64,000 bases of DNA, taken from contig CBDDDZ010000003.1 of the NCBI GenBank assembly GCA_965226795.1, positions 224,001 to 288,000 of the forward strand, written 5' to 3'. The notes beneath the pieces are model-generated. The model ran no database searches and was not told the origin of the DNA. It was given only the letters and a program-made list of their open reading frames with translations. This document shows, one piece after another, positions 1 to 64,000 of the stretch (positions are counted from its first letter, which is position 1; every line of letters starts with the position of its first letter). The stretch comes from Candidatus Latescibacterota bacterium. Its GTDB lineage: Bacteria > Latescibacterota > UBA2968 > GCA-2709665. A program made the translations under genes and the position numbers.

Positions 1-232
1 TTCCGTAGGCCAGTTCGATCGACGGATTGTAAAATGGCATGTCAATTCCCGTGCAGCGGATGACCTCCTTCCGGAAGCCGGGATTCCTGCAGAACTCCAC
101 GATGTACGTGGCGGCCCTGTCATCTGCGCGCCAGATCATGGAAGGGGGATTCTGGACCACGACGGCGCCGTCGGCGGGTGTAATCGGCGGGTGGCGGTCC
201 GGCGGCGGCGACGTATCGACGGCAAAAGCCAT
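1..232 (-). CDS. Partial CDS running off the left edge; N-terminus resembles DUF4962/heparinase II-III-like lyase N-terminal domain
   Basis: Manual translation from ATG 232: MAFAVDTSPPPDRHPPITPADGAVVVQNPPSMIWRADDRAATYIVEF..., open to the edge; PADGAxVxxNPPSxxW pattern recalled from that family. Confidence 0.5.
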   Translation of the reverse strand, partial: MAFAVDTSPPPDRHPPITPADGAVVVQNPPSMIWRADDRAATYIVEFCRNPGFRKEVIRCTGIDMPFYNPSIELAYG

Positions 233-634
233 GCGCTGGTTTCCAATTTAAGATCGACGTAAAAGGGTTCGGGACCTGCTCAGGCAGTACGCATCGGCCC
301 CGGCGACGATCAACAGATGCATCCGTGCCCGGCACGGATTCGCTATGCTCAGCCGCAACCAAAACTGTAAAACGCAATTATGCGCGGCCGAAAGAAGGTA
401 AAATCGTCCCGTACTAACGATGTGCTCGGCACAATATAGCATCCCCCGTGTGCTGCGGGCAAGCGCCTTGACATGCCGACGGTACAGGGGTATCTTTGCA
501 AGAGAGGCGAAAACGCGATATGCGCTCATCACGCCGGTGGTGTCCCGACCACATCAACGGACTTCTGATATCTTTGAATATCCGTGTCTTGGTGCAAGAC
601 ACGTTTCCCCAGACTTGCGTTTGAGGAGATGCTT

Positions 635-1321
635 ATGAAACAGTTTCGATGGCCGGTGATCGTATTCACTGTACTCTGGATTGGGGGGTGCGGCGCGCGG
701 GATCCCGTTAAGGAAATGCAGAAAAGCCTGGCAAACGCGCCCGAGTATATGATCATTCTGGAAGATATGAGAGAAGTGGGTACATTCTCCACGGACTATT
801 ACCATAAGTATACGGTGGTGCAGGGAAAGCGGCGGCGCACGACGGATTGGATCGAGGTACCCTACAAGGTTTATCGCCGGCACCAGGCGTTTCTTGGTAT
901 GGCCATTGTGGCCAAATCCGACAAAGGGGTGAACAATACGCCCCATCCGCCCGGATACCACTATGTCGGAAACTCGCGTTACGGGCAGTGGAATCAAGGA
1001 AGCGGAGGGAGTTTCTGGGCGTTCTACGGTCAATACGCGATGATGCGGAGTTTAATGGGTGGGGGCTACGGGCAGCAAATATACCGGAACGACTACGCCG
1101 ACTATCGCGGCAACCGCGATCGACGGCGGCCGTACTATGGGCGCAACCGCGAGTACGGTACCGAAGGGTCGGTCACCAAGAAGCAGAGGCCGGCGTTTTA
1201 CCAGCGCCGGCAACAGGCGATGGCAAACAGGCAGCGGTCCTTCTCCCAGAGGGTCAGGGACCGGTCCGGTCGCAGCAGGTCGGGCTTTGGCAGCCGCAGC
1301 AGAGGGGGGTTTGGAAAATGA
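635..1321 (+). CDS. Putative lipoprotein with Gly/Tyr/Arg-rich low-complexity C-terminus (PspA-DUF350 locus partner)
   Basis: GAGGAG RBS at 623-628, ATG 635; signal peptide ending IGGC; stop overlaps next start (ATGA). Confidence 0.75.
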   Translation: MKQFRWPVIVFTVLWIGGCGARDPVKEMQKSLANAPEYMIILEDMREVGTFSTDYYHKYTVVQGKRRRTTDWIEVPYKVYRRHQAFLGMAIVAKSDKGVNNTPHPPGYHYVGNSRYGQWNQGSGGSFWAFYGQYAMMRSLMGGGYGQQIYRNDYADYRGNRDRRRPYYGRNREYGTEGSVTKKQRPAFYQRRQQAMANRQRSFSQRVRDRSGRSRSGFGSRSRGGFGK

Positions 1322-2163
1322 TGTGGGACAGTTTGCTGGAATCGGGGATTTACCTGGTCTGCGCGTATGTATTGTTCTGGATTGGCAAGCTGGTATACGA
1401 CTGGACCACGCCGAGCTACCACGTGAAGGAAGAACTTGTCGAGAAAGACAACACCGCCCTGTCGGTGGCAATGGTGGGGTATTTTTTCGGACTGGTGATG
1501 GCCATAGGAGGCGTGATTTCCGGGCCGTCGCATGGGCTGGAGATTGACCTGATCGACGTACTCATTTACGGACCGCTGTCGATCGTGCTGATGAATCTGT
1601 CGCGGATCATCAACGACCGGTTGATCCTGCACCAGTTCTCGGTTCGGGATGAAATTATCCGGGATCAGAATGCCGGTACGGGAGCCGTTGTGTGCGCCTC
1701 GTACATCGCCACGGGTCTGGTGATTTTCGGTGCCGTGTCGGGCGAACTGGGGGGCGTGGGCACAACGGTCGTGTTCTGGGTGCTGGGACAGGCGGCGCTG
1801 GTGCTGGCGGGCGTTGTCTACAACTGGGTGACGCCTTACAATCTGCATGCGGAAATCGAACGGGACAACGTGGCGGCGGGCGTGGCTTTTGCGGGCGCAC
1901 TGGTAGGTATCGGAATTGTGGTGCGGCACGCGGTTGCCGGAGACTTGATTTCCTGGACAACGAGCCTGCAGGACTTCGCGCTTGAGGTGGTCCTCGGGAT
2001 GGTTCTGCTGATCGTAGTCCGGATTGCCACGGACAAAATCCTGTTGCCGGGCTTGAACCTGTCGGCGGAAATCTCGGATCCCGAGAAGCCGCACCTGGGC
2101 GCCGGATTTATAGAAGCGTTTTCGTACGTCGGCGCGTCGCTGCTGATCGTATGGGCCTTATAG
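1318..2163 (+). CDS. DUF350 (YjfL-like) membrane protein with two tandem DUF350 repeats
   Basis: Repeated EELVEKDNTALSV / DEIIRDQNAGTG / AEIERDNVAAGV motifs between TM helices; ATGA coupling. Confidence 0.8.
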   Translation: MMWDSLLESGIYLVCAYVLFWIGKLVYDWTTPSYHVKEELVEKDNTALSVAMVGYFFGLVMAIGGVISGPSHGLEIDLIDVLIYGPLSIVLMNLSRIINDRLILHQFSVRDEIIRDQNAGTGAVVCASYIATGLVIFGAVSGELGGVGTTVVFWVLGQAALVLAGVVYNWVTPYNLHAEIERDNVAAGVAFAGALVGIGIVVRHAVAGDLISWTTSLQDFALEVVLGMVLLIVVRIATDKILLPGLNLSAEISDPEKPHLGAGFIEAFSYVGASLLIVWAL

Positions 2164-2174
2164 AAAAGGGTACG

Positions 2175-2975
2175 ATGGGAAATCGCCTGAAGGACAAGGT
2201 CGCGATCGTGACCGGTGCAGGGGCGGTCGGGCCCGGTTGGGGTAACGGCAAGGCGGCGGCGGCTCTCTTTGCGCGAGAAGGTGCCCGTGTATTCGCCGTG
2301 GACATCAATTCGGAGGCTGCGGAGGAGACCCGTGACATTATCGTGCGTGAGGGAGGGGAATGTACGGCACACACAGCGGATGTGTCGCGGTCGGAAGACG
2401 TGGAAGCCATGGTCGGGCGGTGCCTCGAGGCATACGATCGTGTCGACGTCTTGCACAACAATGTCGGCATTCTGCATGTGGGCGGTTGCGTTGAACTCAG
2501 CGAGGCAACCTGGGATCGCGTGGTCGACGTGAATCTCAAGAGTATGTTCCTGACCTGTAAGCACGTACTTCCCCAGATGGAACGCCAGGGCGGAGGGGCG
2601 ATTGTGAATATTTCTTCCATTACGTCGATCCGCTGGCTGGGCGTGCCCTATGTTTCCTATAGCGCGACCAAGGGTGGGGTGAATCAACTCACCCAGAGTA
2701 TCGCCATGCAGTATGCAAGGAAGAATATCCGCGCCAACTCAATACTGCCCGGATTCATGAATACGCCCATGGTGGCGAAATCCCTTGCCGAATTCTACGC
2801 GAAAGGCGACGTGGAGAAGATGATTGAAATCCGCGACAATCAGTGTCCCATGGGCCGGATGGGCGATGCCTGGGACGTGGCTTACGCCGCCTTGTATCTG
2901 GCTTCGGACGAGGCGAAATACGTCACCGGCGCCGAACTCGTCGTGGACGGTGGGCTGACGTGTAAGGCTGTATAG
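2175..2975 (+). CDS. Short-chain dehydrogenase/reductase (SDR)
   Basis: VAIVTGAG...GNG, NNVG, YSATK catalytic YxxxK, VTGAELVVDGG. Confidence 0.92.
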   Translation: MGNRLKDKVAIVTGAGAVGPGWGNGKAAAALFAREGARVFAVDINSEAAEETRDIIVREGGECTAHTADVSRSEDVEAMVGRCLEAYDRVDVLHNNVGILHVGGCVELSEATWDRVVDVNLKSMFLTCKHVLPQMERQGGGAIVNISSITSIRWLGVPYVSYSATKGGVNQLTQSIAMQYARKNIRANSILPGFMNTPMVAKSLAEFYAKGDVEKMIEIRDNQCPMGRMGDAWDVAYAALYLASDEAKYVTGAELVVDGGLTCKAV

Positions 2976-2996
2976 CGGGGGACAGAAGAAGAGGGT

Positions 2997-4601
2997 ATGG
3001 CGGCAAAAAACAGCGTCCCCGAAGACTGTGGAGCCAGCGAAGCGACCCATGCGGTAACGCCGGGCGGTTCGGGAAGAGGCCGGCTGTTGAAGGCGTGTCT
3101 GTTCGCGACCGGCCTGTCGGGTATCGTATCGGAATTCGTGCTGTCCACGCTGGCCAGCTACCTGCTGGGAAACACGACGTTGCAGTGGACGCTGGTGATG
3201 TCGTTGATGTTCTTTACGATGGGGCTCGGAAGCCGGCTGAGCCGGTACCTTTCGGAGCGGTTACTGGACCGGTTTATTGCAATTGAGTTCATTCTTTCGG
3301 CGCTGTGTACAACATCCGCCGCAGCGGCCTATTGGGGTACGGCGTTCGTCGGAGAGGCGAGCGCCGTTATTTATGGTTATGCTGGAGCGATAGGATTTCT
3401 GATTGGCCTGGAGATTCCACTGGTAACGCGCATGAATAACGCCTATGAGGTGCTGCGAACCAATATCGCGTCCGTCATGGAGAAGGACTACTACGGCGCA
3501 CTGGCGGGTGGGTTGCTATTTGCGTTTTTCGCGTTGCCGAAGCTGGGTCTGACCTATACGCCCATCGCCCTGGGAACCGTGAATTTCGCTGTCGCCTCCG
3601 CGCTGCTGTGGCGATATCGAGGCCTGCTGGTGCGGCGCCGGGCGCTGATCGCCGCGTTCTGGGTCACCGCGGCCGGACTGGTCGCCCTGGGCGCATACAT
3701 GAAGCCGATTGTGCGGTTCGGCGAGCAGAGCCGACATCGAGACCGCGTGATTTTCGAGACGCAAACCCCCTATCAGCGGATTGTGATGACGGAGTGGAAA
3801 GGGTATCACTGGCTGTACCTGAACGGCGGAATGCAATTCAGCACGTACGACGAAGAACGTTACCACGAACCACTCGTGCATCCGGCAATGGGATTGGCGG
3901 CATCCAGGGAGCGGGTGCTGATTCTGGGTGGGGGCGATGGACTGGCGCTCCGGGAAGTATTGAAATACGGCGACGTAAAACGTGTGACACTGGTGGACCT
4001 GGACCCGGAAGTGATCCGGCTGGCGCGAACCCATCCTGTGTTCATTGAGGCCAATGCAGGGGCGCTGGACGATGAACGTGTCGAAGTCGTCAACCGGGAC
4101 GCGGGGCGGTTTCTGGCAGACGCCGAGGAAATTTATGATGTCATTCTGGTTGATTTGCCGGACCCCAAGGGGCCGGACCTCGCGCGATTATATGCAAAGG
4201 AGTTCTATACGGCCTGCAAACGGCATCTCTCCCGGTACGGAATTCTCGTGACGCAGAGTTCAAGTCCTCTCCACGCCAGACGGGCGTTTCTGTGCGTTTA
4301 CCAGACCCTGAAGGCGGCAGGGTTCCATGTCGTGCCCTATCACAACGCGATTCCGACCATGGGAGATTGGGGATGGCAACTGGGCATGAAGGCGGAGGTG
4401 ATTAAGGAACCGGACTTGAAGCGGCGGGCACTCGCGCTGAATTTTTCAGACGTCGAAACGGTCTTCCTGAACCGCGAGGCGATGGCGGGCATGTTGCATT
4501 TCTGGAAGGGGATGTTCGATGACATCTCCAACGTGGCGGTAAACACGGAACTTGCGCCTGTGGTAGACAGTTATTACAGGGAAGGAGAGTGGGGCTGGTA
4601 A
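2997..4601 (+). CDS. speE: Polyamine aminopropyltransferase (spermidine synthase-like) with N-terminal membrane domain
   Basis: Multi-TM N-terminus, then TPYQRI, YHEPLVHP, VLILGGGDG, LVDLD, DLPDP motifs. Confidence 0.88.
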   Translation: MAAKNSVPEDCGASEATHAVTPGGSGRGRLLKACLFATGLSGIVSEFVLSTLASYLLGNTTLQWTLVMSLMFFTMGLGSRLSRYLSERLLDRFIAIEFILSALCTTSAAAAYWGTAFVGEASAVIYGYAGAIGFLIGLEIPLVTRMNNAYEVLRTNIASVMEKDYYGALAGGLLFAFFALPKLGLTYTPIALGTVNFAVASALLWRYRGLLVRRRALIAAFWVTAAGLVALGAYMKPIVRFGEQSRHRDRVIFETQTPYQRIVMTEWKGYHWLYLNGGMQFSTYDEERYHEPLVHPAMGLAASRERVLILGGGDGLALREVLKYGDVKRVTLVDLDPEVIRLARTHPVFIEANAGALDDERVEVVNRDAGRFLADAEEIYDVILVDLPDPKGPDLARLYAKEFYTACKRHLSRYGILVTQSSSPLHARRAFLCVYQTLKAAGFHVVPYHNAIPTMGDWGWQLGMKAEVIKEPDLKRRALALNFSDVETVFLNREAMAGMLHFWKGMFDDISNVAVNTELAPVVDSYYREGEWGW

Positions 4602-4610
4602 ACGCGAATT

Positions 4611-4710
4611 TCGGTGATAAGGTAGACGTTAGAGGACCATCCCCGGCCCCAGTGGTCTTTCGCACTCTGCCTTTTCTCACGTCTTCCGTCTAGCTTCTCA
4701 CTGCCTTTCG
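4611..4710. repeat. Degenerate heptamer (GTGAGAC/GTCTCAC-like) palindromic element, copy 1
   Basis: tcggtgataaggtagacgttaga...ttctcacgtcttccgtctagcttctcactgcc resembles 34721-34812. Confidence 0.5.
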
Positions 4711-4832
4711 TGGTTGCCCACATCCTGGCGTTGACAATGGCAATTGACCACGCTGGTCCGTATCGTTAACCGAATTCAGCTGATTACTGTTAGCTGACGG
4801 CTGTTTTTCCTGATCGCTGACTGCTGCCCGCT

Positions 4833-5090
4833 AATTGCTGCTCGTACCCAGAAAGCCACGCAGAGTTCGAACGCGATGCCTTTCGAGAGGACTTCCAGAG
4901 CATAGCGCGAGGTTTCGTCCAGCACCGGGTACCGATGTTTTTCCGTGGCTGGCAGGGCAGCAGGTCATGTGCAACCCGTGAGGCAATTTGCGCTGTGCAT
5001 ATGGCAGGCCCCGCGCCTAGCGGCGACTTTTGGTTCCTTTTGGTCGCGTCAAAAGGAACTCGCCGAAGGCAGGAAATATGGGGGAAGTGG
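4833..5090 (+). repeat. Structured dispersed element, subfamily A copy 1
   Basis: Aligns with 8886-9150 and reverse complement of 35021-35275; core CGTCCAGC-N29-CAGGGC-N16-CCCGTGAGGCAATT; 3' hairpin GTTCCTTTTG/CAAAAGGAAC. Confidence 0.85.
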
Positions 5091-5149
5091 TTTTTTCGCT
5101 TTTGGCTGATTGCTGATAGTTTGTTGTTAAACCAGAAAGAGTTCGTACA

Positions 5150-5821
5150 ATGGACTTTGACGAAATCAAACACCGTCTCTCCCGCCTGGACACCGCGTGC
5201 GTCTGCGATGGATATAAGGCGCTCCATAAACCCGTCAGGGCCGTCGACCCCGCTGTCCGGTCCATCACGCCCGGCCTCCGCCTGATCGGGCGCGCGCATA
5301 CGGTGACCTGCCGCGAGGACTTTCTGACCGTGATCCTGGCCCTGCGCGATGCCTTGCCAGGGGAGGTCCTGGTGATCGATTCTCAGGGGAGCCGGAAGGC
5401 GCTGACCGGGGAACTGTTTCCTACCGAGGCGAGGCGCAAGGGGCTGGCCGGGATCGTCAACGACGGACCGTGCAGGGATACGGCCGCCATTCGTCGGTTG
5501 GGATTTCCCTATTTCGCACGGTCGGTCAACCCGGTTGCCGGAACAACGGATAGGCTCTTCGAGACGCAGATCCCGATTTCATGCGGCGGCGTTCGCGTTC
5601 ATCCGGGCGAGATCGTTTTCGGAGACGACGACGGACTGATCGTAGCGGCTGACGAGGAGATAGCCGAGGTGATACCCATTGCGGAAGGGGTACAGAGGAA
5701 AGAGGCGCGCCTGCTTGCGGAAATGGAAAAAGGCGTGAGTCTGATCGAGATGCTGAACGTCGACGAACACTGCGCAAAAATACGCGCCGGCCAGGAGAGC
5801 AGATTGCGGTTCCTGGTCTGA
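5150..5821 (+). CDS. RraA/HMG-aldolase family protein
   Basis: DTACVCD, GRAHTV, GEVLVID, GxCRD, VHPGEIVFGDDDG. Confidence 0.88.
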   Translation: MDFDEIKHRLSRLDTACVCDGYKALHKPVRAVDPAVRSITPGLRLIGRAHTVTCREDFLTVILALRDALPGEVLVIDSQGSRKALTGELFPTEARRKGLAGIVNDGPCRDTAAIRRLGFPYFARSVNPVAGTTDRLFETQIPISCGGVRVHPGEIVFGDDDGLIVAADEEIAEVIPIAEGVQRKEARLLAEMEKGVSLIEMLNVDEHCAKIRAGQESRLRFLV

Positions 5822-5896
5822 CCGGATAGAGTGACAATGGGAAAAGGGCTTACGACAACTGTCGTAAGCCCTTTCCTTTTCTCAAAGCTGCAATGT

Positions 5897-6430
5897 CTAT
5901 TCGGATGGCAGGATGTCGCTGAACTGGTATTCCTCTACGATTTCGCCGATCGAGGCTTCGAAGTCGTCCTCGCCCCACTGTTCGATGGACAGGGTCTTTC
6001 GTTCGGAATCGTCCAGGTAATCCCAGACGATCAATTCCCGCGGAGGGTCTGCTCCGTCTTTGTAAAATTCGCCGGCGTCGGAGGATTCCGCGAAATAGGT
6101 GACGCCGTTGCAGGTTACCTCTTCAGGCGGGTCTTCGTGTTCGACGACGTGGGACTGCGGGTCGCCGTCAATCCGGGAGATAGGCACCTTGCGTGAAAGG
6201 GTCCAGCAAAGGCCGTCATCCTCCTCCCGTTCCAGGTACACGACGTCATCGGCGCAGGTCAATTCCCATTCGTCCACGCGGTCTCCGTCGTAATCGTAAT
6301 AATTCTGTGCGGTGACCTTCCAGGTCTTGAGGTCATAATCGACCACGTAACCGGGCTTGAGGTCGGACAGTGTGAAGTCGACCACAGGGTCGGATTCGTC
6401 CCTTTTTTTCTTGAAGGGATTCCAGCTCAT
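5897..6430 (-). CDS. DUF4178 domain protein
   Basis: LKPGYVVDYDLKTWKV, EWEL, YLEREEDDGL, LSIEQW pattern; directly downstream of PspA. Confidence 0.72.
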   Translation of the reverse strand: MSWNPFKKKRDESDPVVDFTLSDLKPGYVVDYDLKTWKVTAQNYYDYDGDRVDEWELTCADDVVYLEREEDDGLCWTLSRKVPISRIDGDPQSHVVEHEDPPEEVTCNGVTYFAESSDAGEFYKDGADPPRELIVWDYLDDSERKTLSIEQWGEDDFEASIGEIVEEYQFSDILPSE

Positions 6431-6487
6431 GGGATCACCACCTCCGCACCAGGTACCTGAATTCCCGGCGACGACGAAGTGCCGGAT

Positions 6488-7189
6488 TTACGCTTGAATT
6501 CCCATTTTACTTTTAAGTTCGGCCAGTTTGTCGGAGCCGGGGTTCTTTTCCTCTAACGCGGAGTCGATCTCTTCGTCCACACTCTTGGAAGCGTCGGCCA
6601 CCTCGCCGTAGGCCTGCGACAGGGACTCGTCTTCTTCCACCCGCTCCTTCATGCGTTCGAGCATGGCAAGCGTGCCGTGAGAGTCCACTTTCGCGAGTTG
6701 CTTGTTGATCTTCTTTGTTGCCGCGGCCGTCCGGGCCCGGGCACGCAGCGTCACCAGGTCGTTTTCGTATCCGGCCACGGAGGATTTGAGTTTGTCCACC
6801 TGGGTCTGCAGCTGAGCGGCCATTTCCTCCTGCTGTTTGGCGCTCTGGTTAAGCGTGGCGGCCCGGTTCACGTTTTCCTCTTTACGAGCGAGCGCTTCCC
6901 CGGCAAGGCGGTCGGCTTCGGTATCGTCGATATCGTTATTCTGGGCCTTTTGAAGCAGCGCCATGGCTTTGCGTTCATAGTCTGCCGCGGCCTTCTTGCT
7001 GTCCGATGCCTGTTTACGCAACCGGATGCCCTGCCCTTTGACTTCGGCGAGACTGGTCATGGCGTCACTCAGATCTTTCTTGAGATCCCGGATGCCCTGT
7101 TCCGTCAGGCGAATCGGATCTTCGAATTTGTCGATGGCAGCGTGTACTTCGGCTTGACCCACGCGAAATATGCGTTGAAAGATGCCCAT
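6488..7189 (-). CDS. pspA: PspA/IM30 family protein
   Basis: MGIFQRI...EDPIRLTEQGIRDL, coiled coil, LKSKMG terminus. Confidence 0.9.
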   Translation of the reverse strand: MGIFQRIFRVGQAEVHAAIDKFEDPIRLTEQGIRDLKKDLSDAMTSLAEVKGQGIRLRKQASDSKKAAADYERKAMALLQKAQNNDIDDTEADRLAGEALARKEENVNRAATLNQSAKQQEEMAAQLQTQVDKLKSSVAGYENDLVTLRARARTAAATKKINKQLAKVDSHGTLAMLERMKERVEEDESLSQAYGEVADASKSVDEEIDSALEEKNPGSDKLAELKSKMGIQA

Positions 7190-7280
7190 GGCGTACTCCT
7201 GTCTGATATGAAATTCAGAGGCCGGGGATCGGAAAACGTAACGGATTGCATCTCCGTGGGTTCGATCCCCACTCTCACTA

Positions 7281-7673
7281 TTATTTGCTGTAACTCAAGA
7301 GTTCTTCGGCGTTCTCGCCCAGGGCCAGGCCCAGCGCGCTGACCGTGCCTTCGATTTCCGCCCGGTCCAGCGTATCGAGGCGAAGTGTATCACGGAACAG
7401 AACGGTTCCGGTTTCCTCGTCGAGGGCGAAGGCGCCGTGGATGAGTGTCCGGTTTAATTCCAGCAGACGCTTGTAGAGGTCGCCGGGGTTTTTCGGGATA
7501 GGCATGATGGCCTGTTCCAGGATGAGAATGGGATCTTCACAGTCGACAATGAGCCGGTGGATCCCCCGGTCTTCGTCGGTGACGACCACCAGTTCCTCGC
7601 CGGAATCTTCTTCTTCAATGACCAGCTCGAGGTCCTGAAGATAGGCTTTGACGGTATCAAAGTGCCGCGACAT
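7281..7673 (-). CDS. YbjN/CesT-type chaperone-like protein
   Basis: 130 aa acidic protein, LYKRLLELNRTLIHGAFALDE motif, upstream of pspA. Confidence 0.72.
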   Translation of the reverse strand: MSRHFDTVKAYLQDLELVIEEEDSGEELVVVTDEDRGIHRLIVDCEDPILILEQAIMPIPKNPGDLYKRLLELNRTLIHGAFALDEETGTVLFRDTLRLDTLDRAEIEGTVSALGLALGENAEELLSYSK

Positions 7674-7765
7674 GAAAACTCCTTTGAAATTGCGCTGACA
7701 AGAACTGACCGCTCGTTCGTAAATATATGATTCTCAAGAGTGTATTTTGTTTCAAAAAAAACTTC

Positions 7766-8176
7766 TCAGATATTCAGCATCTTCCCCACGCGGGCGGCGA
7801 GGGACTCGGGCGTTGCGGGCTTTTCCAGGATATGCCCGTGTGAGATACCGAGACCGGCAAGTTCCTCCAGGCGATCCGGACCTGGGATTTCGATGAGAAC
7901 CAGCATTGGAAGACGGGCGAGCATTTTTCGAATGAAACGAATGCAATCGGGCCCGCTGATTTCCGGTAGATCGTATGCGAGAATGACGAGGGCGTACGCC
8001 CTGGGATTTTCGGCGAGGGTTTCCAGGGCGCTGCGACCGTCGGTGACCACGTCCAGTTCGACGTTCCGATGATCGAACAGACCACCGGCGAGGGCCATGG
8101 CTGTAGGTCCATCTTCCGCGAGCAGAATTCTGGGCAAACCAGGGACCGTCTTTAATTCGGGTTGACTCCGGGTCAT
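7766..8176 (-). CDS. Single-domain response regulator receiver, atypical (phospho-Asp absent)
   Basis: RILLAED, DGRSAL, LVILAYDLPEISG, LEKP; start uncertain (8176 or 8248). Confidence 0.7.
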   Translation of the reverse strand: MTRSQPELKTVPGLPRILLAEDGPTAMALAGGLFDHRNVELDVVTDGRSALETLAENPRAYALVILAYDLPEISGPDCIRFIRKMLARLPMLVLIEIPGPDRLEELAGLGISHGHILEKPATPESLAARVGKMLNI

Positions 8177-8280
8177 ACATCCGGGTGACAAATATACGGA
8201 ATTCGCCAGATGGGCCAACCATTTTCTTTTTTTGATAGGCATTGTCATCCGGCCGCACCCGCCGGAGGCATGGTGAAACT

Positions 8281-8558
8281 GGGAAAACAGCGAATGATTG
8301 GGTTGTGCTCGGGGTCTGTGAGGTCATTTTTCTCTCTTCTCCTTGTTTTTTCTTTTTTTACGTCCTTTTTCTTTCTCGCCAAAGAAAAAGGACCAAAAAG
8401 AACGGCGCCGTTCGGCACGGGGCCGGTTTTTACACGAATCTCCTCTCGGGTAAATGCAGGCGCCTGTGCCCTGCGGGCGGGAAAGGCTACCCCAAGCGTC
8501 GGTGCTGTACGGATTAACGCGTAAAAACCCCCCACACCGCCACCGGGCGGCCGTGAGC
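8281..8558 (-). repeat. Structured dispersed element, subfamily B copy 1
   Basis: Reverse complement matches the other B copies: GGGGGTTTTTACGCG...CCGTACAGC-N30-CAGGGC...GATTCGTGTAAAAACC...TTCTTTTTGGTCCTTTTTCTT/AAGAAAAAGGAC. Confidence 0.85.
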
Positions 8559-8654
8559 TATACCGGAAAGGATCGGCGCTCGGTCTTGCGTTTGTACCGC
8601 CTTTAGCCCGATTATTTCATGAATTGTCATGGATGTTGAAATCCGCTTGAATAT

Positions 8655-8759
8655 AGATGGCGTTCTCCGATCAATCAGAGCATATATAAAAAAGCGTTAA
8701 CTTAAAGCCTGGTTCAGCTCCCCCTCTCCTCGCAGGAGAGGGGGCTGGGGGGAGAGGTC
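8655..8759 (+). repeat. 105-bp repeat ending in CCCCTCTCC/GGAGAGGGG palindrome, copy 1
   Basis: Colinear and same length as 18667-18771. Confidence 0.7.
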
Positions 8760-8805
8760 CCCGGGACCGAGGGCTTCCAGCCCTCGTCGCGCCGTTGTTG
8801 CATTT

Positions 8806-8830
8806 GTAGGGGCAACTTTCAAAGTTGCCC
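8806..8830 (+). repeat. GTAG-type REP palindrome
   Basis: GTAG-GGGCAACTTT-C-AAAGTTGCCC. Confidence 0.75.
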
Positions 8831-8885
8831 GCGACGCGGCGCAGATATTGCTTGTTGACATCGCCGGGCCGTACGGGTGACCGAT

Positions 8886-9150
8886 AATTGCTGCTCGCAG
8901 TCAGGAAGCTACGCCGGTTACGACCGCGACGCCATTCCAGAGCACTATCAGAGCAGAGCGCGTGGTTCCGTCCAACTCGGGAGATCGATATCCACTTTCG
9001 CAGGTAGGGCAGAAGTTTCGGTGCATCCCGTGAGGCAATTCGCGCTGTGCATATGGCAGGCGCCGCGCCTAACGGCGACTTTTGGTTCCTTTTGGTCGCT
9101 TCAAAAGGAACCCGCCGGAGGCAGGGAATTTTGGGAGATGTGGATATTGA
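8886..9150 (+). repeat. Structured dispersed element, subfamily A copy 2
   Basis: Core CCGTCCAAC-N28-TAGGGC-N16-CCCGTGAGGCAATTCGCG; same 3' hairpin as A1. Confidence 0.85.
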
Positions 9151-9278
9151 ATTTGGTTAACGCTTTAAGCTGACAGGTTAACGCTGACTCCTGGTTGTGT
9201 TTTGTTTGCCGTGTAGAGTCATTATATTTCAGTCGCCGTTCCCATTTGAGAGCCGATCGCATACACGATGAGGCATCG

Positions 9279-11015
9279 ATGCAAAAACACTCGATTTGGA
9301 CGCTCAGACATACAAGAGATTCCGATTCCAGCGCGGACGGTCCGGCCGGGCCGCTCGTGGACGTGGTGCTGGCAAACCGCGGTCTGACGGCCGACGATAT
9401 CGCGGATTCTCCAGAAGTACTTCAGGACCCGTTTTCCATGAAGGACATGGATCGCCTCACGGAGCGGATTGTGAAGGCGGTTCGCTCCGGCGAACGCATC
9501 GTCGTATTTGGCGACTATGACGTGGACGGGGTGACGAGTACGGCCGTATTTTTGGATTTTCTGGACAAGGTGGGAGCGGATGCCGTGTCCATCCTGCCGG
9601 ACCGCTACCAGGACGGATACGGGATGAAACCACCCGGCATCCAGCGAGCGATCGAAGCGGGCGCACGTCTGATCGTAACGGCGGACAACGGTATTTCTTC
9701 GTTTGAGGCGGTTGAGGCGGCGAATGAGGCCGGCATTGACGTGTTGGTGACCGATCATCATCAGCCTCAAGGTCGGCTGCCGGGCGCATTCGCGGTGGTC
9801 AATCCCAACCGCCCGGATTGCGTCTATGCGTTCAAGGGGCTCGCGGCCGTGGGGGTGGCATTCAAGGCGGTGCAGGCCCTTTCGGATACCCTTATCGAGG
9901 CATCCGAGCGCAGGGCATATCTGAACTCGCTGCTGGATCTGGTTGCCCTGGGAACGGTAGCGGATGTCGCGCCCATGCTGGGTGAGAACCGGTTGCTCAC
10001 CCGCAGGGGAATGCAGATTCTGGATCGGACGCAGCGTCCGGGGCTCCAGGCCTTGAAAGCCGTAGCCGGCGCCGATGCCCGTCCCGTGGATACGACGGCG
10101 ATCGGATACTTCCTGGGGCCGCGCCTCAACAGCGCCGGACGGCTGGCTTCAGCGGACCTGGCGCTGGAACTGGTCCGTACATCCGAGGCGAGCGAGGCGG
10201 CACGCCTGGCGGAGCGGCTGAACGAGCTAAACCTCAAGCGACGGGAACTCGAGCTTGTGGGCGTGAAACAGGCCGGGGTGCAGGTTGAATCGATGGGGCT
10301 GGACGCAAACCGGATTCTGATAGCGAAAGGCGAAAGCTGGCATCTGGGTGTGGTGGGGTTGATCGCGGGCCGCCTGAAGGAGCAGTACGGCAGGCCTTGC
10401 ATCGCCTGTACCGACGTTCGCGCGGATGGGAGTTTTACGGGCTCGGCACGTTCCGCGTCGGGCTACAATATAGCGGAGGCGATTTTCCGCTGTGCCGACC
10501 TGCTGACCGAGTACGGAGGGCACGCCGATGCGGCCGGCTTTACGGGTCCCCTCGGGCATTATGAAGCGTTCAAGACCCGGCTGGAGGCCGATGCGGCGGA
10601 GCGGATCTCGGATGAGGATATGAAAACCCGGCTGGAACTGGATGCAACGCTTCTGCCAGTGGAGATTTCGCTGGATACGGTCTCGGCGCTGTCTGTCCTG
10701 GCCCCGTTCGGTCCGGGAAACGAAGCGCCGCTGTTTTTGGTGCAAGACTGTACGATCGAACGCGCCATTGCGGTTGGGAAAGGGGCGCACTTAAAGATGA
10801 ATCTGGACACGGGGTCGTCCGCCGCCCGGGCGGGCGGCTCGGCGCGGTCGAGCCCGCGGATATGTGACGCGATATGGTGGGGACAGGGCGAACTGGCCGG
10901 ACGGCTTCGCCGGGGCGGTCGCGTGGACGTTGCCTGCGCTATCGAGGCCAACACCTGGAACGGACGGACACAGGTGCAGCTTGTTGTGGAGGATATGCGC
11001 CCCGCGGAGGGATGA
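9279..11015 (+). CDS. recJ: Single-stranded DNA-specific exonuclease RecJ
   Basis: GDYDVDG, TADNG, TDHH, LGTVAD, GPRLNSAGR, GSARS, GGHADAAG, PFGPGN. Confidence 0.96.
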   Translation: MQKHSIWTLRHTRDSDSSADGPAGPLVDVVLANRGLTADDIADSPEVLQDPFSMKDMDRLTERIVKAVRSGERIVVFGDYDVDGVTSTAVFLDFLDKVGADAVSILPDRYQDGYGMKPPGIQRAIEAGARLIVTADNGISSFEAVEAANEAGIDVLVTDHHQPQGRLPGAFAVVNPNRPDCVYAFKGLAAVGVAFKAVQALSDTLIEASERRAYLNSLLDLVALGTVADVAPMLGENRLLTRRGMQILDRTQRPGLQALKAVAGADARPVDTTAIGYFLGPRLNSAGRLASADLALELVRTSEASEAARLAERLNELNLKRRELELVGVKQAGVQVESMGLDANRILIAKGESWHLGVVGLIAGRLKEQYGRPCIACTDVRADGSFTGSARSASGYNIAEAIFRCADLLTEYGGHADAAGFTGPLGHYEAFKTRLEADAAERISDEDMKTRLELDATLLPVEISLDTVSALSVLAPFGPGNEAPLFLVQDCTIERAIAVGKGAHLKMNLDTGSSAARAGGSARSSPRICDAIWWGQGELAGRLRRGGRVDVACAIEANTWNGRTQVQLVVEDMRPAEG

Positions 11016-11041
11016 AAGAGAACCCGCTTCAGCCCGGTTTC

Positions 11042-12040
11042 TCACGTCATAATCGAAACTTCGACTCGCTTCCCGGTCCGGGCGGATTCGTGAGCGGCCG
11101 CGGCCACGGCGACAACACGCCGCCCGTCCCTGCCGTCGGATTTCGGCGCTTCGCCCCTCTGAATGCAACCGATGAAGTGAGCGATCTCGTCTTCCAGGCC
11201 GTTGTTCCGGGGTACCTCTATGGCGGTAGTCTTCTCGCCGTGCCGGGCGAATAAGATAGGCCCTTCCGAGACGTTGAGCTTGAGCGCACCTCCTGTTCCG
11301 GCAACGCCGAGTTCGTAGCTGTTGACCGGGTAGACGCGGCTGCTGCTTAAAGAGCCGATGGCGCCCGAGGCGAATTCGATGCCGATGAAGATGCTTTCTT
11401 CGATTTCGTTCGCCGGATCCCCTCCATATCTCATGACAGCATTGACGGCACGGATTTCACCGGCAAGCCAGGCCAGTTGGTCCAGTTCGTGGCTGTACAT
11501 GGAAAACATACCGCCGTAGTGTTCCTTCCGGGTCTGCCATCCGCCGACGCCGCCCGGCGCGGCGGTGCCCAGACGTACGGCATGCGCGAGGGTAATTTCA
11601 CCGACGTCTCCCCGGGCAACCCGCCGTTTGAGTTCCTGATAAGCGGCCTGAAACCGGCGGACATAGCCGATCATCAGGAATACGTTGGACTGTTCGGCGG
11701 CGCGGACCATCGTATCGCAGTCTTCAACGTTCAGCGCCATTGGTTTTTCGCAGAAGACGTGGGCGCCCGCAAGCGCCGCGTCTTTACTGATGCGGCTGTG
11801 CGTGTGGTTGGGCGTGACAACCAGTACGGCGTCCGGTTTCTCGGCGGCCAGCATGGCGCGATGATCCTCGTAGGGCTTCGGCCCGGAATTCAGCTGCGCG
11901 ACAAGCTGCGCGGCGGATTCCGATACCACGTCGCAGACGGCGACAAGCCGCGCGCCCGCCATCGCTTCTACGTTTCTGGCGTGGGCGCGACCCAGCCCAC
12001 CGCATCCCGCGAGCGCGATTTTTAGAGGTTCTCCCGGCAT
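11042..12040 (-). CDS. Gfo/Idh/MocA oxidoreductase
   Basis: GCGGLG, HVFCEKP, GYVRRF, SHELD. Confidence 0.9.
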   Translation of the reverse strand: MPGEPLKIALAGCGGLGRAHARNVEAMAGARLVAVCDVVSESAAQLVAQLNSGPKPYEDHRAMLAAEKPDAVLVVTPNHTHSRISKDAALAGAHVFCEKPMALNVEDCDTMVRAAEQSNVFLMIGYVRRFQAAYQELKRRVARGDVGEITLAHAVRLGTAAPGGVGGWQTRKEHYGGMFSMYSHELDQLAWLAGEIRAVNAVMRYGGDPANEIEESIFIGIEFASGAIGSLSSSRVYPVNSYELGVAGTGGALKLNVSEGPILFARHGEKTTAIEVPRNNGLEDEIAHFIGCIQRGEAPKSDGRDGRRVVAVAAAAHESARTGKRVEVSIMT

Positions 12041-12097
12041 TTTGGCCTCACTATTAGCTCGAAGGGATTGGAATTCGACCAGTGCCGCGGCGGATTC

Positions 12098-13111
12098 TCA
12101 TTGCAACTGGATCGTCATGGAACCCTGTTCGGCGGATTCTTCCGCCGCAAAACACGCGGCGTGGGTGTTGACGGCTACGGTAAGATTGTTGTGCGATTCG
12201 GCATCGTCCTGGATACATTCGACAAGATGATCGATCATTTCCTGGAAAGGATGGTCGGCAACGGCGCCGCTGTCGGGCATTACCGCGGGAAAACTGCCGA
12301 AGGCGTTCTGGCCGGATAGCTGCCGGGTGTAGAACTGATTGTTTCTGATCACGCCCTCCGTGCCGAAGACCTCCAGGTTGAAGACATAGGGCATGAAGAA
12401 GGCCGTGGAACCTGAGATCTTTCCGGCGGCGCCCCCCGCGAATTCCACCGTTGCGACCGTCGTGGAGCGGTAGTCCTCCGCATGGGTTCGATGGCGCGGA
12501 GAAACGCCCGTTACCCGGGTGACCATGTCGTTGTTCAGGATGTAACGGGCGGCGTCCAGGGCATGGCATCCGCCGTGCACAATGGCGCCGTTCACCAGCG
12601 GGTTCCAACCGGCGCGGCTGAATTTTTCGGGACGCGCGTTGGTGGGACCGTGCCAGTAGTCCGCCTGAACAAGCAGAGGGACGCCGACCCAGCCCTTCTC
12701 GATAGCCCGTTTGATGGAAATGATGAGGGGGTTCCACCGAAGCACGAAGCCGACAACGGTTTTGACGCCTGCGGCGACCACGGCCCGGTGCATCGCATCC
12801 AGTTCGTCGGGGTTCGTGGCCACGGGTTTTTCAATCAGCAGGTGTTTGCCGGCGGCGGCGGCGGCAATCGCTTCATTGGCGTGGCGGTCCGGCGGAGTAC
12901 AGATGGAAACGACGTCGACTTCCAGATGTTCGAGAAGCCTGTCGTAGTTATCGTAGAGATCGCATTCAACGCCCAGTTCGACCATTTTTTTTCGGGCGCT
13001 TTCCAGCGTCCGGCTCCCGATGGCGACTACCCGGGTGTGCGGGTTGTTCAGGTAGGCCCTGATGTGCTCGGTGGCGACATTTCCTGCACCCTGGATTGCA
13101 ACGCCAAGCAT
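12098..13111 (-). CDS. Gfo/Idh/MocA oxidoreductase
   Basis: GAGNVA, HLLIEKP, GFVLRWNP, CHALD. Confidence 0.9.
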   Translation of the reverse strand: MLGVAIQGAGNVATEHIRAYLNNPHTRVVAIGSRTLESARKKMVELGVECDLYDNYDRLLEHLEVDVVSICTPPDRHANEAIAAAAAGKHLLIEKPVATNPDELDAMHRAVVAAGVKTVVGFVLRWNPLIISIKRAIEKGWVGVPLLVQADYWHGPTNARPEKFSRAGWNPLVNGAIVHGGCHALDAARYILNNDMVTRVTGVSPRHRTHAEDYRSTTVATVEFAGGAAGKISGSTAFFMPYVFNLEVFGTEGVIRNNQFYTRQLSGQNAFGSFPAVMPDSGAVADHPFQEMIDHLVECIQDDAESHNNLTVAVNTHAACFAAEESAEQGSMTIQLQ

Positions 13112-13414
13112 GGCTTCTCCCTTTGGATTCTTCCGGTGGCATGATATTCAAGGCTTCAGGCGGACGACCTGAGAAGGCCTATCCCTGATTCTGACGCGTG
13201 TCGAACGCAAAGATACAAGCCCGTCGTGACGCCGTCAAGACGGATCCCGGTACGCCCCTTGTAATCATCGTTCAGGACCGACGGGGCATCTGACGTTCGC
13301 CTGTACATGGTCGGCGACCTTGGAAGGCGGCCCGGTGAACCGTTGATTTTTCAGGGAGGCCGCTTTATTTTAGCGCGGTACGTCGAGTCTGTCTCCTCAT
13401 ATGCGGGGTGCATC

Positions 13415-14275
13415 TTGCCGAAACGGATCAACAAAGCTATCGAGCTGCTGGAACAGGGACAGCCGATTTACTATGTCGGCGTCTCTGAAGTGTCGTACGA
13501 CGCGGGCCGGGAGATGGCCGGGACCTGGGCCGACTATATCAACGTCAGCATGGAGCACGGGGCGTTCGATATGCGCGGCCTCGCCGAGTTCATGCGAGGC
13601 CTGGTGGACGGCGGTCCCACGGCCAGCGGGCACCGGACGCCGGCCGTCATCGTTGATCTGCCGGTGGAGGGGTCGAGTGAAGCGGCGGTTCGCGCCAACG
13701 CCTGGATGTTCAAGCAGGCGCTGGCCCGAGGCGTGCACGGGATTCTCCTGTGCCATGCCGACGACCCGGAGGGCGTCCGGGCCTTTGTGGAAAGTTGCAG
13801 GTATCCGTTCCGGAAACCGCCGGCGGGGCACAGTGACGGCCGTCGCGGCGCCGGGGGGCAGGGCTGGGCAGCGCAGATATGGGGCGTACCCGCAAACCGA
13901 TATCTTGAGAAGGCCGATCCGTGGCCGCTGAATCCGGACGGAGAACTGATGCTGGGCGTGAAAATCGAGAACAAACGCGCGCTTGCCAACGCGGAGGCGA
14001 CGGCGAAGGTGCGGGGGCTCGCCTTCGGCGAGTGGGGCCCCGGAGATATGGGGATGTCGCTTGGGCACGCCGATCGGCACGACCCGCCCTATCCGCCTGA
14101 AATGGGGGCTGCCCGGGCCCGCGTGATGGCGGCCTGCAAGGACGCCGGTCTGTTCTTCCTGAACAGCGCGAATGCCGGCAACGTCACGGAGATGATTGAC
14201 GAGGGCGTGATGATCTGCTCCGGAGGCGGGGAGGCCGTGGCGAAGTTGGGGCGGGCGTATACAGGCAGAAAATAA
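13415..14275 (+). CDS. HpcH/HpaI aldolase/citrate lyase family protein
   Basis: SMEHG, GVKIEN, EWGPGDMGMSLG; probable TTG start at 13415. Confidence 0.8.
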   Translation: MPKRINKAIELLEQGQPIYYVGVSEVSYDAGREMAGTWADYINVSMEHGAFDMRGLAEFMRGLVDGGPTASGHRTPAVIVDLPVEGSSEAAVRANAWMFKQALARGVHGILLCHADDPEGVRAFVESCRYPFRKPPAGHSDGRRGAGGQGWAAQIWGVPANRYLEKADPWPLNPDGELMLGVKIENKRALANAEATAKVRGLAFGEWGPGDMGMSLGHADRHDPPYPPEMGAARARVMAACKDAGLFFLNSANAGNVTEMIDEGVMICSGGGEAVAKLGRAYTGRK

Positions 14276-14462
14276 ACCCATTTCAGGTCGAACGCGACCG
14301 AACAATCGGATCTTAATTAGACTGACGGCTATCCGTCGGAGAAAGGAGCGCAAACACGAACGAATACCGTTGCTCCTGGCGCTTGCCGCAGGACCTTGTT
14401 GGCAAGCGACGAAAACACGGTCGTCAAAACTGTCGGTGAATCGTTAGCAGGGGAGGGAAGAG

Positions 14463-15167
14463 ATGTCTAACTCAATCATTCGTACAATAGTCGAGGTCCT
14501 GTTGGCGGCGGCGTGCGCGTACCTGGCGTACATCGCGTACATCGCCCCCATAAATGTCACCATCAACTACGATGCCGAGAATTCCATTCAGATGCGGATC
14601 GAGGACAAAATGGTGGCGCACGGCGCGGTGCTGGACTCGATCTGGAACAAGGATTTCGCCAGAGAAGCGACGCTCGGATGGTTGACTGCAAAGGACGTCT
14701 ATCACTACCAGGACAGCGGATTGGTCGGTCGCCTCGGCGACGCGATGCCGGACGCGACAACACATGGAAACGGCGAAACACTGGATGAGCGGAAAGCCCG
14801 CCTGGAGGGCGCGATTGCGGAAAATCCTCTGATTGCCGATCTTCGCGGCCGGGCGCGTGAACTGCAACCTCCCTTTCAGTATATCGGCAAAGAGGTCCGC
14901 GTGGGCGTCCCGATCGGAAACAGACCTCGAAAAAATGTGGCGTACGTCGCCTTCGGGAGCGAGTTCGACGGCAGGGTCGTTGAGATCTGGAATCCCATGA
15001 ATGATAAGCGCCTGGCGGTGTCTGCGCAGGGTGCATTCCTTCCCACAACCGCGGTTACGATCGACTTTCAGTTGAACAGGCGACAGGCGATAGACCTGTT
15101 CGATCGCGTTGAGCAGACCGCGGACGCGGTGGCAATCATGCTTCCGGCATCGACGCCGGCGCCGTAG
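14463..15167 (+). CDS. Hypothetical protein with N-terminal membrane anchor
   Basis: GGAGGGAAG RBS, 234 aa, hydrophobic residues 9-30; no recognised motif. Confidence 0.65.
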   Translation: MSNSIIRTIVEVLLAAACAYLAYIAYIAPINVTINYDAENSIQMRIEDKMVAHGAVLDSIWNKDFAREATLGWLTAKDVYHYQDSGLVGRLGDAMPDATTHGNGETLDERKARLEGAIAENPLIADLRGRARELQPPFQYIGKEVRVGVPIGNRPRKNVAYVAFGSEFDGRVVEIWNPMNDKRLAVSAQGAFLPTTAVTIDFQLNRRQAIDLFDRVEQTADAVAIMLPASTPAP

Positions 15168-15306
15168 ACGCGTTGAGAACGCCTCTCGATGGATTGATCG
15201 ACAGACCCGATGCGACTCTGGTCACTGCATCCCCGCTATCCGATCCGGCAATTGTAAGATCACCGGCGGCTCAGCGCTTCTGCATTGCGCGGCCGCCGGT
15301 TTGCTT

Positions 15307-15472
15307 TAGCAGCCCGTTGAAAAAGTCCATCCGGGCTGCGGCCGGCCCTTGTGGCCGAATTACTGCGTTGCACTCCCTCCCCGAATCCCCCGATTCGACG
15401 CGGTCGCGCGCCTTGTCTTCGGCCACAATGACTCGGCCTCGCCTGCAGAGCGACTTTATCAACGGACTGTTA
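15307..15472. mobile_element. MITE-like element (166 bp) with 21-bp terminal inverted repeats
   Basis: Left TAGCAGCCCGTTGAAAAAGTC vs reverse complement of right TAACAGTCCGTTGATAAAGTC (18/21); TTAG at both ends; no transposase. Confidence 0.7.
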
Positions 15473-15523
15473 GCCCCCGCCATTCCGAGTTCCATTCCTC
15501 GAATCATTCCTCCCACCGTCCAT

Positions 15524-16060
15524 CTACCGCCCCAACAGTTGTTCGAGGGCCCATTCCAACTCCGTTCCGGTATCCGGGCCGTAGCCCATTTGCATGAACC
15601 TGAGACGGCCCTTCCCGTCAATCAGGTAGGTGGTTGGAATGCTCCGGATTTCGTAGTCGGATTGAACGCCCGGATCGGCGAACAGAACCGGAAAAGTGTA
15701 ACCGTTTTTCCTTACAAACGGTTTCACGCGCGCCCGATCGAAGTCCGTGCTGATGGCAAGTACGGTCAGGCCTTTGTTGCGGTATCGTTCGTGTAATTTC
15801 TGAACGTGGGGTAATTCGTACAGGCACGGCACGCACCAGGTGGCCCAGAAGTTGATCAGGACAACACGGCCCTTATTCTCGGACAACCGGACTACCGAAC
15901 CGTCCAGACCATCCAGCGCAAAGTCGGACGCGGCCGGTCCCACGGGCAGTGCGTTCTCCGGCTCCGGCGTCTCGACGAATATCTGACCCAATGCGACGCC
16001 GGCCAGAACCACTCCCGCGGCGATCAACACGGTGTACTTCCATCCGAACCTCAGTTGCAT
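15524..16060 (-). CDS. TlpA/ResA-like thiol-disulfide oxidoreductase
   Basis: N-terminal TM, VVLINFWATWCVPC, IPTTYLID. Confidence 0.92.
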   Translation of the reverse strand: MQLRFGWKYTVLIAAGVVLAGVALGQIFVETPEPENALPVGPAASDFALDGLDGSVVRLSENKGRVVLINFWATWCVPCLYELPHVQKLHERYRNKGLTVLAISTDFDRARVKPFVRKNGYTFPVLFADPGVQSDYEIRSIPTTYLIDGKGRLRFMQMGYGPDTGTELEWALEQLLGR

Positions 16061-16162
16061 ACGTCAAACCCCTTCCGTTCTGGAGACAGGTTCTCTCGCG
16101 CCCGTTCTTCTATCTGTCAAATATGTATCGTTGCAGGTGTACCCATTGGCAGGCAAGGCATC

Positions 16163-17311
16163 TCAAGGCGTGAAAATCAGGATTTTGGCCGTGATATCCC
16201 CGCCATCCGTCGGAATCCCACGGGTCGAATTGTCCGCGGTCTTCAATCCGCCGGCGACCATCACCCGGCCGTCTTCAAGGAGCGTGACCGACGACAGGGT
16301 CCGCCACGGTGCGATGCTGTATCCCGTAGGAGAAAATGCATGTGTGGCCGGATCATACAGTACAATATCGCCGTTAATGGAGCGGATGAGAAACACATTT
16401 CCGGACGGCAGCAGCAGGGCGGCGCTCGGATCGATTGTAGAAACGCCTGCCGGCGAAAACGAGTTTGTTTCAGGGTCGTACATCTCGGCGGTATGTACGA
16501 AAGGACCTGTACCGGCTTTGCCGCCTACGATCAGGACCCTGCCGTCCTGTAGAAGCACCGCCTTATGGTTTACGCGGTCGAACTGCAAGTCGCCTGCTTC
16601 TGAAAAAGCTTTGGACGAGGGATCGTAAATCAGATTCCGTCCGACCAACCCGTCCTCGATTCCGCCGCGTATTCCTCCAACGATCAGCACCCGGCCGTCC
16701 TTCAACAAAGTCGCCGTATGGAGTCTACGTCGATCGTCCATCGCGAAGATTGATGTGAATGCACGTACATCCGTGTCAAAGACACCCGTGTGTTCTACGC
16801 TAGTCACAAAGACCGCTCCGCTGTGAAGCAGGGTTGTGGTCTGGATAGTTGTATTGGAGGGTACGTCCGCCAGGGCGTCGAATATCCCTGAATCAGGATT
16901 GAACATTTCAATAGTTATATGACCATACCTGGGCATGATCAGGACGCGACCGTCGGGAAGCGATATTCCGTGGTCCGAATGACGACTGACGGTCATGTTT
17001 CCCGTTGGCGAAGAGGTCCCGGTCACCGGATCGAATATCTCTGCGCTGATATGACGCTTCGTCTTGGGAATAACGGCATTCGCGGGAGGCGGTTCCGCGA
17101 ACACGGGAAGTAATTCCGCATAGCCGCCGCCGATCAGGACCTTGCCATTCTGCATTAACGTCGCGACATGCTCATACCGCGGTTGGGTCAGACTCCCGAC
17201 CTCATGAAGACCCCTTTCGAGGGCTGGCGGCTCCGACGTCGTCACCGAATCTCCTCCACAAGCCCAGAAGCTCCATAGGACAAACAGCGCAAACAAGATT
17301 CTGGCAGTCAT
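16163..17311 (-). CDS. Kelch-repeat beta-propeller lipoprotein, paralog 1
   Basis: FWAC lipobox; repeated HTATLLxDGRVLIVGG...YDP. Confidence 0.88.
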   Translation of the reverse strand: MTARILFALFVLWSFWACGGDSVTTSEPPALERGLHEVGSLTQPRYEHVATLMQNGKVLIGGGYAELLPVFAEPPPANAVIPKTKRHISAEIFDPVTGTSSPTGNMTVSRHSDHGISLPDGRVLIMPRYGHITIEMFNPDSGIFDALADVPSNTTIQTTTLLHSGAVFVTSVEHTGVFDTDVRAFTSIFAMDDRRRLHTATLLKDGRVLIVGGIRGGIEDGLVGRNLIYDPSSKAFSEAGDLQFDRVNHKAVLLQDGRVLIVGGKAGTGPFVHTAEMYDPETNSFSPAGVSTIDPSAALLLPSGNVFLIRSINGDIVLYDPATHAFSPTGYSIAPWRTLSSVTLLEDGRVMVAGGLKTADNSTRGIPTDGGDITAKILIFTP

Positions 17312-17371
17312 CTCTTTACCTCGCGTCAAGGTTCTGTAAGTGCGACATCTACGCGATAGGGCTGCCAAGGC

Positions 17372-17396
17372 GGGCAGACAGGAATGTCTGCCCCAC
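17372..17396 (-). repeat. REP-like palindrome
   Basis: GGGCAGACA-GGAA-TGTCTGCCC-CAC. Confidence 0.6.
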
Positions 17397-17474
17397 CTTC
17401 ACACTGGCTTCCTCAGAGTTAACGTGTTGGCAAAGATTCGACGGATGCGTTTCGCGAATGATGATCCGCCGCCC

Positions 17475-17580
17475 TGTCATTCTGAGCGCAGTCGAAAATC
17501 TCCTGCCGAAGCGTGGTCATTGCCTGTATTGCTTGGTTGTTTACGCTGCCTGTACTGAGCCTGTTGAAACGAGCTTGTCG
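17475..17580. repeat. TGTCATTCTGAG / CTGAGCCTGTCGAA palindromic repeat family (D), degenerate copy
   Basis: Shares TGTCATTCTGAGCGCAGTCGAA and GGTCATTGCCTG with 28411-28606. Confidence 0.65.
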
Positions 17581-17588
17581 ACGTGCCT

Positions 17589-18278
17589 TCACTCGGCGGC
17601 CGAATTTCGGCAATCTATTTCCGCGCGGGTCGCGCGGGATTCGGTCCTTCCGTTCCCTTCGCTGATGTCTATCGGCGTGTGAATTCTGAATGCTGGAAAG
17701 CCGTTCTTCCCTCTCGCACGGGTCAGCGGTTCGCTCCGACCTACCGGATCCATCGGTCTGCCATTGCCCGCCCATGTCGCCTCACCTGAATCCGGCGAGC
17801 CGGTTCGGCGCCCCCGGAACCTTTCAAGGTTATCCATAAATAGATCAAGCATATTGAACAGGAATTCTTCGTAAGACTGTTTCGCGCCTTCGCTGGCGGC
17901 CTTTTCGTTCTGCACGCTGTCAGCCACTTCGTCGAGACTGTTCCTGACCTGACGCGCCAGGCGTCCAATGGCGTCTGCAGCAGTCGACTCCTCTGCGAAG
18001 TCAATGGATACTTGCATATTGAAAGCCCGTGCGTAAATCGCCAGGTCCTCCAGTTTGAGCCGGTCGTTCCTGCTGTTCTCGATTCTCGAGATTTTGTTCT
18101 GCGTGCAACCGGCCCGTTGCGCCAGTTCCGCCTGAGTCAAATCCCGAGAACAACGCAACGTACAAAGAGCCCGTGAAACATTGTAATCCGCAAGATGACC
18201 CTCAAGTTCATCGTGGAAGGTTCTGTCCGGTACGGTGTCACGCACCATTTCAGACACCGATGCATAACGCTTTTCCAT
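17589..18278 (-). CDS. XRE-family HTH transcriptional regulator
   Basis: LTQAELAQRAGCTQNKISRIEN. Confidence 0.8.
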   Translation of the reverse strand: MEKRYASVSEMVRDTVPDRTFHDELEGHLADYNVSRALCTLRCSRDLTQAELAQRAGCTQNKISRIENSRNDRLKLEDLAIYARAFNMQVSIDFAEESTAADAIGRLARQVRNSLDEVADSVQNEKAASEGAKQSYEEFLFNMLDLFMDNLERFRGRRTGSPDSGEATWAGNGRPMDPVGRSEPLTRARGKNGFPAFRIHTPIDISEGNGRTESRATRAEIDCRNSAAE

Positions 18279-18666
18279 TACGACGCTCCCTTTGAAGACT
18301 ATCGACAAACGCTCGGCAGATACCGAGATCCTTTTTCTGAATGTTCTGGAAACTGAAAACCACGAGGTGAGGTTATTCGTACCACGATCTTTTAGCCTGA
18401 TTAATTAATGAATTGTCACGGATTGCAGTTTCCGAAAGCAGAAACAGCTTCCGATTGGATTGAGAAAGTGAATCCCAATGTGCAATACATTCTGGATTCG
18501 GATAGTTTGAAACAGACGAGACCTACCCCCTAACCCCCTTCCTGAGAGGAAGGGGGAACTGTGATCCGCTGATGAATGTCTGGATTGGATGAATGCGTTT
18601 CGATTGATGAAAAAACCCGGGCGAAATATCGTGATTAGTCGGCGAGTTGTGCTTGGTAAAGTGACG

Positions 18667-18771
18667 AGATGGCGTTCTCCAATCAATCGGAGCTCGTATA
18701 AAACAGTGTTTACGCAACCCTTCGTTCGACTCCCCCTCTCCTCGCAGGAGAGGGGGCCGGGGGGAGAGGTC
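18667..18771 (+). repeat. 105-bp repeat ending in CCCCTCTCC/GGAGAGGGG palindrome, copy 2
   Basis: Colinear with 8655-8759; related inverted hairpin at 18522-18558. Confidence 0.7.
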
Positions 18772-19036
18772 TTTTTTACCGATAATGCAGGTCAGTCTGT
18801 GCACAGGAAGAAAGCGTGACCCCTGCGCCTGGCACCAGCGCGTATCGCTTTTCTCCCATGCGTGCGACCGGATTTTATCTAAAATCGGGATATTTTTTGC
18901 TGGAAGAGTTGGAAATTATGCAAATATAAGATAATTTCTCGATAACGCAATCGGTCCCTGGGGGTCAACATTGACGAACCACGCTATGTGGTTGAACGTT
19001 TGCCCGTGGATTGCAACTCGACAGAAAAGACCTTGA

Positions 19037-19064
19037 TATAATATGACTTTTAAGTCATATTATA
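19037..19064. promoter_or_regulatory. Perfect 13-bp inverted repeat, probable toxin-antitoxin operator
   Basis: TATAATATGACTT-TT-AAGTCATATTATA, 5 bp upstream of ATG 19070. Confidence 0.7.
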
Positions 19065-19069
19065 GAGCC

Positions 19070-19147
19070 ATGGACTGGGAAGTCAGATTCCATCCGGCGT
19101 TCGACCCGGAATTCGATGCCTTGCCCAACGACGTACAGGAGGTCAAC
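19070..19147 (+). pseudogene. N-terminal remnant of RelE/HigB (Gp49-like) toxin
   Basis: MDWEVRFHPAFDPEFDALPNDVQ runs directly into the antitoxin RBS. Confidence 0.65.
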
Positions 19148-19486
19148 ATGACGACACTCACTGAGAAAATTGACAGGCTGCCCGAGGCACGCCGGAAGAA
19201 AGTGGAGGAGCGAGCCAGGGCGCTGATTGCCGAAGAGATGTCGCTGCAGGATCTGCGAAAGGCTCGAAAGTGGACGCAGGTACGCGTAGCGAAGGAACTC
19301 GGGATCAACCAGGAGAACGTATCCCGTATCGAAAAGCGCAGCGATCTGCTGCTATCCACGCTCAGTGGCTACGTGGAAGCGATGGGCGGAACATTGCGCC
19401 TGGTGGTGGAATTCCCGGACCGACCGCCCATCGCGCTGACTGGCATCTCGGCCCTGGACAAGGAGGACTTTCAGACAAAGCCTTAA
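19148..19486 (+). CDS. XRE-family antitoxin (HigA-like)
   Basis: AGGAGG RBS; SLQDLRKARKWTQVRVAKELGINQENVSRIEKRSDLLLSTL...YVEAMGG. Confidence 0.85.
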   Translation: MTTLTEKIDRLPEARRKKVEERARALIAEEMSLQDLRKARKWTQVRVAKELGINQENVSRIEKRSDLLLSTLSGYVEAMGGTLRLVVEFPDRPPIALTGISALDKEDFQTKP

Positions 19487-19522
19487 AGTTCCCGCGAAAG
19501 GAGTGGACCACTGCCGTCCTCC

Positions 19523-21334
19523 CTACAGCGTAGAAACCGTCGCAGACGGGGGACCCTCATTCGGAGGTCGCCGGTAGTCCACGGCGGTGATCCGATAGAA
19601 AAAAGATCCGGATGCCGTACCCCGATCCACGTACCGCGTGGTGTCCAGAGGGGCCTCGTTCAGCGGCGCGAACGGCCCTTCCGGCCCGGTGGCCCGGTAC
19701 ACAATGTACCCTTTAAGCCCTGTAAGCGCCGTGCCGTCGGCATCGGTTTCCGGACGGCGCCACGAAATCCGCGCGTCCGGTCCACTGCAAACGACTTCGA
19801 GGTGCAGCGGTGCGCCAGGCGCCCACCTGTCGTACGCCTGCATGGATATGCCCAGCATCGCGGCCGTCACGGCAATATGTGCCGGTCCGTCGTGAACTGA
19901 AACCTCCTTTTCGAAGTACGCGGCCATCGATTCCCAGATCTGGTAGTCGTACCCGGCCAGATAGAGAAAACCCCACCCCCTCCAGCCCCGTTCCGCGTCG
20001 TGCTTACCTGGAGGGCCGCCTATGTAGTACCTGAACTCCGGCACCTCCAGGCTCCCGTTCCAGACATGGTGGACAAACGTGTTGGCCATCCTCTCGAGGT
20101 CCTTCGGGGCGAAACCCAGTCCGCTTTTCACGCCCTGCAACGCCACTTGAATATCGATAAAGGCATGCCCGACATCCTCCATCAGTTCGGGCCAGTGGCT
20201 TTCGGGACCGTATTTCCAGGTGTAAGCGTCCGCTTCCGGATCGTACAGCAGTTGATCGTGGAAGAACCGCATCATCTGCTCGCTCTGTTCAGCGTAAAAC
20301 GGTACAAACCCTTCTTTGTACGGCTTGTAGTACGGCGACCTGGTCAAGCGACGGAGCGTTACCAGCGCATCCGTAAACGACAGAAACATATTCAGCGGTT
20401 GGTGCTTCCACCCGGACCATTCGTACACGTGGTATCCTGCGTCCTCGCCATAGCGGCTGTTGTCCTCTACCGTCCACCCCGGGCCCGGCGCCCAGTTGGC
20501 GTACCACTTGGCAATCACGTCCTCTTCCACAACGCGCAGGAAATCATCCGCTTTGGCCCTGTAGGCTGCGTGTAAGGACGGATCCTCCCAGACCAGCTCC
20601 ACAAATGCCAGGATCGGACTGACAATCAACCCATCGTCGGAAAACCATTCGGTGTATTCGGGACTGTACTGGCGGTACCGGTTCTGCCCCCAGCCCCTGT
20701 ATCCGTCCACGTATCGGTGATCGTAGACTTCATAGGGCGGCACGTCAGTGCGGGCTATCAGAATGCGATCGATATGACTTACCAGTTTGTCCAGCCAGAC
20801 GGTTTCTTTGAATGTCCCGTAGAGGTTCAGGTACATCCTCTGCACGTAGGCCGAAGGACCCCAGGCGAACGACCCTCCATCGCGGCCGTCCAGATAATTG
20901 TCCCCGAATGTTTGATCCCACGTCAAAAAAGCCGCGTACCAGTCGGTACTCGTGGGTCCTTCGAACGTTACGGCCGGACGTTTCTTTGCAACGGCGGCGA
21001 TATCCGGCCCGGACGGTGGAGTCTCCGGCTCGCCCGCTTCAGACGCTGACTTATGCGGCTCCCCTTGCAACCTCGGCCCGGGAGAGGCGATCTCGTGCCG
21101 CTTGACGGTAACCCTACCTGACGGAAACGCCACGGCCGCCCACCCCGGCAGGGTCTTCCCAACGGCACATTTCGGCGTCGACGCGAGTACGCCAGGTTTA
21201 TCGACTGCATTGACGTAGGCACCTTGAACGGCGCCCGCGAAAGGGACGTCCATCCACACGAACACAACGGGCAAAAACGCGCAGAGACAGAGACGTAGCG
21301 GAAAGACAATCGGCGTATGTCCGATGTTTACCAT
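19523..21334 (-). CDS. Secreted protein with aromatic-rich helical core and C-terminal fibronectin type III-like domain
   Basis: Signal-like N-terminus; C-terminal ISW...GYIVYRA...YVD...YRITAVD...NEG. Confidence 0.7.
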   Translation of the reverse strand: MVNIGHTPIVFPLRLCLCAFLPVVFVWMDVPFAGAVQGAYVNAVDKPGVLASTPKCAVGKTLPGWAAVAFPSGRVTVKRHEIASPGPRLQGEPHKSASEAGEPETPPSGPDIAAVAKKRPAVTFEGPTSTDWYAAFLTWDQTFGDNYLDGRDGGSFAWGPSAYVQRMYLNLYGTFKETVWLDKLVSHIDRILIARTDVPPYEVYDHRYVDGYRGWGQNRYRQYSPEYTEWFSDDGLIVSPILAFVELVWEDPSLHAAYRAKADDFLRVVEEDVIAKWYANWAPGPGWTVEDNSRYGEDAGYHVYEWSGWKHQPLNMFLSFTDALVTLRRLTRSPYYKPYKEGFVPFYAEQSEQMMRFFHDQLLYDPEADAYTWKYGPESHWPELMEDVGHAFIDIQVALQGVKSGLGFAPKDLERMANTFVHHVWNGSLEVPEFRYYIGGPPGKHDAERGWRGWGFLYLAGYDYQIWESMAAYFEKEVSVHDGPAHIAVTAAMLGISMQAYDRWAPGAPLHLEVVCSGPDARISWRRPETDADGTALTGLKGYIVYRATGPEGPFAPLNEAPLDTTRYVDRGTASGSFFYRITAVDYRRPPNEGPPSATVSTL

Positions 21335-21471
21335 CGGACGATACCTCGCGCAATGTACATCGGTCGGTCGTCCTTCATAAGATGACCCGCCCGGATGGAT
21401 AAAGCCTGTACATCGTGAATAATGACACTGCCCGCTTAACGTCAGTTTCGCGACGACTTCCCCGACCTCGA

Positions 21472-22554
21472 CTACGGTCTGTATATCAGGATATGATCCG
21501 TTGCCTCGAGGTCCTTCAATCCACCAACAATCAGCACACGGCCGTCGCGAAGGAGCGTTGTCGTATATAACGCGCGGTTTTCATCTATGCTGTCTCCGGT
21601 AGGACCAAACGCGCCGGTGGCCGGATCGTAAAGAACGACCTCGCCGCTATGTCCGATGATAAACACGCTGCCCGATGGTAGCAGAGTAGCCGCGCGAATC
21701 GGTTCGATTCCGGGGTCCCCTTCGGATGAAAACGTCCCCGTCGCGGGGTCATATCGCTCGGCGGCCGTTACCGACGCTTCAGACCCCTCATCGCCTGTGC
21801 TCCCGCCAATGATCAACACGCTGCCGTCCGGAAGAAGAATCGCTCGGTGTCCTCGCCGTTCGTATTTAAGGTCGCCTGTGGGGGTAAGCGTATTGGACGA
21901 CGGATCGTAGATTTCGGATTCTTTGACCATGCCCTCTGCATTGCCGCCGCCGACAATGAGTACCCGCCCATCCCGCAACAGAGTCGCCGTATGTCCTGCG
22001 CGAACAACAACCGTCTCCGGAAGTGACGTGAAGTTCCCCGTGTTCGGGTCGAAGATGGCGACGCCCAATGAAGAATAGGTGAGGATCTTCCCATTGGGCA
22101 GTAACGTCATCGACGAGATTATCGCAAATGCGGGATCAAAGGGTGCTGCCGTGAACCGCCCGGTATTCGGATTGAAAAATTCCAGCGGGGCCTGTTGAGC
22201 GCCTGCGAATAGCACCCAGCCGTCCGGCAGCAGTATTCCCATGTCGCGTGTTCGAGCAGAGGACATGTTGCCCCCTCTGCTCGAGGTCCCCGTTGCCGGA
22301 TCGAATATTTCCGTGCTGGCACGAAACATGGACGAAGGCGCATAACCCGGGCTCTCCGTTGCGGCGCCGCCCGTGATCAAAACCTTGCCGTCCTGCAACA
22401 ATACCGACGCGTGCCAGAATCGCCTTTCCGTCATTTTTCCGGCGACTTCAAAACCCTTCAGATCGCTCGAGACCTCCGGGGACGTCGGCACGGTTCCGCC
22501 GCAACCCATAAGGCTCGAGACGATTAACAACGCGGATACCATTCTAACGGACAT
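21472..22554 (-). CDS. Kelch-repeat lipoprotein, paralog 2
   Basis: LMGC lipobox; GHTATLLRDGRVLIVGG repeats. Confidence 0.88.
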   Translation of the reverse strand: MSVRMVSALLIVSSLMGCGGTVPTSPEVSSDLKGFEVAGKMTERRFWHASVLLQDGKVLITGGAATESPGYAPSSMFRASTEIFDPATGTSSRGGNMSSARTRDMGILLPDGWVLFAGAQQAPLEFFNPNTGRFTAAPFDPAFAIISSMTLLPNGKILTYSSLGVAIFDPNTGNFTSLPETVVVRAGHTATLLRDGRVLIVGGGNAEGMVKESEIYDPSSNTLTPTGDLKYERRGHRAILLPDGSVLIIGGSTGDEGSEASVTAAERYDPATGTFSSEGDPGIEPIRAATLLPSGSVFIIGHSGEVVLYDPATGAFGPTGDSIDENRALYTTTLLRDGRVLIVGGLKDLEATDHILIYRP

Positions 22555-22589
22555 TTGGTGTCCTTCCCCGGCGCAGGGCGAATTTGCTG

Positions 22590-24563
22590 TCACGATTTAT
22601 TTTGTTCCTGACTGGCCGCCCGCTCCCGCACCATTTCGTACCCCTCAAACAGATCCCGCGCCACCGTCCCCTGCGCCTGGCGAGGCGGCTCGGCCCCCAG
22701 GATCCGGCAGAAAGTCGGCACGACGTCGGCGGCGTGGATGTATCCCAGTTTGTCCACCGGCCGCTCGTAGCCTCGCTTCACGCCCGGCCCGGCCAGCAAC
22801 CACGAACCAAAGCTGGACGAGGCCTCACTTTGGGTCGGCAAAAAACCCCCGTGGTGCGCCCCGAACACATTGGGCGCTCCAACGCAGCCCCCGCCCGCAA
22901 TGCCCCGCCACTGGCCGTAGTACCCGCTCACGTACCCGTGGTCCCAGGTAAAGACCACGTCTCCGCATTGGTCTCCCCACTGCCCGAGGATGTACGCGTC
23001 CCGCCGAGGCAGGGCTACGGCCACTGGATTGCGGCCCACTTCCCGGTCAACCCACGTTCGCAGGGCCAGCAGCAACTCGGCCTCAATCCGGTCGAATTCC
23101 GGTCCCGGCCCGGCGTTGATAAAAATGTCGAACCCCTTGTCGTCCTTGAGATAGGCCCGGGTGCGTTCCCAGTCGATATCCTCCTCGCGCACCTGATCTC
23201 GCACCAGCCCCTCTTCCCCGCCGCCTTTGAGCGCCAGAAAGCCCTGCTCGTGCAAAAATTGCCGGATATTGGCCACCCGCACATCGGGCGAGCACCCATG
23301 GTCGGACACCACGCCCACGTACGTATGCTCGTCCGCGTCCTCCCACAGCCGTCCCAAAATGCGGTCCCCCACCTGATAAGCCCGCCGAAAGTAGTCCACG
23401 TACTGTTCGGCGCGCTCAGCTTCGTACCCAGGGCACACAGGGTCCACGTCCCCGAGGTGGATGTGGTTGAGGTAATCGTATAGATGCCAATGGCAGATAA
23501 AAAAGGAACAGCCCCGCTCGTGCAGCATGTGGCGGGCGACCTCGGCAAACCACATTCCCTGGTACTCGCATTCGTCCAGGGCCGTGTCAAAATCGGCCAT
23601 CCCTGTGGTATAGGGCAACATGGAGGCGTGTTCCTGATACGGGCCGAAGCGGTCCACCAGTTCCCCGGCCAACTCGTCGGGCACAGTGAAGCCATCGGTA
23701 TAAGTCACCTGGGTGCGGTAGAGCTTGAGTCGGCTGCCGTCCGCGGCCAGGTCCATCAGCTTGAAGCGCAGCGACGCCGGGCGTTTGTTCCCGTCGATGG
23801 CAAAGTCCTCCACCGCCCACTCGCTCCATTCCCCCACTCCGGCAACAGCGATGCAACTGGCCCCGTCCCGGTCCCGGCACACCAGCACCCGGTCGTAGCC
23901 CCTCCCGGCACTGTCCACCACCAGCAAGTAGAACGCGGAGACATCCCCTCCCAACCGGGCTACCACCTCAAGGCAACTCTCCAGCGGCGGGGCCATGCTC
24001 CCGGGCAGGTTCCGCCAATCCTGAGCCGGTGTCAGCGGTGGAATCGGCTCGACGCTGCGCTGGGCCTGCCGCACCGCCGTGCCATCGTGGTCCATCTCGA
24101 TGGCTTCCTCCAGCGCAGCGTCCGTGGTATAGGCCTGGCAGGTAGCTACTTCAAAATCCGTGCTGCAGTGTCCGGGATGGCCAAAGCCGTCCACGACAAA
24201 GCCCGTTTCCACCCCGGAAGGATGGGCGGCCGGATAGTGTACGGCTACGCTCTGCATGCCCGCCCGCTCCAGGGCATTCCATATGCGCTCGGCATTGTTG
24301 GCCCGCCCGTCGAAACTGTCGATCCGCTGGCCCGGCGCGACTTCCACACGCCAGCGCGTCACCCCGTGCGTGCCCGTGTGCGCCCCCGTCGAAAGGGTGG
24401 CCCAGTTAGTCGGGGTCCACACCGGGAAAGAGGGCAGGGTCTGGTTGACCGCACCCTCGCGCAGCAGGCGCTCGAAGTGAGGCAAGGCTCCTTCCGCGGC
24501 GAATCGCTTCATCATCGGGACGATAAAGCCGTCCATGCCAAAGGCGTAAATTTTGTGTTCCAA
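22590..24563 (-). CDS. Alkaline phosphatase superfamily (nucleotide pyrophosphatase/phosphodiesterase) protein
   Basis: FGMDG, WTPTNWATLSTG, VSDHG, GAHHG; TTG start with GAGGAG RBS. Confidence 0.85.
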   Translation of the reverse strand: MEHKIYAFGMDGFIVPMMKRFAAEGALPHFERLLREGAVNQTLPSFPVWTPTNWATLSTGAHTGTHGVTRWRVEVAPGQRIDSFDGRANNAERIWNALERAGMQSVAVHYPAAHPSGVETGFVVDGFGHPGHCSTDFEVATCQAYTTDAALEEAIEMDHDGTAVRQAQRSVEPIPPLTPAQDWRNLPGSMAPPLESCLEVVARLGGDVSAFYLLVVDSAGRGYDRVLVCRDRDGASCIAVAGVGEWSEWAVEDFAIDGNKRPASLRFKLMDLAADGSRLKLYRTQVTYTDGFTVPDELAGELVDRFGPYQEHASMLPYTTGMADFDTALDECEYQGMWFAEVARHMLHERGCSFFICHWHLYDYLNHIHLGDVDPVCPGYEAERAEQYVDYFRRAYQVGDRILGRLWEDADEHTYVGVVSDHGCSPDVRVANIRQFLHEQGFLALKGGGEEGLVRDQVREEDIDWERTRAYLKDDKGFDIFINAGPGPEFDRIEAELLLALRTWVDREVGRNPVAVALPRRDAYILGQWGDQCGDVVFTWDHGYVSGYYGQWRGIAGGGCVGAPNVFGAHHGGFLPTQSEASSSFGSWLLAGPGVKRGYERPVDKLGYIHAADVVPTFCRILGAEPPRQAQGTVARDLFEGYEMVRERAASQEQNKS

Positions 24564-24723
24564 ATCTCCTCGTCCGGCAAAGAGTCGTTGGATGTTCAGA
24601 CAGTTAGCGGGATTTCCCCTCAGACACCAGCCGGATCGCCGCCATCTCTTGTCGCGGGGTCATCCGCTTATTGGCGAGTCTCCGCGCCCGGGATGGCATC
24701 GGGAAGACGTTCAGGGCAAGACC

Positions 24724-27700
24724 CTACTGCGCGAGGATAAAACTGGCCTTTTTCCGGGCCATTTCACCGCTCTTCATATCGATAACGGTTACGTTCAGGG
24801 CGTACTTGCCCGCGGGGCGGTTCTCCAGTTTGAGTTCCACGTACTCGACTTCCTGGGTGTCCACACCCTCCAGCTCGTAGGTAACTTCCAGTTCTTCCCG
24901 TTTGCCTTTCCTCCACCGGGTCAGGCTGGAGATGATACCGAGTGCGCCGTGTTTGTCATCTGACGTGACAGTGTAGGACACCTGGTAGTTCGTATGCCCG
25001 AATTCGTCCTGCGTCAGGTTGTAGATTTCGTAATAGACGAATACATTCTGTCCTACTCTGTACGTCCGCGTCGGCATCGGTATTACCCACAGCCTGCCTT
25101 TGTTGAACTTATCCTCGTTCTCGCTCCTGGAAATCCGCCATGCCATTTCCAGGTCGCTCATCTGGAGGCTCTTACGGTCATAGGACTCGATCTCAACGTC
25201 CTGCCGATACCGCCCGTGTTGTGCGGAAAGGTGATCTTTTATTTTAACTTCCATCCGGTAGAGCCCGGGGGGCACGTCCATGCGCGCGAGGTCCGGCACG
25301 AACGCGCTCCGTTCCCCGGTCACGTCCCCTTTCGCCGCAAAGTGTATCTTTTCCTCGCTCCGGTAGACCGCTCCGGTTGTCGGATTCCGCAGCGCCACGG
25401 TCCGGTCGACCTTTATCTCCGTCCGGTTGTCTTCGTCCAGATAGTGTCCCTGGTGACGCGGTATCCCCACGTAGACTTCAAGCGCCGTTGCGTAATCCCT
25501 TTTGCTTTTGAAATCAGCCGAGGCGAAATAGAATTCCATTGGCGACGTGTTTTTCGGCGGCACGTAGTAGTTCGGCTGTGCCGCGACGGCCATGCCGTAG
25601 ACGTTTTCCGGGCTGTAGCGGGTAAACATAGCCAGCCGGCGGGCGGGAATACCGGCATCCAGCGGTGCAGGCGCATAGTTGAAGGTACCGTTGTGGAATT
25701 CGTCGGTGAAGGTAATCTCGATTCCGCCACCTACGTTGACGTAAGTCCACGTCTCCCACGGGACCATCGAGCCGTCGTACCCCGCGGTGACCGGTCTGTA
25801 GGCCGCCCCTCTTCCCCTACCGCGCAGGCTGCGCACCGGGTAGACCGGACCCATATACGTTGCGCCGGCGCCACGCAGGCCGGCTCCGCTACGCGGCGAG
25901 CGGGGAGCCCCGTACAGCGCCATGGAAAGGCGTTCCTTTACCCGCTGAACCGCGAGGGATTGCTGGAAGTTCATGTTGTCAGAACTGGCCCGGTGGTTGG
26001 GCTCGCCGAACCGGATGTAGACTTCGCCGCGCTGGTCCCAGGGCTGCTTGCCTTCTGAGAAATTCTGCAAGGCGAACGACACGCGCCGATAATGCTCCAG
26101 GAGGCGTTCGTTGGCGGCCGTGGTCAGGTCCGGGTCCTGTTCCGACCAGAACCTTTCCACAAACGCGGGTCTGTCGGTCGCCGGGGTCTCGTCATATGCC
26201 GCGAGAGCCTCGGAAGATGCGATCAGCCGGATATCGTCGTAGTGCACCCGCTCGGCCTCATCGGCCCCCTCGAGATAGTCTCTGAAAAAGGCGGCGGCCC
26301 TGTCGTAGGCCTCAAGCTTCATGCAGGCCTGTGCGAGAATCGGCAGGACCTGGTCGTCTTCCGGATTCTGCACGGCGTAGTCCTCCAATACCTCCAGGAT
26401 ACGGCCGTAGTCCTTCGTTCTCAGGTAGATCGCTCCCAGCCGCTTCCGTCCCTCCGGGTCGTCGGGTCGCAGGCCCATATATTGAGCATAGTAGAGCGCG
26501 GCTTTTTCGTAGTCTTTCTCGAATTCCTCGACCCATTTCCCCATCAGCAGATAGGCGGGGGCATAGCGGGGGTCTATTGCCAGCACTTTTTTGATTTCCC
26601 TTCGCACGTCGTGTTCTTCCAGTTCGTGCCGTATATCGGCAATATTGAATCGGGCTTCCACGTGGTCCCGTTTGTACTGAAGGGCCTTCTGGAAATAGCG
26701 GATGGCGTCGTACGATCCTCTGGGCCATTTGCGATAGGTGAGACCCAGCCCGTAGTAGGCTTCAGCCAGTCTATGGTCGCATTCGATCGCGCGTTCGAAG
26801 GCTTTAATGGCGCGGACCAGCCTCCCGACCTCCAGGTAGGCGAACCCGAGCCTGCTGTGCGCGCGGGCGTAATCTTGCGCCACGCCGGCCAGAATTTCCA
26901 GGGTAGAGATCGCTCTGAGCGGCTCATGTGGGGTGAGTTCAATGCCGAGGGCGAGGAGGGAGTCGATCTGCGTCCTTCCCACGCGCCGGTCGACGGTACG
27001 GTAGCCCGCGCCGCTGCGGACGGATTCAACCAGGTAACCGTCGTGAAAGAAGCTGGTGGCAACGGCTTCGCCGCCCTCGGCTTCCGGACGGTATCCGTGC
27101 GCATAGCTGATCCGGCGGCCTTTTTCAGGATCCGCCGCTGAGCGAAACAGCGTTTTCATGACAATCGAGTCCGCCGGCGTCAGCGGTTGGGTTTCAATCC
27201 AGTTTTTGAGGGTCGCCAGGTCGGACGGCCGCTGGTTTTCATGGGCCCGTTCATAGGCGTAAACGAGGTCTCCGATAACGGTCAGATGGTCCCGGCAGAC
27301 CCAGCGTGCGCCGGGCGTTTTTTCGGCTTTCCTGGCCGTTGCGGCCAGGGCCTTTGCATAGGACAGGACTGGCTCCTCGTAGAGCCCGTGCTTATTTAAT
27401 CGTAGAGGCAGGGCCTCCCATTTCCGGGCGGCCTTAAGGTAACGGTCCACCGCCGAGCGGAATTCCCAGCGGTGCACGGTGTTGTACGCCAGGGCCGAGG
27501 CGTTGAACGCGGTCGCAACGCTCCACAGCACCGCCCTGGCCGGCGGACTCGGGGCCGGCGGGCTTCCGGCCTCGGCATCCGGCGGCGTTCCCGGTTCCAC
27601 GTCGACGGTGTCGGACAATCGTACGATGGAGCCATTGCGGATCGAGACTTCCCAGACATGGGATGGGACCAGCGGTACGGATCGTTCCGGCACCATGGTA

Positions 27701-28002
27701 AGACTATGCAACGGGACTCTTAAGGGCGTGTCCCGATAGCGAAGTCGTTCCCCGCGTGCAACCCACGCCAGCCGCCCGGGGCGCCCTGGAAAGGTGCCGA
27801 GATGGCGAGGCGGGCTTCCCCCGGTTTCGACCCAGATTTCGGTAATGGCAGAGGAACCCGTTTCCAGCCCGATAGCCCACGCGGTATTCCCTTCGCTGGA
27901 AGTAGATATCGCGGTCTGACGAATTTCCGCATTGAGATCCGTAAGTGCAAAAACCGCGGAAATAATCACGGCCGAAAACATCATCAAGGACCGCCGTTTC
28001 AC
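24724..28002 (-). CDS. Secreted TPR + GWxTD domain protein 1
   Basis: TPR array; FWSEQDPDLTTAANERLLEHYRRV...PWDQRGEVYIRFGEP; start uncertain (27984-28125). Confidence 0.85.
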   Translation of the reverse strand: MKRRSLMMFSAVIISAVFALTDLNAEIRQTAISTSSEGNTAWAIGLETGSSAITEIWVETGGSPPRHLGTFPGRPGRLAWVARGERLRYRDTPLRVPLHSLTMVPERSVPLVPSHVWEVSIRNGSIVRLSDTVDVEPGTPPDAEAGSPPAPSPPARAVLWSVATAFNASALAYNTVHRWEFRSAVDRYLKAARKWEALPLRLNKHGLYEEPVLSYAKALAATARKAEKTPGARWVCRDHLTVIGDLVYAYERAHENQRPSDLATLKNWIETQPLTPADSIVMKTLFRSAADPEKGRRISYAHGYRPEAEGGEAVATSFFHDGYLVESVRSGAGYRTVDRRVGRTQIDSLLALGIELTPHEPLRAISTLEILAGVAQDYARAHSRLGFAYLEVGRLVRAIKAFERAIECDHRLAEAYYGLGLTYRKWPRGSYDAIRYFQKALQYKRDHVEARFNIADIRHELEEHDVRREIKKVLAIDPRYAPAYLLMGKWVEEFEKDYEKAALYYAQYMGLRPDDPEGRKRLGAIYLRTKDYGRILEVLEDYAVQNPEDDQVLPILAQACMKLEAYDRAAAFFRDYLEGADEAERVHYDDIRLIASSEALAAYDETPATDRPAFVERFWSEQDPDLTTAANERLLEHYRRVSFALQNFSEGKQPWDQRGEVYIRFGEPNHRASSDNMNFQQSLAVQRVKERLSMALYGAPRSPRSGAGLRGAGATYMGPVYPVRSLRGRGRGAAYRPVTAGYDGSMVPWETWTYVNVGGGIEITFTDEFHNGTFNYAPAPLDAGIPARRLAMFTRYSPENVYGMAVAAQPNYYVPPKNTSPMEFYFASADFKSKRDYATALEVYVGIPRHQGHYLDEDNRTEIKVDRTVALRNPTTGAVYRSEEKIHFAAKGDVTGERSAFVPDLARMDVPPGLYRMEVKIKDHLSAQHGRYRQDVEIESYDRKSLQMSDLEMAWRISRSENEDKFNKGRLWVIPMPTRTYRVGQNVFVYYEIYNLTQDEFGHTNYQVSYTVTSDDKHGALGIISSLTRWRKGKREELEVTYELEGVDTQEVEYVELKLENRPAGKYALNVTVIDMKSGEMARKKASFILAQ

Positions 28003-28228
28003 ACGCACAAATCCGCCAACTGGTCGCATTTCGTCTATCCTTTTCCGGCAAATAGCGATCGAACGCCGACTCTTGTTCCAGGCCGGGAAGACGTCTCCTC
28101 CTCCTATTCCGTCGTCTCGCCACACCTCCGTTCCGATTCAGCAAGATATGCGATTTTGTGCGACAGAGCAAAGGCTTTGCGAATAAACTACCGGTGTTCT
28201 ATCGGAATTGGTAGGGGTTCGCAGCGCG

Positions 28229-28359
28229 TGTCATTCTGAGCGCAGCCGAAGCGGGAGCGGTTGTGCTGCATTTCAGGTCGGACCGAATGCCAGACGCTCT
28301 GGCATGATCCCATGCCGCAGGAGATGCTTCGTCGGCCTGGCGCCCTCCTCAGCATGACA
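28229..28359. repeat. Family D palindromic element
   Basis: TGTCATTCTGAG ... CTCAGCATGACA terminal inverted pair. Confidence 0.7.
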
Positions 28360-28410
28360 TTCGGGGCCAACGAATGGCGGATGCATTACCCTGATTGTTA
28401 TTAGATAACA

Positions 28411-28606
28411 TGTCATTCTGAGCGCAGTCGAAGAATCTCCCGAAACGAGGTCATTGCCTGCGATGCTTGTGCTGAGCCTGTCGAAGCAAGCTTGTCGAAA
28501 TGTGTACGCTGAGCCTGTCGAAGCGCCCGCGTTTCGCTACCCTTCGACTGCCTTTCACCGACCCTTCGACCCTTCGACAGGCTCAGGGACCGCAAGCTCA
28601 GGGTGC
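28411..28606. repeat. Family D nested palindromic element
   Basis: Several CTGAGCCTGTCGAAG / CTTCGACAGGCTCAG units; near-identical block at 47853-47925. Confidence 0.75.
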
Positions 28607-28746
28607 AGGCGCTCAACTGTGGATGCCCCGAGCGATGTACATCTCATCTCTACCTATCTCCATCAATCCCTCCAGGTCACAAATTCACATCAATTACAGT
28701 CTCTTCATGCGGTTTAATCACAGTTCTTCACCATAATCATAGTAAA

Positions 28747-29841
28747 TCACAGTCCAGGGGTGTAGATCAAGACTTCGTCCGTCGATTCCAGGTCTTTTAG
28801 GCCGCCGGAAATCATGATCCGGCCTTCGTTCAGGGGCGTAACGGTATAAAACGATCGGCTCTGACCGATGCCGTGTCCTGTACCTGTGGCAGTACCTGTG
28901 GTTGGATCATAAATCGCCACGTCTCCCCCACTCAAGAGAAACACTTTGTCCGTCGGCAACAGGAAGGCGGTGTGGATAGATGGGAATCCTGTATCGCCTG
29001 CCGGCACAAACGCACCTGTTGCGGGGTCATACAATTCGGCCGACTGTACATACTGTACGTTCTCTGGTGTGATATCGCCCTTTTTCCCGCCAATGATTAA
29101 CACCCTTCCGTCCTGGAGACGCATTGCTTCGTGTCCCCACCGTTCGTCGTTCAATTCGCCGGCTTCCGTAAATGCATTGGACGACGGGTCGTAGATTTCA
29201 GTTCCTTTGACCAGTCCGGCGGCATTGAATCCTCCGGCGATGAGAACGCGGCCATCGCGCAGAAGGGTGGCCGTATGGGACGATCGGGGAGTGATCATCC
29301 TTTTTGCAGGCGTGAATTTCCAGGTATCCGGATCCAGAATACCCGCGTTGCCGTGTGCATCGGTGGTGAACATATCTCCTGTCGAGAGTATCGTGGTCGC
29401 CGCAGCCCTACGCAATTCGGGCACGTCTGCAAGGACTGCGAATCGCCCGGCATGGGGGTCATAAATCTCTGCGGGATAAAGAGGGCAGCCTTTTATGAGA
29501 ACTCGGCCGTCCTGCAGCAGGATTGCTTTGTGCTGTGTGCGGGCTTGCGACATGTTTCCCGTTGCTGACGAGGTCCCATTTGCCGGATTGAATATTTCCG
29601 CCGTGTCGTGGCTGAACTCTGGAGACGAATGGCCGGGTCTGTCGGTTTCAAATCCGCCGGTGATGAGTACCCGACCGTCCTTCAGTTGCGTCGACGTATG
29701 GAGAAACCGAGTCTGCGTCATGGTTCCGGAAAATTCAAAACCGTTCAGGTCGGTGGGTGGTTCCGAGGGTGTGGGCGGAATACCGCCGCAGGCCCAGAAG
29801 CTTATGGCAAGAAACAGCATAGTCACAGATTTGGCTGGCAT
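28747..29841 (-). CDS. Kelch-repeat lipoprotein, paralog 3
   Basis: FWAC lipobox; SHTATLLRDGRVLIAGG; GGAGG RBS. Confidence 0.88.
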   Translation of the reverse strand: MPAKSVTMLFLAISFWACGGIPPTPSEPPTDLNGFEFSGTMTQTRFLHTSTQLKDGRVLITGGFETDRPGHSSPEFSHDTAEIFNPANGTSSATGNMSQARTQHKAILLQDGRVLIKGCPLYPAEIYDPHAGRFAVLADVPELRRAAATTILSTGDMFTTDAHGNAGILDPDTWKFTPAKRMITPRSSHTATLLRDGRVLIAGGFNAAGLVKGTEIYDPSSNAFTEAGELNDERWGHEAMRLQDGRVLIIGGKKGDITPENVQYVQSAELYDPATGAFVPAGDTGFPSIHTAFLLPTDKVFLLSGGDVAIYDPTTGTATGTGHGIGQSRSFYTVTPLNEGRIMISGGLKDLESTDEVLIYTPGL

Positions 29842-29930
29842 GTTATATCCTCCGGCTTATTCCGATACGTGTAATCTATCGATCTTCTTTCAACAACCGC
29901 TTGTGGCGCTTCCCCCTGGTGCCTCCCTGT

Positions 29931-32264
29931 TCACTCGATCACGCGGAACAACGCGTGGCGTGAAACAACCTGATCGTTATGCACGTCCCTAACCCGCACC
30001 GACAGGCGGTGCACGCCGGCAGGCACGTGGCTCAGGTCAATCTGCAGATACGTGAAATCATCCTCGCGATCCCCCTCATACCGCGCAGTGATTGTCGTCT
30101 CCACCCCGTCTTTGTTCTTGCCCATCTTCTTGATCCGGCTGGCGATTTCATCCTCATTCGGAAACACATACCTCACCCGGTACGTAACCACCTCTTCTCG
30201 TCCACGTTCGAAAAGGTCTGGGCTCACGTCTCGGCTGGTATTGAGGACTCCCGTCGAATCCTCATCATCATCTGCCGGCAGCCGTGCTCGCCGGCCCATT
30301 TCCCGGGCTCGTCTCTCTTGCTTGCGAGTCACCTCCAATTGCTTACCCCCTTCCGGCAACCGTTGCGCCACGAACAGGTACGGATCGATCTTCTTCTGCT
30401 CCGGCCGGCCGATCCGATACGCGATGTCGTACTCCGTCCGTCCGAATTCGTCCCGCCCCAGATTGTACACCTCCAGGTAGATGAACGCGGGTTCGGACCG
30501 ATGGTAGGTCCGCAGCGGATTTGCCACAATGTCCATGTCCGACCGTCCCTCCGGAAACGGCGTCCGGGTCTCAATCCGTGCGGCCAGTAACAGATCGCTC
30601 ATCCACAACGTAGAATCCACCCCCTCGAATTCGCGGTGCTGCCGGAACGTCCCGATCGATCCCCGGTTCCGGTCCCGCACTTCGCCCACCAGATGGTAGG
30701 CGCCGGGGGAAAGCCCGAACGCGAGCTGAAACACCAGATGACTATTCCGCAGGCTGTCGACAACAGGATACCCGCTGGGCGTTATCTCGGGCCACCTCAG
30801 TTTGAGATCCGACCGCTTCCGATACACTTCGTCCCAGTGCTCGTCAAATAGAAAAACGCCGTTCTCCAGAGCAATGCCCCTGTCTGAATCCGATACGGTC
30901 ACATTGTATTTGGGCAGCGCATATGCCAGTTCCACGCGGAGGCTGTCCCCGTCCTTGAAGCTTACTAACTGATAGGGAATTCTGTATTTGCTGCGCCGGT
31001 ATGGGTCGGCATAGTGAGATGGTGTATGGTCGAACACATATTGACCCGTTATGCGAGTCGTATCGAAACGCCAGGCGTCAAATCCGTCCCAATTGCGAAA
31101 TGTTATTGAAAATCCGTCATAGAACCACGTCTCCAGGTGTGCGTCACCGGGTCTCTCAGATATTCTACGCAGGTATTTTCCGAACTTGATATAAGCCTTG
31201 CCCATAGCCGTCTGCCAGCCGGGAATGCCCTTCAAGCGTCTGCTAAAGCGTAGACTTGCATAAGCCACCCGGCCATAGTGTTCCAGTCTTCTTTCGTTAA
31301 ACTCAGTCAAATACAGCGGATCCCGCTTTTTCCAGAACCGGGAGAGTTCCGGGCTGTCCTTCCACGAAAGTTGCGCGTCTTTTAACTGAACCCGACCCAT
31401 TGTGGGTAGAATGCGTTTTTCTTCCTTTGTGGCGACCAGATCGACAGACTCCATCAGCGCGCTCTCTTCGGGGCTCATCTGGCGAATCGCTTGATCGTAA
31501 AAACGAAAGGCGGTTTCCTGTTTACCAAGGGTTTGATATCCAAAGCCACTAAACAGAAGCGCGTCCTTATCGTCCGGCATCTCCTCCAATAGGTTTCGTG
31601 ATACGCGAATCAAACCCTCCGGGTTACCGCTTTCAAATTGAATCAGCCCCAGATGGTAATAGGCGTCTCTAAATTTTTCATCGATCTTGATACTATGTTC
31701 GAGGTGGTCTATCGCCTTCGTGCGATCTTTTTCGCCAAATTGCATCCAATTAAACGGGTGGCTTGTCTTTGGTTCTCCGGAAAAAATGCGTTCCACGTTA
31801 TCCACATATTGCATGTCGATATATTTCTCAAAGTCTCTAAGGGCATAATATCCCACCATGAATGCTGATTCAGCATTTTCGGGATGGGCATTTGAAATTT
31901 CTTCATATTTCTTTGCCGAATTATACCAGAATCCTTGTTTTCCCAGCAACTCAGCAAGTTTCATTTGATATGTGACGTTTGTGGAATCAAGACGTATCGC
32001 GATGATTAGCGCGTTTCGTGCGCTTTGCCGGTCCATGGGCGTACCCAGGGACATATACAGCTTCGCAATTTCATAGCGCGTGGGCGCGAATTTCCAGTCC
32101 AGCTTCAAGACCTCCTCAAAAGCCTTGATACTAATCTCCGCAGGTACGTGTCCGACCTGTGCCGACGCCTTGCGAAAAAGCGAATCCATTCGGGCATGCT
32201 CTGTCGCGGCGAGTACCTTGCCTGCCGCCAGCAGCACTATCATAAGGACCACGATATGTTTCAC
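29931..32264 (-). CDS. Secreted TPR + GWxTD domain protein 2
   Basis: FWKKRDPLYLTEFNERRLEHYGRV...GWQTAMGKAYIKFG; probable GTG start at 32264 with signal peptide. Confidence 0.82.
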   Translation of the reverse strand: MKHIVVLMIVLLAAGKVLAATEHARMDSLFRKASAQVGHVPAEISIKAFEEVLKLDWKFAPTRYEIAKLYMSLGTPMDRQSARNALIIAIRLDSTNVTYQMKLAELLGKQGFWYNSAKKYEEISNAHPENAESAFMVGYYALRDFEKYIDMQYVDNVERIFSGEPKTSHPFNWMQFGEKDRTKAIDHLEHSIKIDEKFRDAYYHLGLIQFESGNPEGLIRVSRNLLEEMPDDKDALLFSGFGYQTLGKQETAFRFYDQAIRQMSPEESALMESVDLVATKEEKRILPTMGRVQLKDAQLSWKDSPELSRFWKKRDPLYLTEFNERRLEHYGRVAYASLRFSRRLKGIPGWQTAMGKAYIKFGKYLRRISERPGDAHLETWFYDGFSITFRNWDGFDAWRFDTTRITGQYVFDHTPSHYADPYRRSKYRIPYQLVSFKDGDSLRVELAYALPKYNVTVSDSDRGIALENGVFLFDEHWDEVYRKRSDLKLRWPEITPSGYPVVDSLRNSHLVFQLAFGLSPGAYHLVGEVRDRNRGSIGTFRQHREFEGVDSTLWMSDLLLAARIETRTPFPEGRSDMDIVANPLRTYHRSEPAFIYLEVYNLGRDEFGRTEYDIAYRIGRPEQKKIDPYLFVAQRLPEGGKQLEVTRKQERRAREMGRRARLPADDDEDSTGVLNTSRDVSPDLFERGREEVVTYRVRYVFPNEDEIASRIKKMGKNKDGVETTITARYEGDREDDFTYLQIDLSHVPAGVHRLSVRVRDVHNDQVVSRHALFRVIE

Positions 32265-33219
32265 AGCCTTGACCTTCTGGTAATATGTCGAGGAACTCAA
32301 AGCGCCCGTTTGTGAAACCATCAATCGCATTGAAACGAACAAGCGGTGTATGCCTGCGCCCACAGTCTCCGTCATTTCACCACGAACCCCGCATCCGGAA
32401 GCACCTCTGACCACAGTTTATATCAATAACCGCTACCTGCAGCACCTGCCGTCAGTCGTTTTGCTGTCCCAGTTGTAGCGCCTCGTACCCACTTCAGCCG
32501 GTTCCGTCCCCATCTGCACGTATGCCCCTCAACCCGTGAGACATCCCAGGCGGACCATCCCCTGGCCGAACTTTCGCTCAAAGAGAAAAAATTGCGATCG
32601 CAATAACCATAGGGTGCTTTAGCCAATTCATAACGAACGCTTCCTGGATGAATCGCAAAATCAGCCTCTGCGTTCGCCTATCCTGTGCGCGAAACAACAC
32701 CTCTTGCACGCATTTCGGAACAGAAGGCATCTCCGATTCACCATTGCTCCGAAACCGGATACCTGCATTCGTCTCTGCCGGTACAAAAGACACAGGCCAC
32801 GCCGGGCGGGTTCAATAAATCTGAAATGCGACTACGGATATATAAGAAAAAGGAGGTTATTTTGCGTAATGCGGCACAAATGACCTGCCAGCGTACGATT
32901 CTACTTCGGATTCAAATTGGATAGGAAAGCGTATCGGTAGGTGGATCCGATAGTCCTGCGGAAGGCGGCCAACGTGGCAATATCTTGGCGCCACATCAGG
33001 CAGGGACGGAAGCGGATTCCGACCAGCGAGCACTGTGGTGGCGGATGACTGGCGGGAGCAATTGACGAATGGCAGTGGACCTGCCCAAGCCCCCCGCGAC
33101 TGTTAGCGAAGGTGCCTCAACAGGATTTGTGGAATGGGACTGCCGGGCGCAAGAGAAGAGAGAAGCGGCGGGGCAAAATCGAAGGAATTGCCAAGCGAGG
33201 GAATAATCTATGTTTTAAT

Positions 33220-33579
33220 TGGTGGAGGCGGCGGGAATCGAACCCGCGTCCGGAAGCAAATCAACGACAGCCTCTACGTGTGTAGTTTACCCTTTGAATC
33301 TCACGCGCAGGCGCCCCGGTAAACGGGGTTGCCAGCGCGCCAGCTCGATTAAATCTCGCTCTCGCACCCTCAAGCGGAGGTCCGGGAGCCAGCCTGCATA
33401 AGTCGGCGCCCCGCGCGGGCCCTGAAGGCGAGGCCCGTCGGAACGGGCTGCGTTTTAGTTACGCAGCCATTGCGTACGTATTGTCCGCAATTATATGGGT
33501 TTCCCACAGTTTAACGAGGTTATGGGACCTCGACACGCAGCCATCGCCTCTCCACCCCCGTCGAATCCAGGTCGCCCCC
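33220..33579 (-). ncRNA. ssrA: tmRNA; tag peptide (A)ADNTYAMAA at 33488-33459
   Basis: 5' GGGGGCGACCTGGATTCGAC; 3' GGTTCGATTCCCGCCGCCTCCACCA; G3:U alanine acceptor pair; 360 nt. Confidence 0.97.
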
Positions 33580-33759
33580 ACACAGTAGTGTTCTGTCCCG
33601 GGCAGCCTGGTCGCCCGAACCGCTCGAAATATAGCCCGTTAGCCTGGCGCTGTCAAGCAGGTCCGTGCTTTCGGACCCTATAACGGGGGCAGGTCGGTCG
33701 GATATCAACTGAGAGGCCTGATGCCGTGGCGGTCACTGCGCGTGCTCGGGCACAGGGTT

Positions 33760-34055
33760 CCGCCGCTTCGGCCCGGCCCGTCATCAGAACAATGCCCGCG
33801 CCGAAGAGCATAGAGAAAATCGTCATGAACTTCTGGTCGGCGAGCATCCGGCCCGCGACCCAGACGTAGAGGTTCGCGCCGGTGAAGTCGCCGTAGGCAG
33901 TTGGGTTGAAGTACGCTGCCTGGGGCATGGAGAACGCCTGGATGTTCATTACGAGGATGCCGAGCAGGGCAACTCCACGCAGGACGTCGATCGAGTGGAT
34001 ACGCACGGTCCCGGGGGACGGACGCGGCGCCAGAACCCTCGGCGGGATTAATCAT
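33760..34055 (-). pseudogene. DUF418/YeiB membrane protein, frameshifted and truncated N-terminal fragment
   Basis: RIHSIDVLRGVALLGILVMNI...KFMTIFSMLFGAG; ATG 34055 is out of frame across a C5 run; similarity ends after about 85 aa. Confidence 0.75.
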
Positions 34056-34072
34056 CGTGGCGTCTCCGGCCA

Positions 34073-34699
34073 TCATCCCCTGGCCTCGTCCGGCGCGTCT
34101 ACCGGTAGAAAAGGCGACTCCGCCAGCCACCAGTTCACGGGCAGCGGCCAACCCAGCGCCCGGTACACCGTTTCGCAGACCCTTTGATTACGCTCGGTCA
34201 TGACGGGAAGGAATCCCAGGCTGAGATACGTCTTGATAGCCGCAAGCTGGAGGTTCTCCGCCGTCACCCGGAGCGTGGTCAACGTCGAGTTGAGATAACC
34301 GCGCCGGCGTTGAGACTGAAGCACCGCCGCGCACACGCGTAATCCGAGTCCGGCGCCACGGTGCCCGGGACGAACGCACACATAGTCGAGCTGTCCCCAG
34401 GCCGGATCCACTTCCTCACGCCGCGTGGCGAAGCACAGCGCCGTCAGTTGGCCATCAGTCTCGACCACGCGCGACCCGACCCACCTGTCCGGCGCATCCA
34501 GGTATTCCGTCATCCCGGTCGCGTCAAAAGGGGTCCACCCCACGCCGGCGGATACCATCAGTTCGGGCAGATGAACCTCGTCGCCCGGTCTCAGCTTCCG
34601 CAAATGGTAACCGTGAGGGTACGATCGGTCGGGCAATCTGCCGATTGCCTCGGCGGAGATATTCATGCGTATCTGAAGGCTATAATCCATAGCACCCAT
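34073..34699 (-). CDS. GNAT family N-acetyltransferase
   Basis: VCVRPGHRGAGLG, AIKTYLSLGF. Confidence 0.85.
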   Translation of the reverse strand: MGAMDYSLQIRMNISAEAIGRLPDRSYPHGYHLRKLRPGDEVHLPELMVSAGVGWTPFDATGMTEYLDAPDRWVGSRVVETDGQLTALCFATRREEVDPAWGQLDYVCVRPGHRGAGLGLRVCAAVLQSQRRRGYLNSTLTTLRVTAENLQLAAIKTYLSLGFLPVMTERNQRVCETVYRALGWPLPVNWWLAESPFLPVDAPDEARG

Positions 34700-34720
34700 C
34701 CGGAAAGACCACCCCTTAAA

Positions 34721-34850
34721 TCGGTGAGAGGGGAGACGTTAGACGACCCCGCGGCTCCCACCTTTGGTTTTCGCCATTTCTCATGTCTCACGGCTTACTT
34801 CTTACTGCTTTTGATGCGGGGAGAGGTGAGACGGTAGACGGGAGAGGGCC
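34721..34850. repeat. Degenerate heptamer (GTGAGAC/GTCTCAC-like) palindromic element, copy 2
   Basis: Resembles 4611-4710; further remnants around 38671-38925. Confidence 0.5.
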
Positions 34851-34913
34851 CCGTCACAACCTACCGGACATCGATACGGCTTGGCGATATTAGGTCGCGG
34901 TCGCCTGCATTTC

Positions 34914-34937
34914 GTAGGGGCGGTTCGTGAACCGCCC
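34914..34937 (+). repeat. GTAG-type REP
   Basis: GTAG-GGGCGGTTC-GT-GAACCGCCC. Confidence 0.75.
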
Positions 34938-35020
34938 GTCCGGCGCGCGGGGTGAAACAGCGTTTAACCTTCAGGGTACAGCAGTCAGCCAAAAAATCAA
35001 TAGGGAAAAACCAAATTCAA

Positions 35021-35275
35021 CATCTCCCCAAATTCCCTGCCTCCGGCGGGTTCCTTTTGAAGCGACCAAAAGGAACCAAAAGTCGCCGCTAGGCGCGGGG
35101 CCGTTCATATACATTGCGCGAATTACGTCACGGGACCCACCGGATCCGCTGCCCTGCCAACCCCGGTGGATACCGTAATTTGGTGCAGGACGGAACAACG
35201 CGCCCTGTTCTGGTAGTGCTCCGGATAGCCATCGCGTTAGACAAGCGCGTGGCTACCTGGTTGCGAGCAGTAATT
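35021..35275 (-). repeat. Structured dispersed element, subfamily A copy 3
   Basis: Reverse complement core CCGTCCTGC-N28-CAGGGC-N16-CCCGTGACGTAATTCGCG; 3' part nearly identical to A2. Confidence 0.85.
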
Positions 35276-35362
35276 GGCTATCAGCAGATTGCGGTCAGCC
35301 TACACCGGTAAACGACACGGAGACACGATGTCAATCAACGAAATTTAAATTTTCATTTGCTC

Positions 35363-35387
35363 GGGCAACCACAAGGGTTGCCCCCAT
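35363..35387 (-). repeat. REP palindrome (degenerate GTAG)
   Basis: GGGCAACC-ACAAG-GGTTGCCC; same sequence at 51909-51932. Confidence 0.65.
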
Positions 35388-35430
35388 AAACCAAACGGGA
35401 CACGAGTGGATTCGCGGCTTTTCGCATTGG

Positions 35431-35695
35431 CCTCTCACCCGACCGGTTGTGGCGTGGGGGGTTTTTCCGTGTCATTCCGTACATCTCCGTAGGCCGGGAG
35501 TTCCGAGAGGGCTTGTAGGCCACCCAATCCCATTTTGCGCCCATGAGACGATTCACGGAAAAACCGGCCCCGCGCCGAGCGGCCTGCCTGCGCCGAGCCG
35601 TGCTCGGCAGGCAGGCGCGGTTCTTTTTGGTCCTTTTTCTTACGCGAATAAGAAAAAGGACGAAGAAGAAGAAAAGTTGGTTTGAGAAGTATAGC
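35431..35695 (+). repeat. Structured dispersed element, subfamily B copy 2
   Basis: GGTTTTTCCGTG/CACGGAAAAACC stem; CCGTACATC-N30-TAGGCC; terminal hairpin; nested 33-bp palindrome. Confidence 0.85.
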
Positions 35696-35913
35696 CTGTG
35701 ACCGCTCGGTACGCAGTTCCATGCAAGAATCGACCGCTAACGGCTGGATCTCGGGGTGGCCTTCTCACGTCTTCCCTTTTCCGGCTTCTTTCCGACAGTT
35801 GACGGGTTTCGTGGATTCGATTAAATTAAAGTAACGCGTACCGCGTGCAAAATGGAAACGACCGGGCACGAACTCACGACGAATACAGGGCAACAATCGA
35901 AAAAGGGGAATAT

Positions 35914-37587
35914 ATGGCGCTGAATAAGTACAGCTCCCGGATAACGCAGGTGAAGTCCCAGGGGGCTTCACAGGCGATGTTGTACGGAACCGGAATGACC
36001 GAAGCGGATATGGACAAGGCGCAGGTTGGCATCGCCAGCATGTGGTACGAGGGCAATACCTGCAATATGCACCTGCTGGACCTTTCGGCAAAGGTGAAGC
36101 AGGGCGTGAATGCGGCCGGTCTGCTGGGAATGCGTTTCAACACTATTGGCGTGAGCGACGGGATTTCAATGGGAACGGAAGGCATGAGTTTTTCGCTTCA
36201 GTCGCGGGACCTCATCGCGGATTCAATCGAGACGGTGATGGGCGCCCAGTGGTACGACGCCAACATATCCCTCCCGGGCTGCGATAAGAACATGCCCGGC
36301 TGTGTGATGGCCATGGGGCGGTTGAACCGGCCGTCTCTGATGGTTTACGGAGGTACCATCAAGCCGGGTTTCCGTGACCACAAAAAGCTCGACATCGTGT
36401 CCGCCTTCCAGAGTTACGGTGAGTACCTGGCGGGCGAATTGGACGACGAGGCGAGGAAGGGCGTGGTGCAGCACGCCTGTCCGGGGGCCGGAGCGTGCGG
36501 CGGGATGTACACCGCGAATACGATGGCGTCCGCCATTGAGGCCTTGGGCATGTCGCTGCCCTATAGCTCTTCGACGCCCGCAGTAGACAAGGGTAAGCTG
36601 GAGGAGTGCTTCCAGTCCGGCGCGGCCATCCGGAACTTGCTCGAGCAGGATATCAAACCCCGGGACATTATGACCCGCGAGGCGTTCGAGAACGCGATAG
36701 TTGTGGTGATGGCCCTCGGCGGGTCGACCAACGCGGTGCTGCACATGATCGCAATCGCGAAGTCGGTGGGCGTGTCGCTGACGATTGACGATTTTCAGTC
36801 GGTGAGCGACCGGGTGCCATTGTTGGCGGACTTCAAGCCCAGCGGGCTGTATGTCATGGAAGATCTGCACACCGTGGGCGGAACGCCCGGCGTGATGAAG
36901 GTTCTGCTGGAGAACGGCCTGCTGAATGGAGACTGTCTGACGGTAACGGGCAGGACGATTGCGGAGAACCTCGCGGAGTTGCCCGGACTGGACGAGGGAC
37001 AGCAGGTGGTTCGGCCGATGGACCGGCCGATCAAAGCCACGGGGCATCTGCGGATTCTACGGGGCAACTTGGCGCCCGAGGGCGCGGTGGCCAAAATTAC
37101 GGGCAAAGAAGGAGTGCGGTTCGCCGGGCCCGCGATGGTGTTCGACCGGGAGGAGGATCTCCTCGGAGCGGTGGAACGAAACGAGATGAAGAAGGGATGT
37201 GTAGTCGTAATCCGTTACGAGGGACCCACGGGTGGACCGGGCATGCCGGAGATGCTCACGCCCACGTCGGTGATAATGGGCGCGGGCCTGGGCAATGACG
37301 TGGCGCTGATTACGGACGGACGTTTTTCGGGCGGTTCGCACGGTTTCGTCGTGGGGCATATTACGCCCGAAGCCCAGGAGGGTGGAGCGATCGCCCTGAT
37401 CGAAAATGGGGACGTGATTACAATTGACGCGGAAACCAACGAGATCAACGTGAACCTGAGCGACGAGGAACTGGCGAAACGACGTGCGGCCTGGGTGGCC
37501 CCGCCATACAAAGCCACCCAGGGGACGCTTTACAAATATATCAAGACCGTGACCACGGCTTCCGAGGGTTGCGTGACGGACGAGTGA
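35914..37587 (+). CDS. ilvD: Dihydroxy-acid dehydratase
   Basis: [50 protein letters not shown]. Confidence 0.97.
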
Positions 37588-37656
37588 ACGAAGGTCCGGT
37601 CGTCATTACATCAGCCGGGGGAGCGATGTGGTCACGAAACCCTGCGCTTAGCCGCT

Positions 37657-37711
37657 CGCTGAGCTTGCGGTCCCTGAGCCTGTCGAAGGGTCGGCGAAGT
37701 GTAACGAAGGA
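37657..37711. repeat. Family D fragment
   Basis: CTGAGCTTGCGGTCCCTGAGCCTGTCGAAGGGTCG is the reverse complement of about 28567-28601. Confidence 0.7.
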
Positions 37712-37899
37712 TGTGGATTCTAAGTCCGCAATGTCTGGAATATGAGAGTGATCTACCTCGCATGGCAGATTCCGCAGACACCGTCTGCAGAATTATTGCC
37801 GGCTGGTATTACGCGCCTGTCAGAAGGTAAAGAACCCGGGACAGAGAACGAAGGGATGAACGAAAAGACCGTGTAGCGACGAGAGGAAAACCATCAAAC

Positions 37900-38292
37900 A
37901 TGAGCTTGACACCCGAGCCTTCAGCCGTCCACGAAACCGGGGCAACGCCACCTTTTGATTGGGAAACCTTTTGCCGGTACGTGAGGAATAGGGGAAGGAT
38001 AGTATACAACGTGTCGTGGAGACACAGGTGTGAGTTGGAGTTGAAGCTGCCCTTGAGTTTTCTTATTGTGAACCTGATTGTTCGCAAGCTTGAACTGATC
38101 GTGCTGGCGGTGACCGTCTACCTGACTTTCACTGGTGTGTGGCTATACAGCATTGTTGGCTTCCTTATCTGGTACATATTCCTTTTCCCATTGAAGAGAA
38201 AAAGCGTAGCTGCTTCTATTACGCTCCACGCTGCGGAAGATCGTGAATACTTCGATCTGGCCAGTGAGCTTGGGACCCTTCGGTTGGAATAA
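37900..38292 (+). CDS. Hypothetical membrane protein
   Basis: 130 aa, central hydrophobic hairpin, GAGG RBS, AT-richer than neighbours. Confidence 0.55.
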   Translation: MSLTPEPSAVHETGATPPFDWETFCRYVRNRGRIVYNVSWRHRCELELKLPLSFLIVNLIVRKLELIVLAVTVYLTFTGVWLYSIVGFLIWYIFLFPLKRKSVAASITLHAAEDREYFDLASELGTLRLE

Positions 38293-38480
38293 CGAATAAT
38301 AACCTTAATTCGCCTTAAACCTGATGCAAGCATGTCGGGGGCATGATGCCCGTCTTCCCTGCATAAGTCGCGCCGAGCGGCGCGGTTCACAAAAAGCAAC
38401 CAGCGAACAGTTGTCAGCAGTCAGCCAAGAGCAAGAACAAACACCGAAAATCAATCCTGACACGTGAGACAGCGCAAAGC

Positions 38481-38668
38481 CGACGGAGAGTGGAAGGGGC
38501 TTTTCCGCGCTGATCCGTCCAGCCACGCGGCCCTACTTGGCCAGATTAGTCAGCAGGGCGCCATTCGTCGTATTTCCCCTGGGGCGATTCGCGGAAAAGC
38601 AGCCCCGCGGCGTCTGAGCGGCGCCCTTCTTTTTCGCCCTTTTTCTTTGGCGATGCAAGAAAAAGGGC
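38481..38668 (+). repeat. Structured dispersed element, subfamily B copy 3
   Basis: GCTTTTCCGCG/CGCGGAAAAGC stem; CCGTCCAGC-N30-CAGGGC; GCCCTTTTTCTT/AAGAAAAAGGGC. Confidence 0.82.
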
Positions 38669-38947
38669 AAGGGAATAAGGGACGTTAGCGGGAGGGGAGA
38701 TTCTATGTGACCCCTTTTTCCTGCCGGCCGGCCGGAACGCAGATCCAAAAAGCCATAAGACGTATGGCGGTCGAAGTGAGAGGATCAATCCGCAACCCTC
38801 CGGTTTCGCGCTCGCTTTGGTAACCCAAGTCTCTATTCGTACAACGACACCCCGGATGCCGGGGTGACATCCAACAAGGTAACATACACCTCTTGCGTCT
38901 TTCCTCTAGCCTCTCACGGCTTTTAGCGATCATTGCGATCGCTTTTT

Positions 38948-40438
38948 CTATTCTGGATTCCCGTGCCGCCGGGCGGTTTGAATGGCGCGACGCCAACGTT
39001 TGAGCAGAGCGTCGCGCTTTTTTTCGGACATGGAGGGTTCGAACGTGCGTTCGGGAGGGTTCAGATCCGAGAGCGCGCCGGGCCCCGTCCAGAAGCCGGT
39101 CGCAAGGCCGGCGAGCATGGCGGCGCCCACGCCTGTGGTCTCCGTGTGGCGGGGACGGATAACCGGTGTACTTAGAATATCGGCCTGGAATTGCATCAGG
39201 AAATCGTTGGCGGAGGCGCCGCCGTCTACGCGCATACCGGCAAGCTGACGCCCTGTGTCCGCGGCCATGGCGTCCACGAGGGCGGCGCTCTGGTAGGCGA
39301 TGGATTCCAGGGCGGCGCGCGCGAGGTGAGCGCGTCCGGTGCCCCTGTTGAGGCCAACGATCGTCCCCCGGGCATCCGTATCCCAGTAGGGCGCGCCGAG
39401 GCCCGTGAAGGCGGGTACCAGGTAGACGCCGCCATTGTCCGGGACGGATCGCGCGAGGGCTTCCGTTTCGGCCGCACGCGCGATCAGACCGAGGCCGTCG
39501 CGTAACCACTGAACGGCCGAGCCGGCGCTGAAAACGGAGCCTTCCAGGGCGAAGGCCGGACCGCCGCGGCTATCGCATGCGAGCGTGGTGAGCAGGCCGT
39601 TCCTCGATGGGACGGCATTGAGGCCTGTGTGGAACAGGACGAAGCAGCCCGTGCCGTAGGTGTTCTTGACGTCGCCCTCGGATACGCCGCGCTGCCCGAA
39701 GAGCGCGGCCTGCTGGTCTCCCGCGATGCCGGCAATGGGGATGCCATCCGGCAGCGGACCAGCGCCCGCGGTACTGCCGAACACATGAGCGGAGGGGTGA
39801 ACCTCCGGGAGGATGGCCCGCGGAATGTTGAACGCGTCCAGCAGCTCCGCGTCCCATTCCCGTGTGTGGATATTGAAACACATGGTGCGGGAGGCGTTGG
39901 TAAGGTCCGTCGCGTGAACCTTTCCGTTGGTGAGACGGTGGAGGAGATAGGTGTCGATGGTGCCGAAGCAGATGTCGCCCGCTTCCGCCCGGCGACGGAG
40001 TCCGGGTACGTTTTCCAGGAGCCAGACGATTTTGGTGGCGGAAAAGTAGGGGTCTATGACAAGGCCTGTCTTTTCGCGAACCATTTCTTCAAGACCCCGC
40101 TCCCGGTAGCGTCGGCAGATGTCGGCCGTTCGGCGGCACTGCCACACAATGGCGTCGTGGACGGGTTCGCCCGTGCGCCGATCCCACAGGACGGTGGTTT
40201 CTCGCTGGTTGGTGATCCCGATACCCTCAAGGTCGGTCGGGCGCACGCCTGCATCTCGGATCGCATCGGCGATCACGGCGCCGGTAGAACGCCAGATCTC
40301 CTCCGCGTTGTGAGAAACCCACCCGGGTTCCGGGTAGATCTGGCTGAATTCCGCATAGGCGCGGCCGGCAATGTCACCTGAACGGTTGATGACGAGCACC
40401 GTCGTGCCCGTGGTGCCCTGGTCAATGGAAAGGATCAT
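38948..40438 (-). CDS. glpK: Glycerol kinase
   Basis: IDQGTTG, GITNQRET, VWQCRRT, DPYFS, GDQQAALFG, KNTYGTG, PAFTGLGAPYW. Confidence 0.97.
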   Translation of the reverse strand: MILSIDQGTTGTTVLVINRSGDIAGRAYAEFSQIYPEPGWVSHNAEEIWRSTGAVIADAIRDAGVRPTDLEGIGITNQRETTVLWDRRTGEPVHDAIVWQCRRTADICRRYRERGLEEMVREKTGLVIDPYFSATKIVWLLENVPGLRRRAEAGDICFGTIDTYLLHRLTNGKVHATDLTNASRTMCFNIHTREWDAELLDAFNIPRAILPEVHPSAHVFGSTAGAGPLPDGIPIAGIAGDQQAALFGQRGVSEGDVKNTYGTGCFVLFHTGLNAVPSRNGLLTTLACDSRGGPAFALEGSVFSAGSAVQWLRDGLGLIARAAETEALARSVPDNGGVYLVPAFTGLGAPYWDTDARGTIVGLNRGTGRAHLARAALESIAYQSAALVDAMAADTGRQLAGMRVDGGASANDFLMQFQADILSTPVIRPRHTETTGVGAAMLAGLATGFWTGPGALSDLNPPERTFEPSMSEKKRDALLKRWRRAIQTARRHGNPE

Positions 40439-40502
40439 TCAGACGCCCTCTGCGCTGTCTCGGTTTGAGATCGGGAGGAGTCGTTGGCGCGTCGCTGTTT
40501 CC

Positions 40503-41351
40503 TTACTCGGTTTCTTCCAGACCAGTCACCGGCTCGGGTGAACCGCGCTTTTCCCATTTCTTGAGCCGGATTTTTCCGTTTTCCAATACCGCATAAGTGC
40601 ATTGCTGAATCCAGTCGCCCAGGACCACAAGTTCCCCGCCGCGTTCGGCGGGACGATCGGTTGGATTTCCGAGACACACCTTCGGACCTGACTGATCGCC
40701 GTCTGAACCGCCCACGCGAGCGTGAAGAAAAAAGTGATAGTGGCCGTGGATCACGATGTCGATGCCTTCTGCGATTTTTTCACCTGCGGCCTTGTAGAGA
40801 ATATCCCGGTTACCGAAACCCCGTCTCCGGATGCGGAACTCGGAAAGGCGGGAGGTGGACCTGGCGAGGATCGCCCCCAGGTCCGGGTGAAGCAAGCGAA
40901 ACAGCCCCACGCAGAACCGGTTTTTCAGGACCCCGCGGCTGAGGCGGAATCGCCAATCGGTCCGGATTTCGTCTCCGTGGGCAATGTGGATTTTGAGGCC
41001 CTGATGGGTGACCGTGATCGGACCGCCCGGGAGTTCAACGCCAAGCTGCCCGGAGAAGTATTCGCCCGGCCAGAGGTCGTGATTACCCGGCAGGTAAATC
41101 ACGCGCACACCTGCCTCGACCAGGTTGTAGAGTTCGAATAGGACCCGGGCGCCGCTCGAAGGGATCGTCGTGCGGTATTCGAACCAGAAATCGAAGAGGT
41201 CGCCGACGATATAGAGCGCCCGTGCGTCGTGGCGGATGGACCTCAGGAAGTCGATCAGGACGTCTTCCCGCTCGCGGGTGCTGTGTCCAGTACCCGGCGC
41301 CCCGATGTGGACGTCGGATATGAAATAAATCCGGTTCAAGTACATCACCAA
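40503..41351 (-). CDS. Metallophosphoesterase, UDP-2,3-diacylglucosamine diphosphatase (LpxH-like)
   Basis: ISDVH, GDLFDFWFEY, GNHD, AHGD, GHYH, LGDW. Confidence 0.82.
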   Translation of the reverse strand: MVMYLNRIYFISDVHIGAPGTGHSTREREDVLIDFLRSIRHDARALYIVGDLFDFWFEYRTTIPSSGARVLFELYNLVEAGVRVIYLPGNHDLWPGEYFSGQLGVELPGGPITVTHQGLKIHIAHGDEIRTDWRFRLSRGVLKNRFCVGLFRLLHPDLGAILARSTSRLSEFRIRRRGFGNRDILYKAAGEKIAEGIDIVIHGHYHFFLHARVGGSDGDQSGPKVCLGNPTDRPAERGGELVVLGDWIQQCTYAVLENGKIRLKKWEKRGSPEPVTGLEETE

Positions 41352-41446
41352 TGTCAGGAAAAACAGCTATCAGCAATCAGCTTGAACCGTTTCACGATAA
41401 GGCCTGGCGAAATCAATTGACACATGTCCTCACCGACATTGCGTTC

Positions 41447-41470
41447 GTTGGGGCGGTTCGCGAACCGCCC
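41447..41470 (+). repeat. REP palindrome
   Basis: GTTG-GGGCGGTTCGCGAACCGCCC; faces the inverted REP at 41803-41826 across B4. Confidence 0.7.
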
Positions 41471-41494
41471 GCCTTGTGGCCCTTCAAGATCTAT

Positions 41495-41770
41495 CTCTCA
41501 GCCACCCGGTGGTGGCGTTGGGGGCTTTTCCGCGCCAATCCGTTCAGCAACACGGTTTACGGATCACCTGCGATCTACGCAGGCCTCCAACCCTTGTAGG
41601 CGCCCCTGAGGCGATTTTCGGAAAAGCAGCCCCGCGGCGTTTGAGCGGCGCCGTTCTTTTTGGCCCTTTTTCTTTGGCGAGAAAGAAAAAGGGCGTAAAA
41701 ATAAAAAAAATAACAATTTAAGAGAAATATATGGACGAGGTTATAGCAAACCCATCATTCACGTTTCCCC
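41495..41770 (+). repeat. Structured dispersed element, subfamily B copy 4
   Basis: CCGTTCAGC-N31-CAGGCC; terminal hairpin; A-rich tail ending AAACCCATCATTC shared with B1 and B6. Confidence 0.85.
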
Positions 41771-41802
41771 AAATACCCTTCCTCTTGCGAGCCTAGGCAC
41801 AC

Positions 41803-41826
41803 GGGCGACCCGTGGGTCGCCCCTAC
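41803..41826 (-). repeat. GTAG-type REP
   Basis: GGGCGACCC-GT-GGGTCGCCC-CTAC. Confidence 0.75.
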
Positions 41827-41890
41827 AAAAATCAGACATCCGTGCATTCACATCGCCATGCCTTATCGCCAACTGCTGTTGGCTGACCGC

Positions 41891-44065
41891 TTACTCTCTC
41901 AGTAACTGTCTGATCACCGGGGCCTGCGGATCGTCGGGATTCAGTTCCAGGGCTTTTTGCAGGTTGGCTCTGGCTTCCTCCATGCGGTTCAGAGCACCGT
42001 AGGCAAGGCCCAGGTTGAAGTAGGCGCTTGGGAGCCGGGGATTGATTTGAATGGCTTTTTGAAGGTAGGGGATCGCCTTTTCGTACCGGCCCATGCTGTG
42101 GTACGTACCGCCGATGTTCAGGTAGGTCCGCGCGCTGGCCAGATGGGGTTGAAGTTGGAGTGCTTTCTTGAGATGTTCGACGGCCTCCGCGTAACGGCCC
42201 AGGCCATGGAAGGCCGCACCGAGGTTGACGTAGGCATCGGCGAGGCCGGGTTGGATTTCAAGGGCTTTATTGAGAGGGTCGATGGCTTCGCCGTACCTGC
42301 CCATCTCGTTGTAGACGGCGCCGAGGTTGACGTACGCATTCGCGGCTTCGGGTTTGAGTTCAACGGCTTTCTTGAGTTGGTCGATCGCCGCCCCGTGCCG
42401 TCCGGTTGCCAGGTAGGCGGTACCCAGATTGATATAGGCTTCCGCGAAGTCGGGTTGGATCTCGACCGCTTTTCTAAGGTGTTCGATCCCACGCTGCGTC
42501 TGCCCGAGGTCGCAGTATATGATCCCGGCCGACAACCAGTGTCTGGGGTTTTTCGGACTCGCGTCGAGCGCGCGCCTGTAGGCGTTCAGCGCGGGTACCG
42601 TTTTCCCCCTCAGCCGGTAGTAGGTACCGAGCGTTTCCCATCCGTAGGAGGCGGCATGTCCGCCCAGCCTGCCCATTTGGTGCACGTATCGCGCCTCGGC
42701 GGCCGCGGGTTTGGCGTTCACGCCGATCCACAACATGGTGTGCAGGGCGGCCGCTGCGAAAATCACGGAAACGTTACGGGAACGCGGTTCCGCGTGTTCG
42801 CGGAGTTCCAGAAGCGCCGAGGCGGCCCATAGCGTGAGCGGCAGGGCCGGAAGCGCCAGAATGTCCCAGTCCCTGAACGCGCCGATCTCGGGGTTGGCGA
42901 AAAACGTGAAGACGAGCGGGACGGCTGCGGCAGCAAGCAGGAAGGGGTGGTGTCGAAAGTCTTTCCTGCCGAACAGGAACAAGGCCATCAACGCGGCGGG
43001 GGCCGAGAGGATCTGCAAGTTGATAAAGTCAAGCAAATGGGAGATTGAGAAGATACGGTAGGGAACGTAGAATCCGGGATCGGCAAGCAGGGGAAGGAGA
43101 TGAATTTTCCCGCCAGTCCGCTCCAGAAAGGCGACGAAATCGAAGCCTGCGAGCCAGAAGACCAACACGGCGGCAAGCGGGGCTGCGCACAGCGCGCCCA
43201 GAGGTGCGACGACGTTGTTCCATCGCTGCATTGAGCTCTCCCTGCGCCGATACCCGTAATAGGCGAGGATGAGCAGGGAAGGCACAAAGAGTACAAACAG
43301 AAAGTGGAACGGGACGAGGAGACCCAGCACCAGCGCAGGTACGTAAAGGGGGGCGCGGTTGGCCAGGCATCGAAGACCTGCCAGCAGATAGAGCAGACTG
43401 GCCGGCATGTAAAAGGCGTAGTTTTCCACGTAACCGAAGAAGAGTTGTACGTATCCGGCGGTAACGAGGAAGGTGAACACGACGGATTTTTCACGGTCGT
43501 TTTTCCCGAGAGCGCCGGCCGTGGCGAACGCGAGCAGGACGTACAGGAGACCGGAGGCGTAGCTGTAGACCCGGTACGTGTTCTCGGCGGAATGCCACAC
43601 CTCGGCGCCGGCGCGATGCAGGACTCGAATCAGCACGAAGGTGAGGGGCGCCCGATCCACGCGTTCGAAGATTCCGGCGTCCAATTCCCTCATGTAAAGG
43701 TACCCGTCGCCCAGGAGATGGCGCGCGGACTGCAGCGCAAAGAAGCCAGCCAGCGCAAGGAGAATCACCAGGGTGCGGACAAGCCAGGTGCGGGCGCCGC
43801 TGCCCCAGAGAACGGAAGGAAGCGTCCCGAACCATGCACGGACTCGAGCACGCACGCATGGAACGAGAACGAGTACGGCAAGCAGGATGAAAACTGCACG
43901 GAGCGAATCCGAATAGTAGTACAGGAGATCCGCGCCCCAGAAGGGGTTGGGACGCCAGAAAGCGAGAAGGATGTGAAGCCCCAGGAACGCGGCGGCGATG
44001 GTGGCCGGCTGCCTGAGACGATCTGATCGTTGCCGTTTGGAATTTCGTGTCCTTTTCTTGCTCAA
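41891..44065 (-). CDS. Polytopic membrane protein with C-terminal TPR array
   Basis: Roughly ten or more TM segments, then about 7 TPRs (AYxNLG...ALEIQP). Confidence 0.85.
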   Translation of the reverse strand: MSKKRTRNSKRQRSDRLRQPATIAAAFLGLHILLAFWRPNPFWGADLLYYYSDSLRAVFILLAVLVLVPCVRARVRAWFGTLPSVLWGSGARTWLVRTLVILLALAGFFALQSARHLLGDGYLYMRELDAGIFERVDRAPLTFVLIRVLHRAGAEVWHSAENTYRVYSYASGLLYVLLAFATAGALGKNDREKSVVFTFLVTAGYVQLFFGYVENYAFYMPASLLYLLAGLRCLANRAPLYVPALVLGLLVPFHFLFVLFVPSLLILAYYGYRRRESSMQRWNNVVAPLGALCAAPLAAVLVFWLAGFDFVAFLERTGGKIHLLPLLADPGFYVPYRIFSISHLLDFINLQILSAPAALMALFLFGRKDFRHHPFLLAAAAVPLVFTFFANPEIGAFRDWDILALPALPLTLWAASALLELREHAEPRSRNVSVIFAAAALHTMLWIGVNAKPAAAEARYVHQMGRLGGHAASYGWETLGTYYRLRGKTVPALNAYRRALDASPKNPRHWLSAGIIYCDLGQTQRGIEHLRKAVEIQPDFAEAYINLGTAYLATGRHGAAIDQLKKAVELKPEAANAYVNLGAVYNEMGRYGEAIDPLNKALEIQPGLADAYVNLGAAFHGLGRYAEAVEHLKKALQLQPHLASARTYLNIGGTYHSMGRYEKAIPYLQKAIQINPRLPSAYFNLGLAYGALNRMEEARANLQKALELNPDDPQAPVIRQLLRE

Positions 44066-44182
44066 TGCCCCGTTCCTCCTGCCCTCGTCGCCATGGTTTT
44101 CTCCCTTGACGCATCCCCATGATAAGGATATGTTAACAGATACCCTATGTCGATTCTATCTCCGTCGTGATCCTGAGACCCT

Positions 44183-45436
44183 ATGTCGGACCCTCAACGA
44201 ACCACTTATGATCTGATAATCGTCGGCGCAGGGCCCGCGGGTGCCGCCGCCGCATTGTACGCGTCGCGACACGGTCTCAAGACCCTTCTCCTTGACAAAT
44301 CCACCTTCCCGAGAGACAAAATCTGCGGCGATGCCCTGTCGGGAAAAGCAGTTGCCATACTGCTCGAACTCGGCCTGCTTGAAAAGATCCGGAATCTGCC
44401 CGGCGCGATCATCAATAAGATCGTTTTCAGCAGCCCGAATCACGTCGATGCCCTGATCGACCTTGAGCGCCATACCCTTCACGACGTCGGAACCGGTCGG
44501 GATATCCCCATGGAGGGATTTGTCATCCGCCGGAAGGTTTTTGACGACTTTCTGTTCCGGGAAGCCCGGGAATGCGTCGATGCGTGCATCGAGGGGTTTA
44601 CGGTAAAGGACCTGGTCCGGGAGAACGGAACCGTCAAGGGCGTAACCGGCAGCGCCAATGGAAAAGAGCGCACCTACCGTGCCAACCTGGTCCTGGGCTG
44701 CGACGGCTTCAACTCCATCGTCGCCCGACGAACCGGGCAATATCGACACGACGGGCGGCACTGGGTTGTTGCCCTGCGTTGCTACTACAAAAACGTGACG
44801 GGTCTGACGGACCAGATCGAACTTCATTTCGTCAATGAAGTCCTGCCGGGATACTTCTGGGCCTTCCCCCTTGAGAACGGCTATGCAAACGTCGGCATCG
44901 GCATGCTGCACAGCAGCCTCAAGCGCCGCAGAGTTAATCTGAAGGAGGCGCTTCAGACGGTAATCAACCGCCCGCCCTTCGACCGGCGATTCGCGAATGC
45001 GCGCGCCATGGAAGAACCCGTCGGATGGAATCTTCCCATCGGCAGCATCCGAAGGAAAAGCTATGGCAACGGATTTATGTTGCTCGGCGACGCCGCCGGG
45101 CTGATCGACCCCTTCACCGGGGAGGGCATCGGCAACGCCCTGTACGCCGCACGTTTCGCGGCGCAGGTCGCCGCCGAAGCCAGAACGGCGAACGACTTCA
45201 GCGAAGCCTTTTTGAAACGTTACGAAGACCGTCTCTGGGATGCCATTGGCGACGAACTCAGAACCAGCAAGCGCCTGCAGGACCTGGGCCGCTGGCGGCC
45301 CCTGCTCAATCTCGTCATTCAAAAGGCGGCACAGAATCAACAGATCAGCGATCTTATCACCGGCATGATCGCCAACGCCGTTCCCAAGAAAAAGCTCTTC
45401 AGCCCCGTCTTTTATCTCGGGCTTCTTTTCAAGTGA
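44183..45436 (+). CDS. Geranylgeranyl reductase family flavoprotein
   Basis: VGAGPAG, FPRDKICGD, GYFWAFP, GDAAGLIDPFTGEGI. Confidence 0.92.
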   Translation: MSDPQRTTYDLIIVGAGPAGAAAALYASRHGLKTLLLDKSTFPRDKICGDALSGKAVAILLELGLLEKIRNLPGAIINKIVFSSPNHVDALIDLERHTLHDVGTGRDIPMEGFVIRRKVFDDFLFREARECVDACIEGFTVKDLVRENGTVKGVTGSANGKERTYRANLVLGCDGFNSIVARRTGQYRHDGRHWVVALRCYYKNVTGLTDQIELHFVNEVLPGYFWAFPLENGYANVGIGMLHSSLKRRRVNLKEALQTVINRPPFDRRFANARAMEEPVGWNLPIGSIRRKSYGNGFMLLGDAAGLIDPFTGEGIGNALYAARFAAQVAAEARTANDFSEAFLKRYEDRLWDAIGDELRTSKRLQDLGRWRPLLNLVIQKAAQNQQISDLITGMIANAVPKKKLFSPVFYLGLLFK

Positions 45437-45465
45437 GACTTGTCGTTCACAAAGGAGGACTCATC

Positions 45466-46401
45466 ATGAAAGCCATGGGCATGCCGTCAGTCCTGTGCTT
45501 TGCCTTGCTGTTGTCATTCGGCGCTTCCATCCACGCCGCGGACAAAATCACCATTCGGATCTCCCATCCGGACGGCCGTACCATCAAGTACAAACACAAA
45601 TATTCCTTTTCCTACAAGAGCGACCGCTCCGAAATTCTCGTTCCCGGACGCACGAATCGCGGAAATACCTCCGGTGAAATCAGAGGCGAATGGCAAAGCC
45701 TGGAAATCACGCAAGCCGGTGCGGACGGGGAATCCGACGCGCAAACCACGCGTATTGTCGCAACCGTACGCAAAGCCTTCAGCGGTTTCTTCTTTGAGCG
45801 GAAACGCCTGACCTACGACCAGTTTCCCTATACACTGGATCAGTTGGACGACCGGCAACTCACCTGGATTCTGTCTTCGGATGGAACGATTGAACGGTTT
45901 ACACCCGGCTTCTCCGCGAGAGAACTCAACCGGCCTGACATTCTCACGGATATCTGGCAGATCTGGATGCCCGAACTTCAGCCGGTACTTCCCCAGGAAC
46001 CGGTTGGCCCTGGCGACACGTGGTCCGGCAAGAGGATTTTCAAGACCCCGACCCTTATGATCGATGACGAAGCTGTCGTGGATATTGAAAGCGAATACAA
46101 GGTAAAGAATATCGCAACAAAGAAAGGAAATAAAGTTGTCACATTCGAAGAGAAAAGGAAGGTCCGTTATAGAGCGGCTTTCACTATCGGCTCCCTGTCT
46201 CTTGTCGTCGACGGAACCGGAGGAGGCAAAGGCACCTGGATCATCGACGCGGACCGCGGAATCGTGCTGTCCCATAACATAAGAACGAACATCACGCGCC
46301 CCGAGGTGAGGCGCATGGACCACAAAAAACCCGTGGACAACATCCGAGCCGACATCGACCTGACTTACGAACGGAAACTGAACAAGGTCGAAAAGGAATA
46401 A
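45466..46401 (+). CDS. Secreted hypothetical protein
   Basis: AAGGAGG RBS; signal peptide ending IHA; LPQEPVGPGDTW motif. Confidence 0.75.
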   Translation: MKAMGMPSVLCFALLLSFGASIHAADKITIRISHPDGRTIKYKHKYSFSYKSDRSEILVPGRTNRGNTSGEIRGEWQSLEITQAGADGESDAQTTRIVATVRKAFSGFFFERKRLTYDQFPYTLDQLDDRQLTWILSSDGTIERFTPGFSARELNRPDILTDIWQIWMPELQPVLPQEPVGPGDTWSGKRIFKTPTLMIDDEAVVDIESEYKVKNIATKKGNKVVTFEEKRKVRYRAAFTIGSLSLVVDGTGGGKGTWIIDADRGIVLSHNIRTNITRPEVRRMDHKKPVDNIRADIDLTYERKLNKVEKE

Positions 46402-46491
46402 AGAGTCAGCCATTAGCATACAGCCGTCAGCAACAACAGGTATCAGCTCTCAGCAAACAGCTTAAACCGGTTCGCCGCTCCTGAGCTTTGT

Positions 46492-46840
46492 CCCTCACGC
46501 GACCGGTTGTGGAGTGTGGGGTTTGTTCGCGGCAAAAATCGCGCCGCTCACCATCAGCCTCGAACGCCAAAACCAGGCGTCCCCTGTTGTCCCGTATAGA
46601 CCCCGGAACAACAGGTCACCCGCTTCGCGGGCGGAGGCGGATTCTCCACTCTTTAACGTCCAGCACCGAAGTGCCGTGGATCCCGATGCGTACGTAGGGC
46701 ACAACCGCCAGTATACGCCACTGACGAGATTCGTGGAAAAACCGGCTCCGCGCCGAGCGGTCTGCCTGCGCCGGCCCGTGCTCGGCAGGCAGGCGCGGTT
46801 CTTTTTGGTCCTTTTCCTTGCGCGAACAAGAAAAAGGACG
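46492..46840 (+). repeat. Structured dispersed element, subfamily B copy 5 (with roughly 130-nt 5' insertion)
   Basis: CGTCCAGC-N30-TAGGGC; nested palindrome as in B2; terminal hairpin. Confidence 0.82.
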
Positions 46841-46884
46841 GAGAAATTGAGAATTGATTGAAGTGATGCATTTCCCTCCCCTTG

Positions 46885-47769
46885 ATGCGCGACCAGAATA
46901 AAGCCTACCTCTACGCCATAACGACGGTTCTACTCTGGTCGACCGTCGCCTCCGCCTTCAAGATCTCCCTCCGATATCTGGACCACCTGCAGCTTCTCTT
47001 CTATGCCGGTCTGGCTTCTTCGTGTACCCTGGCGCTTTTAATCGTCATCCAGGGCAAACAAAGCCTCGTTTTTACGTACTCAAAAAAACAATATTTGAAG
47101 TCCCTCCTTCTCGGCCTGCTCAACCCATGCCTCTACTACCTGATCCTCTTCAAAGCTTACGATCTTCTGCCCGCTCAGGAAGCTCAGCCCCTGAACTACA
47201 CCTGGGCCATTACGCTCTCGCTCCTGTCCATTCCGCTTTTAAAACAGCGCATTAAACCACAGGAAATCCTTGCCGGTTTCGTGTGTTATTCCGGCGCCCT
47301 GGTGATCTCCACTCGCGGCAACATCCTGGACTTTCGGCTCTCAGACCCCCTTGGCGTAACCCTGGCCCTCGTCAGCACCATTGTATGGGCGTTGTTCTGG
47401 ATCTACAACACTCGGGATGACCGGGACGCCGTTGTCGGCCTCTTTCTCAACTTCACGTTCGCCCTGCCGTTCACGTTCGCACTCTGCCTGGTTTTCTCGG
47501 ATCTCCGAATTTCCAGTCTCTACGGCCTGATGGGCGCCGTGTACGTCGGCTTCGTCGAAATGGGCATCGCCTTCGTTTTCTGGCTCATCGCTCTACGGCT
47601 CTCGGAAACAACGGCCCGAGTTGCCAACCTGATCTTCATCTCTCCGTTCGTCTCCCTGATCTTCATCCACTTCCTGGTCGGCGAAGAAATCCTGCCGACC
47701 ACCCCGATCGGGCTGGTTCTCATTGTCGCCGGCCTGCTGATCCAGCGGCTCGGTTCGCGATCGAACTGA
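46885..47769 (+). CDS. DMT/EamA family transporter
   Basis: About 10 TM helices, two EamA-like halves. Confidence 0.9.
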   Translation: MRDQNKAYLYAITTVLLWSTVASAFKISLRYLDHLQLLFYAGLASSCTLALLIVIQGKQSLVFTYSKKQYLKSLLLGLLNPCLYYLILFKAYDLLPAQEAQPLNYTWAITLSLLSIPLLKQRIKPQEILAGFVCYSGALVISTRGNILDFRLSDPLGVTLALVSTIVWALFWIYNTRDDRDAVVGLFLNFTFALPFTFALCLVFSDLRISSLYGLMGAVYVGFVEMGIAFVFWLIALRLSETTARVANLIFISPFVSLIFIHFLVGEEILPTTPIGLVLIVAGLLIQRLGSRSN

Positions 47770-47844
47770 AAATTCAAGAAATCACCGCCAGAACGGAATG
47801 CCCGGAGAAAAGTGATCATGGTTCCATCGGCAGCCCTGTGCTTA

Positions 47845-48007
47845 CCGAAGCGTGGTCATTGCCTGTGCTGGCTTGTCGAAGCAAGCTTGTCGAAATGTGT
47901 ACGCTGAGCCTGTCGAAGCGCCCGTGTTTCGGCGCCCTTCGCCGACCCATCGACAGGCTCAGGGCAGGGCTTAGGGGCCACAGGCTCACGATGCGGGCTC
48001 AGGGTGC
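47845..48007. repeat. Family D nested palindromic element
   Basis: TGTCGAAGCAAGCTTGTCGAAATGTGTACGCTGAGCCTGTCGAAGCGCCCG is identical to the 28479-28529 block. Confidence 0.75.
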
Positions 48008-48209
48008 CGCTGAATCCGCGACTCCATCCCATTTCCATATACCGGTCTGCGAGGGCATACCTGCATTCACCTCCAGCTCCGGGGGAAAGTGAAAAGCCGC
48101 CAGACTACGTGACGGCTTGTTCATTCTCCTTGCAGATGCAACAATCATACGACGCAACAGGGATATCAGGCGATAGTGGCGCCAAGATCGTTTTGCGATT
48201 TACCGAAGG

Positions 48210-48642
48210 TTACGCTTTGGATTTGAGCATGGAGAGGCCCATCGCGGCCAGGATCAACGGCAGGGCGGCGTCAATCACAATCCACACCGCGGAGACCGTT
48301 TCCATTGCTATGGCGGTGAAACCGGGACTGTGGAGGTTAAAAAAGTTCAGGAAAAAAAGAATACCCAAAAAGGAGGCCGTAGAATTGCACGTTGGCTTCG
48401 AGATATTCGCGGGTCACGGAAGCGTCGCCGCCTTCACGTCCAGCGTCGCGCCTGCGAATAAATCCGAAGACAAGGCCCAACACGATCGCCAGCAGCATCA
48501 GCGCGTTAATCTTGCTCCAATGCGGGCTGTACGGACTGGCTGCGGTGGAAGTGTAATACAGCGGTTCGGCGACCGTATGGATTGCCACCACGGCCGCAAC
48601 GAGTACAAGATAGACGCCAACGATGCGTTTGAAAGAATCCAT
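48210..48642 (-). pseudogene. Frameshifted small membrane protein
   Basis: AAAGGAG RBS; frame breaks near 48365; alternate frame continues GILFFLNFFNLHSPGFTAIAMETVSAVWIVIDAALPLILAAMGLSMLKSKA to the stop at 48210. Confidence 0.7.
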
Positions 48643-48875
48643 ATTTGCTTCTCCTTTCTATGGTGCGACACGGTACGGAGTGCGGTTCAGGTGACGAAAC
48701 GCAATGAACCTCGTTCAGAAAAGGTCATCGAAATGTGGCTGGCGTGAACAACCGAGACAAACAATGCCCCGCGCGCCAGGAAAAAGGGTAACGGGCAACG
48801 CACGCGTGCAGGCGAGGCTAATCATTCATTCCCATCGATACGCGGGACCAGCGCCATAACCGGGATGGCTCCAAC

Positions 48876-50336
48876 CTACAGGAACCGAAACATTTTCGCT
48901 GGTTCGTACCCCGGCATCACCGACCGATGCTCACGGCCCGCAATCAATGTCTGCCCGTCCGTAAACCCCTCAGGTCGGCCCTGGAGAAACCCGATCAATC
49001 GCTTCCGCCAGGGAGTCAACCGATCCTCCGAGCCATCCCCTGTCGCCAGGTCTTTCAGTTCAAGCGGATCCTCGTCCAGGTTGAACAGGTGCTCCCTGTC
49101 TGTCTGTGTGTACCAGACGTATTTATGGCGCCCATCCGTCACATAGTGATTTCCATGCTCGTACTCATAGCACCCGGAGTGCTCGCCGTGCAACACATCG
49201 CGTACTCCGTCCGCTTCGCCGCGCAGCACCGGCACCAGACTCCTTCCCGTACACGTCTCCGGCACCTCCAGGCCGCAGGCATCCAGAATCGTCGGCATGA
49301 TATCCTGCAGCCCCACTGGCGTTCGGCACGTCACCGATTCCGGCGCCCCCCAACTCCGCGGCGCCCGGATCAGAAACGGCACGCGCGCCGACGCTTCGTA
49401 TGGCCATGTTTTCCGGAACAAGTGATGATCGCCAAGCATCTCGCCGTGATCTGAAGTAAAGATGATCAGACTCTCGTTCAGGATGCCGCGTGTAAATTGG
49501 ATCAACCTTCCGATCTGATCGTCGATGAAATTCACCATCCCGTAGTACGCCGCACGCGCACACTGCATATCGTGCGGACCCAGACAGATCTCCGACGCAT
49601 TCGGATCCAACCCCTTGCGCGGCCCGTCGAACCCGGGCGCCCAATCTCCCACAACCGGTTCCGGCAGCGCGCGATTGATGTAGCGGTCGTAATAGACCCG
49701 TGGCGGCGTCAGCGGCGGATGCGGATCGATAAAGGAGAGATTCAGGAAGAAAGGCGCAGATGGATCCCGCTTCTGAAGAAACGCCATCGCCCGGTCCACG
49801 CACCAGAACGTATGCATCTGTTCTTCGGGCAGATGGTGCGGCCGTCCCACCCAGCCGTTTGACGAAAGCCCATGCGCCATACCGGGGTCCACCGCCATGC
49901 GTCCGTGGTGTTCGCGCAGCCAATCTACGTAATCGTTCTCCTTTCCCCGCGTGCCATCCGCAAGCTGCATATGGTCGAATCCGTACCGCTTCCGCATCGG
50001 GTGCAAATGTAACTTCCCGATCATTTCCGTCTGATATCCCGCCCCGGACAGTCCTCCCGCCAGGGTATGCGACGGTTCCCACTCCGTTCCCTGAAACCCC
50101 ACCACGCCATTCGCCGCGGGCGCCATCCCCGTCATCAGGCACCGCCTTGCGGGAATACAGCTGGGACACTCCGAATACCCACGACCAAAAAACGCTCCCG
50201 TACTGCCCAACCAGTCGAGATTGGGTGTCTGTAGAACCTCCGGCGCTTCGGGATCCAGCCCCACGCAATCCCCCCGCTGCTGATCCGTCGTAATCAACAC
50301 CACGTTCGGTCGGTCATTCGGCATTTCAGCCTCCAT
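48876..50336 (-). CDS. Sulfatase (Cys-type, FGly-dependent)
   Basis: PNVVLITTDQQR, SCIPAR (CxPxR), GKLH, PHPP, TSDHG. Confidence 0.93.
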   Translation of the reverse strand: MEAEMPNDRPNVVLITTDQQRGDCVGLDPEAPEVLQTPNLDWLGSTGAFFGRGYSECPSCIPARRCLMTGMAPAANGVVGFQGTEWEPSHTLAGGLSGAGYQTEMIGKLHLHPMRKRYGFDHMQLADGTRGKENDYVDWLREHHGRMAVDPGMAHGLSSNGWVGRPHHLPEEQMHTFWCVDRAMAFLQKRDPSAPFFLNLSFIDPHPPLTPPRVYYDRYINRALPEPVVGDWAPGFDGPRKGLDPNASEICLGPHDMQCARAAYYGMVNFIDDQIGRLIQFTRGILNESLIIFTSDHGEMLGDHHLFRKTWPYEASARVPFLIRAPRSWGAPESVTCRTPVGLQDIMPTILDACGLEVPETCTGRSLVPVLRGEADGVRDVLHGEHSGCYEYEHGNHYVTDGRHKYVWYTQTDREHLFNLDEDPLELKDLATGDGSEDRLTPWRKRLIGFLQGRPEGFTDGQTLIAGREHRSVMPGYEPAKMFRFL

Positions 50337-51575
50337 TCACGAAATCTTCAGCGCGTCGTCTATCTCCGCCTGATAGGCGTCTATCTTACCGGTCTCTACC
50401 TCCGACATCCGTACCGCCCGACCCGCTACGGCGGACTCGAAAATCCCATACACCGCGGCCACGTCCTTCATCCCTTCCATGCCGTCCACCTCCACTTCCT
50501 TTCCCTCCGCAATGGCTTCGCCCAACTCGTAGTACTCCATGGCAAGAAGCTTCAAATCGACCTCGCGGTCCGCCGACGTGACTCCGGTAGGGAAAAAATA
50601 GGCCGTCAGCGCATCCGGCTCGAAGCCCTCCGCGCCTGCCAGCATTTCCTCCTGTTCCTGGAATTCGCCACGCCCGCGACGCATACGCACCCGTCCGCCG
50701 CGTGTGCCAAAACCCTCAACGCACCCCTCCGTGCCGAGAATCAACTGGGTACCGCATCCCCCGTATCCGCCCAAACCAACCACCCAGCTCACCGTGGCGC
50801 CATTGGCCATGCGATACATCGCCACGGACGAATCCTCGGCGTCGGCCGGAACGGCATGCACCATGTCTTCGAATTGTTTCCGGTAGAATTCATAGGGCAT
50901 CCACGTCGTGTCGGCCTTTCGCCGCACCGGCTCCACCAGCCGCACATCCCCGTACACTTCGTGGATATCCCCCATTTGATAGCGGATCAGGTCGGTATAG
51001 TGTACCCCCATATCCACCAGCGGCCCACCGCGATTCTTGAGGTGGCGCCAGGGGGTAATGAAAATCCGGTCCCCCTCGCTTACCTGATGGAACAGACCCA
51101 TGTACGGGACGCCTATCGCTCCGCTCGCCACCATATGGTTCGCCAGTCGCGCCGAAGGATCCCGCCGGTAATTCTCCGCCACGGACAACACGCGTCGATT
51201 CCGTTCCGCCGCCTGAATCATCATCAGACAGGCACGAACGGTAATTGCCATTGGCTTTTCCACCATCACATGCAGCCCGAGATCCAGCGCCCGACAGGCC
51301 ACCTCGTGATGGACCGAAGGATCGGTCACCACGTCCACGGCATCCAGTTCCGGCATCGCGGCGGCCATTGCCTCCAAATCGGCAAAAACCGCCGGCTCCA
51401 CCCCCAGAAGTTTTCTGGCCTCAGCGGCCGCCATCCCGGCATTGTCCGGATTGATGTCGCACAACGCCCGCAAATCGATCCTGTTAAACGGCGTCTGCGC
51501 GAGCGTCCGCAGACCATAGAGGTGCCGCGTTCCCATGCCGCCGCATCCCACCAGTCCCAGGTTGATCCGCTCCAT
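50337..51575 (-). CDS. Gfo/Idh/MocA oxidoreductase
   Basis: GCGGMG, MVEKP, AENYRR, DMGVH. Confidence 0.9.
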   Translation of the reverse strand: MERINLGLVGCGGMGTRHLYGLRTLAQTPFNRIDLRALCDINPDNAGMAAAEARKLLGVEPAVFADLEAMAAAMPELDAVDVVTDPSVHHEVACRALDLGLHVMVEKPMAITVRACLMMIQAAERNRRVLSVAENYRRDPSARLANHMVASGAIGVPYMGLFHQVSEGDRIFITPWRHLKNRGGPLVDMGVHYTDLIRYQMGDIHEVYGDVRLVEPVRRKADTTWMPYEFYRKQFEDMVHAVPADAEDSSVAMYRMANGATVSWVVGLGGYGGCGTQLILGTEGCVEGFGTRGGRVRMRRGRGEFQEQEEMLAGAEGFEPDALTAYFFPTGVTSADREVDLKLLAMEYYELGEAIAEGKEVEVDGMEGMKDVAAVYGIFESAVAGRAVRMSEVETGKIDAYQAEIDDALKIS

Positions 51576-51785
51576 ATCGGTCTCTTTTCTCAAAACTCCC
51601 GCCGCACCTGTCTTAACGCCCCTTGACACAAGAGCGATGTTCGCTATCTTCGTTCCGCCGGGTGGCGGGCTGAAAACAGCGAACAGCCGTCAAAAAAACA
51701 GCTATCAGCTGTCAGTTTACAGCATTCAGCTAAAACCGTTTGGCGTTTCGGCCTGGTGATATCAATTCGCGTATGTCCGGATTTT

Positions 51786-51813
51786 GTAGGGGCGACCGGC
51801 CGGTCGCCCCTAC
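51786..51813. repeat. Perfect 28-bp GTAG REP palindrome
   Basis: GTAGGGGCGACCGGCCGGTCGCCCCTAC; second inverted REP at 51909-51932. Confidence 0.8.
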
Positions 51814-52028
51814 GTATACCGTGCGTCCGACGAGGAACAGCGGTCAACTGACGCCGGTCATCCATACGGCCCAGCGTTGTCAATTGCCGTTGTCTACTCC
51901 AAGATGTGGACAACCACAAGGGTTGCCCCTACAAATGCCAAGGCGACGCGAACTGGTTTGTGGCTTCATACGTCCTCCCGCCCGCCCCGCTGTGGGGATG
52001 GGGCTTTTTCGCTCTATCCGGCGATTTG

Positions 52029-52302
52029 CCTCTCGCGTGTCCGGTGGTGGTGCGGGGGGTTTTTCCGCGTTGATCCGTCCAACCGTGTCGCCTCGTGTAT
52101 GCTCAGGCGGTCTCAGGGCAATGTCTCACGATTTCTCCACTAAGGAGATTCGCGGAAAAACCGGCCCCGTGCCGAACGGCGCCGTTCTTTTTGGTCCTTT
52201 TTCTTGGGCGTACAAGAAAAAGGACGTAAATAATAGAAAAATAAACAATTTACGAGAAATACATGGTCGAAGTCATAGCAAAACCCATCGTTCGCCTTTA
52301 TC
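52029..52302 (+). repeat. Structured dispersed element, subfamily B copy 6
   Basis: GGTTTTTCCGCG/CGCGGAAAAACC; CCGTCCAAC-N30-CAGGGC; terminal hairpin and A-rich tail. Confidence 0.85.
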
Positions 52303-52339
52303 CGCTTTTTTCCGTGCCTCCAGCTGGAGCTACGCTCCC

Positions 52340-53191
52340 ATGATCCCCCTCGGATTCAGCACCTACGCCACCCAGAGCGTCGACGTGTTCGACGCTCTGC
52401 CCAAAATCCGCGCCATCGGCTACGACGCCGTCGAAATCGCCATCGGCGACGCGTGGCGCACCGCGCCTCATAAGCTCGACCGGAACGCACGGCGCAGACT
52501 TGCAGGTACCCTGCGAGATCTCGGTTTCCCGCCACCGGCACTCTTCGGCCCCGTTTCCACGTGCGCACGAGGCAGCGACCGCCCGACGATGCTAGCCCGC
52601 TTCATCCAGAATTGCATCCTCGCTCGCGACCTCAACTATGGGGACGACCCCGGCATCATCACAACAACGTTGGGCGGCCCCCTTTCAAACTGGGATACGG
52701 AAAAGGAATCCGCAGCCGCCGACCTGATGGAACTGGCGGATCTCGCAGTAGCGCATCGCGTCATTCTGGCGGTGGAACCGCACGTTGGCGCTATCCTGGA
52801 TAAGCCCGAAAAAGCGGCATGGCTTATGGAACACACCCGTCATCCCAACCTCAAAATCCACTTCGACCACAGCCACTTTCATGTTCAGGGCATCGACCTC
52901 CAGCGCGCCGCCGATCTCTGCCTTCCCCACACCGTTCATATACACATCAAAGACGGGTACATGGAAGATGGCGCCGTGACCTTCCTGTTGCCCGGCGAAG
53001 GCAGCCTTGACCTCGTGGCATACTTCCAGACCCTGCTCATGGCGGGCGCCACTGTACCAGTAAACGCTGAAGTCAGCGCGATGATCTGGGGTCGGCCTGA
53101 GTACGACCCTTGGCACGCCGCGGAATTCTGCTACCGTGCGCTTGCCTCCGCCCGCCGGCAGGCCATCGCGTCGACGTCGGGGCCCGATTAA
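52340..53191 (+). CDS. Sugar phosphate isomerase/epimerase (xylose isomerase-like TIM barrel)
   Basis: GYDAVEI, LAVEPH, FDHSH, HIHIKD, PGEG. Confidence 0.88.
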   Translation: MIPLGFSTYATQSVDVFDALPKIRAIGYDAVEIAIGDAWRTAPHKLDRNARRRLAGTLRDLGFPPPALFGPVSTCARGSDRPTMLARFIQNCILARDLNYGDDPGIITTTLGGPLSNWDTEKESAAADLMELADLAVAHRVILAVEPHVGAILDKPEKAAWLMEHTRHPNLKIHFDHSHFHVQGIDLQRAADLCLPHTVHIHIKDGYMEDGAVTFLLPGEGSLDLVAYFQTLLMAGATVPVNAEVSAMIWGRPEYDPWHAAEFCYRALASARRQAIASTSGPD

Positions 53192-53231
53192 GAGTTGAAG
53201 AAGCAACCCGTATTCCGTGGAGCACACGCGG

Positions 53232-55463
53232 TTAGAACGTCATCTTCCGTACCGTCCCGATCCGATATGAGGGGTGTCTCTCCATTTCCAGGGCCGCGTG
53301 ACAGTAGAACGGGTACACACTCCACTCCACACATCCCAGCAGATCGGGCTTTCCGTCGCCGTTGAAATCACCCGGCCACGCGTTCGGACCGTGAACCGTA
53401 AACGCGATCTCCTCGCCGTAACACCTGAACTCTCTCGGCAGGTCGAACACCGGGGCATCCACCGAACCCACGTTGCGCAGCAAATAGATCTTACCCGTTC
53501 CCGCAAGATTGTATACCAGGTCGATCAATCCGTCCCCGTCCCAATCCACGGCGCGGAACGACTCGGTCCAGTGCTTTGTCCGGCCCACAATGGAGTCGTC
53601 GATCTCCCGCCCGTCCACCAGCCGCACGTGGTCGCCCCGTTTGAGTCTGCGGCGGCTCTCTCCATCCCGATACTGAAGGAACAGCGTTGCTTTTCGGGTA
53701 TGATCGTGTGCGATAAAATCCATCACCCCGTCGCCGTTCCAGTCCGCAAACGCCGCGCCGGTCCGCCAGAAAAACGGCGAACGCGCATCGAAAGGATAGG
53801 GACTGTTGGGCCGGGTCTCGTCGGAGGCCGCCCTGCCCGTTTCCGCCCGCAGATCGTCGGAATCCGGGAAGCCATCCACTTCAAGGAATCTGCGGGTTCC
53901 AAACCTCGGTTCTTCGAACGTACCGATATTTCGATACCAGACAATCCGGTTCGTTTCGTTCGGGAGCATCAGATCCGGCAGACCGTCCCCGTCCCAATCC
54001 ACAAATACGGGATAAGGGTACCCCATATTGTGCCAGTGTTTACTGTGCAGTATCTCATCGCGCAATATCCGGATCGGCTTACCTTCGGAACAAATCAACT
54101 CCGGCTCTGTCCAGACCGGTCGCTCATTGCTGCCGGAATTGATGACCACGCGCGGCCATCCGTAACCCCCGCCGATTACGAGATCGGAGACCCCGTCGCC
54201 ATTCCAGTCGCACAAACACGGCCAGGACTGATCGCTGAATGACATCACCGCCGAAACCGACCGCGCCATTCCCCGGCATTCGAAACGTGGCTGGCCGCCC
54301 CGCGTTCCGGCGAATTCGTAGAAAGTGAGATTCTGATACATATTGTGCTGCACCAGAATCCCTTTCCGATTGCCGTCAGTTACCGCGCTGAGCCGGCTGC
54401 AGAAATCCGGCTCCAGTTCTCCCAGCTTCTGCTGTGGTCCGAACCGGGGCGGATCCCCTCCCAGATTCCTCCGCCACGTCAGAGGATGGTCATACCCGCC
54501 AACCGGCATCGCCATAACGTCCGGTAGTCCATCGCCGTCCAGATCCACGAAAGAGAGTTGTTTCCCAACCCCGAGATCGACCGCATCGGCTGCCCTGAAC
54601 GGCCAGCCGTCCGGGTTCAGATTCCGGATATAGTGTCCGTTGACCACCAGATCCGGAGCGCCATTCCCGCTCAGATCCGCAATGTGGATCCCGGCGTTTT
54701 GAGCAACCGGCGCCGAAATTTCAATGTCCTTCACGAAGACGGGCAACCCGCCCCCGTCGCGTTCCCCTGAATTAAGGTAGACCGTCACCCCTTTATCGAG
54801 CATCCCCGCGTACACGATATCGGGAAGCCCGTCGCCGTTCAGATCAGCGAAGTCCGCTTCGGCGTACACATCCGGGAAATGCTTGAGCTCGCGTGATCCT
54901 CGTTCATCCACGTACCTCAGCCGGGCAAGATCTCCAAACGTAAAGTCCTCTTCCGGTCCCACACGAGGGTAAAACACAATCCCGCTGATGGGTGACCCCG
55001 GTCGATAATAATAATTCCAGCACCCCGCCAGATCGGCGCGGCCGTCGCCGGTCATATCAATAAGACGCATCGAATGCGAGATCGCGAATGGACGCGGGAC
55101 CCCTGCGTTGTACCGCAGGAGGTCTCCGACGCCGATCATGGGCGTGTACTCCTGCGGCTGCAATGGCGGCCTGTAGGGCACGGTGCGAAATCGGATCTCA
55201 TACGCCGTATGGGTAGGATCTTCAACCACCCACTCGATTTTTCCCCGGTCGCCGTAGGCGAAATCCTCGGTCCGGGCGAACGCGATGGCCTCACCCGCGA
55301 CCACGTCCACGACTTCAATGGAATTCGGATCGAACACGCCCGAGGCCTCAATCTGCCGGGCCATGCGACCGAAATCTATGTCCACCGACATCGGAATGCG
55401 CCCGAGATCCCCGGGAAGCGCTGACGTCACCACCAGCCTGAATCCGTATCGCCCGCCATCCAT
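53232..55463 (-). CDS. FG-GAP/VCBS repeat protein
   Basis: About eight D(W/L)(N/D)GDGxxDL Ca-binding repeats. Confidence 0.88.
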   Translation of the reverse strand: MDGGRYGFRLVVTSALPGDLGRIPMSVDIDFGRMARQIEASGVFDPNSIEVVDVVAGEAIAFARTEDFAYGDRGKIEWVVEDPTHTAYEIRFRTVPYRPPLQPQEYTPMIGVGDLLRYNAGVPRPFAISHSMRLIDMTGDGRADLAGCWNYYYRPGSPISGIVFYPRVGPEEDFTFGDLARLRYVDERGSRELKHFPDVYAEADFADLNGDGLPDIVYAGMLDKGVTVYLNSGERDGGGLPVFVKDIEISAPVAQNAGIHIADLSGNGAPDLVVNGHYIRNLNPDGWPFRAADAVDLGVGKQLSFVDLDGDGLPDVMAMPVGGYDHPLTWRRNLGGDPPRFGPQQKLGELEPDFCSRLSAVTDGNRKGILVQHNMYQNLTFYEFAGTRGGQPRFECRGMARSVSAVMSFSDQSWPCLCDWNGDGVSDLVIGGGYGWPRVVINSGSNERPVWTEPELICSEGKPIRILRDEILHSKHWHNMGYPYPVFVDWDGDGLPDLMLPNETNRIVWYRNIGTFEEPRFGTRRFLEVDGFPDSDDLRAETGRAASDETRPNSPYPFDARSPFFWRTGAAFADWNGDGVMDFIAHDHTRKATLFLQYRDGESRRRLKRGDHVRLVDGREIDDSIVGRTKHWTESFRAVDWDGDGLIDLVYNLAGTGKIYLLRNVGSVDAPVFDLPREFRCYGEEIAFTVHGPNAWPGDFNGDGKPDLLGCVEWSVYPFYCHAALEMERHPSYRIGTVRKMTF

Positions 55464-55467
55464 GCCG

Positions 55468-56007
55468 TCACTCTGTCTTCAATCGATCATGAAACGCGTC
55501 CCTGAACCACTGCATCTTCGGGTCGATCACGAATATGCAGTACGGTTGGGCACGATTCGAGCGATAGTAATTCTGGTGATAATCCTCAGCGCTGTAAAAT
55601 TCGGTTAGAGGCGAGACCTCCGTCACGATCGGATCCGTCCATAGCTCCGAGGCATCCGTCTCCGCCAGGGACTGTTCCGCTTCCGCCCTCTGTTGTTCGT
55701 CGTGATAAAAAATCACAGACCGGTACTGTGTGCCCACGTCCGCGTCCTGACGGTTCAGCGTTGTCGGATCGTGAGTGCGCCAGAACACGGCAAGCAGGTC
55801 CCGATAGGAAACCGTCTCCGGATCGAATCGAATCTGCACGACCTCGGCATGCCCCGTGGTTCCGTCGCACACCGCCCGATAGGTCGGGTTCGGAACCGAG
55901 CCGCCCGCATATCCCGAAACCACTTCCAGTACCCCTTTCAGGTCCTGATAAAACGCCTCCACGCACCAGAAGCATCCCCCACCGAACGTCGCGCGTTCTT
56001 CAGCCAT
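55468..56007 (-). CDS. msrA: Peptide-methionine (S)-S-oxide reductase
   Basis: GGGCFWC, SGYAGG, GHAEVV, GTQYRS, AEDYHQ. Confidence 0.96.
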   Translation of the reverse strand: MAEERATFGGGCFWCVEAFYQDLKGVLEVVSGYAGGSVPNPTYRAVCDGTTGHAEVVQIRFDPETVSYRDLLAVFWRTHDPTTLNRQDADVGTQYRSVIFYHDEQQRAEAEQSLAETDASELWTDPIVTEVSPLTEFYSAEDYHQNYYRSNRAQPYCIFVIDPKMQWFRDAFHDRLKTE

Positions 56008-56026
56008 AATCATCTCCTCACTGATA

Positions 56027-56290
56027 CTACTTTCTCGACATCCCCCTGGTATACACCTTGCCCTGGATGATCTTGTGCGCCGGTCGCCCGCCCATCATCC
56101 GTTCCCGCGCAAATGCCTGCCCGCAATCCGGACACTTCAGATCTCCGCGGGTGCAGTCCTCCACAATCCGTTCCACGAAGCACTTGACCAGGCCGCCCCT
56201 GCCGCCTTTCTGGTACTTGTAGAGCAACGTCCGGCACTTGGCGCAATGGATGGAAATGGTCCGTCGATCAACCCGCTCTCTGGCCGCCAT
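56027..56290 (-). CDS. Small basic zinc-ribbon protein
   Basis: CAKC...KC...CPDC, 87 aa, tightly spaced between neighbours. Confidence 0.7.
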   Translation of the reverse strand: MAARERVDRRTISIHCAKCRTLLYKYQKGGRGGLVKCFVERIVEDCTRGDLKCPDCGQAFARERMMGGRPAHKIIQGKVYTRGMSRK

Positions 56291-56294
56291 AGCG

Positions 56295-57281
56295 CTACTC
56301 CGGCCGCAGTTCCCCCAGCAACGGTTCGCCAGGTGAAATGAACTCCACCGTCGGGTTTTCGATTCGCCCGTATGCGTTCCACACCTTGAACCCGAGCAGC
56401 GCCAGCAACTCGGGGGAGGCATCCTTCAGTACCTCGGGCGAGGTTCCAACGGTGAAATTCTCCTGTGGCCGGAACTGTGGACCGCAGAAGGTCGTCAACA
56501 GCGCAAGCCGTTGGCTGCCGGTCACGTTGGCACCCGTACCATGCCAGATTCGCGCATCGATAATCAGGGCCGTGCCCGCCGGACCCTCCGCGGCAACCGC
56601 CTCCACGTCGGAAGCCTTGTCTGGCTGCCGACCGAACAAATGGCTGCCCGGAACGACGCGCGTTCCCCCGTTCCCCGCCGTGAAATCCACCAGCATCCAC
56701 AACACGTTCACCGCTGCCGCCGGTGCGATCATCTCCGGCGCTTTATCCCCGTCCCCGTCAAACCGCTCCCGTGTAATCGAGCCAACGGGCAACGGCTTCC
56801 GGTCCGGTCTGGTGGGCGCGGGCATCCACCACTGGTCGGTATGCAGATCCATCTCCACGCCGCCGGGCCTGGCGATATTCGCCGTAAAGCTCGAAAGCAG
56901 GTACTCCTCGCCCAGAACGTGGCTAACCACCTCTCGCACCCGCTCCTGAAACAACACCTGGTGAAAAACCCGTCCCTTGTTAATCAACATCCATAGACGC
57001 TGGTTGACGCCCCCGTGCGCCGCCGTGAACGCGTCCGGCCGCACCTGCCCCTTTTCGTCACGGAATGCACCCCAGTTCTGGCCCGGACCCCCGTCTTCAT
57101 ATGCGGCGCCCTGTTGCTTCTCCGCTTCAGCCTGCTCCAACAGCCGTCTGCGCATGGCCGCCACCTGATCCTGGCTCAACGCGTCCTTCAGTAAACCGTA
57201 TCCGGACCGCTCGATATTTGACTTCGCCACCGCCAGGTCGTCGGTAAGTCCCGGCAACCGATCGCCTTCCGAAACGGCCAT
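56295..57281 (-). CDS. Phytanoyl-CoA dioxygenase (PhyH) family Fe(II)/2OG enzyme
   Basis: LHTDQ, NGGTRVVPGSH, IWHG. Confidence 0.9.
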   Translation of the reverse strand: MAVSEGDRLPGLTDDLAVAKSNIERSGYGLLKDALSQDQVAAMRRRLLEQAEAEKQQGAAYEDGGPGQNWGAFRDEKGQVRPDAFTAAHGGVNQRLWMLINKGRVFHQVLFQERVREVVSHVLGEEYLLSSFTANIARPGGVEMDLHTDQWWMPAPTRPDRKPLPVGSITRERFDGDGDKAPEMIAPAAAVNVLWMLVDFTAGNGGTRVVPGSHLFGRQPDKASDVEAVAAEGPAGTALIIDARIWHGTGANVTGSQRLALLTTFCGPQFRPQENFTVGTSPEVLKDASPELLALLGFKVWNAYGRIENPTVEFISPGEPLLGELRPE

Positions 57282-57522
57282 AGAGACACCTCCATCTTAC
57301 GTCGATATCACCGTCGGCCATCTGAAACTGCACCCTCTATGCTACACCGGTACCCCGGGCAAGTCAACCCCTTCCGCTACGGCCCGTACTTTACCGGGGG
57401 CTACAAACAAACCTTGAAATCCGGCCATTTTATTCTGTATTTTGAGTCCATCGAAGCCGGATACAAAACCCGTAATCAGGCCTTTTCCGTATCAGCGCCG
57501 GCCACCCCGAAACGAGGATTGT

Positions 57523-58947
57523 ATGGTACCGCAGCACCTCCAGGCATCGCTCGACAGGCAGATTGCCGAATACATGGACAAACACCCGCGATCCCAGGCG
57601 ATGTTCAAACGGGCCCAGGCATCGCTTCCCGGCGGAAACACGCGCACCGGCGTCCACTTCGATCCGTTCCCGGTCTACGCCGACCGCGGCGAAGGCGTCC
57701 ATCTCATCGATCTGGACGGCCACCGCCTTCTCGATTTCGTGAACAACAATACCGCCCTCATCCTGGGCCACGCCCACCCCGAAGTCGTCGCCGCGCTCAG
57801 GGAACGGATAGCCCTCGGCACCGGCTTCTCACGACCACTGGCCCTCGAAGTCGAAATGGCTGAATTCCTGAAGAACCGCGTCGGCTCCTTTGAAAAGGTA
57901 CGCTTCTGCAGCTCCGGCACCGAAGCCATCCTCAATGCCATCCGCGCGGCCCGCGCCTTCACCGGCAAAACCAGAATCGCCAAATTCGAAGGGGCGTACC
58001 ACGGGATGGATGAATACGTGATGGTAAGCCACGTCCCTCCGGTCGACGGAAATCTGGGACCGGCCACCCGGCCCTGCTCAGTGCCTTCCTCACGCGGCCT
58101 TACCCCTCAGGCCGTCGAGAATGTCATCGTCCTCCCGTTTAACGATGCCGACGCCTGCGATACGATCATCAACGAACACGGGGACGATCTGGCCGCGGTG
58201 GTGGTCGATCCGCTTTCAACGGCAGCCGGCTTTACCCTTCCGGTCGACGGTTTTCTTGCGCGTCTCCGCGAAATCACGGAACGCGCCGGCGTATTGCTCA
58301 TATTCGACGAAATCGTCAGCTTTCGCATCTCCCACGGCGGCGCCCAGGATACGTATGGCGTACGCCCCGACCTCACGTGCCTGGGTAAAGTCGTGGCGGG
58401 CGGCACCCCCGGCGCCGTGGTGGGCGGTCGCTCCGACATCCTGGATCTCTACAACCCCACCGGAGGGACCCCGCGAATTCCTCATTCCGGCACGTTTAAC
58501 GCCAACCCCATCGCCATCGTCGCGGGCCTCACGACCCTTCGCATGCTCACGCCGGAAGCCTATGGAAGGCTGGATTCTCTGACGCGGCGCCTTGCCGACC
58601 GGCTCGGATGCGTTTTCCAGGATGCCGGCCTCGAGGCACAGGTCACAACGGCGGGCTCCCTGTTCCGGATCCACTTCCTCACCGAGAAGCCCCGAAACTA
58701 CCGCCAGGCTGCCCGCGACAACCAGACTCTGCACCGCTGGCTGTTCTTCGCCCTGCTCAACCGCGGTATATACTGGAAACTCGGCGGCAATGTCTCATTG
58801 CCAATGGAAACGTCTCACGTCGATCAACTCGTCTCGGCCGTAGACGACGCGCTACGGGCGCGGAAGCAAAAAACCCGATCCAGTGATTCATGTCTCAATG
58901 AAGCACATATTCCGTTCGGCCATCAGACAGGAGTCTTCCGTGAATAG
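57523..58947 (+). CDS. Class III aminotransferase (glutamate-1-semialdehyde aminomutase-like)
   Basis: LGHAHP, SGTEA, FEGAYHG, LIFDEI, PDLTCLGK, HSGTFN. Confidence 0.9.
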   Translation: MVPQHLQASLDRQIAEYMDKHPRSQAMFKRAQASLPGGNTRTGVHFDPFPVYADRGEGVHLIDLDGHRLLDFVNNNTALILGHAHPEVVAALRERIALGTGFSRPLALEVEMAEFLKNRVGSFEKVRFCSSGTEAILNAIRAARAFTGKTRIAKFEGAYHGMDEYVMVSHVPPVDGNLGPATRPCSVPSSRGLTPQAVENVIVLPFNDADACDTIINEHGDDLAAVVVDPLSTAAGFTLPVDGFLARLREITERAGVLLIFDEIVSFRISHGGAQDTYGVRPDLTCLGKVVAGGTPGAVVGGRSDILDLYNPTGGTPRIPHSGTFNANPIAIVAGLTTLRMLTPEAYGRLDSLTRRLADRLGCVFQDAGLEAQVTTAGSLFRIHFLTEKPRNYRQAARDNQTLHRWLFFALLNRGIYWKLGGNVSLPMETSHVDQLVSAVDDALRARKQKTRSSDSCLNEAHIPFGHQTGVFRE

Positions 58948-59899
58948 CAAGACTGTTATCGTAGATGAGTTTTTGCTTAAAGGGCTCATTGGTATGAGCC
59001 GGGCAATCAGTAAGAATCGTATGTGCGGCCATCCAGCCGCTGCGATGCTGGCTGGATATTTTTTTTGTCTTGAGAATGCCCTATCAACTGAGGTTCAAGC
59101 CGAAGTCTATGATCTCGTGAAACGCATGGTCAACTCAGAGTCAATCTGGTTCAGCGGGGATGGGCAATCTTCAACCAATGAGATTTTTTTTTCGACCGAA
59201 CCAGACCAGAGACCAAACGCGGATCTAATACCATCTGTTGCCGCTGCACTTGAGCCAAGTATCACCGAATGTCGGGATTCAGGACACAATACTATCTTCG
59301 CGTCCTTAGCTCTAAAGGCACTACATGCTGCACCACAGTATGCATTTCCTGCGATTATAGAAGGCATCAATGACTTGCTCAAGGCTTTTGTGGGTCGTGG
59401 GCCGGGATGGGCAAATGTACCAGGCAACGAGAAATTGGCAGACCCCCGTGAGTTCTCGGTAGCTCAAGAGCCGGTCAATCAACCCTATGAGAGCTATGTC
59501 GACATGATCGATGCAGTATCCCGCTATGTCGTACCGGACAACTTCACCAAAAGAGGCGTTGGCGGACCGATCCATGTCATAAATCATGCCGGAGCTCTAT
59601 TGGATCTGCGGGCATTGGGGTATTCTTCATTGGCGACTAAAGGGCTGGCAGCTCATCGGCAACACATTGAGTTGTGGTTGAGCCTTCCGAAATTCCCGCA
59701 AGCTGAAAACAGATACTCCGTGAAATCGCAGCACGATCCTCGCACATCGGACTACTGGCGTGAGGAAATAACCATAAACGATGGCGGTGGCGATGAACAT
59801 CGGTTGAAGATTCTCTATGGCGCTCATCGTTTTTCAGATTGCATTACAGACGTAAACAAACGTCGTCGTTTTCTTGAAAGTGCGGCACACCTGTTTTAA
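58940..59899 (+). CDS. Hypothetical protein, AT-richer codon usage, with GH motifs (MCGH, SGHNTIFASLALKAL, HVINHA)
   Basis: CAGGAG RBS, GTG 58940; long ORF. Confidence 0.65.
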   Translation: MNSKTVIVDEFLLKGLIGMSRAISKNRMCGHPAAAMLAGYFFCLENALSTEVQAEVYDLVKRMVNSESIWFSGDGQSSTNEIFFSTEPDQRPNADLIPSVAAALEPSITECRDSGHNTIFASLALKALHAAPQYAFPAIIEGINDLLKAFVGRGPGWANVPGNEKLADPREFSVAQEPVNQPYESYVDMIDAVSRYVVPDNFTKRGVGGPIHVINHAGALLDLRALGYSSLATKGLAAHRQHIELWLSLPKFPQAENRYSVKSQHDPRTSDYWREEITINDGGGDEHRLKILYGAHRFSDCITDVNKRRRFLESAAHLF

Positions 59900-60108
59900 A
59901 AATGTGCCTGACGACAAATGCATGAACTCTGACCATCAAAATTGGAATGGCTGATAACCGAAACAGCCTTTTCGAAGAGATTTCAAGCGTGGAGTGATAG
60001 GCTTGTGTTAACGTCAAAAGCAACTGCTTATGAGCGTCGGATTCGCGACAGGCGCTAAGATGTGAAGGAGAGATCGTCCAAACGAAAACTGAACAGGCGA
60101 GGTGACTT

Positions 60109-60519
60109 ATGAATCCCAGACTAAAGAATGCGTTGGCCGTCATCGTCGGCATTATTGCAGGAAGTGTAGCAAATATGGCACTGGTGGTAGTAGGTCCTGC
60201 AATCATCCCACCCCCTGATGGTGTCGATGTGACCAATATGGAATCCATCAGGTCATCCCTGCACATGTTTGAATTCAAGCACTTCGTCTTCCCGTTCCTG
60301 GCTCACGCCTTGGGGACCCTCGCAGGCGCGTACTTGGCCGTCGTCATGTCTGCAAGCCGCGGGATGGCAGCGGCGATGGTTGTTGGTGGTTTTTTCCTGA
60401 TAGGCGGCATCATCAACGCGGTCTCGATAGCGTCACCCACCTTGTTTGCCGTCGTGGACCTGGTTGGCGCCTACATACCCATGGCGTGGATCGGTGCAAG
60501 ATTAGCCGGAAGATCGTAA
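60109..60519 (+). CDS. Hypothetical 4-TM membrane protein
   Basis: GAGGTG RBS; PFLAHALGTLAG; YIPMAWIG. Confidence 0.75.
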   Translation: MNPRLKNALAVIVGIIAGSVANMALVVVGPAIIPPPDGVDVTNMESIRSSLHMFEFKHFVFPFLAHALGTLAGAYLAVVMSASRGMAAAMVVGGFFLIGGIINAVSIASPTLFAVVDLVGAYIPMAWIGARLAGRS

Positions 60520-60644
60520 GGAACAACGGCTGAATGGGCCGGTGTGGACGGTGTTAATCCGAGCCGCGAAGCTGAACGGCGTCTGGGCGCCCTGGCCTTC
60601 GGCAACACCTCGACACGCTTCGCGGCCCCGAAAAGGATGTCGTC

Positions 60645-62126
60645 ATGACCAGGTCTCTCCCAGACGTCCCTTCCCTCGAGCTCGAGCGCAAACGTGCCAA
60701 AGCTCTCTCTCGGGATTTCGCAGCGGCGATGAAGGCGATCGACGTCAACGACACCGCCCGCCTTGGCAGCCTCATCGCGGAGCAGCCGGCCCTGCTTATC
60801 TGGAGCGAGCACGACGAGGGTCCCGCCCTGCTCCATGCCACTACCTCCTACGCCAACTTCCCCGGCGCCGAGAACGAAGCGGTCTACAACCGGCCCGACT
60901 GTGCCCGCCTGCTGCTCGACGCCGGCGCGGTCATGCATCCCGGGGTCTACCTGAGGACGATCGACACGGGCGCCCACGGCATGCTCGCGCTGTTCGACGA
61001 GATGGGTGTGCTGCCCGACAACCTGCGTATCTTCGCCGCACGGGGCGATCTCGACAAGGTGCGGAAGTGTTTCGACGCTGCCGGCGCCCTGCTCGACACA
61101 GGGCGTCCGGAGGTGGAACTTCGCTCCGGGTACGCGGGCGCCGAGGAGGACTGGCCCGACCCCGAAGACGATCGGTTGATCGTGGCCGATGCCTTTCTCT
61201 ACGCCTGTCGGCTGGGTCATCGCGACGTCGCCCGTTTCCTGCTGCGCCGTTGCATTCCATTCGACGGCGATCTTCGGATCCGCGTCGAGGCTTGGCAGGG
61301 GGAAACGGCGTTCATCGATTTCTTGCTGGAGAAGCGGCCCGAGGGTGGAAGGCGCGTTCGCGCCTATCGGGAGGCGGACGACGCCCCCGGACTGATCTGG
61401 AGCCGGGCCGTGGAGTTGCGCCTGCTCGCTGCACTGGAAGAGGGCGACGCAGAGGCCATCGGCGATCTGCTATCCACCGAACCCTTTCTCCTGGTCCCTC
61501 CCTATCTCGATACCCAGAAGAGGTTGTTGGAGGTCGCAGCCTACTCCGAGGGAACGCTGCCGGTGATCGAGGCCGTGATCGCCAGCGGCGCTGCCATCGC
61601 CACCGCGGTTGAACCGCCGGAGTCTTGCGCTGTCTCCTATGCTCTCGAATACGGGCATGCCGACTACGTTCCAGCCCTGTCGCAGATCTGGCAGGTGCCC
61701 GGCGATCTCCCCCACGCTGCCGGTCTGGGCGACCTGGAAGCGGTCGCAAAGAGGTTCGCCAACGGCCATCCGCGGTTGGACGATCCATCCGTGTACGCCT
61801 CTCAGCCGGGGGAATCACCGCTGACAACCGTTCAGGAGGTCGTCGATCGTGCGTTTGCCTGGGCGGTGCAAAACGGCAATTACGGGATAGCGGATTATCT
61901 CCTGGATCACGGTGCCGATATCAACACGAGATGGAGTACCCACGAACCGGCCAGCATCCTGCACGAGTGCGCCTTCGCCGGCCGCATGGAACAGGTTGTA
62001 TATCTCATTGGCAAAGGGATCGACGTGACCATAAAGGACCATCGATACGATGCCACCGCCGAAGACTGGGCGCGTTTTACAGGACAAGACCAGGTCGCCG
62101 ATTATGTGGCCGAATCGAAGGGTTGA
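60645..62126 (+). CDS. Ankyrin-repeat protein
   Basis: YLLDHGADIN, SILHECAFAG, YLIGKGIDVTIKD; N-terminal LPDVPSLELERKRAKAL. Confidence 0.85.
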   Translation: MTRSLPDVPSLELERKRAKALSRDFAAAMKAIDVNDTARLGSLIAEQPALLIWSEHDEGPALLHATTSYANFPGAENEAVYNRPDCARLLLDAGAVMHPGVYLRTIDTGAHGMLALFDEMGVLPDNLRIFAARGDLDKVRKCFDAAGALLDTGRPEVELRSGYAGAEEDWPDPEDDRLIVADAFLYACRLGHRDVARFLLRRCIPFDGDLRIRVEAWQGETAFIDFLLEKRPEGGRRVRAYREADDAPGLIWSRAVELRLLAALEEGDAEAIGDLLSTEPFLLVPPYLDTQKRLLEVAAYSEGTLPVIEAVIASGAAIATAVEPPESCAVSYALEYGHADYVPALSQIWQVPGDLPHAAGLGDLEAVAKRFANGHPRLDDPSVYASQPGESPLTTVQEVVDRAFAWAVQNGNYGIADYLLDHGADINTRWSTHEPASILHECAFAGRMEQVVYLIGKGIDVTIKDHRYDATAEDWARFTGQDQVADYVAESKG

Positions 62127-62233
62127 CGAACTACGGTTTCGACCTTGGCCTTCGGCACCTCGCTTCGCGGGTTCGTGGGTGCCGAGAACATTAAGCGAAA
62201 GCGGCTGACAATTGTCGACTACGGAGAACATAG

Positions 62234-63010
62234 ATGAGTACCAGGCTCTACAACCTCCCTCAGCTCTATGATAACGCCTTCTCCTAGGATCTTTCTCAAG
62301 AGATCGACTTCTTCAAAAGAGCTTTCGAAACGCACGTGCCTTTCCCGGTACGGCACATCCTGGAGCCAGCGTGCGGCTCCGGGCGCTTTCTGAGAACCTT
62401 GCCTTCCTATGGGTTCCGGGTCACAGGCTACGACGTCAACCCCGCCATGGTCCAATACGCTGCGGAATCTGTTGCGGCTGCCGGATGGGAGCGGAGTGTT
62501 CGGATTGTACTGGCCGACATGGTCTCCGCTGAGATCCCTGGTGAGTTTGATGCTGCGTTCAATGCGATAAATAGCATTGGATACCTTCATTCCGACGATG
62601 ATGTGGTTTCCCATCTGAAGGTTACGGGTTCATCGCTCCGTGAGGGCGGGATTTATCTTGTCCATCTGAATTTCGGACACGAGGGTGAACTACCTGATGG
62701 GGTTCATTGGACGATGGATCGTGACGGCATCAACGTGAAAATCTCGTGGCGAATCCTTAGCGAAGACAAAGAATCAAAATTGAGTCACCAAATTGGCTCG
62801 TTTGAAATCGAACAGGATAGCAAGAAAGAGCAGTTTGATTTTCTTCATACCCTGAGGCTATGGCTGTTTTCCGATCTACAGGAGTTAATCCAGCGATCAG
62901 GTCAGTTTGAGGTCGTGGCGATTTATGGAGAGGATTTCGAAGAACTGAACGACTGGAAGCGCCTGTCTGGGGAACTTGGAAACGTCTACTTGACACTTCT
63001 GAAGACTTAA
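62234..63010 (+). pseudogene. Class I SAM methyltransferase with in-frame TAG at codon 18
   Basis: GGAG RBS, ATG 62234, TAG 62285-62287, same frame continues to ILEPACGSG. Confidence 0.8.
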
Positions 63011-63012
63011 GC

Positions 63013-63381
63013 TCCCTTCGGCGGCGCACCCGGGGATCATGGCCGTCGGATTCCGAGGAGAAGACGAGAAGGTTCTTCGGCCACTGGTACGATTTACATG
63101 GCAAGAGGCAGTGCGGTTACTACCTGGGACACGAAGTATTAGCCAGGATGGAAGCGCTCGATCTTGAGCGAGAGGCTCCATGCGCTGCCCACGGTGCGTG
63201 GACTGCAGACGACAGGTTCGCTGTGAAGCTTTGCTATACGGAATCCGCGCCTATTTACACCTTGACGCTCCGGTTCGAGCAGCAAAGGGTGGTATTCGAC
63301 AGGTTCATCAACATAAAACCCCTGGAACGGCTTTCGCAAGACCCGCTGCGCGAGTTGTTGGGTGCCGGGGACGTTTACTGA
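63013..63381 (+). pseudogene. Possible C-terminal fragment of a serine hydrolase/beta-lactamase-like gene
   Basis: AAHGAWTADDRFAVKLCYTES...LTLRF resembles the C-terminal domain of that family; no N-terminal part present. Confidence 0.35.
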
Positions 63382-63394
63382 AATCGGGGCATGA

Positions 63395-64000
63395 ATGAGC
63401 AAGTGCGTCAGAACCTACTACGACTCGGCGCCAGAGAGAGAGTGGGAACGGTTGGATAATGGGCTTTCGCGAATCGAATTCGCTTCCACTCTGCGACTCA
63501 TTGAGAAATACATTCCTGCCAACGGAGCCGTGTGTGACAACGGAAGCGGACCGGGCCGTTACTCAATTGAGCTCACCAGGCGTGGGTACCAGGTGACTCT
63601 ATTCGACCTTTCCGGGAAGCTGCTGGAGAGGGCAGAGCGGGCATTTGCATCGGAAGGAATCAGCGGGACTCGGGCTGTTCAAGGAGATGCGCGCGATCTG
63701 GGGGTCTTTGAGGACGAATCGTTTGATGCCTCCCTGCATCTTGGTCCTCTATACCATCTCGTCAAGAGTGACGATCGATCCCAGGCTCTAAGAGAGCTGG
63801 TCCGCATCCTAAAGCCGGGCGGCAGGGCGATTGTTGCCTTCCTGAATTCCTGGGGCCTGATCAGATCCGGAGTAGTCGATTTCCAAAAGCGCTTCCGTAA
63901 TTCCGCTTTTTTGCGGAGCATGCTCGGCGAAAAAGCTTTTGATGGTCGTGAACTCTCCGGTTTCACCGAATGTCACTGGTCCAATCCTGAGATCGCTGGC
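63395..64000 (+). CDS. Class I SAM methyltransferase, runs off the right edge
   Basis: Manual translation MSKCVRTYYDSAPEREWERL...DNGSGPGRYS...LGPLYHL...RILKPGG. Confidence 0.85.
   Translation, partial: MSKCVRTYYDSAPEREWERLDNGLSRIEFASTLRLIEKYIPANGAVCDNGSGPGRYSIELTRRGYQVTLFDLSGKLLERAERAFASEGISGTRAVQGDARDLGVFEDESFDASLHLGPLYHLVKSDDRSQALRELVRILKPGGRAIVAFLNSWGLIRSGVVDFQKRFRNSAFLRSMLGEKAFDGRELSGFTECHWSNPEIAG

Follow-up and report, generated by a model that had tools for sequence, protein, structure and literature searches.

The REPIN/RAYT system involves intergenic, non-autonomous elements in which inverted conserved arms stand at a fixed distance from one another and enclose a less conserved spacer of constrained length; compensatory changes and species-specific populations have also been described for these elements (PMC3116915). 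The Neisserial NIMEs, which combine dRS3 and RS elements, place inverted repeats around variable sequence families within dynamic intergenic mosaics, differ at syntenic sites, and have been proposed to serve as recombination substrates with incoming DNA; their RS elements, of 19 to 214 bp, occur in long arrays (PMC1797815). The BoxC/PIT/TMECO repeats of E. coli are intergenic triplex-type motifs whose two subtypes occur as inverted pairs without strand bias, and origin-ward clustering in K-12, unstable surroundings and the lack of a known enzyme are reported in the same account that defines prokaryotic MITEs as small, multicopy, non-coding and stem-loop forming (PMC4666352). IS110 bridge/seek RNAs and TIGR guide RNAs carry two variable segments between conserved motifs inside a stem. 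In TIGR systems, a Nop-domain gene is accompanied by an array whose 36-nt units have spacers of 8-12 nt (PMC12045711). The repeat family that is the subject of this work, comprising types A and B, resembles REPINs, NIMEs (the RS lengths and long arrays of the latter apart), the BoxC group and MITEs in the traits given for each, and the two RNA classes in its pair of variable segments.

Nine copies lie in the window, that is, the whole stretch of 64,000 nucleotides of Latescibacterota DNA that was analyzed, and belong to a genome-wide, dispersed, non-coding repeat family. This family is probably a non-autonomous, REPIN/NIME-like selfish module, whose copies multiply and are exchanged through recombination with one another and across related species.

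The window copies and their family

All nine copies that the original prediction had placed in the window were found at those sites and on those strands; they are real, but the genome as a whole (G000) holds approximately 105 full copies, 29 of type A and 76 of type B, none of which overlaps a called gene. A strict core pattern matched seven of the nine window copies, as opposed to none in 100 shuffles, the two that it missed (A1 and B5) being those that deviate in the first anchor.

Copy A1 (4833..5091, plus strand) displays the A-type leader, a stem arm at ~4898-4909, anchors 1, 2 and 3 at 4914, 4953 and 4986, with segment 1 between the first two and segment 2 between the last two, and then a GC hairpin and a triplex-type tail at ~5027-5058. 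Copy B1 (8354..8557, minus strand), with anchor 1 at 8503-8513, segment 1 at 8474-8502, segment 2 at 8440-8466 and anchor 3 at 8433-8439, is back-to-back with copy A2 (8886..9144, plus strand), in which anchor 1 occupies 8967-8977, segment 1 8978-9004, segment 2 9012-9037 and the tail 9079-9110. The mosaic spacer that separates the two (8558..8885) contains other repeat modules, including the hairpin CCCCTCTCC and a GTAG-type palindrome at 8806. Copy A3 (35017..35275, minus strand; anchor 1 at 35184-35194, tail at 35051-35082) is likewise back-to-back with copy B2 (35432..35665, plus strand; anchor 1 at 35476-35486, segment 1 at 35487-35515, segment 2 at 35523-35550, tail at 35621-35661), which holds a nested 33-nt hairpin insert. 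The remaining copies lie on the plus strand. B3 (38481..38670) has a short leader, anchor 1 at 38514-38524 and a tail at 38627-38668, while B4 (41495..41701; anchor 1 at 41539-41549, tail from 41654) carries a segment 1 that exceeds the mode by one base. The B copy that had been placed at 46492 is in fact composite: positions 46492..46628 correspond to module C, a related repeat on the plus strand with a core word at 46540-46556, whose leader is common with B and which stands ahead of several B copies, and the core of B5 itself (46629..46844) starts only at ~46629, with a degenerate 5' stem arm, anchor 1 at 46655-46665 and a tail at 46799-46839. Finally, B6 (52030..52233) has stem arms at ~52059-52069 and ~52151-52161, anchor 1 at 52074-52084, segment 1 at 52085-52113, segment 2 at 52121-52147 and a tail at 52185-52225; at this locus, the related genome G013 carries the same loop and G008 a different one. 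Because these coordinates give anchor 1 a length of 11 nt and assign the Y of YAGG to anchor 2, the segments come out shorter than the spacers as originally measured; under the original measure, five B copies indeed have a first spacer of 30 nt, and it is 31 nt long in B4 and 28-29 nt in A.

Copies are mostly single or in back-to-back pairs, 23 of the 29 A copies being joined with a B copy in this manner, and the longest runs consist of three tandem copies. The family is present in 14 of 14 congeners and patchy across the order, and a search of relatives' genomes did not find it in most sister-family members; in each of G010, G015, G070, G072 and G073, one loop type has expanded in a genome-specific fashion. 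Comparison of the window with Rfam 15 at gathering score matched only the tmRNA and no A or B copy, and below threshold yielded 19 matches on the A3/B2 pair, the best scoring 28 bits where 70 were required. Four scans of viral contigs, as well as blastn against phages and plasmids, gave no A/B match. A metagenome pattern search was too loose, only nine of 120 stretches scoring with the family profiles, and four lone genome matches outside the lineage were dismissed as chance, having no score in these profiles. No published description of the family was found in the literature searched.

A covarying stem, a loop of fixed length and a triplex-type tail

The core of the element is an 11-bp stem that closes a loop of 78-82 nt with three anchors. 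Ninety-eight percent of 1089 stem cells are paired, and both sides have changed in three of the 11 pairs (77 cells), a level reached by none of 500 shuffles, while slid controls gave 0-3 such cells. Within the stem, G.T outnumbers A.C (27 versus 8), an excess that favors, weakly given that the copies are related, folding of the given strand. Within the loop, the distance from anchor 1 to anchor 2 is 41 nt in 69 of 76 B copies, variants that deviate by one base in length being frequent. Loop sequence is far freer: copies differ from one another at ~60% of sites, with a divergence per site of 0.56-0.60, versus 0.10-0.24 in stem and tail. Between close copies, loop indels per substitution amount to 0.003-0.014, 6-25-fold rarer than the 0.079 of alignable intergenic DNA. 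Selection on fold and spacing, as originally proposed, is thus upheld for the closing stem and for loop length, and the claimed stem covariation also extends to the terminal hairpin, where one position varies between T-A, C-G and G-C.

The two variable segments, of ~29 nt and 20-24 nt, belong to loops that retain a weak consensus throughout and sort into subfamilies. No self-folding of the loop was detected on either strand (MFE z about 0), nor any Watson-Crick covariation within it; the suggestion that the variable segments are plain hairpins is not supported, and as a group they self-pair no better than chance. An inner helix between anchor 1 and anchor 2 was rejected as well, being 82% paired but without covariation, with 118 of 500 shuffles scoring as high. 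Loop conservation shows no periodicity of 3 or of 10-11.5 nt (p 0.6-0.7 for the helical period). Substitutions follow an ordinary spectrum (transition/transversion ~1.1, the same as in other intergenic DNA). In diversity-generating retroelements, variation is restricted to the adenines of a template; mutagenesis of this type is ruled out by the presence of all six substitution classes in 51 close pairs.

The 3' tail displays intrastrand-triplex symmetry, is A/T-rich and follows the class IV order. Third strand, pyrimidine arm and purine arm all agree in 189 of 237 tails, which fall into four types; a further 28 agree in two strands, the search pattern having ended early in the purine arm, and 20 deviate. 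The tail is predicted to fold into a pyrimidine-motif triplex.

Turnover, chromosomal position and the search for an enzyme

When the 61 copies of G008 and G013 were compared with the corresponding G000 loci, 42 had no matching copy there, nine faced a copy with another loop and 10 one with a near-identical loop. In G008 (31 copies), 21 had no counterpart of the same type and orientation at the G000 locus, six had the same loop and four another; in G013 (30 copies), these numbers were 21, four and five. This presence/absence and the replacement of loops at orthologous sites single out the non-autonomous mobile element as the best fit among the three options initially put forward. In 15 comparisons of filled and short sites, cassettes of 230-941 nt stand against 14-92 nt in G000, whole intergenic spacers being exchanged for mosaic repeat cassettes, and most of 12 comparisons showed tracts of near-identity, 100-600 nt long and centered on the element. 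In the 10 orthologous loops that were kept, 17 of 566 sites (3%) differ, as compared with 20.7% of four-fold sites, and some loops are 98-100% identical at orthologous loci between species with a gene identity of 84-96%. We read this near-identity as recent transfer; it is equally what selection on loop sequence would produce. Association between loop columns declines with distance from 0.18 to 0.13 (0.105 when shuffled), and among 11 G015 copies four-gamete conflicts occur in 8/20, 29/49 and 40/67 comparisons with rising distance; repeated mutation is another possible source of such conflicts. Neighboring copies of G000 resemble one another no more than distant copies do (28.8 versus 28.6 differences), and inspection by eye of the 15 filled/short sites and of the sequences flanking 76 B and 29 A copies revealed neither sharp ends nor a target duplication; both observations weigh against the selfish-module reading. 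Some B copies of G000 sit inside a separate MITE-like element.

Copies accumulate towards the origin: 24 of 42 in G008, 32 of 50 in G013 and 10 of 11 in G010 lie in the quarter of the origin-terminus distance nearest to dnaA, while within 1 Mb of the G000 terminus there are 10 of 105 copies versus 38.8 expected. When seven other repeat motifs were examined, three of them (MITE ends, GTAG palindromes and one heptamer) were likewise depleted near the terminus; these motifs share cassettes and are not independent. Strand showed no clear bias with respect to GC skew (62/105).

A nuclease, transposase or RT gene recurring beside the copies was not found among 613 flanking ORFs, in which the only recurrent neighbors belonged to common metabolic families. 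No copy lies within 1.5 kb of seven Y1 loci from relatives, whose RAYT genes carry other repeats; the three Y1 matches of G000 belong to a restriction island and are separated from any full copy by over 10 kb, and RAYT fragments beside tandem B copies were seen at one G013 locus only. G000 has six RT matches, three of them belonging to a multicopy, group II intron-like element. In this genome, which is 95.9% complete, neither IS110 (PF02371, PF01548) nor TnpB was found, and the Nop domain (PF01798) was absent, although remote Tas proteins might escape this profile. The presence of an autonomous element in the A-B interval was rejected, the single long gap (3.5 kb) carrying, on inspection, a gene for a secreted-type protein and no transposase. 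G000 also encodes multicopy proteins that resemble ordinary transposases.

Candidate explanations and described systems

The idea that the copies derive from a gene or from IS ends, as fragments decaying in place by neutral drift, is highly improbable. Although the ordinary substitution spectrum agrees with it, and one of the six reading frames is slightly short of stops (40 versus 52 expected, range 38-66), stops otherwise occur as expected and no frame is open in most copies, so that the copies are not decayed coding sequence; the common one-base length variant, the recent expansions and the turnover speak against it as well, and the contrast in divergence between stem or tail and loop is not what in-place decay would give. 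This reading is largely refuted. A role in chromosome organization, with a host protein binding the element around the replication origin, is very unlikely: the crowding near dnaA and scarcity at the terminus would suit it, but the other depleted motifs, the lack of helical periodicity and of clear strand bias, and the sister-family genomes without detected copies do not. It is unlikely, too, that copies are kept for a local transcription task, the GC hairpin with its T-tract and the A/T hairpin serving to terminate transcription in one or both directions or to protect mRNA ends. Terminator-like matches do fall on B3, B4, B6 and A3 (37 in the region versus 20 in shuffles), B6 folds much better than its shuffles (z -4.1), and pyrimidine-motif triplexes can form in RNA, but the E. 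coli triplex repeats are reported to have displayed no terminator activity (PMC4666352). Moreover, the folding of A2 is at shuffle level (z -0.16), an 81-nt loop of fixed length would be superfluous for a terminator, presence differs at two thirds of loci between close species, and the spacers concerned are 59 tandem, 28 divergent and 18 convergent. The location of seven of nine copies upstream of a co-oriented gene is true of the window, but does not amount to enrichment genome-wide, where 62 of 105 are co-oriented with the 3' gene against ~58% expected, a figure that shows no orientation bias and lends no support to the proposed cis-leader. RNA-library contigs cover B5, B6 and the A3/B2 spacer, with no end pile-ups listed, these contigs being without strand, ends or level and open to cross-mapping of paralogues.

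Could each copy instead be a small RNA, whose two unpaired segments of fixed length guide a protein encoded elsewhere, as a dispersed repertoire or as copies that home to the sites specified by their guides? Two unstructured segments between conserved anchors within a covarying stem, the near-identical orthologous loops, and the existence in Pseudomonas putida of stand-alone mobile copies of IS110 RNA (PMC12288879) could be taken in its favor, yet this possibility is quite unlikely. Guide-like behavior of the variable segments, as once suggested, stayed at control level throughout: the longest exact genome matches of 75 loops equaled those of column-resampled controls, matches to own flanks at 0.3, 1.5 and 5 kb had mean ranks of 0.49-0.54 and were thus not in excess, for 95 copies no part of the 250 upstream or 200 downstream nucleotides was identical or complementary at a fixed offset, and 192 CRISPR spacer entries shared no 13-mer with the loops. 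The absence of IS110, TnpB and Nop-domain genes from the G000 matches adds to this, and a weak consensus with subfamilies is what descent with mutation predicts. A homing, guide-bearing module of a new kind, of RNA or ssDNA, in which a covarying stem would present two programmable segments of fixed length, a triple helix would shield the 3' end and a trans-acting protein would drive locus-specific gene conversion between co-resident species, would account for near-identical orthologous loops amid diverged flanks; we hold it to be quite unlikely also. A multicopy ncRNA as such stays a candidate option.

Selfish spread and reshuffling, rather than a set of guide RNAs, is the most likely explanation, with the failure to find a linked mobilizing enzyme counting against it, and a folded single strand is likely to be what a candidate protein recognizes. 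The conserved stem arms and tail would offer near-perfect homology in genomes ~10% apart, such that cross-overs there could exchange the loop in register; loop sequence would be free, and loop length and anchor spacing would be kept because they provide a geometry required by the protein or by an intermediate of recombination. Some copies also travel as cargo in an ordinary MITE. If this selfish-module reading is true, A/B is a lineage-specific repeat of unusual design (a fixed-length unpaired loop, internal anchors and a triplex-type tail) in a little-studied phylum, and a tractable case in which to ask how intergenic repeats that lack an enzyme, BoxC and NIMEs among them, are moved, how they pass between species and how they accumulate near the origin. 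With hundreds of natural variants at hand, the features recognized by a protein should be readily readable. A new functional system would be at hand only with a transcript and a partner protein.

Among the described systems, target-site duplication is a criterion for MITEs, and A and B, as opposed to these, are without terminal inverted repeats, sharp ends or a visible target duplication. In contrast to the TIGR and IS110 RNAs, the A/B segments of ~29 and 20-24 nt, rather than 8-12 nt, are dispersed, with no box C/D repeats or array, and with no target match in the genome, present flanks or CRISPR spacers compared. The arms of A/B are not REP palindromes, unlike those of REPINs, and their spacer, which does not self-pair, includes three asymmetric anchors and is followed by the triplex-type tail, with no RAYT tied to the family. 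NIMEs differ in that the A/B loop of 78-82 nt has internal anchors, that copies are mostly single or paired and have arms of another sequence than the dRS3 20-mer, which they do not carry, and that the host is a member of the Latescibacterota. Lastly, an identification of the tail with BoxC was rejected, the E. coli motif being a G/C-rich class II triplex as described in PMC4666352, whereas the A/B tail is A/T-rich and of class IV.

Anatomy of the A/B family

The A and B copies belong to one real dispersed repeat family. All nine window copies of the original prediction lie where it had placed them, and profiles built from eight of these detect, in the 5.4-Mb source genome (G000), 73 A hits, 29 of them full copies, and 171 B hits, 76 of them full, including one chimera. 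None of the 105 full copies overlaps a gene called by a hexamer-based caller built for this analysis. A adjoins B back-to-back in 23 of the 29 A copies, across a gap of 33-333 nt, and flanks and spacers are composed as mosaics of other small repeats. Three tandem A copies, their loops all different, follow a divergent B at G000:C3:633406-634415.

Each B copy opens with a G-rich leader, followed by an 11-bp stem that encloses a loop of 81-82 nt with three anchors, then a GC hairpin (in which a 33-nt nested hairpin is optional) and finally an A/T-rich tail; A differs in leader and stem sequence, has the same loop anchors, and carries a related tail. The first anchor spacing in the B loop is 41 nt in 69 of 76 copies, 42 in 5 and 39-40 in 2, and the second is 33-34 nt in 74/76. 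The two loop segments differ by 0.60 and 0.56 per site among 53 of the genome's own B copies; the anchors, at 0.19-0.31, and the 3' stem arm, at 0.10, vary less. Indels per substitution amount to 0.003-0.014 between close copies versus 0.079 in alignable intergenic DNA; the pattern used here itself restricts loop length, and a profile-based anchor-spacing set free of that restriction agrees.

The covariation originally claimed is borne out for the closing stem, which is 98% paired in 99 distinct cores from relatives and has 77 cells with both sides changed, at three of 11 pairs, a level reached by 0/500 shuffles (slid controls, 0-3 cells); these counts are inflated by relatedness of the copies, and the same pairs nonetheless top the mutual-information list. 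Within the loop, searches yielded no Watson-Crick covariation, no folding better than shuffles on either strand, no periodicity of 3 or 10.5 nt, and no open reading frame, the last arguing against decayed protein-coding fragments.

The tail runs from a pyrimidine tract through a linker, pyrimidine arm and loop to a purine arm, the strand order of the class IV intrastrand triplex (PMC4666352). In 189 of 237 tails, spanning four tail types, all three strands match one another both in run length and in whether a C is present; 28 others agree in two strands, where the search pattern ended early, and 20 deviate. The tail is predicted to form a class IV triplex, from a pattern that few independent changes underlie.

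Turnover and distribution among relatives

Copies in two relatives, G008 and G013, were compared with the orthologous G000 loci. The comparison covered those copies of each genome whose retrieved locus had 1.3 kb or more of flank, which is part of the full set. For 31 G008 copies, 21 G000 loci have no copy of the same type and orientation, six have the same loop and four another loop; for 30 G013 copies the corresponding numbers are 21, four and five, where the no-copy class takes in loci without alignable flanks and some replacement calls are based on one flank. At the locus of window copy B6 (52030..52233, +), G013 has the same loop (80/81) and G008 another (37/55). A group II intron-like RT element (L017:3937-5888), with related copies in G000, lies ~310 nt upstream of the G008 orthologue.

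In fifteen filled/short-site comparisons, cassettes of 230-941 nt replace spacers of 14-92 nt, with no target duplication visible by eye, and in several filled sites the B copy sits within a separate MITE-like element. This element has inverted ends, which give 53 matches in G000 (example L123:2677-3542); B copies and other modules ride in it as cargo, and in one case it adjoins a CTAG site.

Ten kept loops differ at 17/566 sites, as opposed to 20.7% of four-fold sites and 14.5% of intergenic DNA; the 85% cut-off that defines "kept" biases this figure, and the distribution shows two clear modes. Identity is highest over a stretch of 100-600 nt surrounding the core, in many cases including filler DNA, and this makes recent transfer the more probable explanation and selection on the loop alone the less probable one. 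Association between loop columns falls off with distance, four-gamete conflicts are frequent among copies of the carrier G015, and the substitution spectrum is ordinary.

B6 matches occur in 14/14 congeners, 16/18 family members and 0/12 sister-family genomes. Across 168 phylum genomes, the core pattern is found in 16/21 in the family, 4/31 in the sister family and 1/115 beyond. Among the four sister-family genomes, G073, whose copies are a minimal form of stem, loop, hairpin and tail, has 16 hits and the others have 1-2 each; with a stem pattern, G070, G072 and G076 are also recognised as carriers. Carrier relatives bear the title Latescibacterota, or in some cases Gemmatimonadota or uncultured; sequencing runs containing the window's stretch include sponge metagenomes, and out of 120 metagenome stretches 9 are genuine family members. 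Sequence searches detected no member in viral contigs, phages or plasmids.

Mobility and alternative roles

The family is probably a non-autonomous selfish module. Its conserved stem arms and tail would serve as homology anchors and also form a single-stranded recognition structure; in-register exchanges would swap loops among loci and among species, loop length being enforced by a protein or a recombination intermediate, and carriage in the MITE accounts for part of the movement. The original prediction had proposed looking for a nuclease, transposase or RT recurring beside copies, and among 613 flanking ORFs, judged by sequence clusters and not profiles, no mobility family recurs. G000 has three Y1 matches, all within a restriction island, its RTs are of group II intron type, and IS110, TnpB and Nop gave no match there. 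RAYT genes in relatives are accompanied by other repeats, and at one locus (G013 L011:3300-5200) three tandem B copies are interleaved with duplicated RAYT gene fragments. A restriction-modification island (L020, G000:C2:163395-166976 and 169129-172749) holds two DNA-methylase-like ORFs of ~1200 aa, each with an in-frame RAYT (Y1) domain insertion; G008 has a similar 1220-aa frame.

Action as a terminator or mRNA-end element appears unlikely: the 3' gene is co-oriented for 62/105 copies, against ~58% expected under random placement (arithmetic on spacer classes, for spacers over 250 nt). RNA-library contigs cover some copies, such contigs carrying no strand, ends or level. A guide RNA is slightly less probable still: set against the guide-like segments suggested at the outset, the similarity of loops to other parts of the genome, to their own flanks and to CRISPR spacers stays at control level. 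With the origin taken as dnaA, copies concentrate near it in G008, G013 (both positioned by a strict pattern) and the carrier G010 (KS p 6e-5, 3e-10 and 9e-6; 0.002-0.005 after cluster merging), and the G000 terminus holds 10 copies versus 38.8 expected, an avoidance also seen in 3/7 other repeat motifs; a protein site of the origin region is nevertheless improbable. That the copies are neutral relics is very improbable.

The window contains several other repeats. Module C, related to the B leader (window 46492-46628, +; 11 G000 loci by strict word), often lies directly upstream of B. GTAG-type REP-like palindromes (8806, 41816, 51786-51813, 51922; 54 G000 loci) are depleted near the terminus, GCTGA-type heptamer runs (4777-4832, 38400-38440, 51682-51713; 33 loci) flank many cassettes, and a palindromic repeat of CTTCGACA type (28476-28606, 37654-37708, 47871-47964; 93 loci) has no clear origin bias. 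Window 8655-8759 recurs at 18667-18771. DUF350, spermine-synthase-like, DUF4178, PspA/IM30 and CesT-type genes (847-8327) lie near A1 and B1; three Kelch-repeat proteins, two TPR proteins and two HTH genes form a cluster (16163-32414, -), a tmRNA gene has the tag ADNTYAMAA (33220-33579, -), and the remaining window genes encode ordinary metabolic and repeat proteins. Elsewhere, a CRISPR array of ~76 repeats lies at G000:C5:3031455-3038417 along with a second, short one, and near-identical pairs of several consecutive genes at C3:41845-60117 and C2:7658-17616 suggest segmental duplication or assembly overlap.

Comparison with described systems

The A/B repeat is apparently unpublished: no description was found, and subscription journals or supplementary repeat and RNA-motif catalogues could hold one. 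By name, not by sequence, it is absent from the families given in the accessible part of the 40-genome survey PMC2267715. Its tail is similar in type to the BoxC class (PMC4666352), yet departs from it on a defining BoxC test; the family as a whole works like neisserial NIMEs (PMC1797815) and like REPINs (PMC3116915), yet differs from each on a defining test of that system.
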